Source: Mesotaenium endlicherianum (Eukaryota). Taken from it: 64,000 bases of DNA. Below are positions 1-64,000 of the stretch, piece after piece; the first letter of the stretch is position 1; every line of letters starts with the position of its first letter. The notes under the pieces were generated by a model. It was not told where the DNA came from and ran no database searches. It worked only from the letters and a program-made list of their open reading frames with translations. A program made the translations under genes and the position numbers. The stretch lies in the NCBI GenBank assembly GCA_009602735.1, contig WELA01000853.1, positions 15,947 through 79,946 on the forward strand. The letters are read 5' to 3'.

Positions 1-27
1 CCCCCCGCAGCCCTCCCCACCCCGCAG

Positions 28-81
28 AACTGCGCTGGATACTCGGAGGAAGAGCATACCAAGGTGGAGCACACGCTTTGA
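28..81 (+). CDS. Probable terminal coding exon of a gene starting before the window (NCAGYSEEEHTKVEHTL*)
   Basis: C-rich tract ending ...cccgcag acceptor at 25-27, GC3-rich codons, TGA at 79-81, followed by UTR-like GT-rich sequence. Product not identified. Confidence 0.45.
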   Translation, partial: NCAGYSEEEHTKVEHTL

Positions 82-2938
82 AGGGGCTTGGCGAACAGGT
101 GGCTGTTTGGCTCTTGGAGCGCACGGTCAGTCGCATCGCTGGAGTCTTGCGAGGGCGGCGCGGCTGTGGGCCAGCTGATGGGGGAGCTACTGGGCGCTTG
201 TGCGCTTGTGCGCTTGTGCGCTTGCGCGCTTGCAGATGGGAGTGAAGATGGTGCCTGTTGTTTGATAGGAGCTTTGTGTGGGATAATGGATAGCCTATAT
301 TGTTTGATAGGAATTTTGGCGTGGGATAGAGGATAGTCCCCGTTGTTTGATAGGATGTTTTGTGTGAAAAAGTCTGGTGGGGTTGTTGTGTGTCGTTCAT
401 ATCGGTTGGTGGGTAAGGGATGAGGGATAGAGCCTGGAGAGTTGTGTGTCGTGTGTAGATAGTCTTCACAAGTTAGTGTAGGTGCTTCAATCTCGTGTAC
501 AATCTATAGTGTGAATAGCCCCATTGAAAAAATTGAGCTCGGTGGTAATTTGCACCCCAGTTGATGCGATAGGGGCTATAGCGGACGTTGCTAATCAGGC
601 CTAGTAAGCAGCATTCCAGGGGTTCCATGTGTCAGTACAGTATCATACTGCTTGTTCGTAAAGTGCCTGCTAGCAGGCTTTTGAGCGAAAGTTTTTAACA
701 ATAATTAGCCCCGTGAGGATCGATGCCTTTTTTGTGGCAGAAATTGAATCTTGACGCTTGTCCCCAATATGGACTCACTAAGGCATCATGTATGCACGTG
801 GCTTCGTCATTCCAATTCACGTGAGTCGCAGGGCTAGCTAGGAGAAAGGCTGGGCAATGAGTGTGGGGACATGGATGGCTTATTGACTTTGCTGGCACTG
901 TGTAGAGCTCGGGGGGTTTTGGCTTGGTATGGTGTGTGTCAAATGGTATGGGTGCCGATATAAGTGCAAGGGGTTAGGCATGCATGAATGTCTGTTAGTG
1001 AGCAAGATATCAAACCATACAACCCTTGCTCAAAGAACTTGCAAATAGCTACTCGTCAGTTGCATGAAGGTGAGCGATGCATTGTTGAGATTCATGCGTC
1101 CTCCCCAATCACTCAAGATATGAGAACCTTACTATTGCTACCAAGCACAGCCGCTCTTGGGACAAAGTGCATGAGTATTAAAACAATGTCAAAATGACAA
1201 GAGCATTTACAAGCCAAGTCACACGAGAATAGTGTACATCTTATGATTTTTGTGCTATATATATATACAAGTGTGAACTGTTGTATCAGGTATATATAAA
1301 ATGAAGTAGGTTGTTATGTTGATAAATCAACATGCAAATGTATTGTCTGCCATAATATAGTCTGTATTGGGCTGATAAGTACCAACATATGAACACTATC
1401 TTCTTGGCGACAATAAGGTGACATCTTGAAATGTGGTGCTCGCATTGCGCGTGGCCAATCTCAAGTAGGGTTACATGGTAAAGAGCCAGTTTTGCTTAAT
1501 GCACATGTTTTGTACATAATGAATGTCTCAAAAATGTCGTGCTCGTCCTGCTTGCTTTCTCGCCCGCCCACTCATTAGCATCATGATTCACAAGAGTTGA
1601 TTCGCTTGCATAAATGTAGGGGTATCAAGAGCTTGTAAGTATAAAGATATCTTACTATAACATCAATAGGTCTTAAGGTGTATATAGAGATTAATATCTC
1701 TACAACATCTCCGGGTGTTAAGGAATGGTGCATGGTGTACGATGACGCTTACAAATTTGCTTGAGCTAGAATAAGCAACGACGATAGTGGCACAATTGTC
1801 ATACATTACAAATAGGTGTGAAAATGAGGAGGATTGCATGCGCCGAGCCTAGTTTTGAATATCTCAAATGGTGGTGCCCTCGCAATTAGAAACAGTTCAT
1901 TGTACATTTCTCCCTCTCGAAATAAATGTGTCATCATTCTCTCCTTCCATATTTATTGAAGGTCATACAAACGCCCGGTCCAAACGACCGTATTATTCAT
2001 AACTCACGAGCTTCACTTAATGACCGTGTGAGCTTCACTTCATGACCATCATTTTATGACCTTGTGAGATGAGCTATGTACGCCTGCGTGAGAACGTTTG
2101 GGAACGATTGGGAAAGTCAGGTGCAGTGATTGGTCAAGGCGTCGAAGGAATTTGCGCGTGATTAAAGCACAAATAAATGTCCCTTTGTGCTAGGGTCGGG
2201 ATCTGGACGGAATTGACCCCACTTTAACTGATTGGCAGTCATATTTGAGCCACTCATAGCAGCAATGCCCAAGTTCCAACTAGATTCAAGCTGGTTCAAG
2301 CTGCACAAGCCACTCCAACAGCACTGCAAGGTACAGCGCAGGTCAGCGCAGGTACAGCGATTCGTATTACCGCGTGGAAGACGTATGCTTGACTTTCTCG
2401 CTGCTTCTCCGTCAGCGCCATGTTGAGCCATGTTGAGCAATAGAAGGCAAACGAGAGTGGTTAATTGCTCTTGCATGGTCTTCCTCCACCGCAGTGGATG
2501 GGAACTGGATGGGACAGTCAACGGGGGGCAAATTTCCTGCGGACGGGTGACTACCTTTTGTTGCCAATATACACGTATTGCTCTTGACGAGGTATCAAGT
2601 GTGGGCTATCTGCTTGAGTCCCTTTAAATTCATAAGCTCCGCAAAGCTCCTTGCGACAAGCACGATTGAAGGGACAAAACAAGCAACGTCAAGAAGCAGT
2701 CGGCTTCGCTTATATCTCCACTGCCAGAATCTGGCAATATAGCTGATCGAAGGAGGCTGATGAGTTTTGGAGCTCCTTAAAATGCGAGGGCTCCCCAATT
2801 CAGAGTTCAGGTCGCGAGCATATATAGCTATATAGAGAGCAGAGTAGCCTCGTAGTTTGTGTCTTGTTTGCTCTGCTGTAAGGATAGAAATCCGCCACTT
2901 GTGTCATGTGCAAAGGGGACTCACACGAGCCTACAGAG

Positions 2939-4424
2939 ATGGATCTCTTCACCTGTGATGCAATTACTCTGATCCGGCACTACAAGAATGTGGACGTCGC
3001 CACTAATTTCAGCAGGAGGTGCGTGAAGCACAGTTACATTGACGTCAGTAAAATATGCATGTTGCTCACAAGAACGTAGCACTCCTTGACTTAATACCCG
3101 CACAATGCTCACCTTATCTATAATACAAGATATGAGTTTCTTAGATGCTCCTGCAACTGAAATGCTAAGTCAAAGTGTTTGTGACGCTACTGACTGGTGT
3201 TTCACCCCTCGCACTCATCCCTCTTACCCCCCAATGAAGAGCATCATTTGCCCCCCTCTCACCCGGGGGGGGGCTTCTGTACAGCTCAAGGCATGGGGGA
3301 TAGTTATAGTGCTTGTGTAGCTTGCACATACCTCTTGGCTGCAAGATGCAATCTTGTCGGGCTTCATGTAGTTTCCTGGAAGTAACGTGCTATGATTCTG
3401 CGCCTTTGCTTATCTATGCAGGCGGAGTGCAGCAGAATCTATCGTGAAATCAGACGAAGTGTATGCTGCGGAGGAGGGCCCCCGCACAGCCGCAGCTGAG
3501 GTCCCTTTCACCTCAGCAGCAGCAGCAGCAGCCAGAGAGCCCTTCCCTGTCATCCAGTCAGAGCGCGACACGTGGTGGGCCCATCCTGCACAGTCACAGG
3601 GCCAATCGTGGCAGATGCAAAGTGTCCGATCAGAGAACGACATGCAGGGCCCCCAGGGCAACAACTCAGAGAACGACGAGTGGCAGCTTCGACCTGTGCA
3701 GGCAGAGAGCGATATGTTGCGACCCAACTCCGGCCAGTTCCATGACGACATGCAGCGTCATTGCTCGGCACACTTGAAAAGCAACACGTGGCGGTCTCAT
3801 TCTGGCCAGTCAGAGACTGCCAAGTGGCAGCCCCCTGAGAGCATCAAGACTATTTTGAACGATGAGCTAAAGGGGACCCTGGAGCAGAAGCGACAGCTGG
3901 AGATGGAGTGCAATGAGCTGGGGCTCAGATGCGGTGAGCTGGCAATGGAGAATGCTGACCTGGCACTGCGGTTCAGTAAGCTCGCAGCGAGAGCCTCCAA
4001 GGCAGAGCAGAGGGCCAGGGTGGCAGAGGGCCAGCGTGACGCTGCCATGCTGGCGCACAGGCTCCAGCAGGCGGCGAGCGCTGACCTGGAGGACAGCCTG
4101 GCAAGGCGGGACCACGAGGCAGAGCTGCTGTGCCGCGAGATTGCTGACCTGGCAGGGGCCCTCGCAGCCGAGCACGTGCAGAAGCAGGCGGAGCGTGCAC
4201 GTGCCCAGTTGGCAGGACGAGAGGCCCTGCGCATGCAAGACGAGATCCTCACCTTGCGGGCGGCGCTTGACCACCACCAGCAACAGCAGCAGCAGGAGGA
4301 GGAGGAGGAAGACACAAGCAATGGGCACGGGGGAGGGAGTGTGGCGGGCAGGGAGGGGGAGGAGGGGGGGAAAGAGGACGATATCAGTGTTGCCAGGGGT
4401 CTGACCAGGGTTGATCAGGGTTGA
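2939..4424 (+). CDS. Uncharacterised coiled-coil protein; predicted exons 2939-3018 and 3422-4424
   Basis: The 326-aa ORF 3444-4424 has a long heptad-like E/L/A/R-rich segment and a poly-Q/E tail. An acceptor (tatgcag, 3419-3421) and an upstream ATG exon ending AG|GTGCGT join in phase (MDLFTCDAITLIRHYKNVDVATNFSRR-RSAAESIVKS...). Confidence 0.55.
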
Positions 4425-7214
4425 CCAGTGTTAACCCATTATTGACCAGGGCTAGCATTAGACCAGGGGCGCCTGCAGATCCAAAGAGCTTCGAGCCGTG
4501 ACTTTGCGCCAGCCCAAGTGAGGAACTCGCAGGGCACTCTTGCCCGCTGGCTTATGCAAGCACATCCACCTGGCCCAGCAGAGTCGAGAGGGAGGGCTGC
4601 TCCTGATCTCACTGCTGATGCCACCGATGAAGGATGCCCCCAGCGCGCCAAGTGGCAAGTACACACGGGCTGCTCCTGCTCCCCAGCCCTTCTGCCACCT
4701 CCATTGCCATCGCCGTCGACCGGCCGCCTCGTAGTGCGGCCCGCAGGACAGTAAAAGCTTGCCGCCCAAATTTGCCTCCTAGCTAGCTTGCGCGGGCAGC
4801 GGCGGTGGCAGCAGGCAGGAGGTGCAAGAGGGCAGCGACATGGCATTGAGGTGACAGGGACCATGATTGCTCTCGTGATTGCCGTATTGATGGGCCGCCA
4901 TATGAGCGAGACAGCTTCCTGTCCCTCGTGCTGCTGCCGCACGCACCGGCAATGACGTGTGTGACACATGTTACCACAGCACAGCACGTCAATATCGCCT
5001 TAACAGACTGTCCCCCCCCTCTTCACGCTGCCCTCCCTTTCCCTTCCTTTTCCTACTGGGGGCCAGAGCTCAGAGCTGGAAGAGAAACGGCTGTTGAGGT
5101 GCACCAGCTGGCAGTTGCCGAGAGTTTCCAGCTGGCAGCTGCTCGGTTGCTCTCGTGCCTCCCCACAATACTTGTGGTATTGTCGTGGTGCTGATTAGCT
5201 CCTCGAGTGACGTGGCGGTGGCAGTTTTTGTACTAGTGTGGTGCTGGTCATGCTGATGTGGCCGTGAGCCTGACGCCAGGGGACGCGGTTTGACGGCCAG
5301 GTCACTTCCCAGGAGTCTGGGGGCAGGGAGATAAGAAGTGCTGCGGTGATTTCCTTCAGGGAATGGATACATTGACGTGGCACGCCAAATATAGGCTGCA
5401 GTCTTCATAAGTGGTCATTATTGCCCCCACAGATTAGAAATAATGACTGCAATATCGGTCAGAATTTGGGGCTGGTTGCTCTAATGCACTTCCTACGGGC
5501 CGGCAAAGCAGTAGGCTGATGGACGTGAAGAAAATTTGCGCGTTCCAGTGTGACGTACGACAGGGGTACTTTGATGGCCCCCCTGCAGGCAAGGTCCTGT
5601 GCGTGCTTCATTCTGTATAGGTGACCAAGTCTCGCTTTCTCTGAAACTGCAATGCTTGACCATATATATTGTATATACTATGCATAAATGGGGCTATATC
5701 AGGGAAAACTAAGCCCTTCCAGAGGGCAGCCCAGTAGGCCCAGTCGGCCATTCACCAGAAGTACTGATTGCTGGAGCATTGACGATGGAGGTAACAAAAG
5801 TTTTGAGGTATTGAGGTGCGCGCCCAATAGAGGATCAAAGCGCGTCCATGTGTGCGGGGGTTCTAGCGTATGTCTGATTTGATACAGAACAGAGCAGGTG
5901 ATTAACAATTTTATGAGACACGTAAGCGGAAATATCTATGAAGCAACTTGCTCGCATCGTTGTTATTCATGACCCAGCCACGTTGGTGCCGAGTATTAGC
6001 TTAGCTTAATGTAAGTTATATTGGACTACGTGACAGTTAGACATGAAGAAAGAGCTCAACATAGGCAATTCAGATGTTCTCGCCAACTGCCACTTGCTTT
6101 CTTGGTAGAGGGTTAATGACAGTATCTTGCATGCAGTAACCAAGTTGGAGCAATCAATTAAGGATGTAAATAAGGAACAATGCATGCTCATCTTGCGAAG
6201 TCTGTGTCTGACTTGTATGTGAAAATCAGTGCGCATGTGGGTTATAAATGAAATAACCGTCAAGTAACTCTCCACCTGATCATTTAAAGCATATGGTTTG
6301 CACTCGGGGCGCGAGGGCTAAATAAATAAGATGTTCTTGCAGCACTTCATCTCACAAACAGCTAAGCCTTCTTGCAACTAATGTATGCACACTCATGAGC
6401 TTGATTGAGAATTTGGCGCGCATCCCCATGCTGCATCAGGAGGAAAGCTCCTGTGTTTGCATGCAGATTCTACCCAGAGTGCAAGTTTGTCAACTCATAG
6501 TTCAGACTTTTGGCACGATCTTTGCTCAGAGTAGGGCAACATGCTGACAAGTCAACTTGAGTTTCTAACATTATTCATCTTAAATTACAGACAATTCTAG
6601 GCGCACAACATGAACAACACAGCCTACTCCACCCAGTTCCTTCATAGAAATTACTGAGTATTAAGGTTACCAGTGTTGGGTGCATACAGAGACAATAAGA
6701 CAACCTCATAAGTCAGAGGGATGCAAAAGTGCAGTACAACATATACGCCCACACGCACACCCACACTCACACACCCCGACACACACCCACGCAGGCACTC
6801 ACACACCCCCAAAACATGGAAGATGCACAGCAAAAGTATTGCCATTACGGCAAATTTGCCAAAGGCACCATACCCTGGATTGACCCTCACCGAGGCTGGG
6901 CGAGCCCACGTCGACCCAAGCAGTGCCGACAGCGGTCGCCCAAACAGCAGTCGCCAGCTACGATAGCAATCACCACTTACCATGCAACAGAACAGCCTAA
7001 AAGAAACGCAAAACCAAGACAGGGCGAGACGACAAACCGCAAGCACCAACACAGAGGCGGCAAGTCTCCAACACAGAGGGAAACGCAAGATCTCAAAATA
7101 TAGATTTATTGCGCTGGAATCTGGCGGCGGCCGCCGGAAACGGCGACGTGGCCGGCGACGGCAGCCCCATATCAACCTTATAAGAAGACTGCGACGACGA
7201 CGGCGACGGGGACC

Positions 7215-10200
7215 CTAGCGGCGACAGCTGTCGGCCCGGCGGCCGCGGCGGCACCGCGCCCGCTGCGGGCGGCCTCGGGCGGCGGTGCTGGTGGCGGCGG
7301 CGGCGGCGCTCCTCCTTGTCGTCGTCGTGGTCCTCCTCCTCCTCCTCCTCCTCTTCCTCCTCTTGTCNNNNNNNNNNNNNNNNNNNNNNNNNNNNNNNNN
7401 NNNNNNNNNNNNNNNNNNNNNNNNNNNNNNNNNNNNNNNNNNNNNNNNNNNNNCGCCCTCCCCATCCTCCCCCCAAGCACCTGCACGCCCGCCCGCCCCC
7501 GCCCCCGCACCTGCCGGCGCCGACGCCATCGCCGGAGACGCCATGGCCGTGGAGGACGAGGCGGAGGCGAGGCCCAGGGAGACGTCGTCCATGGAGGGCT
7601 GGCGCGAGAGCGACGCGGAGATGGAGTTCCACAGCCCCGAGAGGGGGCCGCTGAGGGGGCCGCTGTTGGCGCCGGAGCCGGCTGACGCGGCGGCGCCGAG
7701 GCGGCGCTGCTGCAGGCGTGTGAGGCTCTCCGACACCTGGCGCATGGTGGGGCGCCGGCGGGGGGACTTGTGCAGGCACCTGTGCGCCAGCGTGGCGATG
7801 GCGGAGAGCTCGTCCGCGCGGAAGCGGCCGCCGAGGCGGTCGTCGAGCAGCACGTCCCAGCGCTCGCGCCCGTCCTCGCCCATGGCCGCCTGCGCCGCAG
7901 AGCTCTCAGCCCCACGAGCAGCAGCAGCAGGAGGAGGAGGAGGAGCAGCAGGTGCATCAGCAGCAGCAGCAGAAAGAGCAGCAGCAGCAGGAGGCGGAGG
8001 AGTACTAGCATCAGCAGCAGGAGCAAGAGCATTAGCAGCACCAGGAGCATCAGCAGGAGGAAGTGCGGAGGAGCAGCAGAAGCAAGAGCACTAGCAGCAC
8101 CAGGAGCAGCAGTAAAAAGAGAGGGAAGAGAAAGAGGAGCAGGAGGAGGAGCATGGGGAGCTATGCATCAGCCAGCTCAGCAGCGCCAGTGCAAGCGCAC
8201 ATGAGCACCAGCACCGCACACGCACTCCCACACGCAGGTCGAAAGCACAACCATGAAAGCACACGCACCACCAAAGCGAAGCCAAAGCGCAGAACTGCAC
8301 GCACATACAGGCGCGCATTCGCGCAGCGCGCGTGCGCACACACACACACACACACACACACGCGCGCACACACACAGGCACACACAGGCGCACCGAAGGC
8401 ACACACGCACAAATGCCACACACACACACCCACACACGCGCACAACACAAGCACGCACCATGTCGACGTAGTCCAGCAGGCCCCTCTGCGGGCTGCGGCC
8501 CGCCAGCACCTCAAAGGCCAGCATGCCGAAGGAGTACACGTCGCTCTTCTCCGTGTACACGCGCGTGGCCAAGTACTGCGGGTCCACGTAGCCTGCCGTG
8601 CCCTTCACACCGCCCGCCCCCTGGGCGGCGGCCGACTCCGTCGCGTCCACGGCCCTCGACAGCCCGAAGTCCGCCACCTGTCGCACGGCGCCGCGCGTTG
8701 CAGGAGGGCGCAGGGAAGAGAGCAAGGAGGGAGTGCACATGGCACGGCCGTGAGATTCCTTTGTTCGAGTGGGGGGGTTTGTCCGGTGCTTGAAGCCTAC
8801 GAGACACCTTGAGTTGCGCCAAAATGCACGTGCGCCGCAGGGGGGGAGGAGGCAGGCAGGCAGGGGTGACCCNACTGCAGCATATTGAACCCAGGCTTTG
8901 CAAGGAAGATATGAGGTTGACACGAGCAGAGATTCTCGAGCAGGCGGAAGATACGTATCCTCCTTGCAGCAGGAACAGAGGGAGGGGGCAGCGGGGGGCA
9001 GCGGGGAGAGAGGACAAGAGCGGGGAAGGGGGTCCAACTTTTCAATTGGGCCAGGGCGGGAAGGATGAGCCTTAGGGATCAGAGGATGGGCACACAGCGG
9101 CGCAGCAATCTGGAAGAAGTGTTGAATTGCATCGATGCGCAGTTTTCTCAGCACCCCGGTCCTTTGTTCTCCTCTCATTCCCGGAGGAAGGGGAGGGGAG
9201 GGGGGGGGAGCGGGAGGGGGAGAGGGGGCGTTGGAGCAGAACGAGCAAGTGTGAGACTCGCAATTTCAATTTACAGCTGTAACATGTATGGACGTGTTTG
9301 GCGCCCCCAGGTGCACGGTCCGGAAAAGAGTTGGGGGTTCAAGGATTCAAGCAAAGGCTCTAGTGTGGGGAGAGGCTCTGGCAGAGGTCATCGAAGTAGG
9401 AAGGCACGCCTAAGGTTTTGAAGGGCCAACCTCAAGGGCAGGGTGGTGGCTGGAGAAAGAAGGGAAGGGTGCAGCTGGGGTCGGCGACGTCAAGGAGAGA
9501 AGTTGAAGTGCAGGGTTTCAGGCAAGGGCTCGAAGTTCAGGGTTGGGGTCAGCTCGGGCTTAGGGTCGGGGAGGGGGGGCAGGGTGCCAAGTCACCAAGT
9601 GCCAGCGGAGCGCAGCCACTGACTCCGACTCAACGCACACCTCTCCAGCCCGCAGTCGCGGGCCACGGTAGAAATAAGGTTCCCGAAGCTCTTTGGGTGT
9701 AAGGTAGGGGTTGAGGTTTCAGGGTTTCTGGCTTGGAGCAGTGCCCTGACCCCAGTGGGACTAGGGCCGAGTGTAAGGCTAGTTATGCGGGAAGTTGAAG
9801 CATAACAAAGTAGAGGGTGTCAACGGTCCCTGCCAAAGAGTACTAAACAAGTCAGGTCCCGCGTGGCACAATAACTATTCACGCGTGCTCCCTAGCAAAA
9901 GAATATGAGGATTCAGTGAAGAGGTAGTGAGGTGGGAAGCTCGGGGATAGGGCTAGGATGGGGCACTAGGGGGGCAGGGTTCAGGATTTGGGGTCTAGGG
10001 TTTGAGGGACGAACGCGCGCAGTCATGGAGGCGTCGAGCAGCACATTTGCGGACTTGATGTCGCGGTGCACCACTGCCGGCTGTGCCTGCTCCCGGGAAA
10101 ACAGAAGAAGGAAAGAAGGAAAACAGAAACAGAGTGACAGATGGAGAGGCAGGTCAGAGACAAACGGGGAGAGAGACAGCCAGAGACAGAGAGAGAGAGG

Positions 10201-13200
10201 GAGGGGCCGCCAGGGGGACGACCCGACAGGCAGAAATGCCAACGGCCCGCTTACAAGCACGAGAGAATTTTTTTGCAGAAGGATTATGAGCAAACCAGGC
10301 ACAGTCACCCTGGAAGGTTTTTTACAGTAAGCTTAAATCAATTAGGCTCTACAGTAAGCATAAACGCATATATATAAATACGTCTTCACACATTCTACAG
10401 GACCTGTGCAACATACTCAGACAGCTCCCTCCCTCTCCCCCCCCTTGAACGTGTTGGTGTTGTTACGAGCACAACCAGCACAAGCCAGGAGAAGAGAAGC
10501 ACCCCGCGTGTCTTCCTCTCACTCCCATGAGAGAGCATATGAGCACGCAAACAAGAGGGAGAGACGAGGAACGTATTGGCCACAGTGCCTGTCTGTCCGC
10601 CGGCAACAGTCCTCCTGCGCGTGCATGCGACACGGTGACCTCCATGCACACGTGCACGCTCTGTCCATTCTCATGCGACAACCACCCACATGCACACACA
10701 CTCACACGCACACACACGCACACACACACACACAGACACACACAGACACACTCACATGCACGCATGCGCACGCGCGCTCTTGCGCGCATGCACGCGTAGC
10801 AATCATACGCAAGGGCACTCCACATCTGCATGAGCTTGTGCTCCGACGCGGACGGGAGCCCACTCACTCAGGGCTGCGCTCCCTGCCACACCGCATGCCC
10901 CCCCGCAAGACCGGGGGCCCACAACACCCGGGGTCCGCATTTCCAAGTCGGGAAAAAAATAAAAAGTCAAGGAACAACTACCTAATAACAAGTCGAGGGA
11001 AAAAGGACAACAGACCTCAATCAGCGCGGGGTGGCAGAGAGCAAGACCCTAGCTTGCCAGGAAGAGTGGAGACGAGGTTTCGGGCCGTGATTGGCTTGCG
11101 AAGAGCGCAGGCGGGGGAGGAGAGCCCGGGGAGCCGGCAGTTCAGGCTGGGATGCATCACTCGGGGTTGGATTTAGAATTAGTTTTCCTTCTAGGGCTTG
11201 AGGACAGGACCTATTGCTTTGCGGGGGAGTATGAGGGATTAGGGTTTGGGCCCGGGGGTAGGGCTCAGGGGTAGGGCTCAAAGATTAGGGCTGAACTTAG
11301 GGTGTAGGTTTTAGGGTTGGAGCTGAGGCTTTGGGCGATAGGGTGGGGGGAGAGCAGGCACCCCGTCGTGGAGGTACTCTATGCCACGCGCGATTTCGGC
11401 GACGATGCGCACGCGGTCGTCCCAGTCCAACGGCGAGCGCTCCGCGGCTGGCAGTCACAAACCCCCCCCCCCCTTGTTCCCTTTAGTCAGCAGATGCATG
11501 ACAGAGGCACCGGGTAGCAGGCAGCAGGCAGCAGGCAGGCGCACGCGCCCAGGGTTGCAGGGTGTGCAGGGGAGAGAGGAGGACGCACACGCACGCACCC
11601 AGACACACACAGGCACTCAAAACACACACACACACAGACACATGCGCAGGCAAATGTTGAAGTTTGAAGCAGCAGCAGCAGCGGCAGCAGCAGCAGCAGA
11701 AACGCAGGAACTGACACAGGAGCAGGTGAGCGGGTCAGACTGCAGCCAGCATTGACATTCTGTGGTTGTGGAATTTAGGGTTCAGGTCTGAAGGGCAAGA
11801 GGGCTGCTCAGGGCGCGCCACGTGGCACACATACAGCGCAAAGAAGGTATACCCTGGACACCGGGAGGAAGGCCACAATGAGGTCAAGACAAGGCGAGAG
11901 GGCGAGAAGAAAAGAGAGCGAGTGGGGCACTGGCAAGCCAAGGTCATGGCTCCCACCCGGGTCAGACTCAAAGGTGGGTACAATTCCACCATGGGCTGTA
12001 TGTAGGACTTCTGGATTTAGGGGGGGCGCGGGAAAAGGGCCCCACGATGAGGTGGACAGGAGTGGGTGCAAGAGCATGGGGAGGGCATGGGCGAGTTAAG
12101 CCCAAGGCGCCCGCCCGGCCCGGCTCAGGCTCTTTAGGGGTGGGATCTGAACTCCCGGGCCGAGGCCGGTAAAACTTCGGTGGTGTGAAACTTCGGGCCT
12201 AGGATTCCGGGCTCCGAGTGAGGGGCTTACTGTTTGGGGCTTTGGGTTCAGAGCTTAGGTTCGCATTTAGGGTTTAGGGTTTAGGTCTCGAGGAGTTCAA
12301 AGATCCGAGCTCAGGTTCAGGATTGTGGGTGTGGCATTCAGGGTTTTGCATTTAGGGTTTGGCGCTTAGGGTTAGGGTTAGGATTGGGTTTGGGAAAGTA
12401 CAGTGGAGGTGCTCCTCCAGCGAGCCGTGGAGCATGAACTCATAGACGAGCGCGCGGTGCTCGCGCTCCCAGCAGTAGCCTAGCAGGTGCACCAGGTGCT
12501 TGTGGTGCAGCCGCCCCAGCAGCAGCACCTGCGCGCGCCCCCTCCCGCCCGCACACGCTCACGCACACGCTCACGCATTAGCATATGCACGGGCACTAAC
12601 GCACACGCGCACGCGCGCACAAATGCACCCACGGATAAGCACCGCACACGCGCACGCGCGCACGCACGCACAAGTGCACCCACGGACACGCACACGCGCA
12701 CAAAATATGCTCTCAAGTATGTTGCTCCGTCTGCAGTCTCCCGCTCTGCCCCCAGGCCCCATCTGAGACGTGCCTGAAGACATGCGCAAGCCCTCCTCTC
12801 TCCTCTCTCCTCTCTCCTCTCGCTCACCTCCTGCTCCATCGTCGCGAGTCGGCGCACCGAGCCGCATCTGGTACCCTGTCGACGCTAACACGCACACACG
12901 CGTATACACACACGCACTTTTCTTTTTTTTTGCACACGTATACAAGCACGTCCCGAGGTTTGGAGTCGGGGGTTAGAGGTTAGGGGTTAGAGGTTCAGGG
13001 TTTGAGGCTTGCATTGAGCATAAACCCTCACCCTCCCAAAAGCCCCAGGGGTTGCAAGGAGGGGCAGGGCTAGGCTCGGGGTTAGGATCAGGCTCAGGTT
13101 GGGCCGAAATGAGGTCGGTATCGGCTTGGGTTCAGAGTCAGGTAGGGGTGAGCGGTTACGAGTAGGGTTGGGGTTGCGACTGAAGCGGTGAGGGTTTAGG

Positions 13201-15269
13201 ATTAAGGTTAGGGCTAGGCTTGGCATCAGGATTAGGGTTAGGGTTTCTGTCTTGGATGCATGTCCTCGGGGGGGAGGGTGAGGAGCGGGCACCTCGGTCT
13301 GGAACTCGAGCTCGCCCTGCGGCGAGTGGCGGTGCAGCACCTTCACGGCGGCCGGCGTGCCGCCCGCCAGCGTGGCGCGGTAGACGGGCCCGAAGGCGCC
13401 GGAGCCGATCTGCGCGCTGAAGTTGCCCGTCGCCCGCTGCAGCTCCCTGCGCCCCCCCACGCGCAGGGGCCGCCGGGCAGAGGCGGAGGCGGAGGCAGAG
13501 GCAGAGGCAGAGGCGGTGGCAGAGGCAGAGGCAGGCAGGCAAACAGGCAGGCGATGAGACAGAGCGCGCGCGCCCGCTGGCAGGCAGGCGGGCGGACGTG
13601 CGGGCAGGCGCAAGATGAGAGCACAGGTCAGTTGCAGCAGGGCTAGGAACAAGGTCGGGAACAGGTTTGGAATATGGGGCCACACAGGGTGGGCCATGCC
13701 TGGTGGCTGCGGGGAGCTGCAGCAGGCAAGGCGGAGGCAGGCGGGCAGAGGCGAACGATGAGAGCACGCGTGCGTGGGGGCAGCAGCATGTGTGCGTGCA
13801 AGCGTGTGTGTGCGTGCGTGCGTGTCTGCACAGGTGCACGGGCGCCCGTGCATGCGCGCAGGTCGGCCAGCAGGCAGGCAGGCGGGCGGGCGGGTGTCCG
13901 TGTGTGCTTGAGTGTGAGCACGAGCACTAGCACTAGCATATGTTTGTGTTAGAATGTGCTTCTGGCAGCAAGATACAGACGGGGCACACACGCACGCGCA
14001 CACGCGCACGCACGCACTCTGTCAAGATGGGCCATACGTGCTGCTTGCGGACACATTACTGTGCTGGTGTACATACACAGACACCAAAGCCGAGAACCAA
14101 AGGCAGCGAGAGTGTGCCCAAGACCGGCATGCAAGCTTTGACCCCAAAACGACAGAGGGCTCAAAGCTGTCAGAGGAGAGAAAACACTGGCGGGCGGCAG
14201 GCGGCGGGTGGGAGAGGAGAGCTCCAAGCTTGCTCCCCTCGAGGGAGCAAACGAGCAAGCGCACGCACAGGAGCACGCGCGCATGCGCGTGCACGAGTCG
14301 AATTGCCATCAGGCAATCAAGCGAGCAAGCGAGCAACAAGGCAAACAAGCGGGCAAGCAGGCAGACGAGCGAGCGAGGCAAGCAGCCGAGGAAGCCGAAG
14401 CAAGGAGAGAGGGAGTCAACAAGCGAGCAAGAGCAAGCCCTCGAGCAACCGCGCGGGCTTGAGAGTGTGCCAGCTGGCGGGCGGGCGGGCNNNNNNNNNN
14501 NNNNNNNNNNNNNNNNNNNNNNNNNNNNNNNNNNNNNNNNNNNNNNNNNNNNNNNNNNNNNNNNNNNNNNNNNNNNNNNNNNNNNNNNNNNNNNNNNNNN
14601 NNNNNNNNNNNNNNNNNNNNNNNNNNNNNNNNNNNNNNNNNNNNNNNNNNNNNNNNNNNNNNNNNNNNNNNNNNNNNNNNNNNNNNNNNNNNNNNNNNNN
14701 NNNNNNNNNNNNNNNNNNNNNNNNNNNNNNNNNNNNNNNNNNNNNNNNNNNNNNNNNNNNNNNNNNNNNNNNNNNNNNNNNNNNNNNNNNCCCCGCCCGG
14801 GCCCTCCTCCTCTCCCCTCCTCGTCCCCCCCTCCCCCTCCTCCTCTCGCGTGTCGTCCCCTTGGGCCCAACTCTTCGTCGATGTCATCGTCGGAATCGGA
14901 CCCCTCGCTGACCGGGGCAATCCCCACGTCATCCGTCAGGCGCCGCTTCTGCAGCGAGTGGGAGCGCGACATGTGGCGCCGCCTCCTCCTCGCACACAGC
15001 CAGCAGGACAGGGCCCACACAAGGAGCAGCATGGCCAGCCCCGCCGTGACACCTATCCCTGCCAGCACCCCTGGGGAGATTCGTCCCCCCCCTTTGCTCT
15101 CCCCCCCTCCTCCTCTCTTGGGGGGTGGGGGGGATTCAAAGCCTCCGAGAGGCGGCGGCAGGGGAGGGGCAGCGGATGGGAGGAGGGGGGAGATTGGCGG
15201 CGTGGGTAACAAGGGGGGATTCGCTGGTGGAACTTGCCCTGGGGGAGGGAGTGGCGCCCCGCTTGCCAT
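7215..15269 (-). CDS. CRLK1: Calcium/calmodulin-regulated receptor-like kinase (CRLK1/2-like, RLK/Pelle). Exons 15269-(gap ~14790), 13446-13293, 12528-12402, 11447-11362, 10086-10015, 8677-8459, 7889-(gap; stop uncertain, ~7215)
   Basis: GT-AG exons join in phase. They give a Pro-rich N-terminus, a TM helix ([30 protein letters not shown]), then [118 protein letters not shown]. These closely match Arabidopsis CRLK1 motifs as I recall them. Both ends run into N gaps. Confidence 0.9.
7918..8152 (+). repeat. Imperfect (GCA/GGA)n trinucleotide microsatellite in the last kinase intron
   Basis: Runs of gcagcagca/ggaggagga. Explains the poly-L/poly-S/poly-A shadow ORFs. Confidence 0.85.
12240..12392 (+). 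repeat. Degenerate telomere-like (TTTAGGG/TTAGGG) intronic repeats; similar patches at ~11235-11320 and ~12970-13245
   Basis: tttagggtttagggtttagg at ~12266-12285 and ttagggttagggttagg at ~12366-12382. Confidence 0.7.
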
Positions 15270-17351
15270 GGTGAGTACCACTACTGTAGAGAGGTCGGGA
15301 TGGGTTGGGGACGATTTGCCTCCCCCTGAAATTCTCAATATTATTATTATTCTTAAGGGGGTGTAGGACCCCAAGAGCCTCTGCACTAATTGCCTATCAG
15401 TGAGATTATTTTACTGGGCTGTCTGAAAACTTCCAAGGAGTCTCCAACCGGATTTTAGGTGGGGGTGTCCTGAAAGGTTGCCTGCGTTTTATACGGACTG
15501 TCTGTTAAGCGGGGGGAAGCTTACCCATCATGGAACTCGTAATAAGCTCTATATACATATAATATTTCTATCATCACATCGTGTACATGATGACTCGTGA
15601 AAAATAAATACTTCCTACGACCAGGTATTGACAATAAGGCAAGAAGCAGGTCCGCCTTGCGAACAGCTGGCAACAAATGTCCCCCACCCTGGCGGTGTTG
15701 TGTGGTGGCAGCCCCTCTTTCTGCCCTTCCCGAGCACGGCCTGCGGCAACCTTGACCAGAGGCTTACAAGTTGACTACTTTCACCAGCTCGGTTGAATAA
15801 GTTTGACCAGCTGTTCAGTGAGCTAGTGGCGCAGGAACGGTCTCCAGGCGTTGCAGAGAGATTGCACTAACTTCCTATTTTTATCTACAGCGAGAACTTA
15901 TGTTATTAAAACATATGCTGCAGTTCTCAAGCTGATAAATCAACCTCCGCGTCCGTATTTGTTTCTCCAGTTGGCTCTACTTGTGCTCTACGAATTTCCT
16001 CATAAATGAAAGACTTAACACCACACATGCCCTTACCAGCCATATATATAGAGGAACCCAACCTCAGGAATAAATTCCAGGAAGCAACGTTCCATATCCA
16101 GTATCGCTCCTTGCATTCAGTGCCACACCCTCGACCTGGTCGGCGCAGGGCGCTCTTGCTGGAAGACTGCCAAAGCGGGAGGTTCACATTCGTCTATCGA
16201 GCGCGCAATTGAATACGGACTCAAGACTTCCTAAGCAACGCACTTATCTCCATTGCAGCAGCGGACGTGTATCTGCTCAATACATTACAGTACAGGACTA
16301 CGACGAAGCTGTCTAACGAATAAGCACTGTCAGCCTGGCATTCCTTTGACATGACTACTAGCTTCCGTGCATAGATGGGCTTCTAAAAGAAAGGTGGTGC
16401 CCGAAAAGTCGAGATGCAGGCAGATGCGACAAGCCTATCTGAAGCATAGTACATACAATGAAAGCCCAGTCGTCTTTTCACCTTCGCACTGAATATCGAG
16501 CACTTAACCAAGGCCGAATGATTTAAAGAGCAACAAAAAGCGAAGGAAAGAATTACAGAAAGATTTTCGCTTTGGAGCATTTTCAGGAAGAATACAGGGA
16601 AAAAATACACCAACTTTGCATCGACGAAGGCGTGAGATTGCAGGCACACGCTTTAGCGCAACGCTGCTCGCTTCAAGTATGACTTAATAAAATATTGCAC
16701 AATCCTACGTCTTTTTAATAATCTTAATATTCCCGGTGGCCAGTCTATTTACACGTGTAAAAATACAGTGTGGATCGATGTTCGCTCGGGTGAACTCGGA
16801 TGGACTCGACCGGACGCCACCTCCGCACAGAAATTTGCCAGCCGGCTGCATGCAGTCTCATGGTGACTGTCGCGCCTTGCCGACGTCTGAAGCGATTCTA
16901 AAGCTAGGGGGCCTCTCGTAATATCACTCATCCCACCACATTCCGCTTCCACAAAGTCATGCTGGAGTAGAGCCTCTGCAGGTCTCATACAGCAGCGGTT
17001 GTTAATCTTGCTCAACTGGTGGTTTCATCGAAGGGTGGTGTTAACGAGAAGTTAGAGGTAAATGTTTTAGGTAGGAGCTAGTAGTAGTTCTGTGAAATAC
17101 GTTCACTCCAAATTGTTCACCTTTCTGCATTCAGGGCCCTCCCGCGTTCTTTCCCTTCTTTATATCGTTCTCCCTTTCCTTTCGCTCGTTGACCGTTGGT
17201 CACGCCTCGTATCTGGCTCCAGAAAAGTTGACGTACGTCTCCCTCTCAGGACTAACCTCTCTCAGGGGTCTTGCCGCGAGTGACCGTGTATAAATCCAGA
17301 AACCGAACGCTTGGGCTGTAGAAAGAAGTCTGCGTTAACAACTACCGCATC

Positions 17352-20300
17352 ATGTCGAAGAAGAACAAATTGAGTACGCGGAGAAAGCAACATGAGTTTG
17401 ACCTCAAGAGTAAGCTTGCACCTGCTGCTCCTCACCTCATCTACCTGCATCCGCCCCTTCTTCCGATCCTTCTCAAACATCCGATCTACAACCTGGTTCA
17501 GCCGCCCCCTGTTTAACATTCATATCTGCTTGCCTTTTTCTAGACATATGCTTTCTATTCGTATGCATGCAGACAGGTGGGCAGTTCCAGGTACACCCAA
17601 GGGTGCACGTGCAGAAGTTTATATAACTGCATGTTGTAAGCATGCACCAGATCAACTACACAAGCATGCATGTACCCAGAGGTATCCAATTGCAGAGCTG
17701 TCCATGCGCGTGCGTGCTCGCGCTCGAGCGCGCGCGCGTGCATTTGTGTGTATGTGTGTGTGTGTGGGCGGGTGCGTGTGTGAGAGAGTAGAATATAGAC
17801 CCGGGGATCAAATATAGCAGCAGATAGAATGGCCGTGTGCCAAGTGTGCCAAGCTGCGAGGGACTAGGGTTGACATCCTTCTGCCGCGACAAGACGAGAA
17901 AAAGTCTATGGCCATAATATAGGTGCATGAACTTTAGTGTTTAGGCCTCAGTTTGTGTTCCCGAGATGCCGGAGTTCTGAGGAATCAGTTGTCAACTACA
18001 TGTGGCGCACTCACCTCGCTTCTCCCTTTCTTCACTCTACTTTTTTAAACTCTTGTACTTCACTCTCTTGTGCTGTGGGGAATAGCTGTCACCTCTCTCT
18101 ACTGTTGTCTCTCTCCGCGGTCCTCTCTCAGTCCATTTTTCTGGCCAGCGGAGTTACCCTCTCCAGAAAGTAACGGTCATCTGTCATCACCCTCTTTTTT
18201 TTTGTTTTTTTGTTTTTGTTTTTGTTATGTTCTGCTCGTTGTGTCACTTTCTGTATCTTATTATTAGCCTCCCAGCAAGCTGAACTGCAGCGATCAGCCC
18301 TGTCATGCAGGTGGCCGTAATTCCGCGCCTCCTTAAGCATGCACATGCTTGGTTTAGCACACAGTAATGCTGTTGTGTTTTTGCTGGTGTATCGTGACTG
18401 GGTGCAGGGGAGAAGGAGGAGAAGGACCTGCGCGAGAAGAAGCTGGCAGCAAAAGGCACCAAGATGAAGGTGAGCTTTTCTTTTTTTGCATCTGTGTGAA
18501 GGGTCACCCGGTCTATAGAGTTTTGGCAGGGGGCAAAGGCCAGAGGCTCCCTTCAGGGCAAGGTTGAGATAGCAAGCGGGCTGTTTTTTGATGTCTCAGT
18601 GGGTTGCAAACCCGCGTGTGTCGAGTGTGGGCGATGAAGGAGGCACGGGGACAAGTCTCAGTGAAGGGTTCCTGGGTTTGTGTTCGACGAGCAAAAGCAG
18701 ATGGCGCGTTTATGTTTTCTTCTGGTCGCAGTGTGAATGCAAATCGACTCGGTGCGCATTTGACAAGTGGCAGGGGCGCAGAGCTCGCCAGCCCCAGGGC
18801 AAGGATTCAAGCTCAGCTGAGAGTTAGCGTCAGGCGAACGAGGCAAAGCATTTGGCTGTCGTGAGAGTCCCCCACAGGGAAATGATCAGGGCGGAGGGCT
18901 GAGAATTAAAGTCAGGCGATTGAACGGAGCGATTAAGCGAAGCACTGGATCGCCGCGAGAGCCGCATGCCGGGGTAAAATCCAAGTCTGAGGGCTGAGAC
19001 TTAGGGTTAGGTGATTGATTAGAGCGCGTGTAAGTGAAGCATTGGGTCGCCGTGAGAGCCGCATGCCGGGTGGAAATTAGGGCTGAGGGATTCAGCGGAA
19101 GTGTGCAGTGCAGAGGCAGGGGCGGGGGAGGGGTGGGCCGGGGGCCGGATGGCCGGGGGCGTGACGAGGGCTTAGATCAAAATGTCCTGGGGCTTTTGTC
19201 GGCTGTACGGGTGGGGCGAGGACGCGGGGTTGGATGGAGTCCGCGAGTGTTGGTGTCTGGAGCAGGCGCACCGTCGCTCGCACTCTGGATGTCGGCTTGG
19301 AGGAGTAGGGTTTTCAGTTTTTGGGGGTTTATGATTGTGTCCAAGGTGGAAGATGGAATGCTCTCATGCTTCGCCGAGGCTCACAGCTTTTTCTGGGGGT
19401 CTAGGTCTAGGCCTAGGTCTAGAGGTTTAAGCTTAGGCCTAGGCCTGGGTGTAGATCTAGGTGGAGGTCTGCTGCAAGTGTGCTTGGTTTTCACCTCTTG
19501 CAAAAGTAGTATATTGGAGGTTAGGGGTTTTTGAGTGAGGGCTCTGAGGGTGCGGGTTTTCTGACGTGTGCATGCCGCCCAAGGGGTCCCCGGTCAAGCG
19601 GTGTGCTGAGGGTTTGTGGGCGATGGGCAAAGGGTTTTTGCTTGTGGGCGTGGAAGGTTCACCCGGAAGTTTCCGACTCGTGGTTTTGAAGGGGCAGCCC
19701 CCTGCTGCTGCCTCTGCTGCTATTGCTTCTATGATGTTAACGCAGCGGCATGCTGCCGCTCTCTTTCCCTATGTTCAAATTGTATGTGTGATGTGTGCCT
19801 CCACACCTGTCCCCCGGAATGTGTGCATAGTCCAGGGTCTCTTCTTTCCCCTCTCTCCCTCCCCCCCCCCNNNNNNNNNNNNNNNNNNNNNNNNNNNNNN
19901 NNNNNNNNNNNNNNNNNNNNNNNNNNNNNNNNNNNNNNNNNNNNNNNNNNNNNNNNNNNNNNNNNNNNNNNNNNNNNNNNNNNNNNNNNNNNNNNNNNNN
20001 NNNNNNNNNNNNNNNNNNNNNNNNNNNNNNNNNNNNNNNNNNNNNNNNNNNNNNNNNNNNNNNNNNNNNNNNNNNNNNNNNNNNNNNNNNNNNNNNNNNN
20101 NNNNNNNNNNNNNNNNNNNNNNNNNNNNNNNNNNNNNNNNNNNNNNNNNNNNNNNNNNNNNNNNNNNNNNNNNNNCCCCCCCCAACACCTCCTTTCCTCT
20201 TTCGCCCGTTTTTGCACTTTTCACTGTGCTCAGGCTTCTCAAAGTGTGATGTGTTAAAGTTTGTGCATCTAGTAGGTGCCGATGATCTTTGCATGCACAC

Positions 20301-20928
20301 ATGTACGTACCTGAATGTGTCTAGATGTCTACGCTTGTGCGTGAGCAGCAGTATGCATGCATTTATGTGATTATAGACCTTCTTGTCTGTCTATTTGCGC
20401 GTGCATGTGAGGTTCATGCATGCGTAGGACTGTGCACGTTACGTCGAGGGGTGGCCGTTGCTCTCCCCCTCTGCCAACACACACCCGCGCTTCCACGCAG
20501 CATGTAGCAGCGAGCACATGTGCGCTTGCGCATGTGTGTGCATGTGCTAGCACTTGCACCCTGCTTGTAAGCGCGCGCATGCGCGGGTGCATGTAGTCAT
20601 GCACTCATGGGTCACATGCGTTTAAGCCTTCGCATGCGTTGGCACGTGTAGGTTTACGTACGTGTGCATGCGCGCGTGTGCATGCATATGTGCACACACG
20701 TGTATGTGTCTACTCGGGTGCACGCGTTCAGTCTGTGGCTATACGCGTGTGTATGCGCGTGCGCGTGAGCAGGTGGACACGAAGAAGAGCAAGTCCAAGT
20801 TTGTGAAGAAGAAGAAGGGCGGGGGCCTGCGCGTGGGCGCCGCCAGCAAGAAGCTGACTGTCAAGAAGAAGGCTCTCACGCCCGCCGCCAAGGCCAAGGC
20901 CGCGCAGGCCATGGACGTCGACGCCTGA
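17352..20928 (+). CDS. Small lysine-rich conserved plant protein (91 aa); exons 17352-17409, 18408-18469, 20773-20928
   Basis: In-phase splicing gives MSKKNKLSTRRKQHEFDLKREKEEKDLREKKLAAKGTKMKVDTKKSKSKFVKKKKGGGLRVGAASKKLTVKKKALTPAAKAKAAQAMDVDA*. It resembles an uncharacterised land-plant family with MSKKN...QHEFDL.REKEEK...KMKVD...AKAKAAQAM motifs. Confidence 0.85.
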
Positions 20929-23015
20929 TGCCCGCCACCTGGCACGTGCCCCCAGGCACTTGGCATCAGGCACTCGGCGCTCACCACCTGGCACCTGAGG
21001 CCTGAGGACCAAGGCTGTCCGTTAAAGAAGCCTGCCAGGTGGCACCAGGTGTCGGGTGTCCGGCGCCTGACGCCTCCATCGACGGGCATGCCTGATGCGT
21101 ATCGCTTGGCAGTTAACACCTGGCGCCAGCCGCCTGTCGCCTGTTGCCTAGGGTCTGGCACCTGGGCCTGGTTAATCTTGAAGTCGACATCCGAGGTTTA
21201 GGGGTTTGACATGGAGGTGAAGGCTGAGCAAAAAGGTGGGAGCTGGAGGACGTCTAGAGACGGAGGGGGTGTGAGGGTGCACAGTGTGCGGAATCATAAC
21301 CAGCAGAGATTGGCGGTTTGGGGCTCGTCCCGTTGCAGCTTGCAGTCATAGAAGGCTTCCAGGTGTCATGTATTCAGGGGAAGGGTGGTGTGTGCAATGG
21401 GAACAGAGCGTTCCGCGAGGGGCTTGGAGATCAGCCCTCCCCTGCGTGTTGCTCTTTCTCTTCTTTGTTCCTATGTCGCGCTCTTCCCTCGCGCAGTTCC
21501 CCCNNNNNNNNNNNNNNNNNNNNNNNNNNNNNNNNNNNNNNNNNNNNNNNNNNNNNNNNNNNNNNNNNNNNNNNNNNNNNNNNNNNNNNNNNNNNNNNNN
21601 NNNNNNNNNNNNNNNNNNNNNNNNNNNNNNNNNNNNNNNNNNNNNNNNNNNNNNNNNNNNNNNNNNNNNNNNNNNNNNNNNNNNNNNNNNNNNNNNNNNN
21701 NNNNNNNNNNNNNNNNNNNNNNNNNNNNNNNNNNNNNNNNNNNNNNNNNNNNNNNNNNNNNNNNNNNNNNNNNNNNNNNNNNNNNNNNNNNNNNNNNNNN
21801 NNNNNNNNNNNNNNNNNNNNNNNNNNNNNNNNNNNNNNNNNNNNNNNNNNNNNNNNNNNNNNNNNNNNNNNNNNNNNNNNNNNNNNNNNNCCCCGGGCCC
21901 CCCTCACCCCCCCTTTTCCGCCAGGTCTTGACACTCTCATCCTCTGCAGCCCCTCTGCCGGCCCTTCTCGTTCTTCTCCTTGCGTTCTCCTCTTTCCCCT
22001 CCAGTTTTAACTGCCAGCGCGTCGTGCTTGTTTCAAGGCCGCAAGCCACAGGCTGGTCTCTTTGCCCTCTCGTTCTCTCTTCTCAGGGACTCTCTCTTCC
22101 TTCTCCCGGCTTACTGAGGGTGGGGAGGAGGATTCTGACAAGGTAGCGCTCAGAACTAACAGGCAGAAGGGGTGGAAGAAGTCTGCGTTGACTAGGGGCA
22201 CGAGCGTTTGTCTTAGCTTGCCTTATCAAGCTTTCAGGGGCGTTGTAGGCTTTTTCAAAGAAAGATAGAAATGGAGCAGAGAGTAGGGCGGGACTCTGTT
22301 CAGACTAAGTGTAGATCAGGTTGAACAAGTTGTACCTGTGTCGTCTTTCCTTTAATTCTCTTAAGAGCTTCACCTCAGTGGTCCACCTCAGCACCGACCC
22401 TGAATACAACATTTGTCATCCACAGACTGGTTCCATCATTGCACGTTTGCATGCAATTTTCAGTTTGCCGTCTAACTCTTGGAAGTGACTGCATGTTGTG
22501 TAGCAACTATGTGAAGTGTGCGCTCTCAGGTTCTGAAGCATCGAAGGGCTCAAGCAGCTCTCGCCTTGCGCAGCAGGCTGCCAACCGATGATCGCTGTTT
22601 TGACTGGCTATTGCCAATTGTTGCCAATGAAATCTCGCATCGTGCACCATTGCCATTGCAAGTAAGAAAGCACAAATAGACACCGGAGAATTTCATGCGA
22701 TTGGTACGCGACCTAAGACTACTGAAATGCTCTGCACTGTCTAGAAAATAAATAATTGATCCCATACATCCTTAGGCCCGCGGGCCACAAATCCAAGAAG
22801 TGATACGTGCTAGTGTAGCGCATGAAATGTGAGATTCTATGGCAACTCCTTAATTAGATGGAGGAGAACATGTACCTAGTAGTACCTTATGATACATAGA
22901 AGGAGCGTAGATGTCTGAACCTGCACGCCAATCAATTTCCATCTATCGACCACTCCCCTCAGGAAGAAATGACATTAGAGGGGGGCACTTGATTATCATC
23001 AACTGTATGAACTTG

Positions 23016-25443
23016 CTACACCTGCATCCTAGTGCTTGGTTCGAAGCAATACTGAGGGGCTTGCCACCCTTGGTCATCCAACACTCTCCCCGCCTCAAAC
23101 TTCAGCACAGTGAAGATAGCCCCAGTGAAGAACTGCCACTTCACGGGCACTTTAGCCTGCGACAAAACACATGGCATACACATGTAGACTATCAGATCTG
23201 ATGACAACAAAGTAATTCACAGAAAGAAAGTAAGGCCCTGCCGCCCTGTCCAACAGTGGAGATAAAGTGAACCAATGCACACCACGAAAAGGCTCAACAG
23301 GCTGTCTCCTGAAAAACTTACCTCCACATTGTCTTAGCAACTAAGATGTTCAAAATACCACCGCTCATTACTCTTCGCACCTAGCTTACAGCAAGATTGA
23401 ATTCTGCTAAGGAGATGCTGACTCCAATACTGAAGGTGCAAGCAGCAGGCAAGCTGTCGGGTTTCTTCCGGGCTTCAACGTACACCAAGATATCATACAA
23501 GCCATCATCTACCGAAGCAAAGGAAGAAGGTAACCAAGAGTAGAATCTGTCCATACGTACCACATTCCACATAGAATTGTGGTATGCCAACTGCGAGAAC
23601 TGGACCCAACAGAAAGAATCTCAACTCCCCTCTTAAACCCGACACCCACAACTTTACAGGAGTAGATTGCAAATAAAGATGTACCAGCAATCCGAAGCTA
23701 CATCACGTCGCAAAACACACATCTCTCTTGAGTGTGTGAGGGAAGTCGATAGAACCACAGAGCATGCACACTGGACACTCGATGACCTTTCACCGCAAGA
23801 GAAGAAAGAACAAGAACAACGGAAGGGAATATATACAGGCATCTCAGTTCTTTGAAACATCCTCAGCATTTGAGGAGGAAGGTGGAAGAGTGTCCGGTAC
23901 CTGGACATCCTCATAGTATGTGATGAATTCGGCCTTGGAGAAGACATTGCACTCGACTCCACCCACACTCTCTCTCCCCAGATAAGAGGCACCAGCGAGC
24001 CAATCTGGTCGGAGGATTCCCACTGGGAAGCTTATGGTCTTGCAGATTTCGGCCTCGAGGTCAAAGTAATAACTGCAATCCGATCGAGAGGGAGGATTGA
24101 GCGACAAACAAGTGATGTCATACATCTTTCTATATTTTGAGTTATACGTACACGCAAGTAATAGTGCATCTTCTCAATCTAGTAGGTATAACCTCCGTTT
24201 CGTGCAGTGGTGGTATAGGGAGACAAATTTAGTACCGGACACTTGCATGTACTATCCTCATCGCAATTAAATTCATTTGTTTATGTTAAGACCAATTGCG
24301 ATTTATAGCTGGACTAGTTATTTGATACTACTGACAGAAAACTCCTTCCTTGCGAAATCGTGAACAAAGGATGTCGTTAAACAAAATAATCACGTTCTAA
24401 GCTAGAAGCTTGGCGTAAAAATTAAGGTACAAGATGATCAACCCCCGCGTAGCAAACTTTCTTTCATCCTGTGAATGCAGAGATGGGCCCCCATTCCCGG
24501 GATACATGTTGTACCTACATACATACTTATTCATACATAGATTTATATTTTTATATATCGTACACACACACACACACGCACACACAAGAGGATCAAAGAA
24601 GAACACAGACCTTTACCTGGTGCCATTGTTCCACTCCACATCATAAAGCGTGTTACCTCCAATAGAGCGTATGATGTTCATGTTTCCCCCCCTCTTCCAG
24701 TCATACCAAAGGTCAACGATGGCCAGGTTTCCCGTCCTGTTCTGAAACAACTGACAATAAAGTTGCTTGGGCCAGGGAGTAGGCTTGGGAACAGGCTCAA
24801 GTTGAGGTCCCAAAGCGAGTGCAAGTCTGGAAGCAGACTCGGAGTGCGATGCAGCTTCTTCAACAATTCCGAGATTACGAGGGGCATTTCTGATAAGGGT
24901 GAGCAGAACTTCTGACAGCGTTCCCTCAGGGTGGTTGAAGAAGAAATGTCGCATTTGATTGGACTTCCTTCGCATCACATTCAGAAGGTTTCTCCAACCT
25001 TTATATTGATGATATGAGATATCTGCCCGTACTAGTCTGTTCACTGTTCTGTGAAGGTTCATCTTCCGGCCACCTTGACTGTGTGGGTTCTTGAATACAG
25101 CTCCTATGGGCAAGGCGTGAAGCCCTTGAACTTCAAGTGCACTGGTAGACTTGTGACGCGAATCAGTCTGCTTAATGACTGCCACAGACTCCGTTGGTTT
25201 CTCCCGACCCTCTATCCATTTTCCATTAATGCCGAAGACTGTGCGCAACCGTTCAGAAACTGTTCTTTCAAAGTTTAGCACACTCCTTATAGTCTGCTTG
25301 CCGCCCTTATGAGCAGCAACAGCAGCCGTGTATGGGAGTTGCAAAGAATGCACATGCTTACTGCCGTCTATGATCGCCGAAATGAACAAGATAGTAACCG
25401 CGGCCTTGAAAGGCTGCCGTGGAAGGCATATAGCTCGCACCAT
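23016..25443 (-). CDS. At4g14100-like uncharacterised secreted protein; exons 25443-24617, 24072-23901, 23156-23016
   Basis: Hydrophobic N-terminus. Motifs PVPKPTPWPKQ, DLWYDW, YDVEWNNGTS|YYFDL, VGILRPDWLAGASYLG, CNVFSK..FITYYEDV|, PVKWQFFTG, WQAPQYCF. GT-AG junctions are in phase. Confidence 0.85.
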
Positions 25444-25954
25444 GCTACCACAGTCGATAGTTTAAAGACGGCCGCTCCTATTGAAGGCCTGCTAGTGCAT
25501 AGGACTCATATGTCCAACATCATGATTGAAGCCGCAGGTAAAGACAATAACTTCGGAATAAAAATATATATTGCCACCAGGCCCCTCAAGCAAAGTGTCT
25601 GCAGAATTTGCTTCTGCATTTGGAATATGTGTGAATGCTTTCATCAATTGATGAAACTAATTTAGTGAAGCAAGCCTGCATATATCGAGTGCTATCGAGG
25701 CCCTGTCGTGCTGCTTAATATCGGTGCAAGCCCATTCATTTATGGATCCATTGTTCTGCATTAAGCACCGGCACCACTTCTGGCCCCGTTGACATCATGG
25801 GCCATTATCTAAAGTTGGCACCAGACATGATACCACGTGGATCTAAAACAAAACTCATTGACCTCGAACCTCGATGGCCTGTGATCGACCCTATGTCCGA
25901 CCAAACGTAAACTATCTTGTTGGTAGATCAGCATGTTCAAAGCTATTCAAAAGA

Positions 25955-27011
25955 CAGGTCAGGTGGATAGTTTACGTGAAGAGTGTAGGCAGAATTTGAA
26001 GCGATGCCAGTGGCCACCCCCCAAAAAGGGCACTTTTGTGTGCCTGCCTCTAGGCCACAGTCGGCCAGTGCCCAGACCCCAGCGACCAGTTTCTCACTGC
26101 AGCACACCACAGGACCGTACTTGATCGAATGTCACGGAAATTCATACAATATGCATGTACGAGAGCGCGAGCCATTCACATGTTTGAGCCCAAATTGCCA
26201 TACGATCTATCGCCCACGTGTACGGGACGATCCAGAACAGGATCCAGGCTGATCCAGGCCGATCCAGGCCGCCGGCAGGTTTCGTTCGCGCTGCGCCCGG
26301 ACGGGGACAAACATTGTCAGAGGCAAACCGCTCCCAACATGACACGTGACACGAAAATTCCAAAGAAGTAATCGTGACGCCGTTGACATGCGTTTGCATG
26401 CAAGCGTGTTAAGTTGCTGGCACCGTCGCCGAGGTAACCCGCCAGCTCCCACGGGAGCGCTATATAAGTCGGTGCACCTGGTTGATTCGACAAGCGTGCT
26501 GATAAGCGTGCGTAGACAATGGGCCCACACAAAATCTTGGACGTGCTCATGTGGGGGAGTGAAGATGTATTCCCATACATCTTATGTGTGTATGAAATGG
26601 TGTTTATGCACACATGACGATGTGCATTCATGCATGCGCACTCACTCGCGTATTTGCATGCAAGCATGACGAGTTTGCATATGAGTGTACATATGTCGTG
26701 AAGCTCAGCCTACAGTTGAGCGACGTGTGCATGGTCATTTCGTTGCACATATATGCATGTAAAAAGAGCGTGTGAGAGATTTTTTATGTGAGTGCGTATG
26801 AGGGCGCTTAAATGCATGTCTATGTGAGGGCGCGGACAACATGTACAAGATTGATTGAGCGGACACGCAACCATCCCATGGAAGCCACTATGCATGTACA
26901 AACATGGCAATATGCTCCGCGTTGCAACATTCACCATTTCCATTAGGTTACGTTCCTAGTCATTACTTTGAGAATTCCTTTTAATAAATTACATGTTTCT
27001 GTGAACATGCT
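25955..27011 (+). repeat. Left terminal inverted repeat (near-identical part; diverged extension to ~27225)
   Basis: Reverse complement of 50234-51281. Contains GATCCAGGC subterminal repeats at ~26229-26270. Confidence 0.92.
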
Positions 27012-27362
27012 GAGAAAATGCACAATCTACATTATGCCTTAGCTTGTAAAAATATTAGTTTGATAAGTGAATAGATACTCTTAATTGGTGTATCCCTATT
27101 TTGAGATTCGCCCGTAGAATATCTTTTGGCCGCACACTACAAAATGTAATGTTGTAAAGTCGTACGCCATAAAGCTCGTATAAAGTAATTGTCCTATCTA
27201 TAACCAATTCATAACCAGTTTAGTTCGCTGACACTCACGTATCACGCCAAATTGCGACGTATTATTTTGGTAACCACGTATAACACGCATGGTCTATACG
27301 CACAAATATGTAAGACATATCCGTAAATTACAAACTACAACTAGGAATGTATCGAAAGGACA

Positions 27363-27366
<4 letters not shown>

Positions 27367-27416
<50 letters not shown>

Positions 27417-27417
27417 N

Positions 27418-27453
<36 letters not shown>
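27367..27453 (+). repeat. (CT)n microsatellite; further (CT)n at ~29019-29076 and ~29824-29930 flanking an N gap
   Basis: Direct observation. Confidence 0.95.
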
Positions 27454-27457
<4 letters not shown>

Positions 27458-27524
27458 CATGCACGTCCTTGTTGAGTACCTTTAATGTCTAATAGTAGGA
27501 TAAGAGGGTAGAGAGTCGATGTCA

Positions 27525-27882
27525 GGTCTTAGTGATTAGTTGGGTTAGGGTGGTAGGTGAGGAGGGTCTAGATTGTAGGCAGTGGTGGTGAACACTGGGA
27601 CCCATAGTTTGCTCAGGAGGATCTGCTGTTGAGCAGCTGTGAGGCTCCCCCCGGATCACGCGCTCTTTCTCTACCTCCACACGTGGTGTTGCCGCCCACA
27701 CGTGGTCTTAGTGATCAGTCGGGTTAGAGTGGTTGGTGAGGAGGGTCTAGACTGTGGGCAGTGGTGGTAAACACCGGGACCCATAGTCTGCTCAGGAGGA
27801 TCTGCTGTTGAGCAGCTGTGAGACTCCCCCCAGATCACGCGCTCTTTCTCTACCTCCACACGTGGTGTTGCCGCCCACACGT
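27525..27882 (+). repeat. Tandem duplication, two ~179-bp units
   Basis: Units start GGTCTTAGTGAT at 27525 and 27704, and both end GCCGCCCACACGT. Confidence 0.9.
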
Positions 27883-27960
27883 GTGGGGACGACCCTCAGG
27901 TTCGCTCGCCTGAAGGGTCGACGCGAGTACCCAGTAGGATTCCCTACTGTCCATGGCTAG

Positions 27961-28426
27961 TTTAACGATCAACCACGTGGCCGGTTGCGACGCGTGCGAC
28001 AGGTCGCAGATGCGGCCGGAAGTGCCGGTTTGAATTGTATAAGTACAATTGGCGAGCGATCTAAGTACCTCGAGTTACCTTTTTGTTCGTATCAATGGTA
28101 TCGGAGCGCGAACGTATGCAATTGTTTGCAGGAGACGAAGATTCAAATCCCGCGAGGTGCAAAACTTGTCGATGGTACGACCGTACGGCGATCTTTGGAT
28201 TGTACAAAAAAAAAGGACACTATCCCAAAACAATATCCCTCGCGCCGCCGCGGCATAAGTGCCGGGACGTGCACACTTGTAGGTGGGAGGAGTGTAACAA
28301 TCTGCCCCGTGGCCGGTTGCGGCGCATGCGACACGTTGCGGATGCGGCCGGAAGTGTCGGTTTAGATTGTATAAGTACAGTTGGCGCGCAATCTAAGTAC
28401 CTCGAGGAACCTTTTTGTTCGTATCG
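27961..28426 (+). mobile_element. TRIM (terminal-repeat retrotransposon in miniature), 466 bp
   Basis: 134-bp direct repeats 27961-28094 and 28293-28426 (T(T/G)TAAC...GTATC(A/G)). PBS TGGTATCGGAGC at 28096-28107, PPT AGGTGGGAGGAG at 28281-28292, no coding capacity. TSD is not clean. Confidence 0.85.
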
Positions 28427-29016
28427 CTACAGCGAGACCATTACGTACCATAAGCGATCCCGACGGGTGTGCCCCCGTGTTCGCTACAAGATAGGGAAAG
28501 TAAGAGGTGAGGAGAAGTTGGGTTACCTTTTGACTTGAGTCGTACGTGTCTGTGTTCGTCCTTCGTATTGTACCCTTTTGTAATTAGAGTACACTTTCAT
28601 ATGTGTGTTATGACGCGATGATGCATCTTCCGTAGTAGGTAGTGTTTCCTTTCACTTCGTAGGAGCTAAACATAGTTTGTGAAGGCACGCTCCTTAGGCC
28701 GCAAGCTCACACCATTCTGATGATAGATTTGTATGTTCAATTTCATGAGGGTGAAGATATTCTCTACATTCATGGTGACTTAAAGCTCATATTGTTCGAT
28801 TGTGCCTTCTTGTTTTCCTCGCTTCTAGTGTAGGTGCTCGTAATGCCCGTCATGAATGCACAATAAGTCGAGAATATGCCCTCTCTCTCTCGACCATAAC
28901 ATTGCTAATCGCTCTTGCTTTTTCTCGTTCTTGGTGCTACGTTTTGCTCATTAGTTTACCTTCCCACTTCCTTGCCCTTGCACGATGCCTAGCGCCTGCC
29001 GACAGCCTACGTTGCG

Positions 29017-29080
<64 letters not shown>

Positions 29081-29823
29081 GAGCNNNNNNNNNNNNNNNN
29101 NNNNNNNNNNNNNNNNNNNNNNNNNNNNNNNNNNNNNNNNNNNNNNNNNNNNNNNNNNNNNNNNNNNNNNNNNNNNNNNNNNNNNNNNNNNNNNNNNNNN
29201 NNNNNNNNNNNNNNNNNNNNNNNNNNNNNNNNNNNNNNNNNNNNNNNNNNNNNNNNNNNNNNNNNNNNNNNNNNNNNNNNNNNNNNNNNNNNNNNNNNNN
29301 NNNNNNNNNNNNNNNNNNNNNNNNNNNNNNNNNNNNNNNNNNNNNNNNNNNNNNNNNNNNNNNNNNNNNNNNNNNNNNNNNNNNNNNNNNNNNNNNNNNN
29401 NNNNNNNNNNNNNNNNNNNNNNNNNNNNNNNNNNNNNNNNNNNNNNNNNNNNNNNNNNNNNNNNNNNNNNNNNNNNNNNNNNNNNNNNNNNNNNNNNNNN
29501 NNNNNNNNNNNNNNNNNNNNNNNNNNNNNNNNNNNNNNNNNNNNNNNNNNNNNNNNNNNNNNNNNNNNNNNNNNNNNNNNNNNNNNNNNNNNNNNNNNNN
29601 NNNNNNNNNNNNNNNNNNNNNNNNNNNNNNNNNNNNNNNNNNNNNNNNNNNNNNNNNNNNNNNNNNNNNNNNNNNNNNNNNNNNNNNNNNNNNNNNNNNN
29701 NNNNNNNNNNNNNNNNNNNNNNNNNNNNNNNNNNNNNNNNNNNNNNNNNNNNNNNNNNNNNNNNNNNNNNNNNNNNNNNNNNNNNNNNNNNNNNNNNNNN
29801 NNNNNNNNNNNNNNNNNNNNNNN

Positions 29824-29873
<50 letters not shown>

Positions 29874-30271
29874 TCTCTCCCTCTCTCTCTCCCTCTCTCT
29901 CCTCTCTCTCTCTCTCCCTCTCTCTCTCCTCCTATGAGCTTGCTTAGAAAGAGACGATAATTTCATGTTATTAGTAGGTCAGTGGCGCCGATAGGGAGCA
30001 AAGAGAAGGGAACAATGCAAGAAGTTTGGAACTCGTGACCTTTTGGTGCGAGTCATCGCGACTTCATGTGTTACGCATACAAAAAAAGGGATATAATTGC
30101 GTTCATTACGGTTTCAATTCAAAATTGCGTCTTTTGTCTGACTGAACTGCGCTTGGTCAATGAGATAAAGTAACTTAACAAATTATTACTGAATAAAAGA
30201 TTCTTACTTGCAAGTAATCTTTATAGTGTTTTTGGTTAATTCACTTTACATCAAAAGAACAACACGGCTAG

Positions 30272-32321
30272 TGTAATGAATCAGTGTATTGTTAGATATA
30301 TTAATTTAGTGTATGCAATAGTTAATTAATTTGCTGAATTTTATTAGTATTTAATGTAATGACTTTGTCGAGGACAGCAGGCTATAGTCAACTCAGATTA
30401 GCTTGCTGACACATTCTTTGACAGTCAGCTGACCACTCTGATAAAAGAGCATGAGCCATATTCAAGACTAGGTACATGTCAAGGAGAAGGACCTATGTGA
30501 TCAATAGAGTAGTACCTTAGTTTGGAGTCTAGAAAGTTGTAACTGGTAGCAAGAGTTACCCTTACTAGTCAAAGAGCATGAGCCATAGTCAAAGTTGGGT
30601 AAATTGCATGGTAGAAAGACCTATACAATTGATAGAATAGTATATACAATCAAGGTTCTGCCGTTGGCATGGACGCTTAGATGTAATGTTTGCTATAACG
30701 CAATTGTTTGTCTCCAGGGTTCGGATTTGTTTGTATAGGAATCTAACACGCAAAATCGTTAATTGAAAATGTTAACGTTGAGTTGCCTCGACATTACACC
30801 AAATTGTTGATGATATTTAAGATATACAAAAGCATGCAAATTTGTACTCTTTTGATGTGCGGGTTTATATCACTTGGAGTCGAACAGAGAAATTGTGTTT
30901 GCTTAATTTAGTGAATTGAGCGCTGGTAATGCACGAACAAAGTAACACTATATACCATAGCTTGGAGTCTATGGAAGACGTAACCCATAGATTTTTTTGT
31001 AAGCTTAGAACTAATGAGGTTAGAAGGTGTGCCTAGCTGCGCAAAGACTAGGAAGGAAGAAGGGGTTATTGAGTAATAGAGCTCACTTGGAGCGGTTGGC
31101 CAAACTTAGCAACATGGAGGACGGGTATGTGTCATTTGGTCAATTGGAAGGCTGGTTGATTGGAGCGGAGATTATGCTAGACATTGGAAGTCGCTGTGGG
31201 GAGGGAGGTTCTTTGTTTGCATTTCACAAAGAGAGTGGGCTGAGGGTGGTGGTTACAGCTTGTTGATTCAACCAATTGTAATACTTAATTAGACATACAC
31301 TATCATGATTATTTTCAATTTAGTTGTTAACCTAGCCAAGTGTGACAGGCTCAAGTCTATCTAAGTCATCTTATTGATAAATTCTTTGACAGCCAGCTCA
31401 TCGCCTTAAAACGAACTAGCGGATCGCCTAGCGATGCATCTACGATGAACACTTAATTTCCACCTAAATGGATAGTATTTCACTAATGGTATTTCATTGA
31501 ACATTCAAAAAAGTACAAAGCTTATCACCACAAACAATTTCAAGTTAACTCAATGGTCATACGCTGGTAATAGTCTAATAGAGCATCAATCATGCAATCA
31601 ATAAATTCATAATGAAGCATAAGTTTGTGTTACGTCGTCATCCTCAAACTCTAATGTTCCCTCCGTGGTCTCCACAAAAAGCTGTTTTTGTCACAAATGC
31701 CAAAATCAATAGCAATCCTAGCACACGTTCATGGAATGCATTTCAATGTTCAATGGCAACGCGATAGCATCGCCTAAATAGGATTTAACCATGTCGGTAA
31801 CCTTGAGTGACCAAATTCACACCCATCTCCTCACGCTCCGAGTTGCCATCCGTCTAAGGCGTCATTTGGTCATTCATCTAGCATATCACAATAAATGATG
31901 TTATTAGGTAAGTTGCTTGTTTGGTTTAAGGTCGTCAGCTGGCTGTCAAAAATAAGTGAGCAAACTGACTTAAATAGACTTCAACTTCACACATACATTG
32001 GTCAAGGGTGATACAAAGGCGCACAGAAGGGATATAGATTGGGTGAAGATGGCCCCACTTACGCCCTATGTAACAATGAGCAGCGAGAAACTACGAGATA
32101 AAACTCTTTCTTTGTCAATCGATGGCTCGAACCAAATCCTCGCTGTTGCCTCAATATATTGAATTATTGTAAATTATTATAGCAAATTGAAGCTAATCAA
32201 ATGTTACATTAAAATGAATCGACATATCTAAATATAATGACTCGATCGATAGCAGCAGGCTAAAGTCAACTTAAGTCAGCTTGCTGACACATTCTTTGAC
32301 AGCCAGCTGACCACCTTAAGC
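30272..32321. repeat. Cluster of decayed E2-family LTR fragments in both orientations (~30272-30436, ~31278-31450, ~31480-31985, ~32200-32321)
   Basis: Each carries the GCTGACACATTCTTTGACAGCCAGCTGAC motif or its reverse complement, plus other E2-LTR blocks. Confidence 0.75.
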
Positions 32322-32861
32322 TGTAGTGAAACAGATAGATAAAGTACTTAGTAAAACAGAATACTTTATCTATTCAAGACAAGGATCTTTGAACACAAGT
32401 GGTAGCTTCTCGAAAGAGAGATGGCTTCTTGAAAGTTAATATATTTCTGGATTTTGGCAAGTGCAAGAGTGATTCTGGAATGTCTTTCTATGTTCTAGCT
32501 CTTGTTTATATACTTGCTACATAAGTAATTTCTAGGAAAGTGTATGTTGATGTGTTGGCACCCAACACATCCCAAAACTTGCCACCTCTTTCTAGAATAA
32601 TGTACACATGTCCTTTTGACCTAAAAATGGCACATTTGACTTTTGCCACATGGAGTTCTTCTAGGTCTTTCCTCTAACTTCGAAAATGCCTTGGAAGGTT
32701 CAAAGGACATGAACCAAGTTACTAGAGTACCTATTCACACTTGACTCCACACAATACTACTCCAAATATATTTGAAAACATTAAAATATATGCAAACTAA
32801 TATATAATAACTCAAATCACTACATCACCCCCCCGATAGAAAAAGCGACGTCTCGGCGCGT

Positions 32862-32985
32862 CAAGTCAGGTCTTACACATGTGGAGCAAACTAGTCAACA
32901 GTTTCAAGTCAGATGCCACACATGTGAAGAGGACTAGTCAAAGGCGCCAAGTCAGGTGCTACACATGTAAGGTAGACTAGGCAAG
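32862..32985 (+). repeat. Three ~43-bp tandem units in the E1 3' UTR
   Basis: CAAGTCAG.T...ACACATGT....GACTAG.CAA repeated three times. Confidence 0.75.
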
Positions 32986-33593
32986 GTCGTAGGTGGTGTG
33001 ACCTTATTGGCTAGCCTACTCCTTAATGATAAAGAAAATTGTACAAGTTGGCCCAGAATCTGCCACGAACTCAAAAATTCATAGCGGCCACAGAACTGCT
33101 CCAAATCTGAAAATTCGAGTGCCAGACGGACCGCGTCGGAGAACTCTACCGGGTCACCAAATTTGAGAGCATTCTCATTTCTGGAGTGTCGTTGAGAGCT
33201 GAGAGAGTAGGCACTCCTCCAAATCTGTGCAGAAACTTCTGAAAATCATAAGTCCTTCTATACTTCTCCAAATTCTGCAAACTAAGTCTCAAACTGGGCG
33301 CTGTAAGATGTTCTACCAGAGTCTTGAGTTTCAGAGCATTCCAAGTTCAGGGGAGGGCACAATGTCAGAAGGCATATTCTGCCCTAACAATGCCAGCAGC
33401 CTGACCCCCTTCTACTTAGAGCATCATATCTCTCTCACCAGTGCTCCAAATTGAGCAAACTTGGACTCTAAATGACCGGCTACTCATGGACTACAGCCAG
33501 GTAAATTTTCAGAATTTATTATGCAGAGACCTATTACCAGTAGCAGTTTTAGTTTTCTGTCCAGAAACTGCGAGAAGAGAAGAGTGTCTAATG

Positions 33594-36500
33594 TCAATTT
33601 TTCCTCTTTCTTGTTCTTGCAGGCTGCCTCCAAGGGGTCTTCTGCTGCTTCTTGATGGTGGCAGGCTGCCTCCCTGAAGTCTTCGGGCTTCTAGTAGAGA
33701 GACTTGGGGCTGGTCCAAGATGGGGGTTGGCGGCATGGAAGCGCTTCAACTTTCTCTGAACTTTGTCAAGGTAGTGCGCCGCCACCCAACTATTCTCCGA
33801 ATCTGGATATCCTTTCCACTTGATCAAGTATTGCTGCTGTCTCCTGAAATTTCTCATAGCCACTATGTCTTCCACTTCGTACTCCAAATGATCATCCACT
33901 ATTGTTGGGGCTGGTGGGGTTGTCACACGTCCTGGGAACTTGTTGTCGGGTTGCACATATGGCTTGAAGAGGGAAGCGTGGAATACGGGGTCGATGTGCA
34001 TAGTCTGGGGAAGTTCTAGCTTGAAAGCAACGGGGTTGACTTGCTGGATAATCTTGAAGGGTCCCAAATACTTGGGAGAGAACTTGCTGCCGGCAGGCCT
34101 GTTGTTCAGGGAAATGTTCTTGGATGATAGTAACACGTTGTCACCCACTCTGTACGTAATTTCTCTTCTGGATCTGTTCGCCACTCTTGCTTGAGCATCT
34201 TGCGCGTGTTGTAGAGCTTTCTTCGCTGCTGTAAGGGCTGCTTCTAATGTCTCCATAAAATCTGTGGCTGCAGGTACTTCATCATGGCCAGCCGTGAAGC
34301 TCAGTGGCGTGGTCGGATGGAAGCCATAGTTGAGGAAGAATGGGGACTCTTGGGTAGAGGCCTGCGTAGTGTTGTTGTAGGCAAACTCGAGGGGGGTCAA
34401 GTACATGTCCCAGTCTTGCTCGAGGGTAGACACGTAGGCCTTTAGAGAGGTCTTTAGGGTACGATTCATACGCTCGGTTTGCCCATCTGATTGTGGGTGG
34501 TAGGCAGTAGACATATCCAGCGATGTACCCAAGTTCTTGAAGAGATTTTTCCAGAAATGGCTTGTGAATCTTGGATCTCTATCTGACACAATTCTTGATG
34601 GTAGTCCATGGAGTCGGAAGATGTTGTCAAAGATGAGTCTTGCAAGTTGTGGTGCTGTAGCCTTAGTCGTCGTGGGAATAAAATGAGCCATCTTGGTAAG
34701 TCTGTCCACCACCGTGAGTATTGCATTATGGCCTCGAGGTGTCACGGGCAAGTCCACGATAAGGTCCATTGAGATGTCCGTCCATTGTCTTTCGGGGATT
34801 GGTAGTGGTTGGAGGAGTCCTCCCGCCTTTTGCGATGATGGCTTGATTCTTTGGCATGTGTCACAGCTCCTGCAGTACTCCTTGACTTGCTTAGACATGC
34901 CTGGCCAACAATAAGTCCTAGCTAGAACGCCCGTGGTCCTTAGGATTCCAAAGTGTCCTCCAAGAGGGTTGTCGTGTGCTTCTCGTAGAAGCAAGAGCCG
35001 GAGGTCTATGTCATTAGGAACACATCTCTGGCCCGTATCTTGCCTCACCCAATAATTGCCTTCTTGCTTCTTGCATGGGTCCAAGGCTGCTTCTCCGTTC
35101 TTGTAGTAAGGGTCTCTTTCATAGGCGGCTGAAAATCGAGCTTCCAGATCTGTCTTCAGGGATACCATCACTGCATTTAATTGCAGTCTTGAGAGGGGGT
35201 CAGCCGGGTTTGTCTTGCCGGGCTGGTACTGAATCGTGATGTTGTATTGTTGCAAGTATCCGCTCCATCTTGCTTGTCTCCTTGAGAGATACGGCTGCGT
35301 TTGGAGGTGCTTTAACGCCTCGTGGTCCGTGGTGACCAGTACTTTGCGTCCTTCAACGTAGCAGCGCCAAACCTTCAAGGCATGTACAATCGCCAATGCC
35401 TCTCGCTCCGTGGTTGTATAATTTTGCTCGGCTGGATTTAGCTTCCTTGACTCGTAGGCGATGGGCTGCAGTCCCTTGCCTTGGTCTTGAAGCAGGATTG
35501 CTCCTATTGCATAGGAAGATGCATCGGTGATGACGTGGAAGGGCCAATCTGGGTTTGGACTTGGGAGTGTGAGCACCGGGGATGTGGTCAATCTTCGCTT
35601 TAACTCTTGAAATGCCTCTTCCTCTTTCTCGGTCCATGTATATAGCCTGTCCTTCTTGAGTAGATCTGTCAGGGGGGCTGCTATGTGCGAGAAGCCTTGG
35701 ATGAATTTTCTGTACCAATTGGCAAATCCCAAGAATGACTGGAGTTCTTTCTTGGTCGTGGGGGTTGGCCATTCCTCCACCACCGTGGTCTTCTTGGGGT
35801 CCATCTTGATGCCATCAGCAGTCACGTGGAGACCTAGGAACTCCACTTCTTGTTTGGCAAACTCGCACTTTGACTCCTTCGCAAATAGCTTGTTTTGCTT
35901 CAATACTTCAAGGACTTCTTTCAAGTGTCTCGCATGCTCTTCAAGGGTCTTGCTGTAGATAAGGATGTCATCGATGAATACCACCACAAATCTGTCCAAC
36001 ATGGGCTGAAATATGGTGTTCATCATAGTCATGAAAGTTGCTGGCGCGTTGGTGAGTCCAAATGGCAGGACCATGAACTCAAAATGTCCATATCTTGTCC
36101 TGAATGCCGTCTTCTCTATGTCCGGTTCTGCGATGCGAATCTGGTGGTAGCCGCTCCGTAAGTCAATCTTCGTGAAGTACTTGGCTCCAACCAGCCGGTC
36201 CATGAGCTCATCCATGCGCGGCAGCGGGTATCGATTCTTGATGGTGATCTTGTTGAGGGCGCGATAGTCCACACACATCCTCAAGGTACCATCTTTCTTC
36301 TTGACAAATAGCACCGGGGCTCCAAATGGCGACTTGCTAGGTCGAATGAAGCCATGCTCCAGTAGCTCCTTGATTTGCTTCTTGACTTCGTCTAGCTCCG
36401 TGTATGACATTTTGAACGTAGGCCGAGAGATGGGCTTGCTTCCGGGCTCCAACTCTATCTTGTGGTCTACGAATCTTTTGGGGGGTAGGCCCTTGGGCAA

Positions 36501-37202
36501 TTCCGGGGAGAACACTTCTTTGTAGTCCTCTAAGACTTCTTGTATCTCCTTGGGAACGGGGCTGCCTTCTTGACTCTCGATGTCTTTCTTGATGTCTTTT
36601 GGCGTGATCAAGGCCAAAAGAAGCTCGTGTCCCTTCCTCACAAGTCTCTTGAGTTGGAGGGCGGACAATAGTATCTCGTGTGCCGGCTTCTGGATGTCTT
36701 GGGTCTGGATATTCTGGATTGCGCGCAAAATACAGATTCTTGAAGTGATGTCATTCTTGATCTTGATAGTACCGGTCCTCCAATCAACTTGGGGGTTGTG
36801 CTTGGTCAACCAAGGCGTCCCTAGGATGACGTCGTACTTGCCCAATTGCATGGGGGAGAACACTACTCTATCCTTGAAGGACTTGATAGAGAGTGCCAAG
36901 GGGTACGTCTTCTTGGAAGGGGTAGTATAGGAGAATCCATCGGGCATCATAATCTCCTCGTCGTGGTCAAGAGTTCGCATAGTAATACCGTGCTTGGTGG
37001 CAAAATCTGCAGCAATGAAGTTGCCTTGAGCTCCGCTATCCACCAAGATGTGGACCTTCTCTCCTCCAAGGTAACCTCTCAAACTCATTGGGGCTGGAAC
37101 GTCGTCTTCAACGGGGGTCTCCACCTCACTTGGCGTGTTGCCTTCTCGTGAAGTGGGTCTTGGGGTGGTAGGCTCCTGGCCTACCGGCGCTGTCCGTTTT
37201 TT
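33594..37202 (-). CDS. pol: E1 Pol (PR-RT-RNaseH-IN-chromodomain), translated by -1 frameshift from gag
   Basis: [28 protein letters not shown] zinc finger, [26 protein letters not shown]...YLIKWKGY...NSW. Confidence 0.96.
37167..37202 (-). promoter_or_regulatory. E1 -1 ribosomal frameshift signal
   Basis: Slippery A AAA AAC (37202-37196) in the gag frame, followed 10 nt later by hairpin GGTAGGC-CAGGA-GCCTACC. The -1 frame is the pol ORF. Confidence 0.8.
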
Positions 37203-38461
37203 GACAACTTTTTGGGGCATGAAAGTGCACGATGGCCCTTTTCCTTGCAATAAAAGCATAGTCCAGCCGTCATGAGAGCTTCTTTTTCAGCCGGGGAGAG
37301 TCTTGCTTTCACTCCTTGCTGGTTTCTTGCATCATAAGTGTCATTGGAGGGTCTTCCACTCTTCCGGGCAGCCGCGGGGTCCCTTTTAATAACTCCGATT
37401 TCCATGGGTGTGGGTCCAGATTCGGATGTGGAAGGGGCTGCGTACACCCGCGTCGTCGGTACCCGTGAAGATGAAGGCACGGAGTGCTTGAAATCCAAGG
37501 TATCCACCTTTTGGGCCACTTCAATGATCTTTGAGAAGTCCGTCAAGTCGCGTAACTCCACTTCCTTTGCCACCTTGGGTTTGAGGCCAAAGATGTAGCG
37601 GTCAATCTTCTCCTCGAGAGACATGTTGGGGATCTCAAGAGTGAGGGCGTGAAATCTGGATGTATACTCTTGAACGGACGTCGTTTGCTTGAGATGGTGG
37701 AGCTTTCCTCGGGCAATCTTCTCCGCATTGATGGGCATGAATTGCTTCTTGAGGGCCTCACGAAAATCTGCCCATCTTGCATATGATGGTGGGGGCTCTT
37801 GGCCGAGCATGGGGTGCGCCATAGCTTGATATATAGCCGCTTGATAGTTACGCCACCATGATGTTGCTGCTCCTCTAAGTAAGGTAACGGCAAAGGGAAC
37901 GTAGTCCTCCTCGGGTACTTCAAGGAATGCGAGGTACGTCTCCACTTGGTAGAGCCATAAATTCAGGTTGGCACCTTTCCCGGGGTTGAAAGTGTCGGGT
38001 TTGCCGGGCTTGATGAGTTTCCTTGCTCTCGTTGGCTCTTGTGGAGGCGCTTGAGCCGGGGCTGGATTTTGAGCATTGCTCGCAATAGGGGCAACCATGG
38101 CAGCCATAGCTTCTCTTGACGCTTGCACGGTTGCTTCATAGGTGGCCAAGCCCACTTGGTTGTGGACGGTCATTAGGAAGGCTGCCCACTCATTTGCGGG
38201 AACTCCTTGTGGTGGGGTCAACTTTGCTATAGCGGCTGCCACGGGATTTGACGGTGCTCCTCCTTGTGGTGCTTCTTGTTGTTGGAGATTTCCTTGAGTA
38301 GGCTCTCCCATCGACGCTGGAGGAGGGTGTGCTCCTCCTTGTGGTGCTTCTTGTTGTTGCAGATTTTCTTGAGTGGGCTCTCCCATCGGCGCTGGAGGAG
38401 GGTGTCTTGGAGAGGAAGGGCTTCCTTCGAAAGCTTGCTGTTGGTCTTGAGGATCGGCCAT
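37181..38461 (-). CDS. gag: E1 Gag
   Basis: Retrotransposon gag core ([19 protein letters not shown]) and [14 protein letters not shown] knuckle. A 25-aa N-terminal tandem duplication lies at ~38253-38402. Confidence 0.95.
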
Positions 38462-40117
38462 CTTCTTGTGCTACCAAAGTGCCTAGCTCCGATACCACTG
38501 TAGTGAAACAGATAGATAAAGTACTTAGTAAAACAGAATACTTTATCTATTCAAGACAAGGATCTTTGAACACAAGTGGTAGCTTCTTGAAAGAGAGATG
38601 GCTTCTTGAAAGTTAATATATTTCTGGATTTTGGCAAGTACAAGAGTGATTCTGGAATGTCTTTCTATGTTCTAGCTCTTGTTTATATACTTGCTACATA
38701 AGTAATTTCTAGGAAGGTGTATGTTGATGTGTTGGCACCCAACACATCCCAAAACTTGCCACCTCTTTCTAGAATAATGTACACATGTCCTTTTGACCTA
38801 AAAATGGCACATTTGACTTTTGCCACATGGAGTTCTTCTAGGTCTTTCCTCTAACTTCGAAAATGCCTTGGAAGGTTCAAAGGACATGAACCAAGTTACT
38901 AGAGTACCTATTCACACTTGACTCCACACAAAACTACTCCAAATATATTCGAAAACATTAAAATATATGCAAACTAATATATAATAACTCAAATCACTAC
39001 ATAAGTGGTAGTAGCGAAATGCCAAGCAATGCATTTAAGTGTGATTTAAGGCCAAATAACGCCTTAGGCAAATGATACTTCGGGTTGATGGGAGATGGCT
39101 ATGGGTTTGGTTAGCCGAGGTCCTACAAACATGGTTGACCCCCAACTTACTTATAAGCAACTTAACAATTAATAAAAGATCTTCATATCATCAAGTAATA
39201 TTTATGGTGTTTTCCGATCAACTTATTAATCAGCAAACGAGGGCACAACCAACGTAAGCAATACGCACAAGTCAACGAGCATTAATGAAATGAATCGACT
39301 TACCAAATAGGCGATTAACAATTAATAAAGATCTTTATATCAGCAAGTAATCTTTATGGTATTTCCGTTAACTCGTTAAACGGCAAAGGACAATACACTA
39401 GCAGGGAATACTACTCGTCAGTCAAATGAGAGTAAACTAGCATCAATAATGCAAATCAGTAAACTCATACATAAGCAAGGTTAGAAGACAGTGCGTATCA
39501 ATGGCTTCTCGCCTTGGATTCAGATCTCTCTCAGTAAGCTGTACAAGAGAGTTGGCCTCGTTTCCGAATGCCGAACTCGAGAGCAATGCCTAGCATATGT
39601 ACATGGAATGAGTTTACTGTTCAACGGTCAGTGCGATGGCACCGCCTACCCGGGAGTTAACCACGTTGGTAGGACCTCGGTTAACCAAATCCACCGCCAT
39701 CTCCCATCATCCCGAATAGCCATCCATCATGGGGATGTCATCTGGCCATTCATCTAGCAGGTGGTACTTAGATGCATATCAAGGCAGTTCGCTGCTACCG
39801 AGCACGGAAGTCAGCTGGCTGTCAAAGAATGTGTCAGCAAGCTGACTTAAGTTGACTTCAGCCTGCTGCTTTCGGCTGAGTCATTAAACTGATAATTATG
39901 TAAAGTCCAGCAGACTGACTATTAACTAAAGTTCAGCAGGCTGAACTTAATTAACTATTATATTTAAATGAATATTATATCCACTAATATACTGATTCAT
40001 TACAATCCCTCCAACTTAACTTGTTGTCGCCTCGACAACATTAAACTGCAGAAATTTTAAATAAGGGAACTGAACCTGACCAGCCTCCCTTACTGACTGC
40101 CTCTTCAGCGTGTCACC

Positions 40118-41794
40118 TTAAGGGGTTGTTCCTGGGGCTTCAGGATCAGGAGACGGAGATCTGGACCTAGATCTGGACAGCCCTCTAGGTCTGTCAGCTG
40201 GCCTTCTAAAGAACCCTGTTTGCTCTAAAGTTGGCCCTCGAGGAGAACGGAGGATGGTGGCCTGCTCTTCAACCACTTGGGTGTTGATTCCCACATAGAC
40301 AGGCATTCCAGTAGGATGCTGAAATACATTGGCTAGAGGTACATGCCCCTGAGCGGAGGGGGAGGCTGGCATACCTCTGGCCCACCCGCGTGTCCCTCTT
40401 CTGGCACCCCTGTCCTCTGGGGATTTCTGTCTGTGTCTGCTGCCCAGTACAGTCAGATCAGCTTCTTCCCCTGCTTGGGCAGGTGGGCTGGGGGAGCGAG
40501 CGCGGGGTCCAGTTGTCGCCATAACGGGGATCACATTCCACACACCTGATCGTGGTTCTTTAGGAAGTGCCACTGCCTGTCCCTGGGTATCCTGAGTACC
40601 TGCTGCTGATGCTTCTCCTCTGCCTTGTTCTTCTTCCTCATCCTCCTCATCCTCCTCCTCGGAGAGAGTAGGGGTCTCGTCCACTAAGTCGTCCTGCTCC
40701 CTAGTAGACATGGAGTAGTCTACCGACCTCCCTTTCTTAGGGCGCGCTGGAGGTTGCTTGGCCTTCAGCCTACTGATATCTATCCGGCCTGCATTCTTTG
40801 CCCATTTGACAAAGGCATGCTTTCCCTTAGAGAAGTACTCTCTTCCCCTCCTCCTATGTTCCTTGGTCTCTGCATTCATATTGCTCAGGCATCCATTCAG
40901 CCTGGGGTCCCAAGGGGCAATGTGAGGTGGTAGGATGAGATAGCCGTCTAGGCCATAGTGGAAGTCATCCGGTTGGGCTCGGTCACACTCCTGCTTCTTA
41001 TTTGTGACGGTCATCCACCTCCAGTCTGTTGGCTGCTGGTAGTACTGGGGTCCGTGCTCAGCCTTCCTCAGTTTACACGGGAACCAGTGGGGAGAGAACA
41101 TCTGCTGTCCTGCTTCCCTGGCCAAGTACTCCCAGCTCCTTCTCTCAACTTCATTGTAAGCTGGCAGGAGTGTGAGGTAGAATACCGTATCCTTAAAGCT
41201 ATCGGGCCGCATGCTCACCATCCGGATGAGTCTCTGATCTCCCACTATTCCCGGTATGGGGACCGGCTTGTCCTCTGAATCATCTGCGAGATACCGGGCC
41301 TGCTCTGCTGTATAGCCCACCATCTTAGCATAATCTTCGTAAAGGACCACGCCGGTGTGTGTCTCGATGTACCTGTCCAGTGCTGTAGCTCCTTCCTTCT
41401 GTAGCAGTGTTGTCTGTTCCAGCCTGTTGATCTCCTGGGCTGCCAGCAATGCTTCCTTCAGGTTATCGAAGTTTTGGCCACCCACCACAGTATACCTGTA
41501 AGTGGCCAAGCTCTTCTGTCTGTCCGCTTCAATCTTTTTTCTTTTCTCCTCTTCTGCCGCTGCCGCTTCTTCTTGCTGTTTCTTCTGTCTCTCCTCCTCA
41601 GCCTTCCTGAGGTTTTCCGCTTCCTGATCCTTCTTCCTCTGTGCCTCTTCTGCCGCCTCTTGTTGTTTGCGGACCCTTTCTTGTTCTCTCCTGGTGAGGG
41701 ACGTCGCCGCCAGCTCCTTCTGGTATTGCTCCATTGTCCTCCTGGCTTCTTCTGCCTTGCGCTTTCTGTCCTCCTTTTGTGTGGTGGGCGCCAT
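40118..41794 (-). CDS. E2 ORF3: accessory protein of unknown function (~558 aa from ATG 41794)
   Basis: Intact ORF inside the element in sense orientation. N-terminal E/K/Q/R coiled coil, central aromatic-rich globular domain, acidic and SR-rich tail. Homologous to the E3 ORF3 remnants. Confidence 0.88.
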   Translation of the reverse strand: MAPTTQKEDRKRKAEEARRTMEQYQKELAATSLTRREQERVRKQQEAAEEAQRKKDQEAENLRKAEEERQKKQQEEAAAAEEEKRKKIEADRQKSLATYRYTVVGGQNFDNLKEALLAAQEINRLEQTTLLQKEGATALDRYIETHTGVVLYEDYAKMVGYTAEQARYLADDSEDKPVPIPGIVGDQRLIRMVSMRPDSFKDTVFYLTLLPAYNEVERRSWEYLAREAGQQMFSPHWFPCKLRKAEHGPQYYQQPTDWRWMTVTNKKQECDRAQPDDFHYGLDGYLILPPHIAPWDPRLNGCLSNMNAETKEHRRRGREYFSKGKHAFVKWAKNAGRIDISRLKAKQPPARPKKGRSVDYSMSTREQDDLVDETPTLSEEEDEEDEEEEQGRGEASAAGTQDTQGQAVALPKEPRSGVWNVIPVMATTGPRARSPSPPAQAGEEADLTVLGSRHRQKSPEDRGARRGTRGWARGMPASPSAQGHVPLANVFQHPTGMPVYVGINTQVVEEQATILRSPRGPTLEQTGFFRRPADRPRGLSRSRSRSPSPDPEAPGTTP

Positions 41795-42061
41795 CCTGCA
41801 CATGTAACCAGGGCACAAGTTAGTAGGATATGGACCTTTGTCATAGGGATTGCAGGAAGTATGTTAGTATTTAGTATAGTGGCTTCGCTGCTGTTTACCT
41901 TACAGGATGATTGCTAAAAGTTGACGTAGTTGCGATGCGCTACACATAAACGTATGAGTGTGTTTTTATCGCTCTCGCTCACTAACTGTCATATATTTTC
42001 CCCTCCAACTTAAATGGAGACAGGACCGCCTGTCACCTTCCCGTGTCAACTGAAATGACAG

Positions 42062-45000
42062 TTATGGAGGGACTCCAGCGGCCCGAAGGTGGAACCGTGT
42101 CAACGCCCCTTTGGCATTGGTCAAGTGGTCCTTAAACTCCCAAGTGTCCCCAGAGGCATCGTAACCCTTCCATCGAATGAGGTATTTCATGACATATTTA
42201 GACGATCGACGGACCGAGCGAGCGTCTAAAATCTCATCGACCTCATATTCCTCAGGGTCGCCGTCCCGGACAGCGGGGACCGGTCCCGGTTGGACAGGGA
42301 ACCGACCTGTGAACAGTGTATCACCTTTGATGTACGGTTCCAGGAAGGAGACATTAAAGACCGGGTGCCCCTTGTATTCAGCTGACATGTTCAGTTTGTA
42401 AGCATTCTGACCGACACGACGGACCACCGAATATGGACCGACCCAGACAGGGCCAAGCTTTTTCTTGACCACACCAGGGAGGTACAGGTGCTGAGAATGC
42501 AGTTTGACTAAATCCCCCTTGGAAAATGTCAGTTCCCGACGGTGTTGATTAGCGTATTTTTGTTGGTTTTCTTGGGCCGTGTGCAAGTTTCGTTGGACTT
42601 CTGACAGGGTGTCAGCAAACTCCTGAGTTAACTGGAGGGAGACCGGGTTGTCAATCCCTTCAGGGTGAGTTAAAGATTCCCCTAGCACATCTAGAGGAGA
42701 CTTAGGGACTCTACCCAGGCTGAGTTCAAAAGGAGTTTTGCCCGTTGACGCGTGCACCGCACTGTTGACCGCAAACTGAATTTGAGGCAACAGGTCATCC
42801 CAATTATCTTGTTTTTGGTTAATATATGCTCTCAGCACCTCCTGCAGAACTCGGTTAGTTCTTTCAGTCTGCCCATCAGTCTGAGGGTGGTTTGCTGTGC
42901 TGAGCAGCTGTTTGACTCCCATTAACCCCATTAAAGCTCTCCAGAACTTAGAGGTGAATTTTGAGTCTCTGTCTGAGATGATATTAGAAGGGAGCCCATG
43001 TTGGCATACTACATGGTTGTAAAACTGTCTCGCTGTTTCGAGTGCAGTCACTTTGACAGTTGTGGGGATAAAAATGACCATTTTTGTCAGTTTATCCACG
43101 ACTACCAGTATTGAATCATGCCCGTTGGCAGTTCTTGGTAGTGAGACCACCCAGTCCATGGATATAGTTTCCCAGCGTCCCGCTGGGATGGGTAGCGGTT
43201 GCAAGAGACCTCCGGGTGGTGTGTGCCGAGACTTATTTCTCTGACACTGGTCACAGGACTTGACATATTTCAAGACCTCCCGGGGTAACCCCTCCCAATG
43301 ATAATGTTTTGCCAGTTTGCCAACAGTTTTGGCCTGCCCCAAATGTCCACCCAGGAGACTGTCATGAGCTTGACTCAGTAAGAGAGACCTTATTTCCAAG
43401 TTATTAGGAATGACCAGCTTCAGCCTGCCTGAAGTGGTTTCAGTCACCCAGACCCCTCCCTTGAGCTTATACCCGAGTGCAGTAGCACGACACACACCAG
43501 TAGTGGGGCTGGGCTCAAATGTTGGGTCAGAAAGGTAGGCTTTCCTAAGTTGTTCAAGGAAGGACTTTTTCACCTTTAGTGAAGTGAGTGCACACAGGAC
43601 TTTATCTACAGCATGCTGACTAAAGTTCCTTTCTTGCAAGTCAGGTCTTCTAGAGAGTGCATCAGCAGGATTCAACTTCCCTGGTTTGTAGTCGATCTGG
43701 ACTTGGAACTGCTCCAGCATCTGGCTCCAGCGGTTCTCCCTCCTCGACAGCTTGGACTTCTTCTGAAAGTGGGTCAGAGCTAGATGATCTGTAATCACCT
43801 TAAAAGCTTTACCATGTAAGTATGCTCTCCACTGTTTGAGTACATGAATGATAGCTAGCAGCTCTTTATCATGCACTGAGTAATTAATCTCCGCTGGATT
43901 AAATTTCATAGACTCATACAACACAGGATGCCACTCCTGCCGTACCTTACCATCCTTTGTGGTTTTGTCAGCAGGCTGCAACAAAATAGCACCCATGGCA
44001 AAATCAGAGGCATCAGTAACCACCTGCACCGGTTTGCTGGGGTCATACACGGCTAGCACTGGGGCAGAACAAAGGGCATCTTTAAGGGTCTGGAAGGCAG
44101 CCTGCTGCTCTTCCCCCCACACATACCCGATGTCTTTCTTAGTAAGGTCAGTCAGTTTACTGGCCTTTGTGGAATAATTCTCAATAAATCTCCTATAGTA
44201 GTTAGCCAACCCGAGGAAGGATCTAACTTCAGAGACAGACTGTGGTACTGGCCAGTCCCTTATGGTCTGGACTTTCTTAGGATCCACACTGATGCCCTCT
44301 TTACTGACAACGTGGCCTAAGAATTCAATACTTTCCTTAAAGAAATCACACTTGCTCATTTTAGCATACAAGTGATTTTTCCGCAGAGTGTCCAGCACTT
44401 TCTTTAAGTGTTCAGTGTGCTGAGCTTCATCTTTAGAGAAAATTAAAATATCATCCAGGAAAACTTGCACAAACTTATCCAAATAAGGTCTGAAAATGTC
44501 ATTCATAGCACCCATAAAGGTAGCAGGAGCATTAGTCAGTCCAAATGGCATCACGTTGAACTCATAGTGTCCATAACGTGTGCGGAAAGCAGTCTTGTGT
44601 TCATCCCCCTCAGCAATTCTGATTTGATGATAACCACTCTTGAGATCTATCTTACTGAACACCTTAGCGCCAGACAGGGTATCAAGCAAGTCCTCGATTC
44701 TGGGTAAAGCATACTTGTTCTTTACTGTAATTCTGTTCAGGGCTCTGTAATCCACACACATCCGCATACTGCCATCCTTTTTCTTAACAAATAGGATAGG
44801 TGCGCCGTACGGTGATTTACTGGGAGAAATGTAACCATTTTCCTCCAGCTCTGCAATCTGTGTTTTCAACTCCTCGCTCTCCAAATAAGACAAGCCATAA
44901 GTGCGTTGCCAGGGTGGCTGGCTACCAGGTAATAGATCAATCCTATGATCTACTTCCCTTTTAGGGGGTAGTCCTGGAGGCATGTTAAACACATCAGTGT

Positions 45001-45871
45001 ACTGAGCAACAATTTTTGCAGCAGTAGGGTGCTCCGGAGGGCTTACCTTTTTCTCAACCACTTCTTCAGGTTGAGGAGGTACCTCTCTTAGCAGCAGACA
45101 GAACATTCTGTCTTCCTTCTGGTTCCAGCTTTTGACGAACTCCATTGCATTCAGCAACTTGCATCCTTCTGGAAGCCTCTTCTTTTCCTTCATTTGCCAT
45201 CCACACAGGACAAGAGGAAGAGCACTGGTGGGTGCCAAGTCAGTCTGCCCATCACTGGCTCCTCTCACTTTAACTGTACCTCTGCTCCAACACACTTCAG
45301 CTTGATGTCTATTAAGCCAGGACCTGCCTAGCACGAGATCATAAAAGCCAGTGTTGAGTACCTCAAATGTAAGCGTTTCAGTTAGAACTGCAATGCCAGA
45401 ACCTAACTGGACCTCAATAGGCTTGGTTATAACTCCTCCCGGGATACTTGAGGCATCTCCAAGGAATATTTTTCTATTCCCTTGGGTGACAGTAGGCAGC
45501 CTTAGCCGCTTAACTAAGTCCTTGTGGATAAAAGTATGTGACGCCCCTCCGTCAACAAATGCCCTCACCTTCCTACCTGCAATCATGCAATGCAGTAGGA
45601 TAGGGGGGACTGTCTTTTCCTGACTTTCGCATTGTTCTCCTGACGTAGCAAAGAAATGTTGGACATCAGGTGGAACAAGAGCATCCAGAGTGTGCACTCT
45701 CTGGACGTCTATATTACTGATGGTCTCCTTTATCTGTTTGTCAGGCATGCATAGTGAATCCAGTTCAGCAGGACCCATAATACCTGCTACGAGGGCAGCT
45801 AGTGACGACTCACTATCTCTAGCATCCTCACAGTCAGTAGACTGGATTACTGACTGTTGCTGTCTTTTAAA
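42062..45871 (-). CDS. pol: E2 Pol (PR-RT-RH-IN-chromodomain), via -1 frameshift
   Basis: [54 protein letters not shown]...YLIRWKGY...DTW. The frame is open up to the slippery site. Confidence 0.96.
45830..45871 (-). promoter_or_regulatory. E2 -1 frameshift signal
   Basis: T TTA AAA (45871-45865), a 7-nt spacer, then a perfect 10-bp stem ACAGTCAGTA/TACTGACTGT (45857-45830). The -1 frame reads [10 protein letters not shown]...GIMGPAEL into pol. Confidence 0.85.
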
Positions 45872-47325
45872 GGCTGGTCTTTTCTCTCGACCTTAGGCAG
45901 GTGCTTGACCGGACACTGTTCTCTGTAGTGGCCTTTCTGCTGACAATGGTAGCAAGTAGATTTTGCTGAGGCTGGTCTCGGCTTAGTCCTACCACCACCC
46001 CTTCCATAGCCACCTCGAGAGGGACCACCTCTACCTCTAGACTGAATAGCATTGTACTCATACTCATATTCATCACCCTGATTATCCTCAGCCTGGTCTC
46101 CTTCAACTGCATTGTAGGAACCGTGGGGCTTTTTGACAATCTTAGACACCAAAGCGTTACTCTGGCGCTTGTGATTGAACTGCTGCTGATCCCAGGCGTC
46201 AGCATCCTGGATCAAGTCAGCCAGTTTCTCATACTTTTTCTCAGCAAAATGACCAGAGACCTCGGATTTCAAGCCATACCTGAAGTATGCTATCCTATAC
46301 CGTTCTGGCAAATCAGGCTGCTTCATCATGTTCTCTTGGAACTTTTGAGCAAACTCAGCAACTGAAGTGGTCTGCTTCAGTGTCAGGGAGATCATCGCAT
46401 AGATAGCTTTCTCCTGCTGGTTGATGACATCAAACTTCTCATGCAACTTCTCGACAAACTCTACCCACGTAGGGTCACCGAGTTGCCGAGCCTTACGCTC
46501 TTCCTTCCAGTAAAGCCACCAGTCTGCGGCACTGCCTTTCAGTAGCGCACCGGTGTGCCTGACCTTCTCGTAATCTTGCAGTTCTGGGTAGTTCTCCAGC
46601 CACTGCTCAACATCCGCGAGAAACTTGATCAGGTAATATTTTCTGTTTCCCTCAGGATCATAGTCCTGGGGAGGTTTCGGCTTGGGCTTACTAGGCCCTC
46701 GGCCACCACCACTAGTGGTGTGAGACCCCAGTTGGTCTCTGTCCCGGAGTAGGGACATTATGATTCTTTTGTCCTCCTGCTGGGACTGATACATGGTCGC
46801 CATTTGCGACTGCATCTGAACGAACAATGCTCCCAAGTCTACATTTTGGGGTGGTAGATTAGCAAATGCAGCAGCAGCATTGGCATCTACTCGCTGAGTA
46901 GTGTCCTCAACAATCCCTCTTGCTCCTGCAGCAGCAATTCCTGCCGCATTCAGCCGGTCACGTATTTGACCTAGGGGTACATTGAGTTGTACGGCAGGAG
47001 GTGGGTTCAGAACATTGGCCCTTGATGCCATAAGTTCTTCAACAGTGCGCTCGTCAGCTGGCTGTCCTTCCCTCCTTTGTATATCTTCAGCGGCCTTTGC
47101 TACTTGTTCAGCTTCTAGTCTGGCTATCTCCTCCTCAGCTTGCTGAGCTGCGACTGAGGCAATAGCAGCTGCCTCATCTGCAGCCTCCCTAGCTGCAGTA
47201 TCCGCTACTGCTTCCGAATAGGTACGGTTTCCCGCTACATGGCTTTCCGCCTGGTTTTCGACATTCTCGTTATCCTGGTTCTCCATGTCTCGGGAGTTGC
47301 TAGTTTGAGACCTTGTCCTTACCAT
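45847..47325 (-). CDS. gag: E2 Gag
   Basis: MVRTRSQ start, [23 protein letters not shown]-rich stretch and [14 protein letters not shown] knuckle. Confidence 0.95.
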
Positions 47326-48104
47326 ACAAAGAAGACTGTGATAACTGCTCCGATACCACTGAAATGAATCGACTTACCAAATAGGCGATTAACAATTAAT
47401 AAAGATCTTTATATCAGCAAGTAATCTTTATGGTATTTCCGTTAACTAGTTAAACGGCAAAGGACAATACACTAGCAGGGAATAATACTCGTAAGTCAAA
47501 TGCGAGTAAACTAGCATCAATAATGCAAATCAGTAAACTCATACATAAGCAAGGTTAGAAGACAGTGCGTATCAATGGCTTCTCGCCTTGGATTCAGATC
47601 TCTCTCAGTAAGCTGTACAAGAGAGTTGGCCTCGTTTCCGAATGCCGAACTCGAGAGCAATGCCTAGCATATGTACATGGAATGAGTTTACTGTTCAACG
47701 GTCAGTGCGATGGCACCGCCTACCCGGGAGTTAACCACGTTGGTAGGACCTCGGTTAACCAAATCCACCGCCATCTCCCATCATCCCGAATAGCCATCCA
47801 TCATGGGGATGTCATCTGGCCATTCCTCTAGCAGGTGGTACTTAGATGCATATCAAGGCAGTTCGCTGCTACCGAGCACGGAAGTCAGCTGGCTGTCAAA
47901 GAATGTGTCAGCAAGCTGACTTAAGTTGACTTCAGCCTGCTGCTTTTGGCCGAGTCATTAAACTGATAATTATGTAAAGTCCAGCAGACTGATTATTAAC
48001 TAAAGTTCAGCAGGCTGACTACTAACTAAAGTTCAGCAGGCTGAACTAAATTAACTATTATATTTAAATGAATATTATATCTACTAATATACTGATTCAT
48101 TACA

Positions 48105-49008
48105 ATTAATCATACAATCAATAAACTCATACATAAACAAGGTTAGTAAGTAGTTCGTGCAACGGCTTGCAGACTTATATTCAAATATTGTCTCAATAGT
48201 ATGTACAAAGAGTTGGCCTTCTTTTCGAATACCAAATTCCGTATTAATACCTAGCATATGTACATGGAAAGAGTTATACTGTTCATCGGGTAGTGCGATG
48301 GCACTGCCTACCTGGGAGTTAACTACGTCGGCAAGACCATGGCTAACCAAGTCCACAGCCATCTCCCATTATTCCAAATTGCCATCCGCCTAAGGCGTCA
48401 TTAGGCCATTCATCTAGCATATTACACTTAGATGCATCATTAGACGGTTCGCTAGTATCGCTTGAAAGTTGAGGTGATCAGCTGAGTGTCAAAGAATGCG
48501 TCAGCAAGCAGATCTAAGTTGACTTCAGCTAACTGTCTTTAGCAGAGTCATCACACTAAATAAAAGTTTAAGTCCAGCAGACTGAGTATTAACCGAAGTT
48601 TAGCAAATTGGACTTAATTAAGTACTGCATTTAATTGAATCATTATATCTAACAATTTACAAATAAATTACAGGAAGTAATGCTCACAAGTCAAATGCTA
48701 GTAGGGAGCATCATTCATGCAATCACTATACTCATTCATACAAGAGGCTAATAAACTATTCTTGTAACGGCTTGCAGCCTTGGATTTTGATATTCCCTCA
48801 GCAGTTTGTACAGAGAGTTGGCCTTGTTTTTAAACGCCAAACACAATAGCAATCTTAGCATATGTACATGGAAAGAGTTCTACTGTTCAACGGCAATTAC
48901 GATGGCACCGTTTGGAGTTAATAAGGTTGGTAAGACCTTGGCTAATCAAATTTACAGCCATCTCCCATCATCTCAAATCGCCATCCGCCTAAGGCATCAT
49001 CTGGCCTA
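48105..49008 (-). repeat. Decayed E2-family LTR remnants (one continues from ~39145-39285 across the E2 insertion; a second partial copy follows at ~48673-49008)
   Basis: Collinear similarity to the E2 LTR (AGCATATGTACATGGAA, GCCATCTCCCAT, TGTCAAAGAATG). Confidence 0.8.
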
Positions 49009-50233
49009 GCGAGCACGCGCGATCGTCACAAAGCCTGCATGTAGGCTGAGTGACGCAGTATAATTTAAGGAATGCAGTGGCACCAACGAGGAAGAGCATG
49101 CATGCATGCGAGTATGACGAAGTCAACGGCAATCTCGAAAGGGGCTAGCTTGCGTGGTGCCTGTGATAGGCATCAGCCACGCACACTCTACCCTCATTCT
49201 ACTCACATTTTTCTGCCAGGTCCAAGAAGACAAAGGTAAGAAGGAGAGAGAGAAGACAGAAGAAGAAAAAAGGCGCAAAGAAGAATAGAAGGAACTCCTA
49301 AGAAGGCAAGACGACAAGTTTTCGTCTACGTTGAAGATTCCTGCTTATGTCTCACACTTTGTAGCTAAGAAAAGTTAGGACTCATGAGTTCCCAAAAAGG
49401 GATTTTCACTTGAAAGATTTAAAAAGCTTGCAGATAGGATGTGCTAGGAAATCATAGCACAGTTGAACCAACCACCACAAGCGTGTGAAGAGCACATAAA
49501 ATGGTGAGTGCTGTGTTAGTGTCCAAGTTCTCAGAAGTCTCAATTGCCGGATTGATGGAAGCAAGAGCAGAGTTAGCAAGACTAGAACTCTCAGTGGAGA
49601 ACTGAGTGAGCTCAGCCAGCAGTGAAGAATCGTTAGGTGCGACTTTGAGGGGAAGACTCAAGCCAACCCAGAATACATGCTATAATTTTTTATTTTTGTA
49701 AGCTGTGAGTCTGTGACTGTGAAAATTAAGCGTAAATCCTGGTGGGCAAATTCTTTGAAACTAAGTGCTAACTCTCTCACTGACTGATGCTAGTGCAGGA
49801 TGACCAAAAATTGGTCAGCCACAGGCAACCTGCCATCGACACACGTGCGAAGGTCAAACGACAAGGTAGATCCCACACATGCAAGAATACATCGACCAGT
49901 CGACCAAGCAGTGCATACACGCGTGAAGAGCCACCGACATATCGACCACACGTCCGCAAAATCATCACACGTGCCCTGACCTCAATACGGCTAGGCACGA
50001 CATGATGTAAACTGTTTATGAACCCAGTATGAGTAGGGCAATCAATTTATACGTAATTTATGTCGTACGATTGTTCGGCGTATCACAATTCGTACTGTGC
50101 GGCTAAAAGATATTGTACGAGCAAATTTCAAAATTAGACTTACTTCAATTGTGAGTATCTATTTACTTATAAAACTAATGTTCTACAAGCTAAGACATAA
50201 TGTAGATTATGCATTTTCTGAATATAATTACTA

Positions 50234-51281
50234 AGCATGTTCACAGAAACATGTAATTTATTAAAAGGAATTCTCAAAGTAATGACTAGAAACGTAACCT
50301 AATGGAAATGGTGAACGTTGCAACGCGGAGCATATTGCCATGTTTGTACATGCATAGTGGCTTCCATGGGATGGTTGCGTGTCCGCTCAATCAATCTTGT
50401 ACATGTTGTCCGCGCCCTCACATAGACACGCATTTAAGCGCCCTCATACGCACTCACATAAAAAATCTCACACGCTCTTTGTACATGCATATATGTGCAA
50501 CGAAATGACCATGCACACGTCGCTCAACTGTAGGCTGAGCTTCACGACATATGTACACTCATATGCAAACTCGTCATGCTTGCATGCAAATACGCGAGTG
50601 AGTGCGCATGCATGAATGCACATCGTCATGTGTGCATAAACACCATTTCATACGCACATAAGATGTATGGGAATACATCTTCACTCCCCCACATGAGCAC
50701 GTCCAAGATTTTGTGTGGGCCCATTGTCTACGCACGCTTATCAGCACGCTTGTCGAATCAACCAGGTGCACCGACTTATATAGCGCTCCCGTGGGAGCTG
50801 GCGGGTTACCTCGGCGACGGTGCCAGCAACTTAACACGCTTGCATGCAAACGCATGTCAACGGCGTCACGATTACTTCTTTGGAATTTTCGTGTCACGTG
50901 TCATGTTGGGAGCGGTTTGCCTCTGACAATGTTTGTCCCCGTCCGGGCGCAGCGCGAACGAAACCTGCCGGCGGCCTGGATCGGCCTGGATCAGCCTGGA
51001 TCCTGTTCTGGATCGTCCCGTACACGTGGGCGATAGATCGTATGGCAATTTGGGCTCAAACATGTGAATGGCTCGCGCTCTCGTACATGCATATTGTATG
51101 AATTTCCGTGACATTCGATCAAGTACGGTCCTGTGGTGTGCTGCAGTGAGAAACTGGTCGCTGGGGTCTGGGCACTGGCCGACTGTGGCCTAGAGGCAGG
51201 CACACAAAAGTGCCCTTTTTGGGGGGTGGCATCGCTTCAAATTCTGCCTACACTCTTCACGTAAACTATCCACCTGACCTG
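50234..51281 (-). repeat. Right terminal inverted repeat (diverged extension inward to ~50010)
   Basis: Reverse complement of 25955-27011, with a few substitutions and small indels. Confidence 0.92.
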
Positions 51282-51465
51282 CAAAAGAGGTTCAATCAAA
51301 GCTGGTTCGTTCAAAAAATTTGCGCCGTTTGAGAACTAAGAGGGCGCCCCATATAGAATTCCTTAAGAGCCCCCTTGCACGCCTTTTCCGCGTAGCACAA
51401 TAGGAAGGATTGCATGCTCCCTAGGAGTTTGTCTTTGTGGTACTTACGAAGGGCAAATGCCACGA

Positions 51466-52908
51466 TTTGAAGATGAATAAATTTTATACAACTTTCTATA
51501 CATCTGAAATACATCATCCATCCTCACACATAATATACTATAATGCAGGTTAGAATTAGAGATATAGTATACAAGTGCTTGAATCCGTGCGTGAATGGTC
51601 TTGGACTTCGGACTTTGGACTTTGGACTTGGTGACTCCCAGTTCTGAACCTGCCTTTATCCTAGCCTATTCTAATGCATTTAGGCTGTATAGTCTTTAGA
51701 ATAACTGCCTCTGTGTCGTATTTCCTTGATTTAATGGGAATTTGCATCTAGTCTGTAGCATAGATATTCTACTTCCTATTGCAGCTAATGATCATATAAT
51801 ATTGTAGCTGTTGTTTCTGTTACTAGTTGCTTAGTTGCTAAGTGCAGCTAATTGGGAGGGTGGGAGGGATTCTAACAGCACTGTAGAAATGCACTGCAAT
51901 GCTTTCTCTCATCTTTCCTGCTTGCTATATACTTGTAGAATTTTCTAGCTTCTATCAGCTTGCCTACTCTCGTGAGATTGTAAGATGGAGTTTTCTATGC
52001 TGCATGAAGCTTATACATTTGATATAGACATTGAACTTTTTGAACTAGATCATGTGTGAAAGTGTAGAAATTTTTTGCACTTTCAAACTTCAATTTAATT
52101 TCATTAAATTGTCAGTTTGAAGATGCATAAATTTTATACAACTTTCTATATATCTCAAATACATCATCCATCCTCACACATGATATAATATAATGCAGGT
52201 TAGAATTATAGATGTAGTATACAAGTGCAAAGTCAACTCACATGCAGAGTATAGTAGAATAGGCTGGGGTAGGACATGCAGAGGAAGAAATGCAATCCAA
52301 GTAGGACAACTAGAGAGTAGCACAGAGAATCAACCAAGAGGGGTGCAGAAAGAACCAGAACAAGATGACAGGGAAAACAGCCAAGGAGAGGTAAGCAAAA
52401 ATGACCCTAGTAACACAGTAGGAGCAGAAATGACCACATCATAATGCAAAAGCTGCCAAACAACAGGGATACTCATTATCACCTTCTGCTCTTCTTCCTC
52501 ATGAATGCAATCAAGAGCTGCTCCTGAGAAATACTGGCAGCCTCTAGAGTATCAGGGGGAGCTATAGCTCTGGCAGCTAGAGTTGCCTGTGAATGAGCTT
52601 GTACCAAATAAGGTTCCTTGCCCTTCCTGGACTTCCGTCTTCCCATATCTTGGATGATACTATCAGAAACCTTCATGTTAGCAGCAGTGGAGGCAGCATC
52701 TTTTCTCAAAGAGTAGGTGCTAAACAGGCTAGTGTCTAACTTTACAGCTGTGAAACATTCTGCACACCACTGATGCACTGTTGGGTAAGACACAGGCTTC
52801 CCTGAAGGTCTACCCTGAGGTGTGAGCTCTTGGATCAAGGGTCCTGGTTCAGAGTACTCAGGCCATTCTGCTAACAGCCTGCAGAACATGTCCACAGGAC
52901 ACCATAAG
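51466..52908 (-). mobile_element. 3' part of a DIRS/PAT-like tyrosine recombinase retrotransposon, with split direct repeats
   Basis: YR C-terminus (52479-52908) followed by 113-bp direct repeats at 52116-52228 and 51466-51578 separated by ~540 bp, consistent with a B1-A2-B2 end. Confidence 0.75.
52479..52908 (-). pseudogene. Tyrosine recombinase, C-terminal half (decayed)
   Basis: LWCPV...FSTYSLRKDAAS...IQDMGRRKS....PY, corresponding to degenerate HSLRxG, GRW and catalytic Y motifs. Joins 62742+ across the TSD ATAAG. Confidence 0.85.
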
Positions 52909-53710
52909 TGAAATGAATCGACTTACTAAAAAGCGATTAATAATTAATGAAGATCTTTATATCAGCAAGTAATCTTCATGGTATTTTCTGTAGATTGATT
53001 AAACAGCAAAAGACAACACACTAGCAATGGACAATACTCGTAAGTCAAATGGAAGTAAACTAGCATCAATAATGCAATCGGTAAACTCACACATAAGGAA
53101 GGCTAGGAGACAGTGCATATCAATGGCTTCTCGCCTTGGATTCAGATCTCTCTCAGTAAGCTGTACAAAAGAGTTGGCCTCGTTTCCGAATGCCGAACTC
53201 GAGGGCAATACCTAACATATGTACATGGAATGAGTTTACTGTTCAACGGCCAGTGCGATGGCACCGCCTACCCGGGAGTTAACCACGTTGGTAGGACCTC
53301 GGTTAACCAAATCCACCGCCATCTCCCATCATCCCGAATCGCCATCCATCCTAAGGATGTCATCTGGCCATTCATCTAGCACACCACACTTAGATGCATA
53401 TTTAGGCAGTCGCTGCTACCGAGTACGAAAGTCAGCTGGCTGTCAAAGAATGTGTCAGCAAGCTGACCTAAGTTGACTTCAGCCTGCTGCCCCCGGCTGA
53501 GTCGTTTAACTGATTGTTTTATAAAATCCAGCATACTCAATATTAACTAAAGTTTAGCAGGCTGAACTTATTTAACCATCATATTTAAATGAATATTATA
53601 TCAACCAATGTACTAATTCATTACGATCCCTCCAACTTAACACGTTGTCGCCTCGACTACACTAACACTAATAACAGCGTGCTGTCCCTTCCGTCCCCAG
53701 CCTATTGCTA

Positions 53711-55877
53711 TTAGGAGGGAGATGTCCCTGGGGCCCTATACTCAGGGGAGCCAGACTTCCTCCTGTCTTAGAATCTCCTGAAGCCTGGGGGATCCGCGTA
53801 GGGGCCCAGCGGAGAACGCAGTAACTGGACTGTTTCCTCCTGCACAGTCTGAAACTGAAGGGAGGTAGCCTTCTCCTGGGCAGCCCTCAAATTGACAGGT
53901 ACATATACCGGCAACCCAGAAGGATGTTGCATGACATGAGCCAAGGGCACATGCCCTCTCTGCAAGGGAGATGCTGGCAGGCCTCTGGCTATCTCACGAG
54001 CAGCTGTAGTGATTTAAGTTATTTTATATATTAATTTGCATATATTTTAATATTTTCAAATATATTTGGAGTACTATTGTGTGGATTCAAGTGTGAATAG
54101 GTACTCTAGTGACTTGGTTCATGTCCTTTGAACCTTCTAAGGCATTTTCGAAGTTAGAGGAAAGACCTAGAAGAACTCCACGTGGCAAAAGTCAAATTCG
54201 TCATTTTTAGGTCAAAATGACATGTGTACATTATTCTAGAAAGAGGTGGCAAGTTCTGGGATGTGTTGGGTGCCAACACATCAACATACACCTTCCTACA
54301 AATTACTTATGTAGCAAGTATATAAACAAGAGCTAGAACATAGAAAGACATTCGAGAATCACTCTTGTACTTGCCACAATCCAGAAATATATTAACTTTC
54401 AAGAAGCCATCTCTCTTTCAAGAAGCTACCACTTGTGTTCAAAGATCCTTGTCTTGAATAGATAAAGTATTCTATTTTACTAAGTACTTTATCTATCTGT
54501 TTCATTGCAGTAGCCCTCCTGTCTGCCCTGTCTGACTAGGTCTCCGTGCCTGCAGATGGGCTCTGTCCTCTGGCAGTTCCCAACCAAGTGATGTCCTCCT
54601 CTTCAGCGAGCTGTTGCAAGGCCATCTCAGTCTTCTCCCTTACAGGGGATGGGGCAGGTGTCAGGACCACAGCGGGGCTAGTGTCCTCCTCCTCGCCTTC
54701 CTCTTCTTCCTCTGACCGCTCCTCCTCTCCTTCCCCTGGTTCCTCTGAGACCGCTGGGGTTTCCTCTGTCAGCTGCTCTAGCTCTTCCCGAGAAAAAGAG
54801 TACCCCACTGACCTTCCCCTTTTGGGTGCTGGTGGAGGCTGTTAAGTCCGGACCGCATATAGGTCCTTTTCTCCCTGCTTGCTTGCCCATTTGGCATAAG
54901 CATGCTTCCCTTTAGAGAATGACTCACGGGGCCCTGCTCCTGTCCTCCTGCATTTCTTGGCTCATGCAGTCTCTTACTCCATCCCATCTTGGGTCCCAAG
55001 CTGCAATGTGAGGAGGCAACAGTATGTTTCCCTGTAGGTTTGTTAGGCAATCCTCATCCTTTGCCTTGTCATTCTGCTGGTCCCTCGTGTCGATGGTCAT
55101 CCACCGCCAATCGATGGGCTTCTGGAAAAAGGCAGAGTCTGTCCTTTTCAGGGTGCACGGGTACCAGTGCCCTGCGAAGTCCAGCTGACTGGTTTCCCTG
55201 GCCAAGAACTCCCAGCTTCTCCTCTCCACCTCATTATACATGGCCATGAACCGGTTATAGGGTGTAGAGTCCTTGAAGCTGTCCGCGTCCATGGGGATCA
55301 TCCTGATGACCCTATCCTTTCCCCAGATACTTGGGATCGATACAGCTCCTGTCTCATTCATTTGGGCCATTGCCTTGGCCTCTCTGACTGTATACCCTAC
55401 CATCCTGGCATAATCGTGGTAATGGAGTAGCTCTGTGCTGACCTCAATATACATGTCAAAGTAACCTGATGTCTCCCCTTCCCTTTGCACGATGTCCTGC
55501 TGTGCCACACTGCGACTTCTTTGGACATACTTGAAGGCCTCCTCCAGTAGATCAAAGCCCTTGCCCAGTATTGTGTAGCGGTAGCTGCTAATTCTCCTCT
55601 GTTCTTCTTCTTCAGCCTGCTGCTTCCGCCTCTCCTCGGCTTGCCTCTCCTCTTCCGCCTTCTTGGCCTCCTCTGCAGCTTTTCAGTCCAGTTCTTCTTG
55701 CCTGAGCCTGGCTTGCTCCTCCTCCTCCTTCTTCTTCTATGCCTCCCGCTGTTGTTGGAGTCGTTGTGATTCTCGAACGGAGATGGAGGAAGATTCGATG
55801 TCGCCACGGAATTGCAAGTAACCTGCATGTGCCTCTTCCGCTCTTCCCTTCCTCTTAAGTTTCGACTTCTGGGTCAT
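53711..55877 (-). pseudogene. E3 ORF3 (frameshifted, interrupted by a solo LTR)
   Basis: Fragments YNEVERRSWEFLARE, DWRWMT, LPPHIAAWDPR, PKRGRSVGYS and GHVPLAHVMQHPSGLPVYV match E2 ORF3. Confidence 0.88.
54005..54509 (+). mobile_element. Solo LTR of the E1 family
   Basis: Reverse complement of the E1 LTR, TG..CA ends, TSD GCAGC/GTAGC. Confidence 0.93.
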
Positions 55878-56235
55878 CCTGCTCAATCGTAAACTTAATG
55901 CAGTCAGTGGAGTCATGATACTTTGCCGCTACTAAGTGTCCGTAGTTAAGAAGAACGTGATAGGGAGAGTCCTTAATGTGTAGTACCTTGTGTAAGTGAG
56001 TATAAGAGAGAATTGAGTTAGAGAGAAAAAGTGAGTATGAGCGCAGGTTGAGTGTGTAGAGTGGTTATAAAAATTTCCCTGGCTGATCCCGAAACGGAAC
56101 ACACTCCCTCCAACTTAATTGTAAGGTGGGCTGTTTGTCAAGACTGTCACTATCTATCACTAATCGTCACATTGCCCTCCGACTTATATGGAGACAGGAC
56201 CTCCTGTCACCTGTCCATGGCCACTGAAATGACAG

Positions 56236-59200
56236 TAAGGGAGGGGCGCCAGCCGCCCGAAGGTAGAACCGTTTTAACGCCCCTTTGGCATTGGTCAGCT
56301 GGTCTTCAAATTCCCAAGTGTCTCCAGAGGCGTTGTAACCCTTCCATCTGACCAGGTACTTCATGACATGTTTAGATGAGCGACGGACAGAGCGAGCGTC
56401 TAAAATCTCCTCGACCTCATATTCCTCAGGGTCACCATCCCGGACAGCGGGGACCGGTCCGGGTTGGACAGGTAACCGACCTGTGAACAGTGCGTCACCT
56501 TTGATGTATGGTTCCAGGAAGGAGACATTAAAGACCGGGTGGCCCTTATATTTTGCTGACATGTTCAGTTTGTAAGCATTTTGATTGACACGGCGCACCA
56601 CCGAATATGGACCGACCCAGACAGGACCATGCTTTTTCTTGACCACACCAGGTAGGTACAGGTGCTGAGAATGCAGTTTGACCAAATCGCCCTTAGTAAA
56701 TATCAGTTCACGACGGTGCTGATTAGCGTATTTTTGTTGGTTTTCCTGGGCTTTCTGCAGGTTCTGTTGGACTTCTGACAGGGTGTCAGCAAACTCCTGT
56801 GTTAACTGGAGGGAGACCGGATTGTCAATCCCTTCAAGGTGAGTTAAAGACTCCCCCAATACATCTAAAGGAGACTTAGGGACTCTACCCAAACCGAGTT
56901 CAAAAGGAGTCTTGCTCGTTGACGCGTGCACCGCACTGTTGACCGCAAACTGGATTTGAGGTAACAAATCATCCCAATCATCTTGTTTTTGGTTAATATA
57001 GGCTCTCAGTACCTCTTGCAGAACTCGGTTAGTTCTTTCAGTCTGCCCATCAGTCTAAGGGTGGTTTGCTGTGCTGAGCAGCTGCCTGACTCCCATTAAC
57101 CCCATTAAAGCTCTCCAGAACTTAGAGGTAAACTTTGAGTCTTTGTCTGAGATGATATTAGAGGGTAGTCCATGTTGGCATACTACATGGTTGTAGAACT
57201 GTCTCGCTGTTTTGAGTGCAGTTACTTTGACAGTTGTGGGGATATAAATGACCATTGTTGTCAGTTTATCCACGACTATCAGTATGGAATCATGCCCAGT
57301 GGCAGTTCTTGGTAGTGTTACCACCCAGTCCATGGATATTTTCCCAGTGGCCAACTGGGATGGGCAGCGGTTGTAAGAGGCCCCCCGGTGGTGTGCTTAG
57401 ACTTATTCCTTTGGCACTGGTCACAGGACTTAACATATTTCAAGACCTCCCGAGGTAATCCCTCCCAATGATAATGTTTTGCCACTTTGCCAACGGTCTT
57501 GGCCTGCCCCAAATGCCCACCCAATAAACTGTCATGGGTTTGACTCAGTAAAAGAGACCTTATTTCCAAGTTATTAGGAATGACTAGCTTCAGCCTGCCT
57601 AAAGTGGTTTCAGTCACCCAGACCCCACCCTTAAGTCTATACCCGAGTGCAGTAGCAGGACACACACCGTCAGTGGGGCTGGGCTCAAATGTTGTATTAG
57701 AAAGGTAGGGTTTCCTAAGTTGTTCAAGGAAGGACTTTTTCACCTTTAGTGAAGTCAGTGCACAAAGGTCTTTCTCTACAGCATGCTGACTAAAGTTCCT
57801 TTCTTGCAAGTCAGGTCTTCAAAAGAGTGCATAAGCAGGGTTCAACTTCCCTGGTTTATAGCCAATCTGGACTTGAAACTGCTCCAGCATCTGGCTCCAG
57901 CGGTTCTCCCTCCTCGACAGCTTGGACTTCTTCTGAAAGTGAGTAAGAGCTGAATGATCTGTAATCACCTTCAACGCTTTACCATATAAGTATGCTCTCC
58001 ACTGTTAGAGCACATGAATGATTGCTAGCAGCTCTTTATCATGCACTGAGTGATTAATCTCAGCTGGATTAAATTTCATATACTCATACAACACAGGATG
58101 CCACTCCTGCTTTACCTTACCATCCTTTATGGTTTTGTCAACAGGCTGCAACAAAATAGCACACATGGCAAAGTCATAGGCATCAGTAACCACCTGCACA
58201 GTTTTGCTGGGGTCATACACGGCTAGCACTGGGGCAGAACAAAGAGCATCTTTAAGGGTCTGGAAGGCACCCCGCTGCTCTTCCCCCCACACATACCCTA
58301 TGTCTTTCTTGGTAAGGGCAGTCAGTTTACTGGCCGTTGTTGAATAATTCTCAATAAAATCTCATATAGTAGTATGCCAACCCAAGGAAGGATCTAACTT
58401 CGGAGACGGATTGTGGTATAGGCCAGTCCCTTATGGTCTGGACCTCCTTAGGATCCACACTGATGCCCTCTTTGCTGACAACATGGCCATGGATTTCAAT
58501 ACTTTCTTTGAAGAAATCACACTTGCTCATTTTAGCATACAACTGGTTCCTTCTCAGAGTGTCCATGACTGTCTTTAAGTGTTCAGCATGCTGAGCTTCA
58601 TCCTTAGAGAAAATTAAAATATCATCCAAGAAGACTTGCACAAATTTGTCCAGGTAAGGTCTGAAAATGTCATTCATAGCACCCATGAAGGTTGCAGGAG
58701 CATTGGTCAGTCCGAATGGCATCACGTTGACCTCATAGTGTCCATAACGTGTGCGAAAGGCAGTCTTGTGTTCATCCCCCTCAGCAATTCTGATTTGATG
58801 ATAATCACTCTTGAGATCTATCTTACTGAACACTATAGCACCAGACAGGGTATCAAGCAAGTCCACGATTTTGGGTAAAGCATACTTGTTCTTTACTGTT
58901 ATTCTGTTAAAGGCTCTGTAATCAACACACATCCGCGTACTCCCATCCTTTTTCTTAACAAAGAGAATGGGTGCGCCATAAGGTGATTTACTGAAAGAAA
59001 TGTAACCATTTTCCTCAAGCTCTGCAATCTGTGTTTTCAAGTCTTTGCTCTCCACATAAGACAAGCCATAAGTGGGTTGCCAGGGTGGCTGACTCCCAGG
59101 TAATAAGTCAATCTTGTGATCCACTTCCCTCTTAGGAGGTAGTCCTGGAGGCATATTGAAAACATCAGCGTACTGAGCAACAATTTTTGCAGCAGTAGGG

Positions 59201-60036
59201 TGCTCCGGAGGGCTTACCTTGTTCTCAACCACTTCTTCAGGTTGAGGAGGTACCTCTCTTAGCAGCAGACAGAACATTCTGTCTTCCCTTTGGTTCCAGC
59301 TGTCGATGAACTCCATTGCATTCAGCAATTTGCATCCTCCTAGAAGCCTCTTCTTTTCCTTCATTTGCCATCCACACAGGACAAGAGGAAGAGCACTGGT
59401 GGGTGCCAAGTCAGTCTGCCCATCACTGGCTCCTCTCACTTTAACTGTACCTCTGCTCCAACACACTTCAGCTTGATGTCTATTAAGCCAGGACCTGCCT
59501 AGCACAAGATCATAGAAGCCAGTGTTGAGTACCTCAAATGTAAGCGTTTCAGTTAGAACTGTAATGCCAGAACCTAACTGGACCTCAATAGGCTTGGTTA
59601 TAATTCCTCCCGAGATACTTGAGGCATCTCCAAGGAATACTTTTCTATTTCCTTGGGTGACAGTAGGCAGCCTTAGCCGCTTAACTAAGTCCTTATGGAT
59701 GAAAGTATGTGACGCCCCTCTGTCAACAAATGCCCTCACCTTCCTACCTGCAATCATGCAATGCAGTAGGATAGGGGGGACTGTCTTTTCCTGACTTTCG
59801 CATTGTTCTCCTGACGTAGCAAAGAAATGTTGGACATCAGGTGGAACAAGATCATCCAAAGTGTGCACTCTTTAGAGATCTATATTGCTGATAGGTCTCC
59901 TTTATCTGGTTGTCAGGCATGAATAGTAAATCCAGTTCAGCAGGACCCATCATACCTGCTACGAGGGCAGCTAGTGACGACTCACTATCTCTAGCATCCT
60001 CACAGTCAGTAGACTAGATTACTGACTGTTGCTGTC
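56236..60036 (-). pseudogene. pol: E3 pol pseudogene
   Basis: ORF fragments 58351-59868, 58005-58292, 57318-57809, 57055-57354 and 56167-56967 are collinear with and highly similar to E2 Pol. Confidence 0.93.
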
Positions 60037-60042
60037 TTTTAA

Positions 60043-60740
60043 CACTAGGTATCCCATTGGACCATATATGGTCTAGCTAACCCCCATTTTTCAGCGCTGA
60101 CCTCCAGGGTGCTACAGTTGACCAACTGGTACAAATTTTGGCTCAAACGAACCGTACAGATTTGAACCTTAGGCGAAAAAATGCAAAATGGTCTTCCGAT
60201 TATTAACGACAAAGTTAGAGTGAAAAGAAGGAGGTTCAAAGTTCAGGTTCACAACAAAATTTCAAGTGAAAAGTCTGTCATACCCGAGGTCACTAAAGAG
60301 CTCTTAGAGCCATGACTTCTTCAAATGCGCCAAAAATAGTTGTGGGTGGTAAATTACTCATCCTTGCCACCTTCTGGGGAGATGCATGGGCGAAAAAGAC
60401 ATTTGGACAATATTACATAGAGTTTTTCTTAGTCGAAATTGTGAGAAAGGAGATTGTGAGGACTAAAAAGGAAAACTCATGGCTCATAGAAGTGTTGTAT
60501 GACAAAGAAAAGAAGCAATGGGAGGCATGGCAGGTCAGGCAGTACCTATCTACAGTGCCCGAAGAGTCTTGGTTTTATTTCGAGCCGCATGTAGTTCGTT
60601 TTGGCTTGGTTTCCTCAAGGGCCTCTTTGCTTTCAAATTCGAGAGAGAATGAGGGTCACAGTCTAATTTCGTCCTCCCAAGATCCAAATGATGACTCACA
60701 GCCAAGGTCTAGTGATGGTGAGGAGGATAAGGAGGATGAG

Positions 60741-60772
<32 letters not shown>

Positions 60773-61780
60773 GGATATTATGAGGAAGAGGGGCAGGCCT
60801 GACACCGGAAGAGGTAAGCAGCTGATGCTCATTGTTCCTACTGTTAAAAATGAGAAAAAGAAGAGGAGGAGAAGGGCAACTGCTCCATAACCATAATTTC
60901 TCCTTAACCATAACTTCTCCAAACATTGTGGTGCACTACAAAACACACAAAGACGCTGTTGATCAATTTTACAAGCTCTGTGTGAGGGATAAGTTCTTTG
61001 TCGAGACTTCTGCTGTGAGCTTAAAGTGGTGGCACAAACTATATTGGGGTCTATTTGATGCTGCCCTGGCCGATGCCTACATCCTCTACAACCTGGCCCA
61101 TCCTGAGAGTGACAGGTATCCCTTCATGTTAGATGTTGTAGCGGAGATGACAGACTTCCCTGATCCACATGAGGGGAGGCGCTTTCGCTGGAGTGCGGGG
61201 CGGGCTGGGATTGACAGGTTCCTAGGGAGACACTTCCCTAAGCACCTTCCAGGAGGCTCTAGACCAGGATGTCTAGTGTGCAAGAGCAAGTTGTATGACC
61301 TAGGCCATGAGAAGAGTAAGGTGAGGCCTAGCTATTGGTGCGCAACGTGTGGAGTAGCGCTTTGCCCCGCGCCTTGCTTTGAGGAGTACCATACCAACAG
61401 GCACATAGCACATGTAGATAGTGGCCCCTACAAGCTGAGTAGCAGTAAGAAGTAGGATTGTAGAGCAGAAGAACTGCAACTGAAACATATATGAAAGACT
61501 TTGTGCTCCATAAACAATTCAGCTTCATGTGTGCAAAGCTGTCGATTCTGCAATATTTTGCAACTAATAATTCATTTTTAATCATTTTAATTCATTATTT
61601 TGTATATAAATATTTATTTGTAAGTAAAGTAAGACCTTACTTTCAAGCTCCACTTTACAGATTACTATTTGCATGTGCAAAGAATAAATTATGAATTATC
61701 AACTGTGATGCTTTGGTGCATGAGGCACTAAAAAGTACGAAAAATACCCGGACCCCATATGGTCCACTAAGTACAGAGTG
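60043..61780 (+). mobile_element. Internally deleted piggyBac-superfamily DNA transposon
   Basis: Begins right after TTAA (60039-60042) with CACTAGGTATCCCATTGGACCATATATGGTC. Imperfect inverted end GACCCCATATGGTCCACTAAGTACAGAGTG at 61751-61780. The right TTAA is missing. Confidence 0.82.
60312..61455 (+). pseudogene. piggyBac transposase remnant: N-terminal acidic region (60312-60890) and C-terminal part with Cys-rich domain (~60915-61455); most of the DDD core is deleted
   Basis: PNIVVHY....AVDQ...KWWHKLYWGLFDAALADAYILY and HFP...CLVC...YWCATCGVALCPAPCFEEYH, typical of the PGBD C-terminus. Confidence 0.85.
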
Positions 61781-61867
61781 TGCCTCCACAAAGCTACTGA
61801 TTAGAATGAAGTGAAATTTGTTTCATATGATAGGTAAGACACATGCCTACCCCAAATTAAATCAACA

Positions 61868-61989
61868 ACTACTGCTTCCAAATAGGTACGGGTTCCCGCT
61901 ACATGGCTTTCAGCCTGATTTTTGACATTTTCGTTATCGTGGTTCTCCATGTCTCGGGAGTTGCTAGTTTGAGACATTGTCCTTACCAT
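61868..61989 (-). pseudogene. gag: 5' stub of E3 gag (rest deleted)
   Basis: [40 protein letters not shown] matches the E2 Gag N-terminus. Confidence 0.88.
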
Positions 61990-62741
61990 ACAAAGAAGAC
62001 TGTGATAACTGCTCCGATACCACTGAAATGTTTCGACTTACTAAAAAGGCAATTAATAATTAATGAGGATCTTTATATCGGCAAGGAATCTTTATGGTAT
62101 TTTCTGTTGATTGATTAAACGGCAAAAGACAACACACTAGCAGTGGAGAATACTCCGAAGTCAAATGGAAGTAAACTAGCATCAATAATGCAATCAGTAA
62201 ACTCACACATATGCAAGGCTAGGAGACAGTGCATATCAATGGCTTCTCGCCTTGGATTCAGATCTCTCTCAGTAAGCTGTACAAGATAGTTGGCCTTGTT
62301 TCCGAATGCCCAACTCGAGAGCAATACCTAGCATATGTACATGGAATGAGTTTACTGTTCAACGGCCAGTGCGATGGCACCGCCTACCTGGGAGTTAACC
62401 ACGTTGGTAGGACCTCGGTTAACCAAATCCACCGCCATGTTCTATCATCCCGAATCGCCATCCATCCTAAGGATGTCATCTGGCCATTCATCTAGCACAC
62501 CACACTTAGATGCATATTTAGGCAGTCGCTGCTACCGAGTACGAAAGTCAGCTGGCTGTCAAAGAATGTGTCAGCAAGCTGACCTAAGTTGACTTCAGCC
62601 TGCTGCCCCCGGCTGAGTCGTTTAACTGATTGTTTTATAAAATCCAGCAGACTCAATATTAACTATAGTTCAGCAGGCTGAACTTATTTAAGTATTATAT
62701 TTAAATGAATATTATATCAACCAATATACTGATTCATTACA

Positions 62742-63384
62742 ATAAGGCACTTGTGGCATGAAGCACTGCCCAATCACCTATCTTCTGTTGGGCACTCTTG
62801 GCCTCTGGGATAGACATCCAAACAGCTTGGATAGCTTGTTCTCCTATCATCTTGACAGCCTCATGTCTAATCACTCTCAGATGAGAGTATCTAAGTGCTG
62901 CTGTATACATGAAAAGAATGCAAGCAGCTCTCATAAGCTTGTCTGTTGGAGCATCTTGATAAGCATATAACTGCATGATTTCTGACACCTTGCCAAGGCT
63001 AATAGGGGCCTTGCACTGATCAGGCCTAGGCAAGATCTTTTCTGCAGTCCTCCTGAGATTTCTCATGCCCAGACTCTCTGTAGGGCTCTGCATGTTAAGC
63101 AAATTATGCATACAGAATATAGCAGCCGAGGACAGCTTGAACACGAATATAGAGACTCCTATATCCAGCAAGTGGAGGAAATAGAGCCTTACTACTTGCT
63201 CCGAGGCAGGGAGGTCTTGAACTTGCATCTCCAGGCACCACTGCTGGAATCTCCTCCAGTAGCAGTCATAAGTTCTCAATGAGCTAGGGGCCATCGTCTT
63301 AAGGGCCATCTCCATGCCAGTAGCCTCCAGCTTGCTCAGAACAGGGTGGGTAGCCACCCATATGTCTGCGTGGATCCCGGCCAT
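62742..63384 (-). pseudogene. Tyrosine recombinase, N-terminal half of the DIRS-like element
   Basis: APSSLRTYDCYWRRFQQWC, KAPIS, FMYTAALRYSHL (catalytic R region) and IPEAKSAQ (catalytic K). Confidence 0.88.
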
Positions 63385-64000
63385 CCACCCTCAATGTCAT
63401 CATGTGACAAATAGGGTTGCCTCTCCCAGCAAATGCAGATTTATGAGTTCTTACTAGCAGAACCTCCTGGCTGGGCCCCATGTAGGAAGATTCCGAGATA
63501 AAAGGGGCCCACACACCTCTGCTAACATGCAACCTAGGCCACCAGCTGGCAGCGTGCCATTCTGGGATAACTAGAGTGCATACAGCTCTGCATCTAAGGG
63601 TATGTTGCACAGTTGCTAGAGTCAGTTCCGGAGGGGGGAAGCAGTAGTTTTATCCTCCTGCCAGTTTTCAGTGAAGGCATTAATAGCCTCTGATCTAGGG
63701 TAAGGCCATTTTGATTTAAATTTGGCACACTTGGTATTATCTAAGTGAGCAAACCTGTCTATGGATTGGGACCCCCATTTCTCCTCTAATCCGTCAAACG
63801 CGCCCGGATGCAACTCAAAATCATCTCTTTCCAGCTGAATGGAAACATCAGAAAGACTATCCTCAGACCAAGGTGTCAACCATTCCAGTTGCAAGGCAAG
63901 CTTGAAAGGGACAGTGAGGGCATAGAACTCCCTAATGAGCTGGGCCATCTGAGGGTCTGGATGAACTCCTTGCTCAAGAGCAGATAATATATCATAATCC
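63299..64000 (-). pseudogene. DIRS pol C-terminus: end of RNase H and Dam-like methyltransferase domain (frameshifted); element continues beyond the window
   Basis: IDRFAHLDNTKC.KF.SKW...SEAINAFTENW...ASP and LVIPEWHAASWWPRL are typical of the DIRS MT domain. Confidence 0.8.

Follow-up and report, generated by a model that had tools for sequence, protein, structure and literature searches.

Several groups of transposons combine features seen at this locus. Galileo (P superfamily, Drosophila) has transposase-less two-TIR copies with terminal inverted repeats (TIRs) of up to about 1.25 kb, a 7-bp target-site duplication (TSD), repeats inside the TIR and nested transposable elements (TEs) (PMC3573991, PMC4168063). 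The arms of one Galileo copy are 98-100% identical, TIRs are extended by recombination, and other TEs are inserted in 17% of copies (PMC3573991, PMC4168063). TIR length is described there as unreliable for classification (PMC3573991). Kyakuja, of the KDZ group, has consensus lengths of 15-25 kb among the rows considered, and two Laccaria families carry 7-bp TSDs with CA..TG termini (PMC12730594); it occurs in Chlamydomonas (PMC8226300, PMC9940879), and Cryptococcus KDZ elements have TIRs of 139-241 bp. hAT7 elements have 7-bp TSDs, start with CAG or CAA and group with plant Ac and Tam3 (PMC12730594). hAT elements have also been reported from another zygnematophyte (PMC13519894).

The window, a 64,000-nucleotide stretch of Mesotaenium endlicherianum DNA, contains a 25.3-kb element bounded by long TIRs. 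We conclude that it is probably one of many copies of a cut-and-paste DNA transposon with long TIRs, is itself non-autonomous, and probably grew to 25 kb by successive insertions of LTR retrotransposons. The features are as follows.

23019-25443, minus strand: At4g14100-like host gene with three exons, flanking the element and no part of it (splicing visible in X5 and X9 contigs)
25948-25954, plus strand: left TSD, CAAAAGA (sequence comparison of both flanks)
25955-27009, plus strand: outer, putatively homogenised part of the left arm, with the CAG terminus and 7 extra nt at 26006-26012 relative to the right arm
26241-26271, plus strand: three GATCCAGGC repeats about 290 bp from the end, mirrored at 50972-51002
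27013-27222, plus strand: inner extension of the left arm, about 81% like the right one (arm alignment)
27366-29928, no strand: CT microsatellite enclosing a high-copy repeat (about 27455-29018) and a 739-N gap (29085-29823); contig depth at most 6106 up to 28000
30161-32321, no strand: nest of truncated older LTR fragments in both orientations, 66-76% identical to the gypsy 2 LTR
32322-39001, minus strand: gypsy 1, chromovirus-type (gag 37181-38470, pol 33594-37286)
39286-48104, minus strand: gypsy 2, chromovirus-type (gag 45847-47373, pol 42062-45892)
48110-49006, plus strand: older LTR remains, ending abruptly at 49006
49007-50007, no strand: non-coding multi-copy stretch, belonging either to the interior of the family or to another repeat (depth 669-2295, rising to a peak of 43400 at 49501-49600)
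50008-50219, minus strand: inner extension of the right arm (overlapping contigs of depth 264 and 186 span 49919 to 50223)
50235-51281, minus strand: outer, putatively homogenised part of the right arm (arm alignment, contig depth)
51282-51288, plus strand: right TSD, CAAAAGA (sequence comparison of both flanks)

The CAG...CTG termini of the original prediction are present, with CAG beginning at 25955, CTG closing at 51281 and the outermost 51 bases identical in both arms. Its near-identical TIRs of about 1.05 kb also stand, since alignment of the left arm (25955-27009) with the right arm (51281-50235) shows 5 substitutions over 1046 bases (0.48%) and three indels (7, 2 and one edge gap); it had overlooked a further inverted match of about 210 bp. 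Past a 13-nt indel, 27013-27222 pairs with 50219-50008 at approximately 81% identity (40 substitutions in 208), so that the full inverted repeat measures about 1.27 kb, its identity dropping abruptly near 27010 from 99.5% to 81% (5/1046 versus 40/208, p=1e-27). The predicted TSD, CAAAAGA, is exact at 25948-25954 and 51282-51288, and among lengths of 4-12 the flanks match at 7 alone. The chance of such an exact 7-mer at the one site measured is 7-9e-5 from local composition, or about 1e-4. The subterminal repeats were likewise recovered as three exact copies of GATCCAGGC at arm offsets 287, 297 and 307; they are candidate transposase-binding sites. Folding of the first 376 bases of the arm was no better than that of shuffled sequences (z 0.72).

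A 7-bp TSD with CA..TG ends had been taken as the mark of Galileo/P elements, but the same combination occurs in Kyakuja, and hAT7 elements too have 7-bp TSDs and ends that start with CA. "Galileo/P-like" is thus a statement of resemblance only; a 7-bp (or 8-bp) TSD with long TIRs is found here, yet it is not exclusive to the P superfamily. The element shares with Galileo its TIR length and TSD length, alike arms within a copy, repeats inside the TIR and nested TEs. It differs in the target, since Galileo proper (a criterion that does not extend to all P elements) prefers GTANTAC in a 15-bp palindrome, whereas around CAAAAGA 4/15 mirrored pairs match and none of these lies in the inner five. 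It also differs in size, as two-TIR Galileo copies average 1.7-2.2 kb, compared with 25.3 kb here, or 9.8 kb minus both gypsies. The host here is a streptophyte alga and not Drosophila, and this copy holds no transposase for comparison. We only tentatively favor a P/Galileo-like superfamily assignment, at less than even odds.

A KDZ/Kyakuja assignment is possible, though doubtful. The size is comparable to that of Kyakuja, and one family begins CAGGGCAG where the element begins CAGGTCAG (PMC12730594). Unlike the element, both Laccaria families with 7-bp TSDs are without TIRs in that source, and most of its Kyakuja rows considered have GGGCCC-rich ends, which are absent here, as is the KDZ domain. 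Under the Repbase rule, which compares the first 11 letters with a known family and allows at most one mismatch, the one CAGG-starting entry of the PMC12730594 supplement mismatches at 3/11 (fungal families only). The hAT7 elements share the 7-bp TSD and, in the entries considered, start CA(G/A)CG(G/A)TGGGC, unlike the terminus here; five hAT7 starts exceed one mismatch in 11, and none begins CAGG. This copy lacks a hAT transposase. Kilobase TIRs are unusual for hAT elements, and a hAT with a 7-bp TSD is an unlikely source. Mutator-like and Foldback elements of the Pack-MULE type have long TIRs that enclose non-coding or foreign DNA, and Mutator-like elements usually have TSDs of 8-11 bp and G-starting ends. 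The long TIRs around non-coding DNA are as in this group, but the TSD at the one measured site is 7 bp and not 8-11 bp, and we regard a MULE as no more likely than a hAT. Some other superfamily is less likely again. No prior description of this family was found in the papers searched, a set apart from Repbase and from the host genome paper with its repeat library and supplements.

Public DNA contigs are roughly 10-30 times deeper over the arms than over the flanks. On crossing either terminus, depth rises from 57-71 into the hundreds or thousands, and over the left arm it is 365-2078 per bin versus 61-71 on the adjoining flank. Depth was examined on flanks, arms and the interior to 28000 and from 49001, and summing the depth of contigs does not yield copy numbers; X1 and X4 contigs may derive from the sample used to build the window. 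Three further flanks join the terminus among X5 and X9 loose ends, two exactly at 25955 and one at 25957 with an altered second base, and none of the three pairs with another; no empty site was observed. The DNA contigs extend 28 and 26 letters into the arms, fewer than the 31 letters required for bridging. The deep arms and the additional flanks at one terminus indicate a multi-copy family. The left-type inner extension (27013-27222) is also found on contigs with a depth of 168-173 and must therefore be present in other copies. Both extension types lie on contigs 2-5 times deeper than the single-copy flank, indicating that the left end of the family differs in type from its right end. Together with the zygnematophyte host gene, the depth and shared termini bear out the prediction in part: the genome is of the plant lineage, and the element belongs, as a non-autonomous member, to a long-TIR family with multiple copies. 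The 24-nt terminus had no matches in metagenome, genome and viral contigs, the arm had none among plasmids, and Rfam had none over the whole element.

Because the arms are members of a dispersed family, they could be independent insertions of a 1-kb repeat, with the 7-bp match arising by chance or as the trace of an inversion. We consider this very improbable, given the chance of about 1e-4 for the 7-mer and the direct orientation of the duplication outside the arms, as insertion produces. In addition, a second terminus or TSD was looked for at the inner ends of the arms and none was found, and the arms resemble one another more than they do the family majority. Of 606 letters compared in four X4 records, the left arm departs from the majority at 9 and from the right arm at 1 (Fisher p=0.02). 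At 11 listed places both arms deviate alike from the X4 majority contigs, compared with 5 substitutions that separate one arm from the other; this pattern points towards arms evolving in concert.

Near-perfect arms could also be in part a product of short-read assembly: the element would be real, one set of reads would have filled both arms, and the actual arms would stand 2-5% apart. The scaffold contains N gaps, one of them inside the element: the 739-N gap, which the original prediction does not mention, lies between two CT tracts ending in the same 10 letters and probably reflects a false overlap. In X5, the route leading from left flank to arm also bears a divergent variant, although the X5 contig over the flank gene body has 0 other letters in 959. 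Over 25552-26215, the X5 contig that crosses the left junction departs from the assembly by 5 letters and 6 gaps, and its neighbor (26173-26650) by 20 letters and 4 gaps, which means either a chimeric path or errors in part of the assembled left arm; the left arm may be partly collapsed, according to one contig. A k-mer contig may, however, switch copies over the identical stretch from the junction to the first variant. Moreover, five sites and three indels separate the arms, which carry minority letters, whereas collapse would tend toward the majority path. An assembly origin of the near-identity is rather unlikely.

The interior agrees with the prediction of TE debris plus two intact gypsies and no transposase ORF. 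Of the 25.3 kb, 15.5 kb (61% of the length) belongs to two young gypsies of chromoviral type, and the remainder consists of the arms, older LTR fragments and repeats, including a 179-bp tandem at 27525-27883 within the high-copy repeat. Both gypsies have open gag and PR-RT-RH-IN-chromo frames. The LTR pair of gypsy 1 differs at 5/504 positions (0.99%), its TSD is TAAGC/TAAGT (4/5 matching), and it sits within an inverted older LTR. For gypsy 2, the LTR pair differs at 10/721 (1.39%), the TSD is ATTAA (5/5), and the insertion site is an older solo LTR (39145-39285 plus 48110-48672, 74%). Gypsy 2 has an extra 581-codon frame (40118-41863), which had no usable match in the Atlas. None of the 62 interior reading frames matched at the Pfam cut-off, and none matched a transposase family at E<=0.1. 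A captured host gene was sought among the same frames by Pfam and none was found; the claim that the element "carries cargo" is not supported as worded, and 61% of it is two young gypsies seated in older LTRs.

The ages of these insertions bear on a composite or macro-transposition, in which two family ends seized an existing LTR nest, or a bloated element re-jumped, and 10-25 kb moved in one step, possibly with both gypsies. The arms (0.48%) and TSD (7/7) appear no older than the nested gypsies (0.99%, 1.39%), as would be expected, too, if the whole unit had moved recently. The right-end multi-copy stretch starts where the old LTR (48662-49006) breaks off, and amphioxus offers a precedent of transposon arms carrying a gene and nested TE between sites (PMC12905397). 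The arms are if anything less diverged than the LTR pairs (5/1046 versus 15/1225). Against this reading, the difference is not significant (p=0.07) and conversion between arms would erase it. The inner ends represent two separate types within the family, a left and a right, as opposed to a single small element in duplicate; no terminus turned up at the inner ends, and the interior is known from one copy. We judge such a move unlikely, if less so than an assembly origin.

For insertion followed by growth, the preferred reading, a DDE-type transposase supplied from elsewhere would have paired both CAG ends, perhaps via the GATCCAGGC repeats, and cut the target with a 7-nt stagger 0.5 kb upstream of the algal gene, giving the 7-bp duplication. 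The element would have measured at most about 9.8 kb at insertion, and LTR retrotransposons would then have landed inside it one after another to reach 25 kb. Copying between arms, by gene conversion or repair from the opposite arm, may have kept the outer 1.05 kb alike, with the inner 0.2 kb left out of this process and free to diverge to 81%. The copy is likely a dead end of an unclassified cut-and-paste transposon. A more far-reaching proposal is a recently active P-like Galileo or TIR-bearing Kyakuja lineage, undescribed in streptophytes and at work in the algae that are sister to land plants, that homogenises its kilobase arms per copy, moves 10-25 kb units including retrotransposons and feeds transcripts from its ends into neighboring genes; this is improbable, though somewhat less so than the one-step move.

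Among 1007 green-lineage genomes, recently active autonomous TIR elements were found in seven of 17 screened superfamilies (PMC12973397). If the partner were a P-type or Kyakuja transposase, a superfamily outside those seven would reach the algae closest to land plants. Without one, the element stays unclassified and non-autonomous, and elements of its kind are well known from Drosophila; it is real yet fairly ordinary. The step from 99.5% to 81% arm identity nevertheless offers a clean place to study homogenisation and extension of long TIRs.

On the left flank, the start codon of the host gene lies about 0.5 kb from the terminus, and its product is identical to a protein labelled jgi/Mesen1 (zygnematophyte alga). 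This frame was also considered as an interrupted transposase; no longer proteins were found, and it is a host gene. When the flanks were rejoined in silico as an empty site, no long open frame spanned the junction. No RNA data set was listed as containing the arm. Raw RNA reads on 49001-52000 numbered 1 and 5, from about 6% and 13% of two runs, and are uninformative on expression. Outside the element, the scan covered 74 of the 120 frames of at least 85 codons plus several more, with low-complexity and overlapping frames excluded, and the sole sign of a DNA transposon among these was a piggyBac-like fragment.

The 25,327-bp element is one copy of a multi-copy family with long terminal inverted repeats (TIRs, or arms).

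Features of the element and its right flank (window positions)
25955-51281: long-TIR element, 25,327 bp
32322-39001 (-): gypsy 1, chromovirus-type, open gag and pol frames, LTR pair 5/504 different, 5-bp TSD
39286-48104 (-): gypsy 2, chromovirus-type, open gag and pol frames, LTR pair 10/721 different, 5-bp TSD
49007-50007: multi-copy non-coding kilobase
52909-62741 (-): gypsy 3, outside the element, decayed, gypsy-2 family, LTRs 35/719 different, TSD ATAAG

Alignment of the outer arms, which gave 5 substitutions over 1046 aligned bases plus 3 indels, confirmed the near-identity claimed in the original prediction, as well as the perfect 7-bp TSD: among TSD lengths of 4-12, only 7 gave a match, CAAAAGA on each side (chance 7-9e-5, measured at one site, the window copy). 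The expected subterminal repeats are also present, as three copies of GATCCAGGC ~290 bp inward of each terminus. The predicted ~1.05-kb TIR length describes the outer part but not the total. Past a 13-nt indel near 27010, where identity drops sharply, the inverted match resumes for ~210 bp (40 substitutions/208), and the whole inverted repeat is ~1.27 kb. The terminal 12 letters do not recur in the window with up to 1 mismatch allowed, and thus the element lacks inner termini.

One contig carries the left flank in public DNA runs X1 and X4 (depth 61 and 71, 0 differences), and depth climbs to about 1600-1750 at the left terminus. The right junction lies on a contig at 51256-51527 (depth 57, 0 differences). 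These junction contigs, which may derive from the same sample as the assembly, enter the arms by 28 and 26 letters, with a bridging threshold of 31. One contig of another public run, X5, bridges the left junction (25552-26215), and in run X6 the loose end of two contigs is an exact mix of the element's left flank and a flank found in X5. The element terminus is adjoined by three other flanks, of which two meet it at 25955 and the third, with the second base changed, at 25957; no two of them formed a pair. Individual X4 arm contigs have depths of 466-788, about 7-12x the flank; summed depths, which differ from copy number, very roughly suggest about 15-25 arms. The depth comparison covers both ends of the element, up to 28000 on the left and from 49000 on the right, and other copies may or may not share the LTR nest between these points. 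The inner extensions (27013-27222 and 50008-50219) are both on contigs deeper than the flank (left 168-173, right 186-264), indicating that the left and right ends of the family are of distinct types. At another family copy, a deep contig ends 33-46 letters within the terminus (seen at window 25955-26000 and 51249-51281; X5, 1487 nt, depth 210; X6, 583 nt, depth 120), and a host transcript there may start or stop within the TIR end.

Evolution of the two arms appears to be concerted. They depart alike from the X4 majority contigs at 11 listed places, versus 5 substitutions between them, and four X4 records gave 9/606 differences from the majority versus 1/606 between arms (p=0.02). Because both arms carry the same minority letters, arm-to-arm copying by conversion or repair is indicated at some time, as has been proposed for Galileo (PMC3573991). 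The identity step near 27010 would mark the limit reached by such tracts. Recent movement of the whole unit also fits, divergence being slightly lower between the arms (5/1046) than within the nested LTR pairs (15/1225; p=0.07).

The protein encoded in the left flank is 100% identical to P0001, whose source label, jgi/Mesen1, we take to mean Mesotaenium endlicherianum, a zygnematophyte streptophyte. Its relatives are At4g14100-like plant proteins. The gene is on the minus strand with three exons; its start, at 25443, is ~0.5 kb away from the left terminus. In runs X5 and X9, contigs omit precisely the first intron of the gene, from which we infer that these runs are RNA-like. Its product carries an N-terminal extension of ~200 residues (24616-25443, -) matched by none of the 39 other hits, which span 16-28% of the query. 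In X5, spliced-type contigs that begin within the left arm cross the junction and continue into the gene's 5' end (25552-26650). Their depth is lower (9.65-13 vs 56), a hint of transcription reading out of the arm. These contigs bear letters of a divergent arm variant, so their path may be chimeric. Along the flank-to-arm path, one contig shows 5 other letters with 6 gaps; the neighbouring contig, further into the arm, shows 20 other letters with 4 gaps. Either this path is chimeric or the assembled left arm is partly collapsed; a collapsed arm would weaken the argument for copying between arms, leaving the element itself unaffected.

The predicted Galileo/P-like assignment stands as a resemblance, with actual membership a candidate reading. 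Transposase-less two-TIR Galileo copies likewise have TIRs up to about 1.25 kb, a 7-bp TSD and nested TEs (PMC4168063, PMC3573991, PMC3698922). In contrast, Galileo targets a GTANTAC palindrome, which CAAAAGA does not fit, and 7-bp TSDs are also made by hAT7 and by Kyakuja, which in addition has CA..TG ends (PMC12730594). Kyakuja occurs in Chlamydomonas (PMC8226300, PMC9940879), Cryptococcus KDZ elements have TIRs of 139-241 bp and TSDs of 4-8 bp (10.1101/2025.05.19.654958), and hAT and Plavaka elements are reported from Spirogyra (PMC13519894). A survey of 1007 green genomes, which may or may not include M. endlicherianum, lists recently active autonomous elements of seven superfamilies, without P or Zisupton (PMC12973397). 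By the Repbase 11-letter terminus rule (PMC4455052), the element terminus matched none of the fungal starts compared; among these, the one that begins with CAGG has 3 mismatches. A P-like origin is our tentative first choice, with KDZ a weaker candidate, hAT and MULE each improbable and any other superfamily more so. The family was not described in a literature search whose scope excludes Repbase and the host genome paper with its supplements. We conclude that the long-TIR family is real, unclassified and probably undescribed, and that its host is an alga close to land plants; it would gain in importance if it had a partner of P-type or Kyakuja kind and if large units moved as a whole.

The predicted 25-kb extent is correct, but the size is no surprise, being mostly nested gypsies. 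Without gypsy 1 and gypsy 2, each of which breaks up an older related LTR, the element is 9,818 bp. This remainder holds the arms, nine stretches that align to the gypsy-2 LTR (66-76%), a CT tract with a high-copy repeat inside it, a 739-N gap and the multi-copy non-coding kilobase at 49007-50007. A DDE-type transposase encoded at another locus would have inserted an element of at most ~9.8 kb, in which LTR elements would then have accumulated, the two intact gypsies last. None of the 62 interior frames reached a transposase match or Pfam cut-off, and an Rfam search of the element gave no matches. The predictions of two intact gypsies amid TE debris and of no transposase therefore hold; the supposed cargo is retroelement DNA, the interior being mostly gypsies and LTR remains.

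Related gypsy LTRs are repeatedly inserted in one another at 30161-32321, 39007-39285 and 48110-49006, suggesting self-targeting by chromodomain integrases. In the right interior, a short motif at 49470-49550 occurs in very many copies, with a summed depth of 43400 against about 60 for single-copy sequence. Downstream of pol, gypsy 2 has an extra 581-codon open frame (40118-41863, -), for which no Pfam family passed the cut-off and an Atlas search gave no usable hit; a stretch of gypsy 3 (54874-55238) is 66% related to it. In gypsy 3, unrelated DNA replaces the gag region (60043-61868), a piggyBac-like transposase C-terminal fragment lies at 60826-61452 (+; zf-Tnp_2 E 5e-4, below cut-off), and an inverted gypsy-1-family LTR is present at 54005-54511.

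Follow-up and report, generated by a model that had tools for sequence, protein, structure and literature searches.

We consider it probable, at roughly 70%, that two retrotransposons designated E2 and E3, located in the analyzed 64,000-nt stretch of Mesotaenium endlicherianum DNA (the window), combine one recent gag-pol-LTR backbone with two long-diverged versions of a single orphan third gene, ORF3, and that template switching likely swapped these versions as one block. There is good support for the view that E2 and E3 are mosaics produced by recombination and carry an orphan accessory gene that is new; a special role of the twin polypurine tracts (PPTs) flanking ORF3 and the history of its capture are put forward as hypotheses.

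Retroelements lie nested in the right half of the window, among them three minus-strand Ty3/gypsy elements that encode chromodomain integrases:

32322-39001, minus strand: E1, of a different chromovirus family, without a third ORF and with a single PPT
39286..48104, minus strand: E2, an intact chromodomain Ty3/gypsy LTR retrotransposon
47360..48104, minus strand: E2 5' LTR
47347..47358, minus strand: E2 primer-binding site (PBS)
45847..47325, minus strand: E2 gag (Ty3 capsid, zinc knuckle)
42062..45892, minus strand: E2 pol (PR-RT-RH-IN-SH3-chromodomain; span taken stop to stop)
39286..40004, minus strand: E2 3' LTR
52909..62741, minus strand: E3, a decayed sister of E2

Both E2 and E3 are flanked by 5-bp target duplications (39281-39285 and 48105-48109 for E2, 52904-52908 and 62742-62746 for E3), and their LTR pairs are 98.6 and 95.1% identical, respectively. 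LTRs with target duplication, PBS, PPT, gag and the domain order PR-RT-RH-IN identify the family as Ty3/gypsy, and the integrase carries a C-terminal chromodomain (PF00385, E 2e-8, exceeding the curated cut-off) in which the aromatic-cage residues presumably are present, at the positions that we take to form the cage. The PBS, one base past the 5' LTR of E2, is what we take to be initiator-tRNA-Met-like. E2 thereby differs from the Tcn1 clade, which mostly lacks a tRNA PBS and is self-priming according to the available text of PMC6317226. E1 and E2 are 43% identical in pol. The nearest named RT relatives of E2 are plant and green-algal elements with roughly 45-55% identity, and a quick tree calculated from 64 of 121 matching rows, which contained no references for the named chromovirus clades (Tcn1, Chlamyvir, Galadriel, Tekay, Reina, CRM), placed E2 as an unplaced long branch outside the seed-plant cluster.

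A divergence step between backbone and cassette

An initial annotation of the window had described E2 and E3 as very similar across pol and the LTRs, with an abrupt loss of similarity between the PPTs and about half of the residues matching in the core of ORF3. The similarity of the backbone was confirmed for pol (91% amino acid identity over 1205 codons) and the LTRs (90%); most of gag cannot be aligned because the gag gene of E3 was supplanted by foreign DNA (60043-61868). For ORF3 the reported level was accurate (48% amino acid identity), but the homology is not confined to a core and extends over the whole length of the protein (506 aligned codons). The loss of similarity is as abrupt as described, but its limits lie inside the PPTs rather than at them: similarity fades approximately 20 nt past the internal PPT and returns approximately 25 nt before the 3' PPT, leaving a zone of unalignable non-coding and diverged coding sequence at about 40046-41978 in E2.

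Synonymous divergence, which the initial annotation expected to be equal in both genes if no exchange had occurred, was far higher in ORF3 (pS 0.775, 0.717-0.838, saturated; dN 0.46) than in pol (pS 0.216, 0.187-0.245; dS 0.25; dN 0.043). Fourfold degenerate sites were changed at 75 of 487 positions in pol (15%) and at 58 of 95 in ORF3 (61%; p 5e-19), corresponding to corrected distances of 0.17 and 1.26. When compared in windows along the elements, the divergence was stepwise and not gradual, as had been proposed: at conserved residues, every one of the 10 full pol windows showed 4-21% synonymous change and every one of the five full ORF3 windows 44-59%, with no ramp in between. The sequences bordering ORF3 follow the same pattern. 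The spacer between the pol stop codon and the PPT is identical at 44 of 51 positions and U3 is 88% identical from its very start, whereas the cassette codons are 56% identical and alignments of the ORF3 leader and of the 3' UTR scored no higher than those of shuffled sequences (128/300 and 77/300 shuffles, respectively, reached the score). Since silent sites and UTRs diverged alongside the replacement sites, ORF3 must have split long before the backbone, and its history thus appears to be much older than that of the backbone, with block exchange as the likely cause. By the codon comparison, in which dN remains far below dS, purifying selection has acted on ORF3, which shows that it is a real gene.

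It is extremely unlikely that ORF3 instead diverged in place, driven by strong positive selection or by mutation at a higher local rate between the PPTs. The tenfold higher dN of ORF3 as compared to pol would suit this explanation, as would the generally very variable nature of extra ORFs (PMC6317226, available text). However, change at replacement sites was matched by that in the non-coding flanks and at silent sites where the residue is conserved, and positive selection can neither raise silent-site change nor scramble UTRs. It also does not account for a dN far below dS, and the decay of E3 would have affected pol equally. Transitions and transversions are similarly balanced in the two regions (26/32 vs 37/38). 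A mutational hot zone is unlikely, as E2-type copies in sequencing runs X5, X6 and X11 showed no excess variation in the cassette (4 of 3724 nt differing from E2, compared to 14 of 6378 nt in pol), counts that were taken from the longest pieces listed and in which long pieces favor quiet regions. Exchange between lineages accordingly is the preferred reading of the step. Whether rapid evolution or acquisition and exchange underlies the variable extra ORFs of plant LTR retrotransposons is raised as an open question in PMC6317226 (available text). The family described here separates the two, because its silent sites reveal an old split of ORF3 on a young shared backbone.

An orphan third gene with a predicted leader intron

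ORF3 lies in sense orientation between the internal PPT and the 3' PPT, and the two versions with their predicted leader introns are arranged as follows:

40118..41794, minus strand: E2 ORF3, 558 aa
41796..41898, minus strand: predicted 103-nt intron in the E2 ORF3 leader (donor AAG/GTA, branch word TACTAAC, acceptor CAG/G one base before the ATG; motif only)
53711..55877, minus strand: E3 ORF3, second version, disrupted by stops, a frameshift near 54930-54958 and a solo LTR
54005..54509, plus strand: solo LTR of the E1 family within E3 ORF3, 96% identical to the E1 LTRs, target duplication matching at 4/5 positions
55879..55986, minus strand: predicted 108-nt intron in the E3 ORF3 leader (AAG/GTA, CACTGAC, CAG/G before the ATG; motif only)

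The disruption of the E3 version by the stops, the frameshift and the solo LTR came afterwards. The E2 protein consists of a charged helical N-terminus, a conserved core rich in aromatic residues and in W, Y and P, an acidic low-complexity tail and a conserved C-terminal block, and the basic clusters are retained in both versions. It has no transmembrane segment (top 19-residue hydropathy 0.73) and thus lacks the membrane anchor of an envelope protein. In Pfam, a weak match to a charged helix below the cut-off of that entry was obtained, and none to the plant mobile domain, Transposase_28 or Athila ORF1. No relatives were found among 1.84 billion representatives, in word-index searches (lengths 319-1017 and 128-457), in viral or metagenome contigs, or at a significant level in Pfam, PDB and PHROGs, so that homology to fusion proteins is not seen either. 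There was no match in the ESM Atlas either, where a blank is no sign of novelty. The AlphaFold model was unusable (mean pLDDT 40.7). On the strength of these comparisons ORF3 appears to define a new orphan family of non-envelope accessory proteins. A more specific assignment as a soluble, probably nuclear accessory protein, for example an anti-silencing or transactivating factor rather than an envelope protein, is tentative and somewhat doubtful.

The two leaders are otherwise unalignable but share a branch-point word located 24-30 nt upstream of CAG. Within the 7-8 kb internal region of each element the branch-plus-acceptor motif occurs once, in both cases at the start of ORF3, and each leader contains exactly one AG/GTR word. 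Shuffled sequences yielded the branch-plus-acceptor pattern at frequencies of 2.7 and 2.2%, for a pattern that was picked after it had been seen. Excision of the predicted introns would remove two upstream ATGs in E2 and one in E3. The predicted leader intron of approximately 105 nt, kept in both ORF3 versions, is a new feature described here. Because such a short leader intron would be sensible only on a subgenomic RNA, a transcription start past the internal PPT is favored, and a TATA-like word is found there, in good form in E3 (TATAA, 56069) and in a weaker one in E2 (41995). There is about an even chance that translation of ORF3 proceeds from a subgenomic RNA spliced at the conserved acceptor, with an internal promoter past the internal PPT as the most likely origin of this RNA; a donor-like word just past the gag ATG would offer an alternative to the internal promoter. 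In three polyA RNA runs the whole E2 element was nearly silent, with 8-12 of 234-372 placed reads being 99% alike. No polyA reads fell on the E2-type ORF3 in these three runs (7/7 bins empty, with 6-12% of each run sampled), a comparison in which RNA of the E3-type ORF3 could not map, and no splice joint at ORF3 was present among the joints listed for them. Among the indexed runs listed as containing E2, none was an RNA run.

The intron-like feature and the TATA-like word resemble the leader of a host gene, and LTR elements are known to capture host RNA by template switching (PMC5131818, available text). The two versions might therefore derive from independent captures of paralogous host genes at one site and not from an exchange between element lineages. 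We regard this as very unlikely, considering that the 1.84 billion representatives contained no cellular homolog and that PPT-linked motifs at both ends are common to both versions, which would not be needed under independent capture.

The polypurine tracts and their possible part in the proposed exchange

The PPTs and the potential secondary structures around them are located at the following positions:

42055..42064, minus strand: left arm of a 10-bp perfect inverted repeat enclosing the E2 internal PPT, starting at the pol stop codon
42016..42037, minus strand: short predicted hairpin just upstream of the E2 internal PPT, kept in E3 (z -1.1, not significant alone)
42001..42013, minus strand: E2 internal PPT, starting 49 nt downstream of the pol stop codon
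41983..41992, minus strand: right arm of the same inverted repeat, the last stretch similar to E3
40022..40040, minus strand: 8-bp perfect hairpin just upstream of the E2 3' PPT, weakened in E3
40007..40019, minus strand: E2 3' PPT, two bases ahead of the 3' LTR TG
56175..56187, minus strand: E3 internal PPT 1, with two mismatches, counterpart of the E2 internal PPT
56106..56118, minus strand: E3 internal PPT 2, exact, an extra copy 69 nt downstream of PPT 1
53628..53640, minus strand: E3 3' PPT

As reported in the initial annotation, ORF3 is flanked by exact copies of the PPT word (40007-40019, 42001-42013, 53628-53640 and 56106-56118), and a variant with two mismatches lies at 56175-56187, all on the minus strand. 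The E3 sites had been located correctly, but it is the variant that corresponds to the internal PPT of E2, the exact word at 56106-56118 being an additional third copy. With up to two mismatches allowed, the word matched six times in the window compared to 1.76 matches expected, and none of 100 shuffles reached six; the sixth match (36649, plus strand) falls in the pol gene of E1 and looks like chance, and the copies in E2 and E3 are not independent because the elements are related. As the internal region of E2 contains seven different repeated words of at least 12 nt, a recurring 13-mer is not rare by itself. The weight of the observation rests on the facts that the repeated 13-mer is the PPT itself, that it starts 49 nt past the pol stop codon and that it recurs in E3.

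The paired arms enclosing the internal PPT are a new observation, and a related stem surrounds the internal PPT of E3. A TG follows two or three bases past the internal PPT in both E3 copies and in the form found in run X11; at E3 internal PPT 2 it follows after two bases, with the TATAA word at 56069. These features, together with the location of the internal PPT directly past pol as expected in a chromovirus without ORF3, would be explained if the internal PPT were the original PPT-LTR junction at which ORF3 was captured, the twin PPTs then actively directing cassette exchange. Inverted arms would fit such a junction, since the 3' PPT of E2 lies in a comparable fold (z -2.97) and the terminal PPTs of many copia elements likewise lie within inverted arms (PMC2829016, available text), and the extra PPT of E3 is similar to the PPT that remained as a relic after recombination in SERV-K/MER11 (PMC11379458, available text). 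However, the folds around the internal PPTs are not significant (z -1.72 and -1.39) and the 3' PPT of E3 has no such fold (z 0.11). An ORF3-less joint was found neither among the 15 of 336 joints listed nor among 15 of 17 in RNA runs, the homolog searches revealed no donor gene, and none of nine comparisons of the sequence past the internal PPT with the present LTRs exceeded shuffles, so that a recognizable LTR relic was rejected at this place. Moreover, recombination also took place away from the PPTs: the first 872 nt of pol differ by 3.6% between E2 and E3 and the remaining 2981 nt by 9.1%, with a step near 45000 that is distant from any PPT and was reached in 0/2000 permutations. Both capture at the internal PPT and PPT-directed exchange thus appear rather unlikely. 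A wider scenario appears more speculative still and quite improbable. In it the old PPT-LTR junction would have been kept working as a putative second-strand primer and internal promoter (downstream arm plus TATA-like word) and would bound, together with the 3' PPT, a self-contained, intron-bearing accessory-gene cassette. Long-lived versions of this cassette (E2 type, E3 type and perhaps more) would be swapped onto a single backbone, where they might, for instance, supply an anti-silencing factor as element and host compete in an arms race. A giant LTR beginning at the internal PPT was also considered and rejected, as no mixed host flanks were present around 41998 among the 24 of 1556 loose ends listed.

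The second mosaic step inside pol indicates that the family recombines away from the PPTs, which may therefore be merely the last shared sequence and not hot spots. Of the module exchange between PPTs proposed in the initial annotation, the exchange of the ORF3 block is supported, with the PPTs as a putative cause at most. In the preferred reading, reverse transcriptase would have switched templates between co-packaged RNAs and so exchanged the ORF3 block, in a family that would recombine along its length. The interior of the cassette would be too diverged for crossover, and repeated crossovers in pol and the LTRs would erode differences until the last signals held in common, the two PPTs and their hairpins, are reached. 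These would then be conserved edges, and perhaps pause sites too, rather than a dedicated swapping device. It is plausible that the PPTs have some function in the exchange as sites of landing or pausing, and since U3 is 88% identical from its start, a crossover near the 3' PPT is still needed. The doubled internal PPT of E3 would fit a switch that retained the copies of both partners. That the internal PPT was kept by selection as a putative second plus-strand primer has slightly less than even odds. The full-length comparison rests on the two elements E2 and E3 and does not give the direction of exchange.

Searches beyond the window yielded no matches for the context pattern of the internal PPT in metagenomes, and no viral contig with the E2 integrase as query. 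The PPT+TG pattern occurred at 12 viral loci, 0/12 of which had similarity to gag, pol or ORF3.

Relation to known systems and further copies

Extra PPTs before a third ORF and the swapping of env genes are already known. The available text of PMC2829016 describes Sireviruses, Athila4 and Calypso, elements with env-like ORFs, as containing identical extra PPT copies in the linker between pol and the 3' LTR, some of them upstream of the third ORF, and an inverted repeat at the PPT. For their third ORF splicing or an internal promoter was proposed there, and for the extra PPTs, the role of which was called unclear, an aid to recombination. E2 and E3 differ from these elements in being chromoviruses, in the lack of a membrane segment in ORF3 and in the presence of two versions on one backbone; compared to Sireviruses, whose upstream PPTs are without paired arms in that description, such arms are present at their upstream PPT. 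A second PPT directly past the chromodomain at the end of gag-pol is found in the beet chromovirus Bongo3 (Tekay clade), but neither a third ORF between the PPTs nor an exchange is described for it in the available text of PMC3605345. The cassette swap might be likened to the envelope gene swapping of retroviruses. In endogenous retroviruses the gene located between pol and the 3' LTR has been replaced via template switching (PMC10536682, available text) and, as in SERV-K/MER11, a relic second PPT can remain (PMC11379458, available text); in contrast, ORF3 has no envelope features and both of its versions stem from one orphan family. Plant LTR elements commonly contain conserved sense ORFs in the region from pol to the 3' LTR. 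Most of these ORFs lack known domains, many are spliced and they behave as modules across lineages, and the available texts tie them mainly to Athila/Tat/Ogre and SIRE and not, as for ORF3, to chromoviruses (PMC7264820, PMC6317226); the ORF3s of bdelloids are comparable in these respects (PMC5408684, available text).

The internal PPT matches the 3' PPT at 13/13 positions in E2 and in one E3 copy, and is comparable to the central PPT of Ty1, HIV-1 and Arabidopsis EVADE as an internal copy that could start a second plus strand (PMC7197481, available text). Unlike in these elements it is not central in E2, being located past pol and 2 kb from the 3' LTR, and it is known here as sequence. For Ty3, no central PPT is identified in the available text of PMC5371799. 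No chromovirus whose ORF3 versions were exchanged within a pair of twin PPTs was reported in the literature covered, which was mostly non-subscription and did not extend to the clade-wise supplements of PMC6317226.

Among the sequencing runs listed, 20 of 24 (seven studies, five organism labels) contain at least half of the words of E2, and the best of them may be the source sample. E2 thus offers a young, intact and widespread element for direct tests of ORF3 expression and PPT priming. The ratio of cassette to pol depth was 0.51-0.68 in four of five contig runs and 1.01 in X5; depth is not copy number, and a cassette depth below that of pol is a weak hint only. Loose ends that leave the E2 backbone at 42000 (run X11, and eight RNA reads in X24) run into E3-like sequence, as does a loose end at 40044 in run X6. 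E2-like backbones that end in E3-like sequence show that the E3-type cassette is not a one-off.

Mosaic step, contig joints and transcripts in pol and near the polypurine tracts

Comparison of the sister chromodomain Ty3/gypsy elements E2 (intact) and E3 (decayed) revealed a second mosaic step within pol at window position about 45000, between protease and RT. Contigs from the public sequencing runs X1 and X6 also branch at window 41965-41966, where many of them diverge in both directions. This pattern suggests either that some copies carry additional sequence in the E2-type leader, the stretch before ORF3, or that there is a third type of the cassette, which is the ORF3 block between the internal and the 3' polypurine tract (PPT). 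One X1 contig connects positions 45784 and 45915 with a PPT-like word in between; this may reflect non-homologous switching at a PPT, or the contig may be artefactual.

PolyA reads of a diverged copy span the end of pol (window 41986-43335) and continue past the internal PPT into the beginning of an E3-like sequence. Since their first mate is mostly on the minus strand, these reads are likely antisense to the element. In E1, a member of a different family, about 750 nt of non-coding sequence (window 32840-33594) separate pol from its single PPT.

Nested insertions and the E3 gag region

Older LTR-like relics with 67-80% similarity to the E2 LTR are the insertion sites of E1 and E2:

30318-30436, older LTR-like relic
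31581-31986, older LTR-like relic
39003-39285, older LTR-like relic
48105-49006, older LTR-like relic

These relics constitute a nested insertion hot spot. Insertion of E3 broke ORFs at window 62742-64000, which by eye resemble a tyrosine-recombinase (DIRS-like) element; a Pfam search of window 62737-63390 gave no match. Within E3, a 1.8-kb stretch of foreign DNA (window 60043-61868) takes the place of most of gag; it contains a weak, below cut-off match to the DDE-transposase zinc-finger PF13842 on the plus strand and has TTAA at its junction. This insert is probably a DNA-transposon piece accompanied by an adjacent deletion.

Additional features of the window

A 1.3-kb repeat is present in inverted orientation at 25955-27222 and 50008-51281 (94% identity). 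A protein-kinase exon on the minus strand (window 8177-9265) is surrounded by Gln/Glu-rich low-complexity stretches and assembly gaps.

Follow-up and report, generated by a model that had tools for sequence, protein, structure and literature searches.

In the sections of the REXdb survey that deal with additional genes, extra ORFs were reported for 3372 Ty3 elements and fell into 314 sequence groups (PMC6317226). Supplement 5 of the survey covers 782 Tekay chromoviruses, 18% of which have sense ORFs after pol, and it tabulates none for Chlamyvir (44), Tcn1 (1500), Reina, CRM and Galadriel; no winged-helix domain is listed in supplement 4 (PMC6317226). Sense and antisense aORFs form a recognised class, the function of which is called an open question in the cited part of PMC7264820. 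5′ aORFs with an NLS were described for Tekay in a section of PMC11728184, and separate spliced messages for such ORFs are typical for these elements according to a passage of PMC5408684.

Several better characterised genes can be compared with the gene considered here, ORF3 of the chromovirus E2. Grande gene23 and Retand TRP28 are extra genes located between pol and the LTR, with their own promoter and a nuclear or predicted DNA-binding product, but they are antisense, belong to the non-chromovirus Tat lineage and carry a Transposase_28 domain unmatched in ORF3 (PMC7264820 and PMC11963269, sections on these genes). CERV of the C. elegans element Cer1, as portrayed in the cited part of PMC10309623, is a nuclear non-env orphan that a Ty3-type element expresses through a spliced mRNA and that has S/T-P sites; ORF3 may be likened to it, although domains and host differ. 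By analogy, ORF3 also recalls Tas/Bel1 of foamy viruses, a 3′-end accessory gene with its own promoter that encodes a DNA-binding activator of the LTR, in viruses with a second PPT; however, foamy viruses are mammalian retroviruses, and Tas has no sequence link to ORF3 (PMC3185757, passages on Tas). VANC of VANDAL is encoded by the element, is diversifying and is proposed to act on repeated motifs of its own element (PMC5735166, cited part). In contrast to ORF3, it belongs to a DNA transposon, and its divergence is matched by that of its target, while the two alleles studied here accompany one LTR array; no homology between VANC and ORF3 was detected.

We analysed one stretch of DNA from Mesotaenium endlicherianum (GCA_009602735.1 WELA01000853.1:15947-79946; 64,000 nucleotides, hereafter the window), which includes E2, an older and broken copy of the same family (E3) and a member of a second chromovirus family (E1) (Table 1). 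The LTRs of E2 have TG...CA termini, are flanked by a 5-bp TSD (TTAAT) and share 98.5% identity over 720 columns; given this identity and the TSD, E2 is a young and complete element. Based on Pfam annotation, gag is followed by PR-RT-RH-INT and a C-terminal chromodomain, and this order, together with the LTR termini, 5-bp TSD, PBS and PPT, is that of a Ty3 chromovirus. The PBS is presumably of the initiator-tRNA-Met type. Gag and pol overlap at T TTA AAA, a candidate slippery site, pol occupying the -1 frame. ORF3 is the third sense ORF, located 3′ of both. The pol stop is followed by 50 nt, an upstream copy of the PPT, a further 207 nt and ORF3, the end of which is 100 nt from the 3′ PPT. The upstream PPT stands at the point where a plain chromovirus would end.

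Table 1. Features of the three elements and of ORF3, with positions counted from the first letter of the window.
Feature	Position	Strand	Remarks
E2, complete Ty3 chromovirus	39286..48104	minus	TSD and LTR identity
E2 5′ LTR	48104-47360	minus	
TCAGC-NN-GCTGA palindrome array, 5′ part of E2 LTR	47885..48044	minus	~24-nt spacing
Donor-like G/GTAAGT near 5′ LTR end	47372..47377	minus	possible alternative donor for ORF3 mRNA
E2 PBS, TGGTATCGGAGC	47340..47358	minus	
E2 gag (capsid, zinc knuckle)	45847..47325	minus	Pfam and frame reading
E2 pol: protease, RT, RNase H, integrase, SH3, chromodomain	42062..45892	minus	Pfam
E2 upstream PPT copy (TAAGTTGGAGGG)	42001..42012	minus	left border of divergent cassette
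Predicted 5′UTR intron, E2, 103 nt	41796..41898	minus	AAG/GTAAAC donor, CTAAC branch at -29, TGCAG/G ATG acceptor
E2 ORF3, 558 aa, intact	40118..41794	minus	
Charged single alpha-helix, ORF3 residues 8-95	41510..41773	minus	
Tentative excisionase/Cox-type winged helix-turn-helix, residues about 143-203	41186..41368	minus	lead only
Conserved aromatic-rich domain, residues about 204-345	40760..41185	minus	
Basic NLS-like motif, then acidic tract	40595..40759	minus	
GHVPLA..HP.G.PVYV motif (conserved) and Ser/Pro tail	40121..40348	minus	RS run only in E2
E2 3′ PPT	40007..40018	minus	right border of cassette
E2 3′ LTR	40004-39286	minus	
E3, E2 family, older and broken	52909..62741	minus	TSD CTTAT, LTRs 95% identical
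E3 upstream PPT copies, two	56175-56186, 56106-56117	minus	
Predicted intron in E3 matching that of E2	55879-55986	minus	same layout
E3 ORF3, second deeply diverged allele	53711..55877	minus	
E1, second young chromovirus family, intact, without ORF3	32321-38985		LTRs 99% identical

The surroundings of these elements are rich in repeats. E1 includes 786 nt of non-coding tail. Both E2 and E1 are inserted among clustered older repeats (48116-49006, 39049-39279 and 30272-32311), which occur in both orientations and match portions of the E2 LTR at 70-93% identity; TCAGC-NN-GCTGA palindromes lie in their best-kept block. In E3, a 1.8-kb segment (60042-61869) stands in place of most of gag. It begins at the frameshift-site TTAA, and one of its frames resembles a piggyBac-like zinc finger (zf-Tnp_2, a match below the cut-off at E 5e-4). 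E3 interrupts a decayed gene on the minus strand (62748-63390 and below 52904), which has tyrosine-recombinase-like motifs on both sides and no Pfam match; by its motifs, we take it to be of the DIRS type. At about 7000-15400, on the minus strand, lies what its motifs indicate to be a plant-type receptor-like kinase gene, with a TM segment and kinase motifs; the long introns that divide it are rich in microsatellites and contain N gaps. This gene and the RT-RNase H tree given below are in keeping with a streptophyte green alga as host. Finally, a 1-kb sequence is present twice in inverted orientation (26013-27017 and 50228-51230, 97-99% identity) and encloses E1 and E2.

The chromodomain of E2 has Y, W and Y at the aromatic cage positions given in the cited part of PMC3350952. 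In a quick RT-RNase H tree of 50 rows (48 of the 120 listed relatives, E1 and E2, with no named Chlamyvir or Tcn1 reference among them), E2 grouped with Closterium, Haematococcus, Nannochloris and 26 other rows (SH-aLRT 97) and apart from 7 seed-plant rows (SH-aLRT 100). According to the REXdb section on priming, 83% of Tcn1 elements are self-priming without a tRNA PBS and 5% use tRNA-Met (PMC6317226). E2 has a tRNA-type PBS, which lowers but, given these 5%, does not exclude membership of Tcn1.

The interval of ORF3 is a single open frame of 558 codons on the minus strand, and it includes every motif quoted in the earlier note; the plus strand has no open frame there. The intact sense ORF of about 558 aa between pol and the 3′ LTR, as first described, is thus confirmed as one frame that shares the orientation of gag-pol. 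In 1000 second-order Markov simulations of the cassette, 558 codons were never reached (longest simulated frame, 354), and both family copies within the window (2/2; E2 and E3) contain the gene. Comparison of the two alleles under a pairwise codon model (500 codons) gave an omega of 0.131 (dN 0.48, dS 3.66), with omega = 1 rejected (2dL 140, p about 3e-32), while a counting method gave pN 0.33 against pS 0.70-0.74. Since omega is far below 1, the gene has been selected; the purifying selection proposed earlier stands, and the dN/dS near 1 across copies that had been named as contrary to it was not observed. ORF3 is therefore a real, selected third gene. It should be noted that all allele comparisons rest on two copies, both within the window, and that the selection detected covers the long time during which the two alleles evolved apart and need not reflect the backbone that they now have.

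As a sense frame of at least 250 codons between pol and the 3′ LTR without a tandem repeat, ORF3 corresponds to the eORF-3′F / aORF-3S type, with which it shares position, orientation, a length above 250 codons, orphan status and probable splicing (PMC6317226 and PMC7264820, sections defining these types). In the same sections, none is tabulated for Chlamyvir or Tcn1, the cage-chromodomain clades that E2 resembles. Because extra ORFs in sense orientation had already been recorded for Ty3 elements, among them 18% of Tekay in REXdb, ORF3 belongs to a known class, and the earlier statement that chromoviruses normally encode only Gag-Pol was too strong. What is new within this class is an orphan protein together with a cassette structure that appears undescribed. 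Neither a PPT-bounded swappable ORF3 nor a winged-helix ORF3 of a chromovirus was found in the literature covered (openly readable papers, judged from listings).

The two alleles of ORF3 differ far more than the elements that carry them. Their proteins share 41-46% identity (three tblastn pieces), against 92-93% for pol, and the LTRs are 90% identical. The dS of pol between the same elements is 0.18-0.28; fixing the dS of ORF3 at 0.28 was rejected (2dL 354), as was fixing it at 1.5 (2dL 23), and the silent-site divergence of the 2-kb block is more than ten times that of the adjoining pol. Identity in 100-nt bins is 0.85-0.95 down to position 42000, 0.54-0.76 between 42000 and 40100 (about 60% over the block) and 0.86-0.99 in the LTR; gaps were treated leniently in these bins, so that 0.6 is near the floor. 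Blastn blocks between E2 and E3 stop at 41979 and restart at 40044. It had been suggested that the motifs persist in E3 despite heavy divergence: the motifs are indeed kept, but the divergence is confined to the ORF3 block. E3 ORF3 is interrupted by five stop codons among the aligned codons, by a single frameshift and, at about 54005-54510, by a solo LTR belonging to the E1 family. No trace of ORF3 was found in the neighbouring E1 family element.

The PPT sequence TAAGT(T/C)GGAGGG has five matches in the window, all at cassette borders, where 0.02 are expected, and the cassette of E2 measures 1994 nt from PPT to PPT. The dS of about 3.7 against 0.18-0.28 in pol, and the PPT copies at the borders, point to exchange by recombination; we consider it very probable from these patterns that the cassette, PPT to PPT, was exchanged between related chromovirus families. 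With similarly high probability, the swap would occur by template switching during reverse transcription, with crossovers in the homologous pol end and in the PPT/LTR. The same PPT direct repeats would also delete the cassette cleanly, leaving an ordinary gag-pol-PPT-LTR chromovirus; since such loss would be permitted, the retention of ORF3 in the young E2 suggests a benefit. Local hypermutation of the block was ruled out, as the adjoining non-coding LTRs differ by only 10%. A conserved hairpin before each PPT was also considered but not supported (z below -2 at only one of five family sites). A distance of 69 nt separates the two upstream PPT copies of E3; a TGTG start comes after each of them, and they resemble stacked relics of successive cassette junctions.

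The start of ORF3 carries splice signals in both elements: a CT(A/G)AC branch motif at -29/-30 and GCAG/G immediately 5′ of the ATG in E2 and E3, with an AAG/GTA donor at -104/-109. CAGG directly before an ATG, with a branch motif 18-40 nt upstream, was found at one of 140 ATGs in E2 and one of 127 in E3, and in each element that ATG is the ORF3 start; the nearest ATGs upstream fall within the predicted intron. Since these signals are kept in both copies although silent sites are saturated, a separate spliced mRNA is predicted, with a 103-108-nt 5′UTR intron in a transcript from an internal promoter. It is likely that such a subgenomic mRNA exists, starting at a promoter immediately 3′ of the upstream PPT or using the LTR donor, with the acceptor one base before the ATG. 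A junction of a donor at the gag ATG with the ORF3 acceptor was discarded because the product would be out of frame with ORF3.

The region at residues 8-95, previously taken for a coiled coil, is a charged single alpha-helix: at most 3 of 25 a/d positions are hydrophobic in any register, and it contains 51 i/i+3,4 salt bridges compared with 27 in shuffles. Residues 204-345 are the best-conserved part of the protein (AF2 pLDDT under 50) and include the motifs YNEVERRSWE, HW.PC, DWRWMT, LPPHIA.WDPR and FSKGKHA. Both alleles retain the NLS-like motif (PKKGRSV in E2, PKRGRSV in E3), the acidic tract (17 D/E in residues 361-400) and the GHVPLA motif. As regards the SR-rich tail noted earlier, an RSRSRS run is present in E2, but it falls in a gap of the E3 alignment and is not conserved. 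Of the nuclear or RNA-associated factor proposed earlier, the nuclear part is plausible, while the RNA-associated part rests on the RS tail missing in E3.

No homologue was found in any sequence library searched. Pfam gave no plant mobile domain, Transposase_28, Athila ORF1 or movement protein (E<=0.1; fragments, E<=10), so none of the env, movement-protein or plant-mobile-domain families that might have explained ORF3 was matched. The sub-threshold hits Obc1_C (E 0.001), DUF6462, FAR1 and phrog_63 anti-repressor (E 0.05) were not common to both copies and were discarded, and a Myb/SANT-like W...C spacing at residues 221-241 was rejected, being without Pfam support and missing the third aromatic residue. 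Residues 110-370 searched against a 5.8-billion sequence set yielded no homologue among 3916 candidates, the two-copy alignment gave 0 of 4233 at E<=1, and the full protein had no homologue among 1.84 billion representatives. None of 135 and none of 142 pattern matches in metagenome contigs was a homologue; viral contigs, phage records and PDB sequences contained no homologues, and the best ESM Atlas values (0.82 and 0.78) were at chance level. Because few unannotated TE genes of algae are represented in the sequence sets, which were searched within limited length classes, this absence is weak evidence.

The pattern LYEDYAKMVGYT resembles an excisionase-type helix-turn-helix, which we suspected before any folding. 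The AF2 model of residues 94-210 (pLDDT 55; 37 for residues 90-330) contains a hairpin, two short helices as in a helix-turn-helix, and a wing. A Foldseek search of this model gave nothing significant; its highest-ranking rows belonged to P2 Cox, Xis and MerR-type HTH proteins, all with E >0.6 (0.65 and up). VIA over model positions 54-117 returned mostly winged helices, BldC and Xis among them, with a best Z of 4.8, which the tool rates as commonplace (0 of 48161 rows at Z>=5). In hhalign, ORF3 matched eight Cox proteins with a probability of 56-66% and scores of 29-34; the controls did not exceed 17 (150 column shuffles) and 15 (41 natural gag/pol windows); the alignment covers 33-68 columns at about 21% identity. 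When a Cox HMM was run over 1235 six-frame segments, the two ORF3 copies ranked first and third. It should be noted, however, that Cox was chosen after the fold search and that the pairwise E of about 1e-4 is not significant at database scale. In its tentative model, ORF3 resembles the Xis/Cox/MerR-type proteins (P2 Cox, PDB 4lhf; BldC, 6amk; Xis, 4j2n) in topology, and its sequence has a stretch like theirs, Y-x-[ED]-[FY]-A-[KR]-x-[IV]-G-x-[ST], but the match is below database significance, and fold convergence may explain the likeness. No HTH family of Pfam, PHROGs or NCBIfam matched ORF3. Given this and the post hoc choice of Cox, the winged helix is a lead with roughly even chances; on the model, we lean slightly towards residues 143-203 forming an Xis/Cox-type winged helix. 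The presumed recognition helix differs between the alleles (TAEQARYL and TVREAKAM).

Each LTR of the family contains four or five TCAGC-NN-GCTGA palindromes, mostly about 24 nt apart, a motif chosen after inspecting the LTR; the array is a candidate set of protein-binding sites. No such palindromes were found in the LTR of the ORF3-less E1 (n=1). The candidate site is also missing upstream of ORF3, where no TCAGC-NN-GCTGA was found, unlike in Tas autoregulation. In the E2 5′ LTR, one palindrome unit carries a 26-27-nt tandem duplication (48007-48044) that is lacking in the 3′ LTR.

Based on the above results, we tentatively suggest, at rather less than even chances, that ORF3 is a nuclear DNA-binding regulator that activates or shields (anti-silencing) its own element. 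The spliced subgenomic mRNA would be translated, and the protein would enter the nucleus via the PK(K/R)GRSV motif and bind repeated sites in the element, the LTR palindrome array being the candidate. The acidic tract may then recruit transcription or anti-silencing machinery, and ORF3 would work by analogy with foamy-virus Tas or VANDAL VANC. A point against the regulator is that the E2 and E3 alleles sit with a nearly identical LTR array. The recognition helices differ while the array is nearly common, which is a poor fit to strict recognition of one shared LTR site.

It is less likely that ORF3 acts like CERV or Rev, the protein from the spliced mRNA binding the unspliced genomic RNA and licensing its nuclear export or blocking its splicing. 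Splicing from the LTR donor to the strong acceptor would excise PBS, gag and pol, the problem that CERV solves (PMC10309623, passage on splicing), but the local donor 105 nt upstream can account for the acceptor without splicing of genomic RNA. Residues 306-360 are basic (17 K/R), winged helices can bind RNA (Z-alpha and SelB were among the Foldseek/VIA rows), and a response element inside the cassette would explain its travel as a block. On the other hand, the RS run is missing from E3, and no CERV similarity or export signal was found in ORF3.

We regard it as unlikely that ORF3 is a captured passenger with little role for gag-pol, a gene of an unrelated mobile element or of the host taken up with the PPT and LTR of the donor. 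The upstream PPT at the plain-chromovirus end, followed in E3 by an LTR-start-like TGTGAC, and the intron-like signals of the cassette's own are consistent with capture, and selection could have acted in the donor. However, two silent-saturated alleles in one slot of one backbone require long residence or two captures, the young E2 keeps ORF3 intact although the PPT repeats should ease its deletion, and no gag, transposase or host domain was detected in the protein.

Rather improbable is an antagonist of a host defence protein or small-RNA pathway, in the style of Bet/Vif or a silencing suppressor, with balancing selection preserving its old alleles. An arms race would suit the deep divergence of alleles that share one backbone, and the conserved His/Cys (HW.PC, PPH, KGKH) could bind metal; yet omega is low overall, no target is indicated, and ORF3 has no GW/WG repeats and matches no known suppressor family.

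An integration or chromatin-targeting cofactor steering integrase to repeats of its own kind appears very doubtful. The clustered older repeats among which E2 is inserted are indeed about 75% identical to the LTR of E2 itself, and a DNA-binding fold with a rigid helix could tether a complex. Nevertheless, E3 sits in an unrelated recombinase-like gene, the ORF3-less E1 shares the repeat cluster with E2, and a cage-type chromodomain is already part of pol.

An env-like or movement protein, suggested by position and orientation only, is extremely improbable: the sequence scan found no TM, signal segment, N-glycosylation sequon or furin site and no family was matched, whereas env-like aORFs have a TM; the earlier reading of no TM helix or signal peptide was correct (maximum Kyte-Doolittle 19-mer, 0.73).

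Returning to the suggested regulator of its own element, what extra ORFs do in plant LTR retrotransposons is named as an open question in the cited parts of PMC7264820 and PMC6317226. An intact young copy and a second allele on nearly the same backbone, with predicted junctions, fold and target array, make this function testable by allele swap. The PPT-bounded mosaic offers a mechanism for the REXdb puzzle of wildly differing eORFs within one lineage, which modular exchange may explain. A stronger proposal, to which we give only a minor chance, is that the family carries interchangeable, anciently diverged regulator cassettes, namely self-contained spliced genes between two PPTs for an activator/unsilencer with a phage-excisionase-like winged helix; if true, this would be a ‘complex’ retroelement with a plug-in transactivator, the retrotransposon counterpart of swappable phage immunity modules. 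If ORF3 is a sequence-specific activator or anti-silencer, the logic of VANC and Tas would extend to chromoviruses near the origin of land plants.

Follow-up and report, generated by a model that had tools for sequence, protein, structure and literature searches.

Background

Open reading frames that follow pol in sense orientation in LTR retrotransposons are usually called env-like and often encode membrane spans; the one in Bagy2 is expressed by splicing, and the expression and role of extra ORFs in plant and algal LTR elements are an open question (PMC7264820). Among chromoviruses, the accessible text of the REXdb survey records sense 3' extra ORFs in Tekay only (18%) and gives none for Chlamyvir (44 elements), Tcn1 (1500), Reina, Galadriel, or CRM (PMC6317226). 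Nuclear-type extra ORFs are reported for sunflower Tekay elements too, in the available part of a further study (PMC11728184). Introns in plant LTR elements are exceptions, Ogre, EVADE, and BARE1 being those treated in the accessible portion of PMC12786077, and CERV of the C. elegans element Cer1 has been shown to export genomic RNA, according to the available part of PMC10309623.

An intact chromovirus with a third gene

The window, a 64,000-nt stretch of DNA from Mesotaenium endlicherianum, carries on its minus strand three chromodomain-bearing Ty3/gypsy elements (E1, E2, and E3). The features of the intact copy, E2, are as follows.

39286..48104, minus strand: E2, full-length chromovirus (Ty3/gypsy) with gag, pol, and ORF3
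47360..48104, minus strand: E2 5' LTR, 745 nt, with GTAAGT at 47377 as a candidate donor of which no use was seen
47347..47358, minus strand: E2 primer-binding site, TGGTATCGGAGC
45847..47325, minus strand: E2 gag, 492 aa, with Ty3_capsid, Retrotrans_gag, and a zinc knuckle (Pfam)
42062..45778, minus strand: E2 pol, 1238 aa counted from the first ATG
42001..42011, minus strand: second, internal polypurine-tract copy (AAGTTGGAGGG), lying 5' to the ORF3 cassette
40118..41794, minus strand: E2 ORF3, 558 aa, in sense orientation after pol
40007..40017, minus strand: E2 polypurine tract preceding the 3' LTR
39286..40004, minus strand: E2 3' LTR, 719 nt

The gag, pol, and ORF3 frames are all intact, the two LTRs are 98.6% identical, and the target duplication is TTAAT. 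E2 fits the definition of a chromovirus (Ty3/gypsy): the LTRs are of the TG..CA type, primer-binding site, polypurine tract, and 5-bp target duplication are all present, and the Pfam positions in pol give the order protease, reverse transcriptase, RNase H, and integrase, followed by an SH3 domain and, at the integrase C-terminus, a chromodomain (PF00385, residues 1178-1230, 34.5 bits against a cut-off of 25.1). We take the primer-binding site to be of the tRNA-Met type. No Rfam family matched in E2.

At the end of gag (45871-45829, minus strand), the sequence T TTA AAA, 7 nt, and then a perfect 10-bp hairpin follow one another, with the pol frame open across them, which is likely a -1 ribosomal frameshift signal. 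A splice acceptor ahead of the pol ATG was considered and rejected, as its TACTGAC is one arm of this hairpin; since that arm lies after T TTA AAA, a -1 frameshift fits better. The end of pol (42075-41995 in E2 and 56250-56170 in E3, minus strand) folds similarly in the two elements, with CCCTCC paired to the internal polypurine-tract copy around two enclosed hairpins; the predicted energies of -28 and -27 kcal/mol come without a shuffle control, and the fold is a candidate packaging or export element. Additionally, TCATTTCAGT, from the junction of LTR end and primer site (47367), recurs on the minus strand at the pol stop of both E2 (42058) and E3 (56232).

The two neighboring elements, and the third gene of one of them, are located at the following positions.

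52909..62741, minus strand: E3, decayed sister of E2, with target duplication CTTAT and LTRs 95.1% identical
53717..55877, minus strand: E3 ORF3, broken
32322-39001, minus strand: E1, second young chromovirus family

In E3, frames are broken and most of gag is replaced by other sequence (60043-61868), unrelated to gag, in which one ORF has a weak DDE_Tnp_1-like zinc finger match below the cut-off. Its ORF3 contains stops at 55739 and 55685 and shifts frame near 54930; it is also interrupted, at 54005-54511, by a solo LTR of the E1 family in opposite orientation. E1 has LTRs 99% identical and a pol 43% identical to that of E2, and the roughly 770 nt 3' of its pol hold no third ORF of at least 150 aa. 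Older relics of the E2/E3 LTR, 67-75% identical, lie around the elements at 48105-49006, 31580-32311, and 30270-30436, and E1 and E2 appear to be nested within them. The window also contains a repeat in the form of a 1.28-kb inverted duplicate (25955-27222 versus 50008-51281, 94% identical). Pfam also detects protein kinase exons of a host gene, presumably of the receptor-like-kinase type, at 7100-15400 on the minus strand; CA/GT and CCCTAA-like repeats abound in its introns. Taken with the best named integrase matches (given below), the sequence points to a eukaryotic host that is likely a streptophyte green alga.

The ORF3 protein and its cassette

The N-terminus of ORF3 is charged and helical; a conserved core (about residues 97-345) follows, and the tail is acidic and rich in RS and SP. 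Basic clusters (RKRK, KRKK, and PKKGR) are present, and the tail of the E2 protein contains RSRSRS. The E2 and E3 proteins are 41% identical, and ORF3 is under purifying selection: over 225 codons of the core, protein identity is 45%, dN is 0.46, dS is about 2.3 (near saturation), and dN/dS is about 0.2. The preliminary description of this locus had offered an env-like product as one reading. That comparison fails, since ORF3 has no membrane span (the top 19-residue Kyte-Doolittle mean is 0.73) and no homologue was found, matches to Pfam all being below the cut-off.

The search for homologues covered a 5.8-billion protein set (with the whole protein and with residues 85-350, at near lengths), 1.84 billion representatives, viral and metagenome contigs, and PDB sequences, and none was retrieved from any of them; among 120 homologues of pol, none carried an ORF3 homologue at E <0.5. 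In the ESM Atlas, the best value was 0.82, within the range reached by shuffled proteins. As the collections searched hold few algal proteins, this absence says little. AlphaFold2 predictions for ORF3 reached pLDDT values of 34.8 and 34.1. From the basic and RS motifs one might guess at a nuclear protein that regulates silencing or the RNA of the element itself, a role that we consider possible and put forward tentatively.

The history of ORF3 appears to differ from that of the rest of the element. The pol genes of E2 and E3 are 92% identical at the DNA level, with a dS of 0.23-0.31. DNA similarity ends about 20 nt past the internal polypurine-tract copy (42011 in E2; 56185 and 56116 in E3) and returns about 30 nt ahead of the genuine tract bordering the 3' LTR, such that the ORF3 cassette is bounded by two copies of the tract. 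Loose ends in public runs compared with E2 and E3 point to further spacer variants at the same border. Given the roughly tenfold gap in synonymous divergence and the sharpness of the border, the cassette was likely exchanged between subfamilies.

A splice layout shared by two unrelated spacers

The preliminary description had placed complete sets of splice motifs immediately before the ORF3 start codon in both copies, and every one of these motifs was found in our check of the sequence (a slash parts exon from intron below). The two short introns that they would define are as follows.

41796..41898, minus strand: E2 candidate short 5'-UTR intron, 103 nt; splicing from the donor at 41898 was not seen
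55879..55986, minus strand: E3 candidate short intron, 108 nt; the short form was not seen

On the minus strand of E2, the donor AAG/GTAAAC at 41898 is followed by TACTAAC at 41869-41863 and again at 41825-41819, and then by the acceptor TGCAG/G-ATG, with its AG at 41797-41796 and the ATG at 41794, which confirms the 103-nt spacing. E3 has AAG/GTACTA at 55986, CACTGAC at 55909-55903, and GAGCAG/G-ATG with the ATG at 55877, which likewise confirms 108 nt. Branch A and AG are 24 nt apart in E2 and 25 nt apart in E3. A TATAA motif is present upstream in E3, at 56069, and the E2 spacer has none. The GTAAGT that had been proposed as an LTR donor is indeed common to all four LTRs (47377, 39303, 62041, and 52926), 17-18 nt inside the 3' end.

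Apart from this layout, the two spacers are as unrelated as had been claimed: their alignment scores 18, against a shuffle mean of 17.5, and 230 of 500 shuffles reach the same score. TACTAAC occurs three times on the minus strand of the window, twice within the 103-nt candidate intron of E2 (composition-based P about 2e-5). When both strands of 30200-64000 were scanned by criteria chosen after the motifs had been seen, 41 of 1287 ATGs were preceded by YAG-N, six of these also had a CTRAY branch, and three had an AG/GTR donor as well; the two ORF3 starts are among these three, and the third, at 61101, lies in the sequence that replaces most of the E3 gag. The splice layout at the ORF3 starts is thus more than chance, and its retention while synonymous sites became saturated also counts against chance.

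Reads from E2 and E3

Public runs X1, X4, X9, and X12 were compared with E2. Cover of E2 by X1 and X4 is even and the intron stands unspliced in single contigs, one base being missing at 41870, inside the intron, in X1; with this flat depth, both runs look like DNA and so provide no test of splicing. Two joints had been put forward for E2, from the short-intron donor (41899^41795) and from the LTR donor (47378^41795), and neither was seen in the four runs. Across 41365-41906, which includes the acceptor, depth in the RNA runs X9 and X12 was zero; for the LTR joint, both sites lay in the stretch compared. The comparison did detect an 8-kb joint of another kind. No RNA run was listed as carrying E2. 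At 18 of 22 variant places in pol (22 picked from the 40 rows shown), the reads carry the letter of E3, and a second comparison was therefore made on E3. Elsewhere in these runs, 18 X12 reads link E2 ORF3 sequence (40372) to E1 pol sequence (34306), and a chimeric copy of the two is transcribed. Within 47327-48110, the mate direction of X9, which looks stranded, flips near 47600 in the LTR, which may mark a start or a poly(A) site.

When runs X5, X9, X12, and X15 were compared with E3, at 85% likeness, a single contig of X5 was found to link 55877 with 56415 across a gap of 537 nt whose ends are CT..AC, i.e., GT-AG on the minus strand. This contig has a depth of 4.4, at which errors may occur, stems from a run that may be RNA or DNA, and represents a related copy rather than E3 itself. 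The intron removed, and the counterpart of its donor in E2, are given below.

55879..56415, minus strand: intron removed in the X5 contig, 537 nt, with donor GAG/GT at the start of the chromodomain and acceptor GAGCAG/G-ATG
42240..42241, minus strand: E2 counterpart of the X5 donor, GAG/GTCGAT, which would give a 446-nt intron

The short side of the joint is 50 letters long and three letters fit both sides, as would be expected where GAG/GT is joined to CAG/GA. From this length, we infer that a loose end at 55828, which reads as a third, in-frame variant of ORF3, belongs to the same contig. A random joint would reach the predicted ORF3 acceptor with a chance of about 0.2%. The donor lies in pol in phase 0, directly after codon 1179, which encodes residue two of the chromodomain matched by Pfam (1178-1230). 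GAG/GTCGA is present in both E2 and E3 and is weak as it stands; it is plausible nonetheless, because the donors of the host kinase gene are loose too (GTGCCC, GTGCCT, GTTCGT, and GTGCGT; one acceptor there is GAGCAG). If X5 is DNA, the joint would have come from a spliced RNA copied back into the genome and would still be a splice. The single GT-AG joint in a related copy, together with the conserved layout, supports CAG/G-ATG as a real acceptor serving ORF3. The earlier proposal is thus partly supported, in its acceptor; the one joint seen uses a third donor, inside pol, in place of either of those proposed.

Neither of the proposed donors was seen in use on E3. No joint for the 108-nt intron appeared in X5, X9, X12, or X15, at low depth, and no joint from the LTR GTAAGT to the E3 acceptor was found among the loose ends listed (all but six), the form in which alone such a donor would be visible there. 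The raw RNA runs showed no joint at a threshold of three reads. Unspliced molecules do cross the E3 acceptor, in contigs at a depth of 26-31 and in up to nine (X12) and six (X15) RNA reads. Many of them come from a rearranged copy broken at 55815 (one contig and seven X12 reads), and in X15 the acceptor-spanning reads are opposite in mate direction to those covering 3' ORF3; these molecules are thus a weak test of splicing. The frameshift in the ORF3 of E3 is not shared by the related copies in X5 and X12. Library chemistry is not on record; if it was the customary one, the pol-end reads of X9 and X15 are antisense, and read strand is given no weight in the promoter proposal below. No pile-up of read starts was seen in the E3 stretch, where contigs cannot show starts.

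Expression of ORF3

We consider it probable (about 0.6) that ORF3 is a selected third chromovirus gene, with an acceptor one base before its ATG, and that it is likely expressed by a spliced subgenomic RNA probably starting inside the element. Under this proposal, ORF3 would be translated from RNA made from an internal promoter, with transcription beginning either in 3' pol or in the spacer, and the acceptor would take alternative donors, namely the chromodomain donor (seen once) and the short-intron donor (predicted). Splicing would take out the upstream ATGs that lie ahead of ORF3 in the spacer. Because a subgenomic RNA of this kind would have no primer-binding site, it would not be copied to DNA, and so the intron could not be erased. 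Full-length RNA would remain mostly unspliced, since the donors are weak and a spliced genome would lose its chromodomain; where it was spliced at the chromodomain donor, it would found chromodomain-less copies. Against the proposal, an in-frame ATG lies within each of the two putative short introns (41803 in E2 and 55916 in E3), from which ORF3 could be made without splicing.

A second reading, possible though we hold it only tentatively, is that a spacer promoter and the short 103/108-nt 5'-UTR intron dominate, the chromodomain donor being a minor, cryptic site on read-through RNA. AAG/GTA donors are similarly spaced in two spacers that cannot be aligned, E2 has two copies of TACTAAC, and TATAA stands 83 nt above the E3 donor; moreover, none of the 12 variant places of related copies at 55847-55994 falls in donor, branch, or acceptor (among 40 of 292 rows). 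The lack of such a joint in four runs on E3 and four on E2 speaks against it, at low depth and with many spanning reads derived from the copy broken at 55815. The short intron would be compatible with our preferred explanation as a second donor.

The splice might instead act on full-length RNA initiated in the LTR, yielding integrase with or without its chromodomain, in the latter case with a short tail in its place. Gag and pol would stay intact as far as the chromodomain, and at the junction the ORF3 start would be one base off the upstream frame. The position and phase of the donor seen, right at the start of the chromodomain, and its presence in both elements suit this idea. However, the contig shows the upstream exon for at least 50 nt only, the predicted tails differ in length (7 residues in E3 and 65 in E2) and in sequence, and no chromodomain-less copy was demonstrated; the donor may also be cryptic, as its sequence is fixed by the coding of YEV as well. 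We regard this reading as unlikely. A bolder variant, to which we would give similarly small odds and which draws on analogy, is that one splice switches ORF3 on and the integrase chromodomain off, while ORF3, with its RS and basic motifs, would govern this splice or, like an algal Rev, the export of RNA left unspliced. If true, the element would toggle between chromatin-targeted and untargeted insertion.

Retroviral env is made by splicing from a donor on the LTR side. An equivalent here would join the LTR GTAAGT to the ORF3 acceptor and remove primer-binding site, gag, and pol. The motif is the sole GTRAGT in the E2 LTR and occupies the identical place in four LTRs, and barley Bagy2 uses this route (PMC7264820). 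Nevertheless, conservation of six letters among LTRs that are 90% identical is weak evidence, no such joint was found on E2 (at zero RNA depth over the acceptor), no LTR-like loose end lies at 55878 among those listed, and ORF3 lacks the membrane span of an env, which makes this route improbable. Very unlikely, finally, is the view that the motifs arose by chance or remain from a host gene that was captured, with ORF3 translated from unspliced RNA at the upstream ATG and the X5 joint being noise: the in-frame ATGs and the preponderance of unspliced molecules across the acceptor agree with it, but the chance rates, a layout that has outlived synonymous saturation, and a joint on the predicted base with GT-AG ends do not.

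Comparison with known systems

E2 resembles Chlamyvir and Tcn1, as covered by the accessible text of REXdb (PMC6317226), in its Ty3/gypsy order, C-terminal chromodomain, 5-bp duplication, and a gag separate from pol, and differs from them in its extra sense ORF3; in a similarity list, the best named matches to the integrase come from Closterium and Haematococcus, with identities of about 35-51%. Position and orientation of ORF3 are those of the env-like ORFs, with splicing as in Bagy2, whereas ORF3 has neither a membrane span nor a sequence match to them; their transcription is ascribed to the 5' LTR promoter, in contrast to the donor seen here at the 3' end of pol (PMC7264820).

With Ogre, EVADE, and BARE1, E2 shares a sense intron retained in an element that replicates through RNA. 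The splices of those elements separate or shorten gag or the polyprotein, and in none of the cases described in the accessible portion of the source is a chromodomain spliced out or a 3' ORF served (PMC12786077). In a mainly open-access literature, searched by title and the start of the abstract, we found neither a splice that removes a chromovirus chromodomain nor the E2/E3 family.

By analogy, the nearest functional model for ORF3 is CERV of Cer1, likewise an orphan ORF in the env position, of about 520-560 aa, with a KRKK-type motif and on a spliced Ty3/gypsy RNA; in the available part of its description, CERV is spliced onto gag exons, while ORF3 has an ATG of its own (PMC10309623). For the internal promoter, the closest analogy is offered by the foamy-virus genes Tas and Bet, accessory genes before the 3' LTR that depend on an internal promoter and splicing, as we infer here. 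The foamy virus is a retrovirus whose internal promoter has been mapped and whose Tas is a proven transactivator, according to the accessible text of PMC13220597, whereas for ORF3 an internal promoter and a regulatory role are proposals. If the chromodomain-skipping splice were to act on full-length RNA, it would offer a retroelement a means of altering its target preference through splicing. Set beside these systems, E2 and E3 provide an orphan ORF of a non-seed-plant chromovirus with exact splice coordinates, evidence of selection, and an apparent exchange of its cassette.
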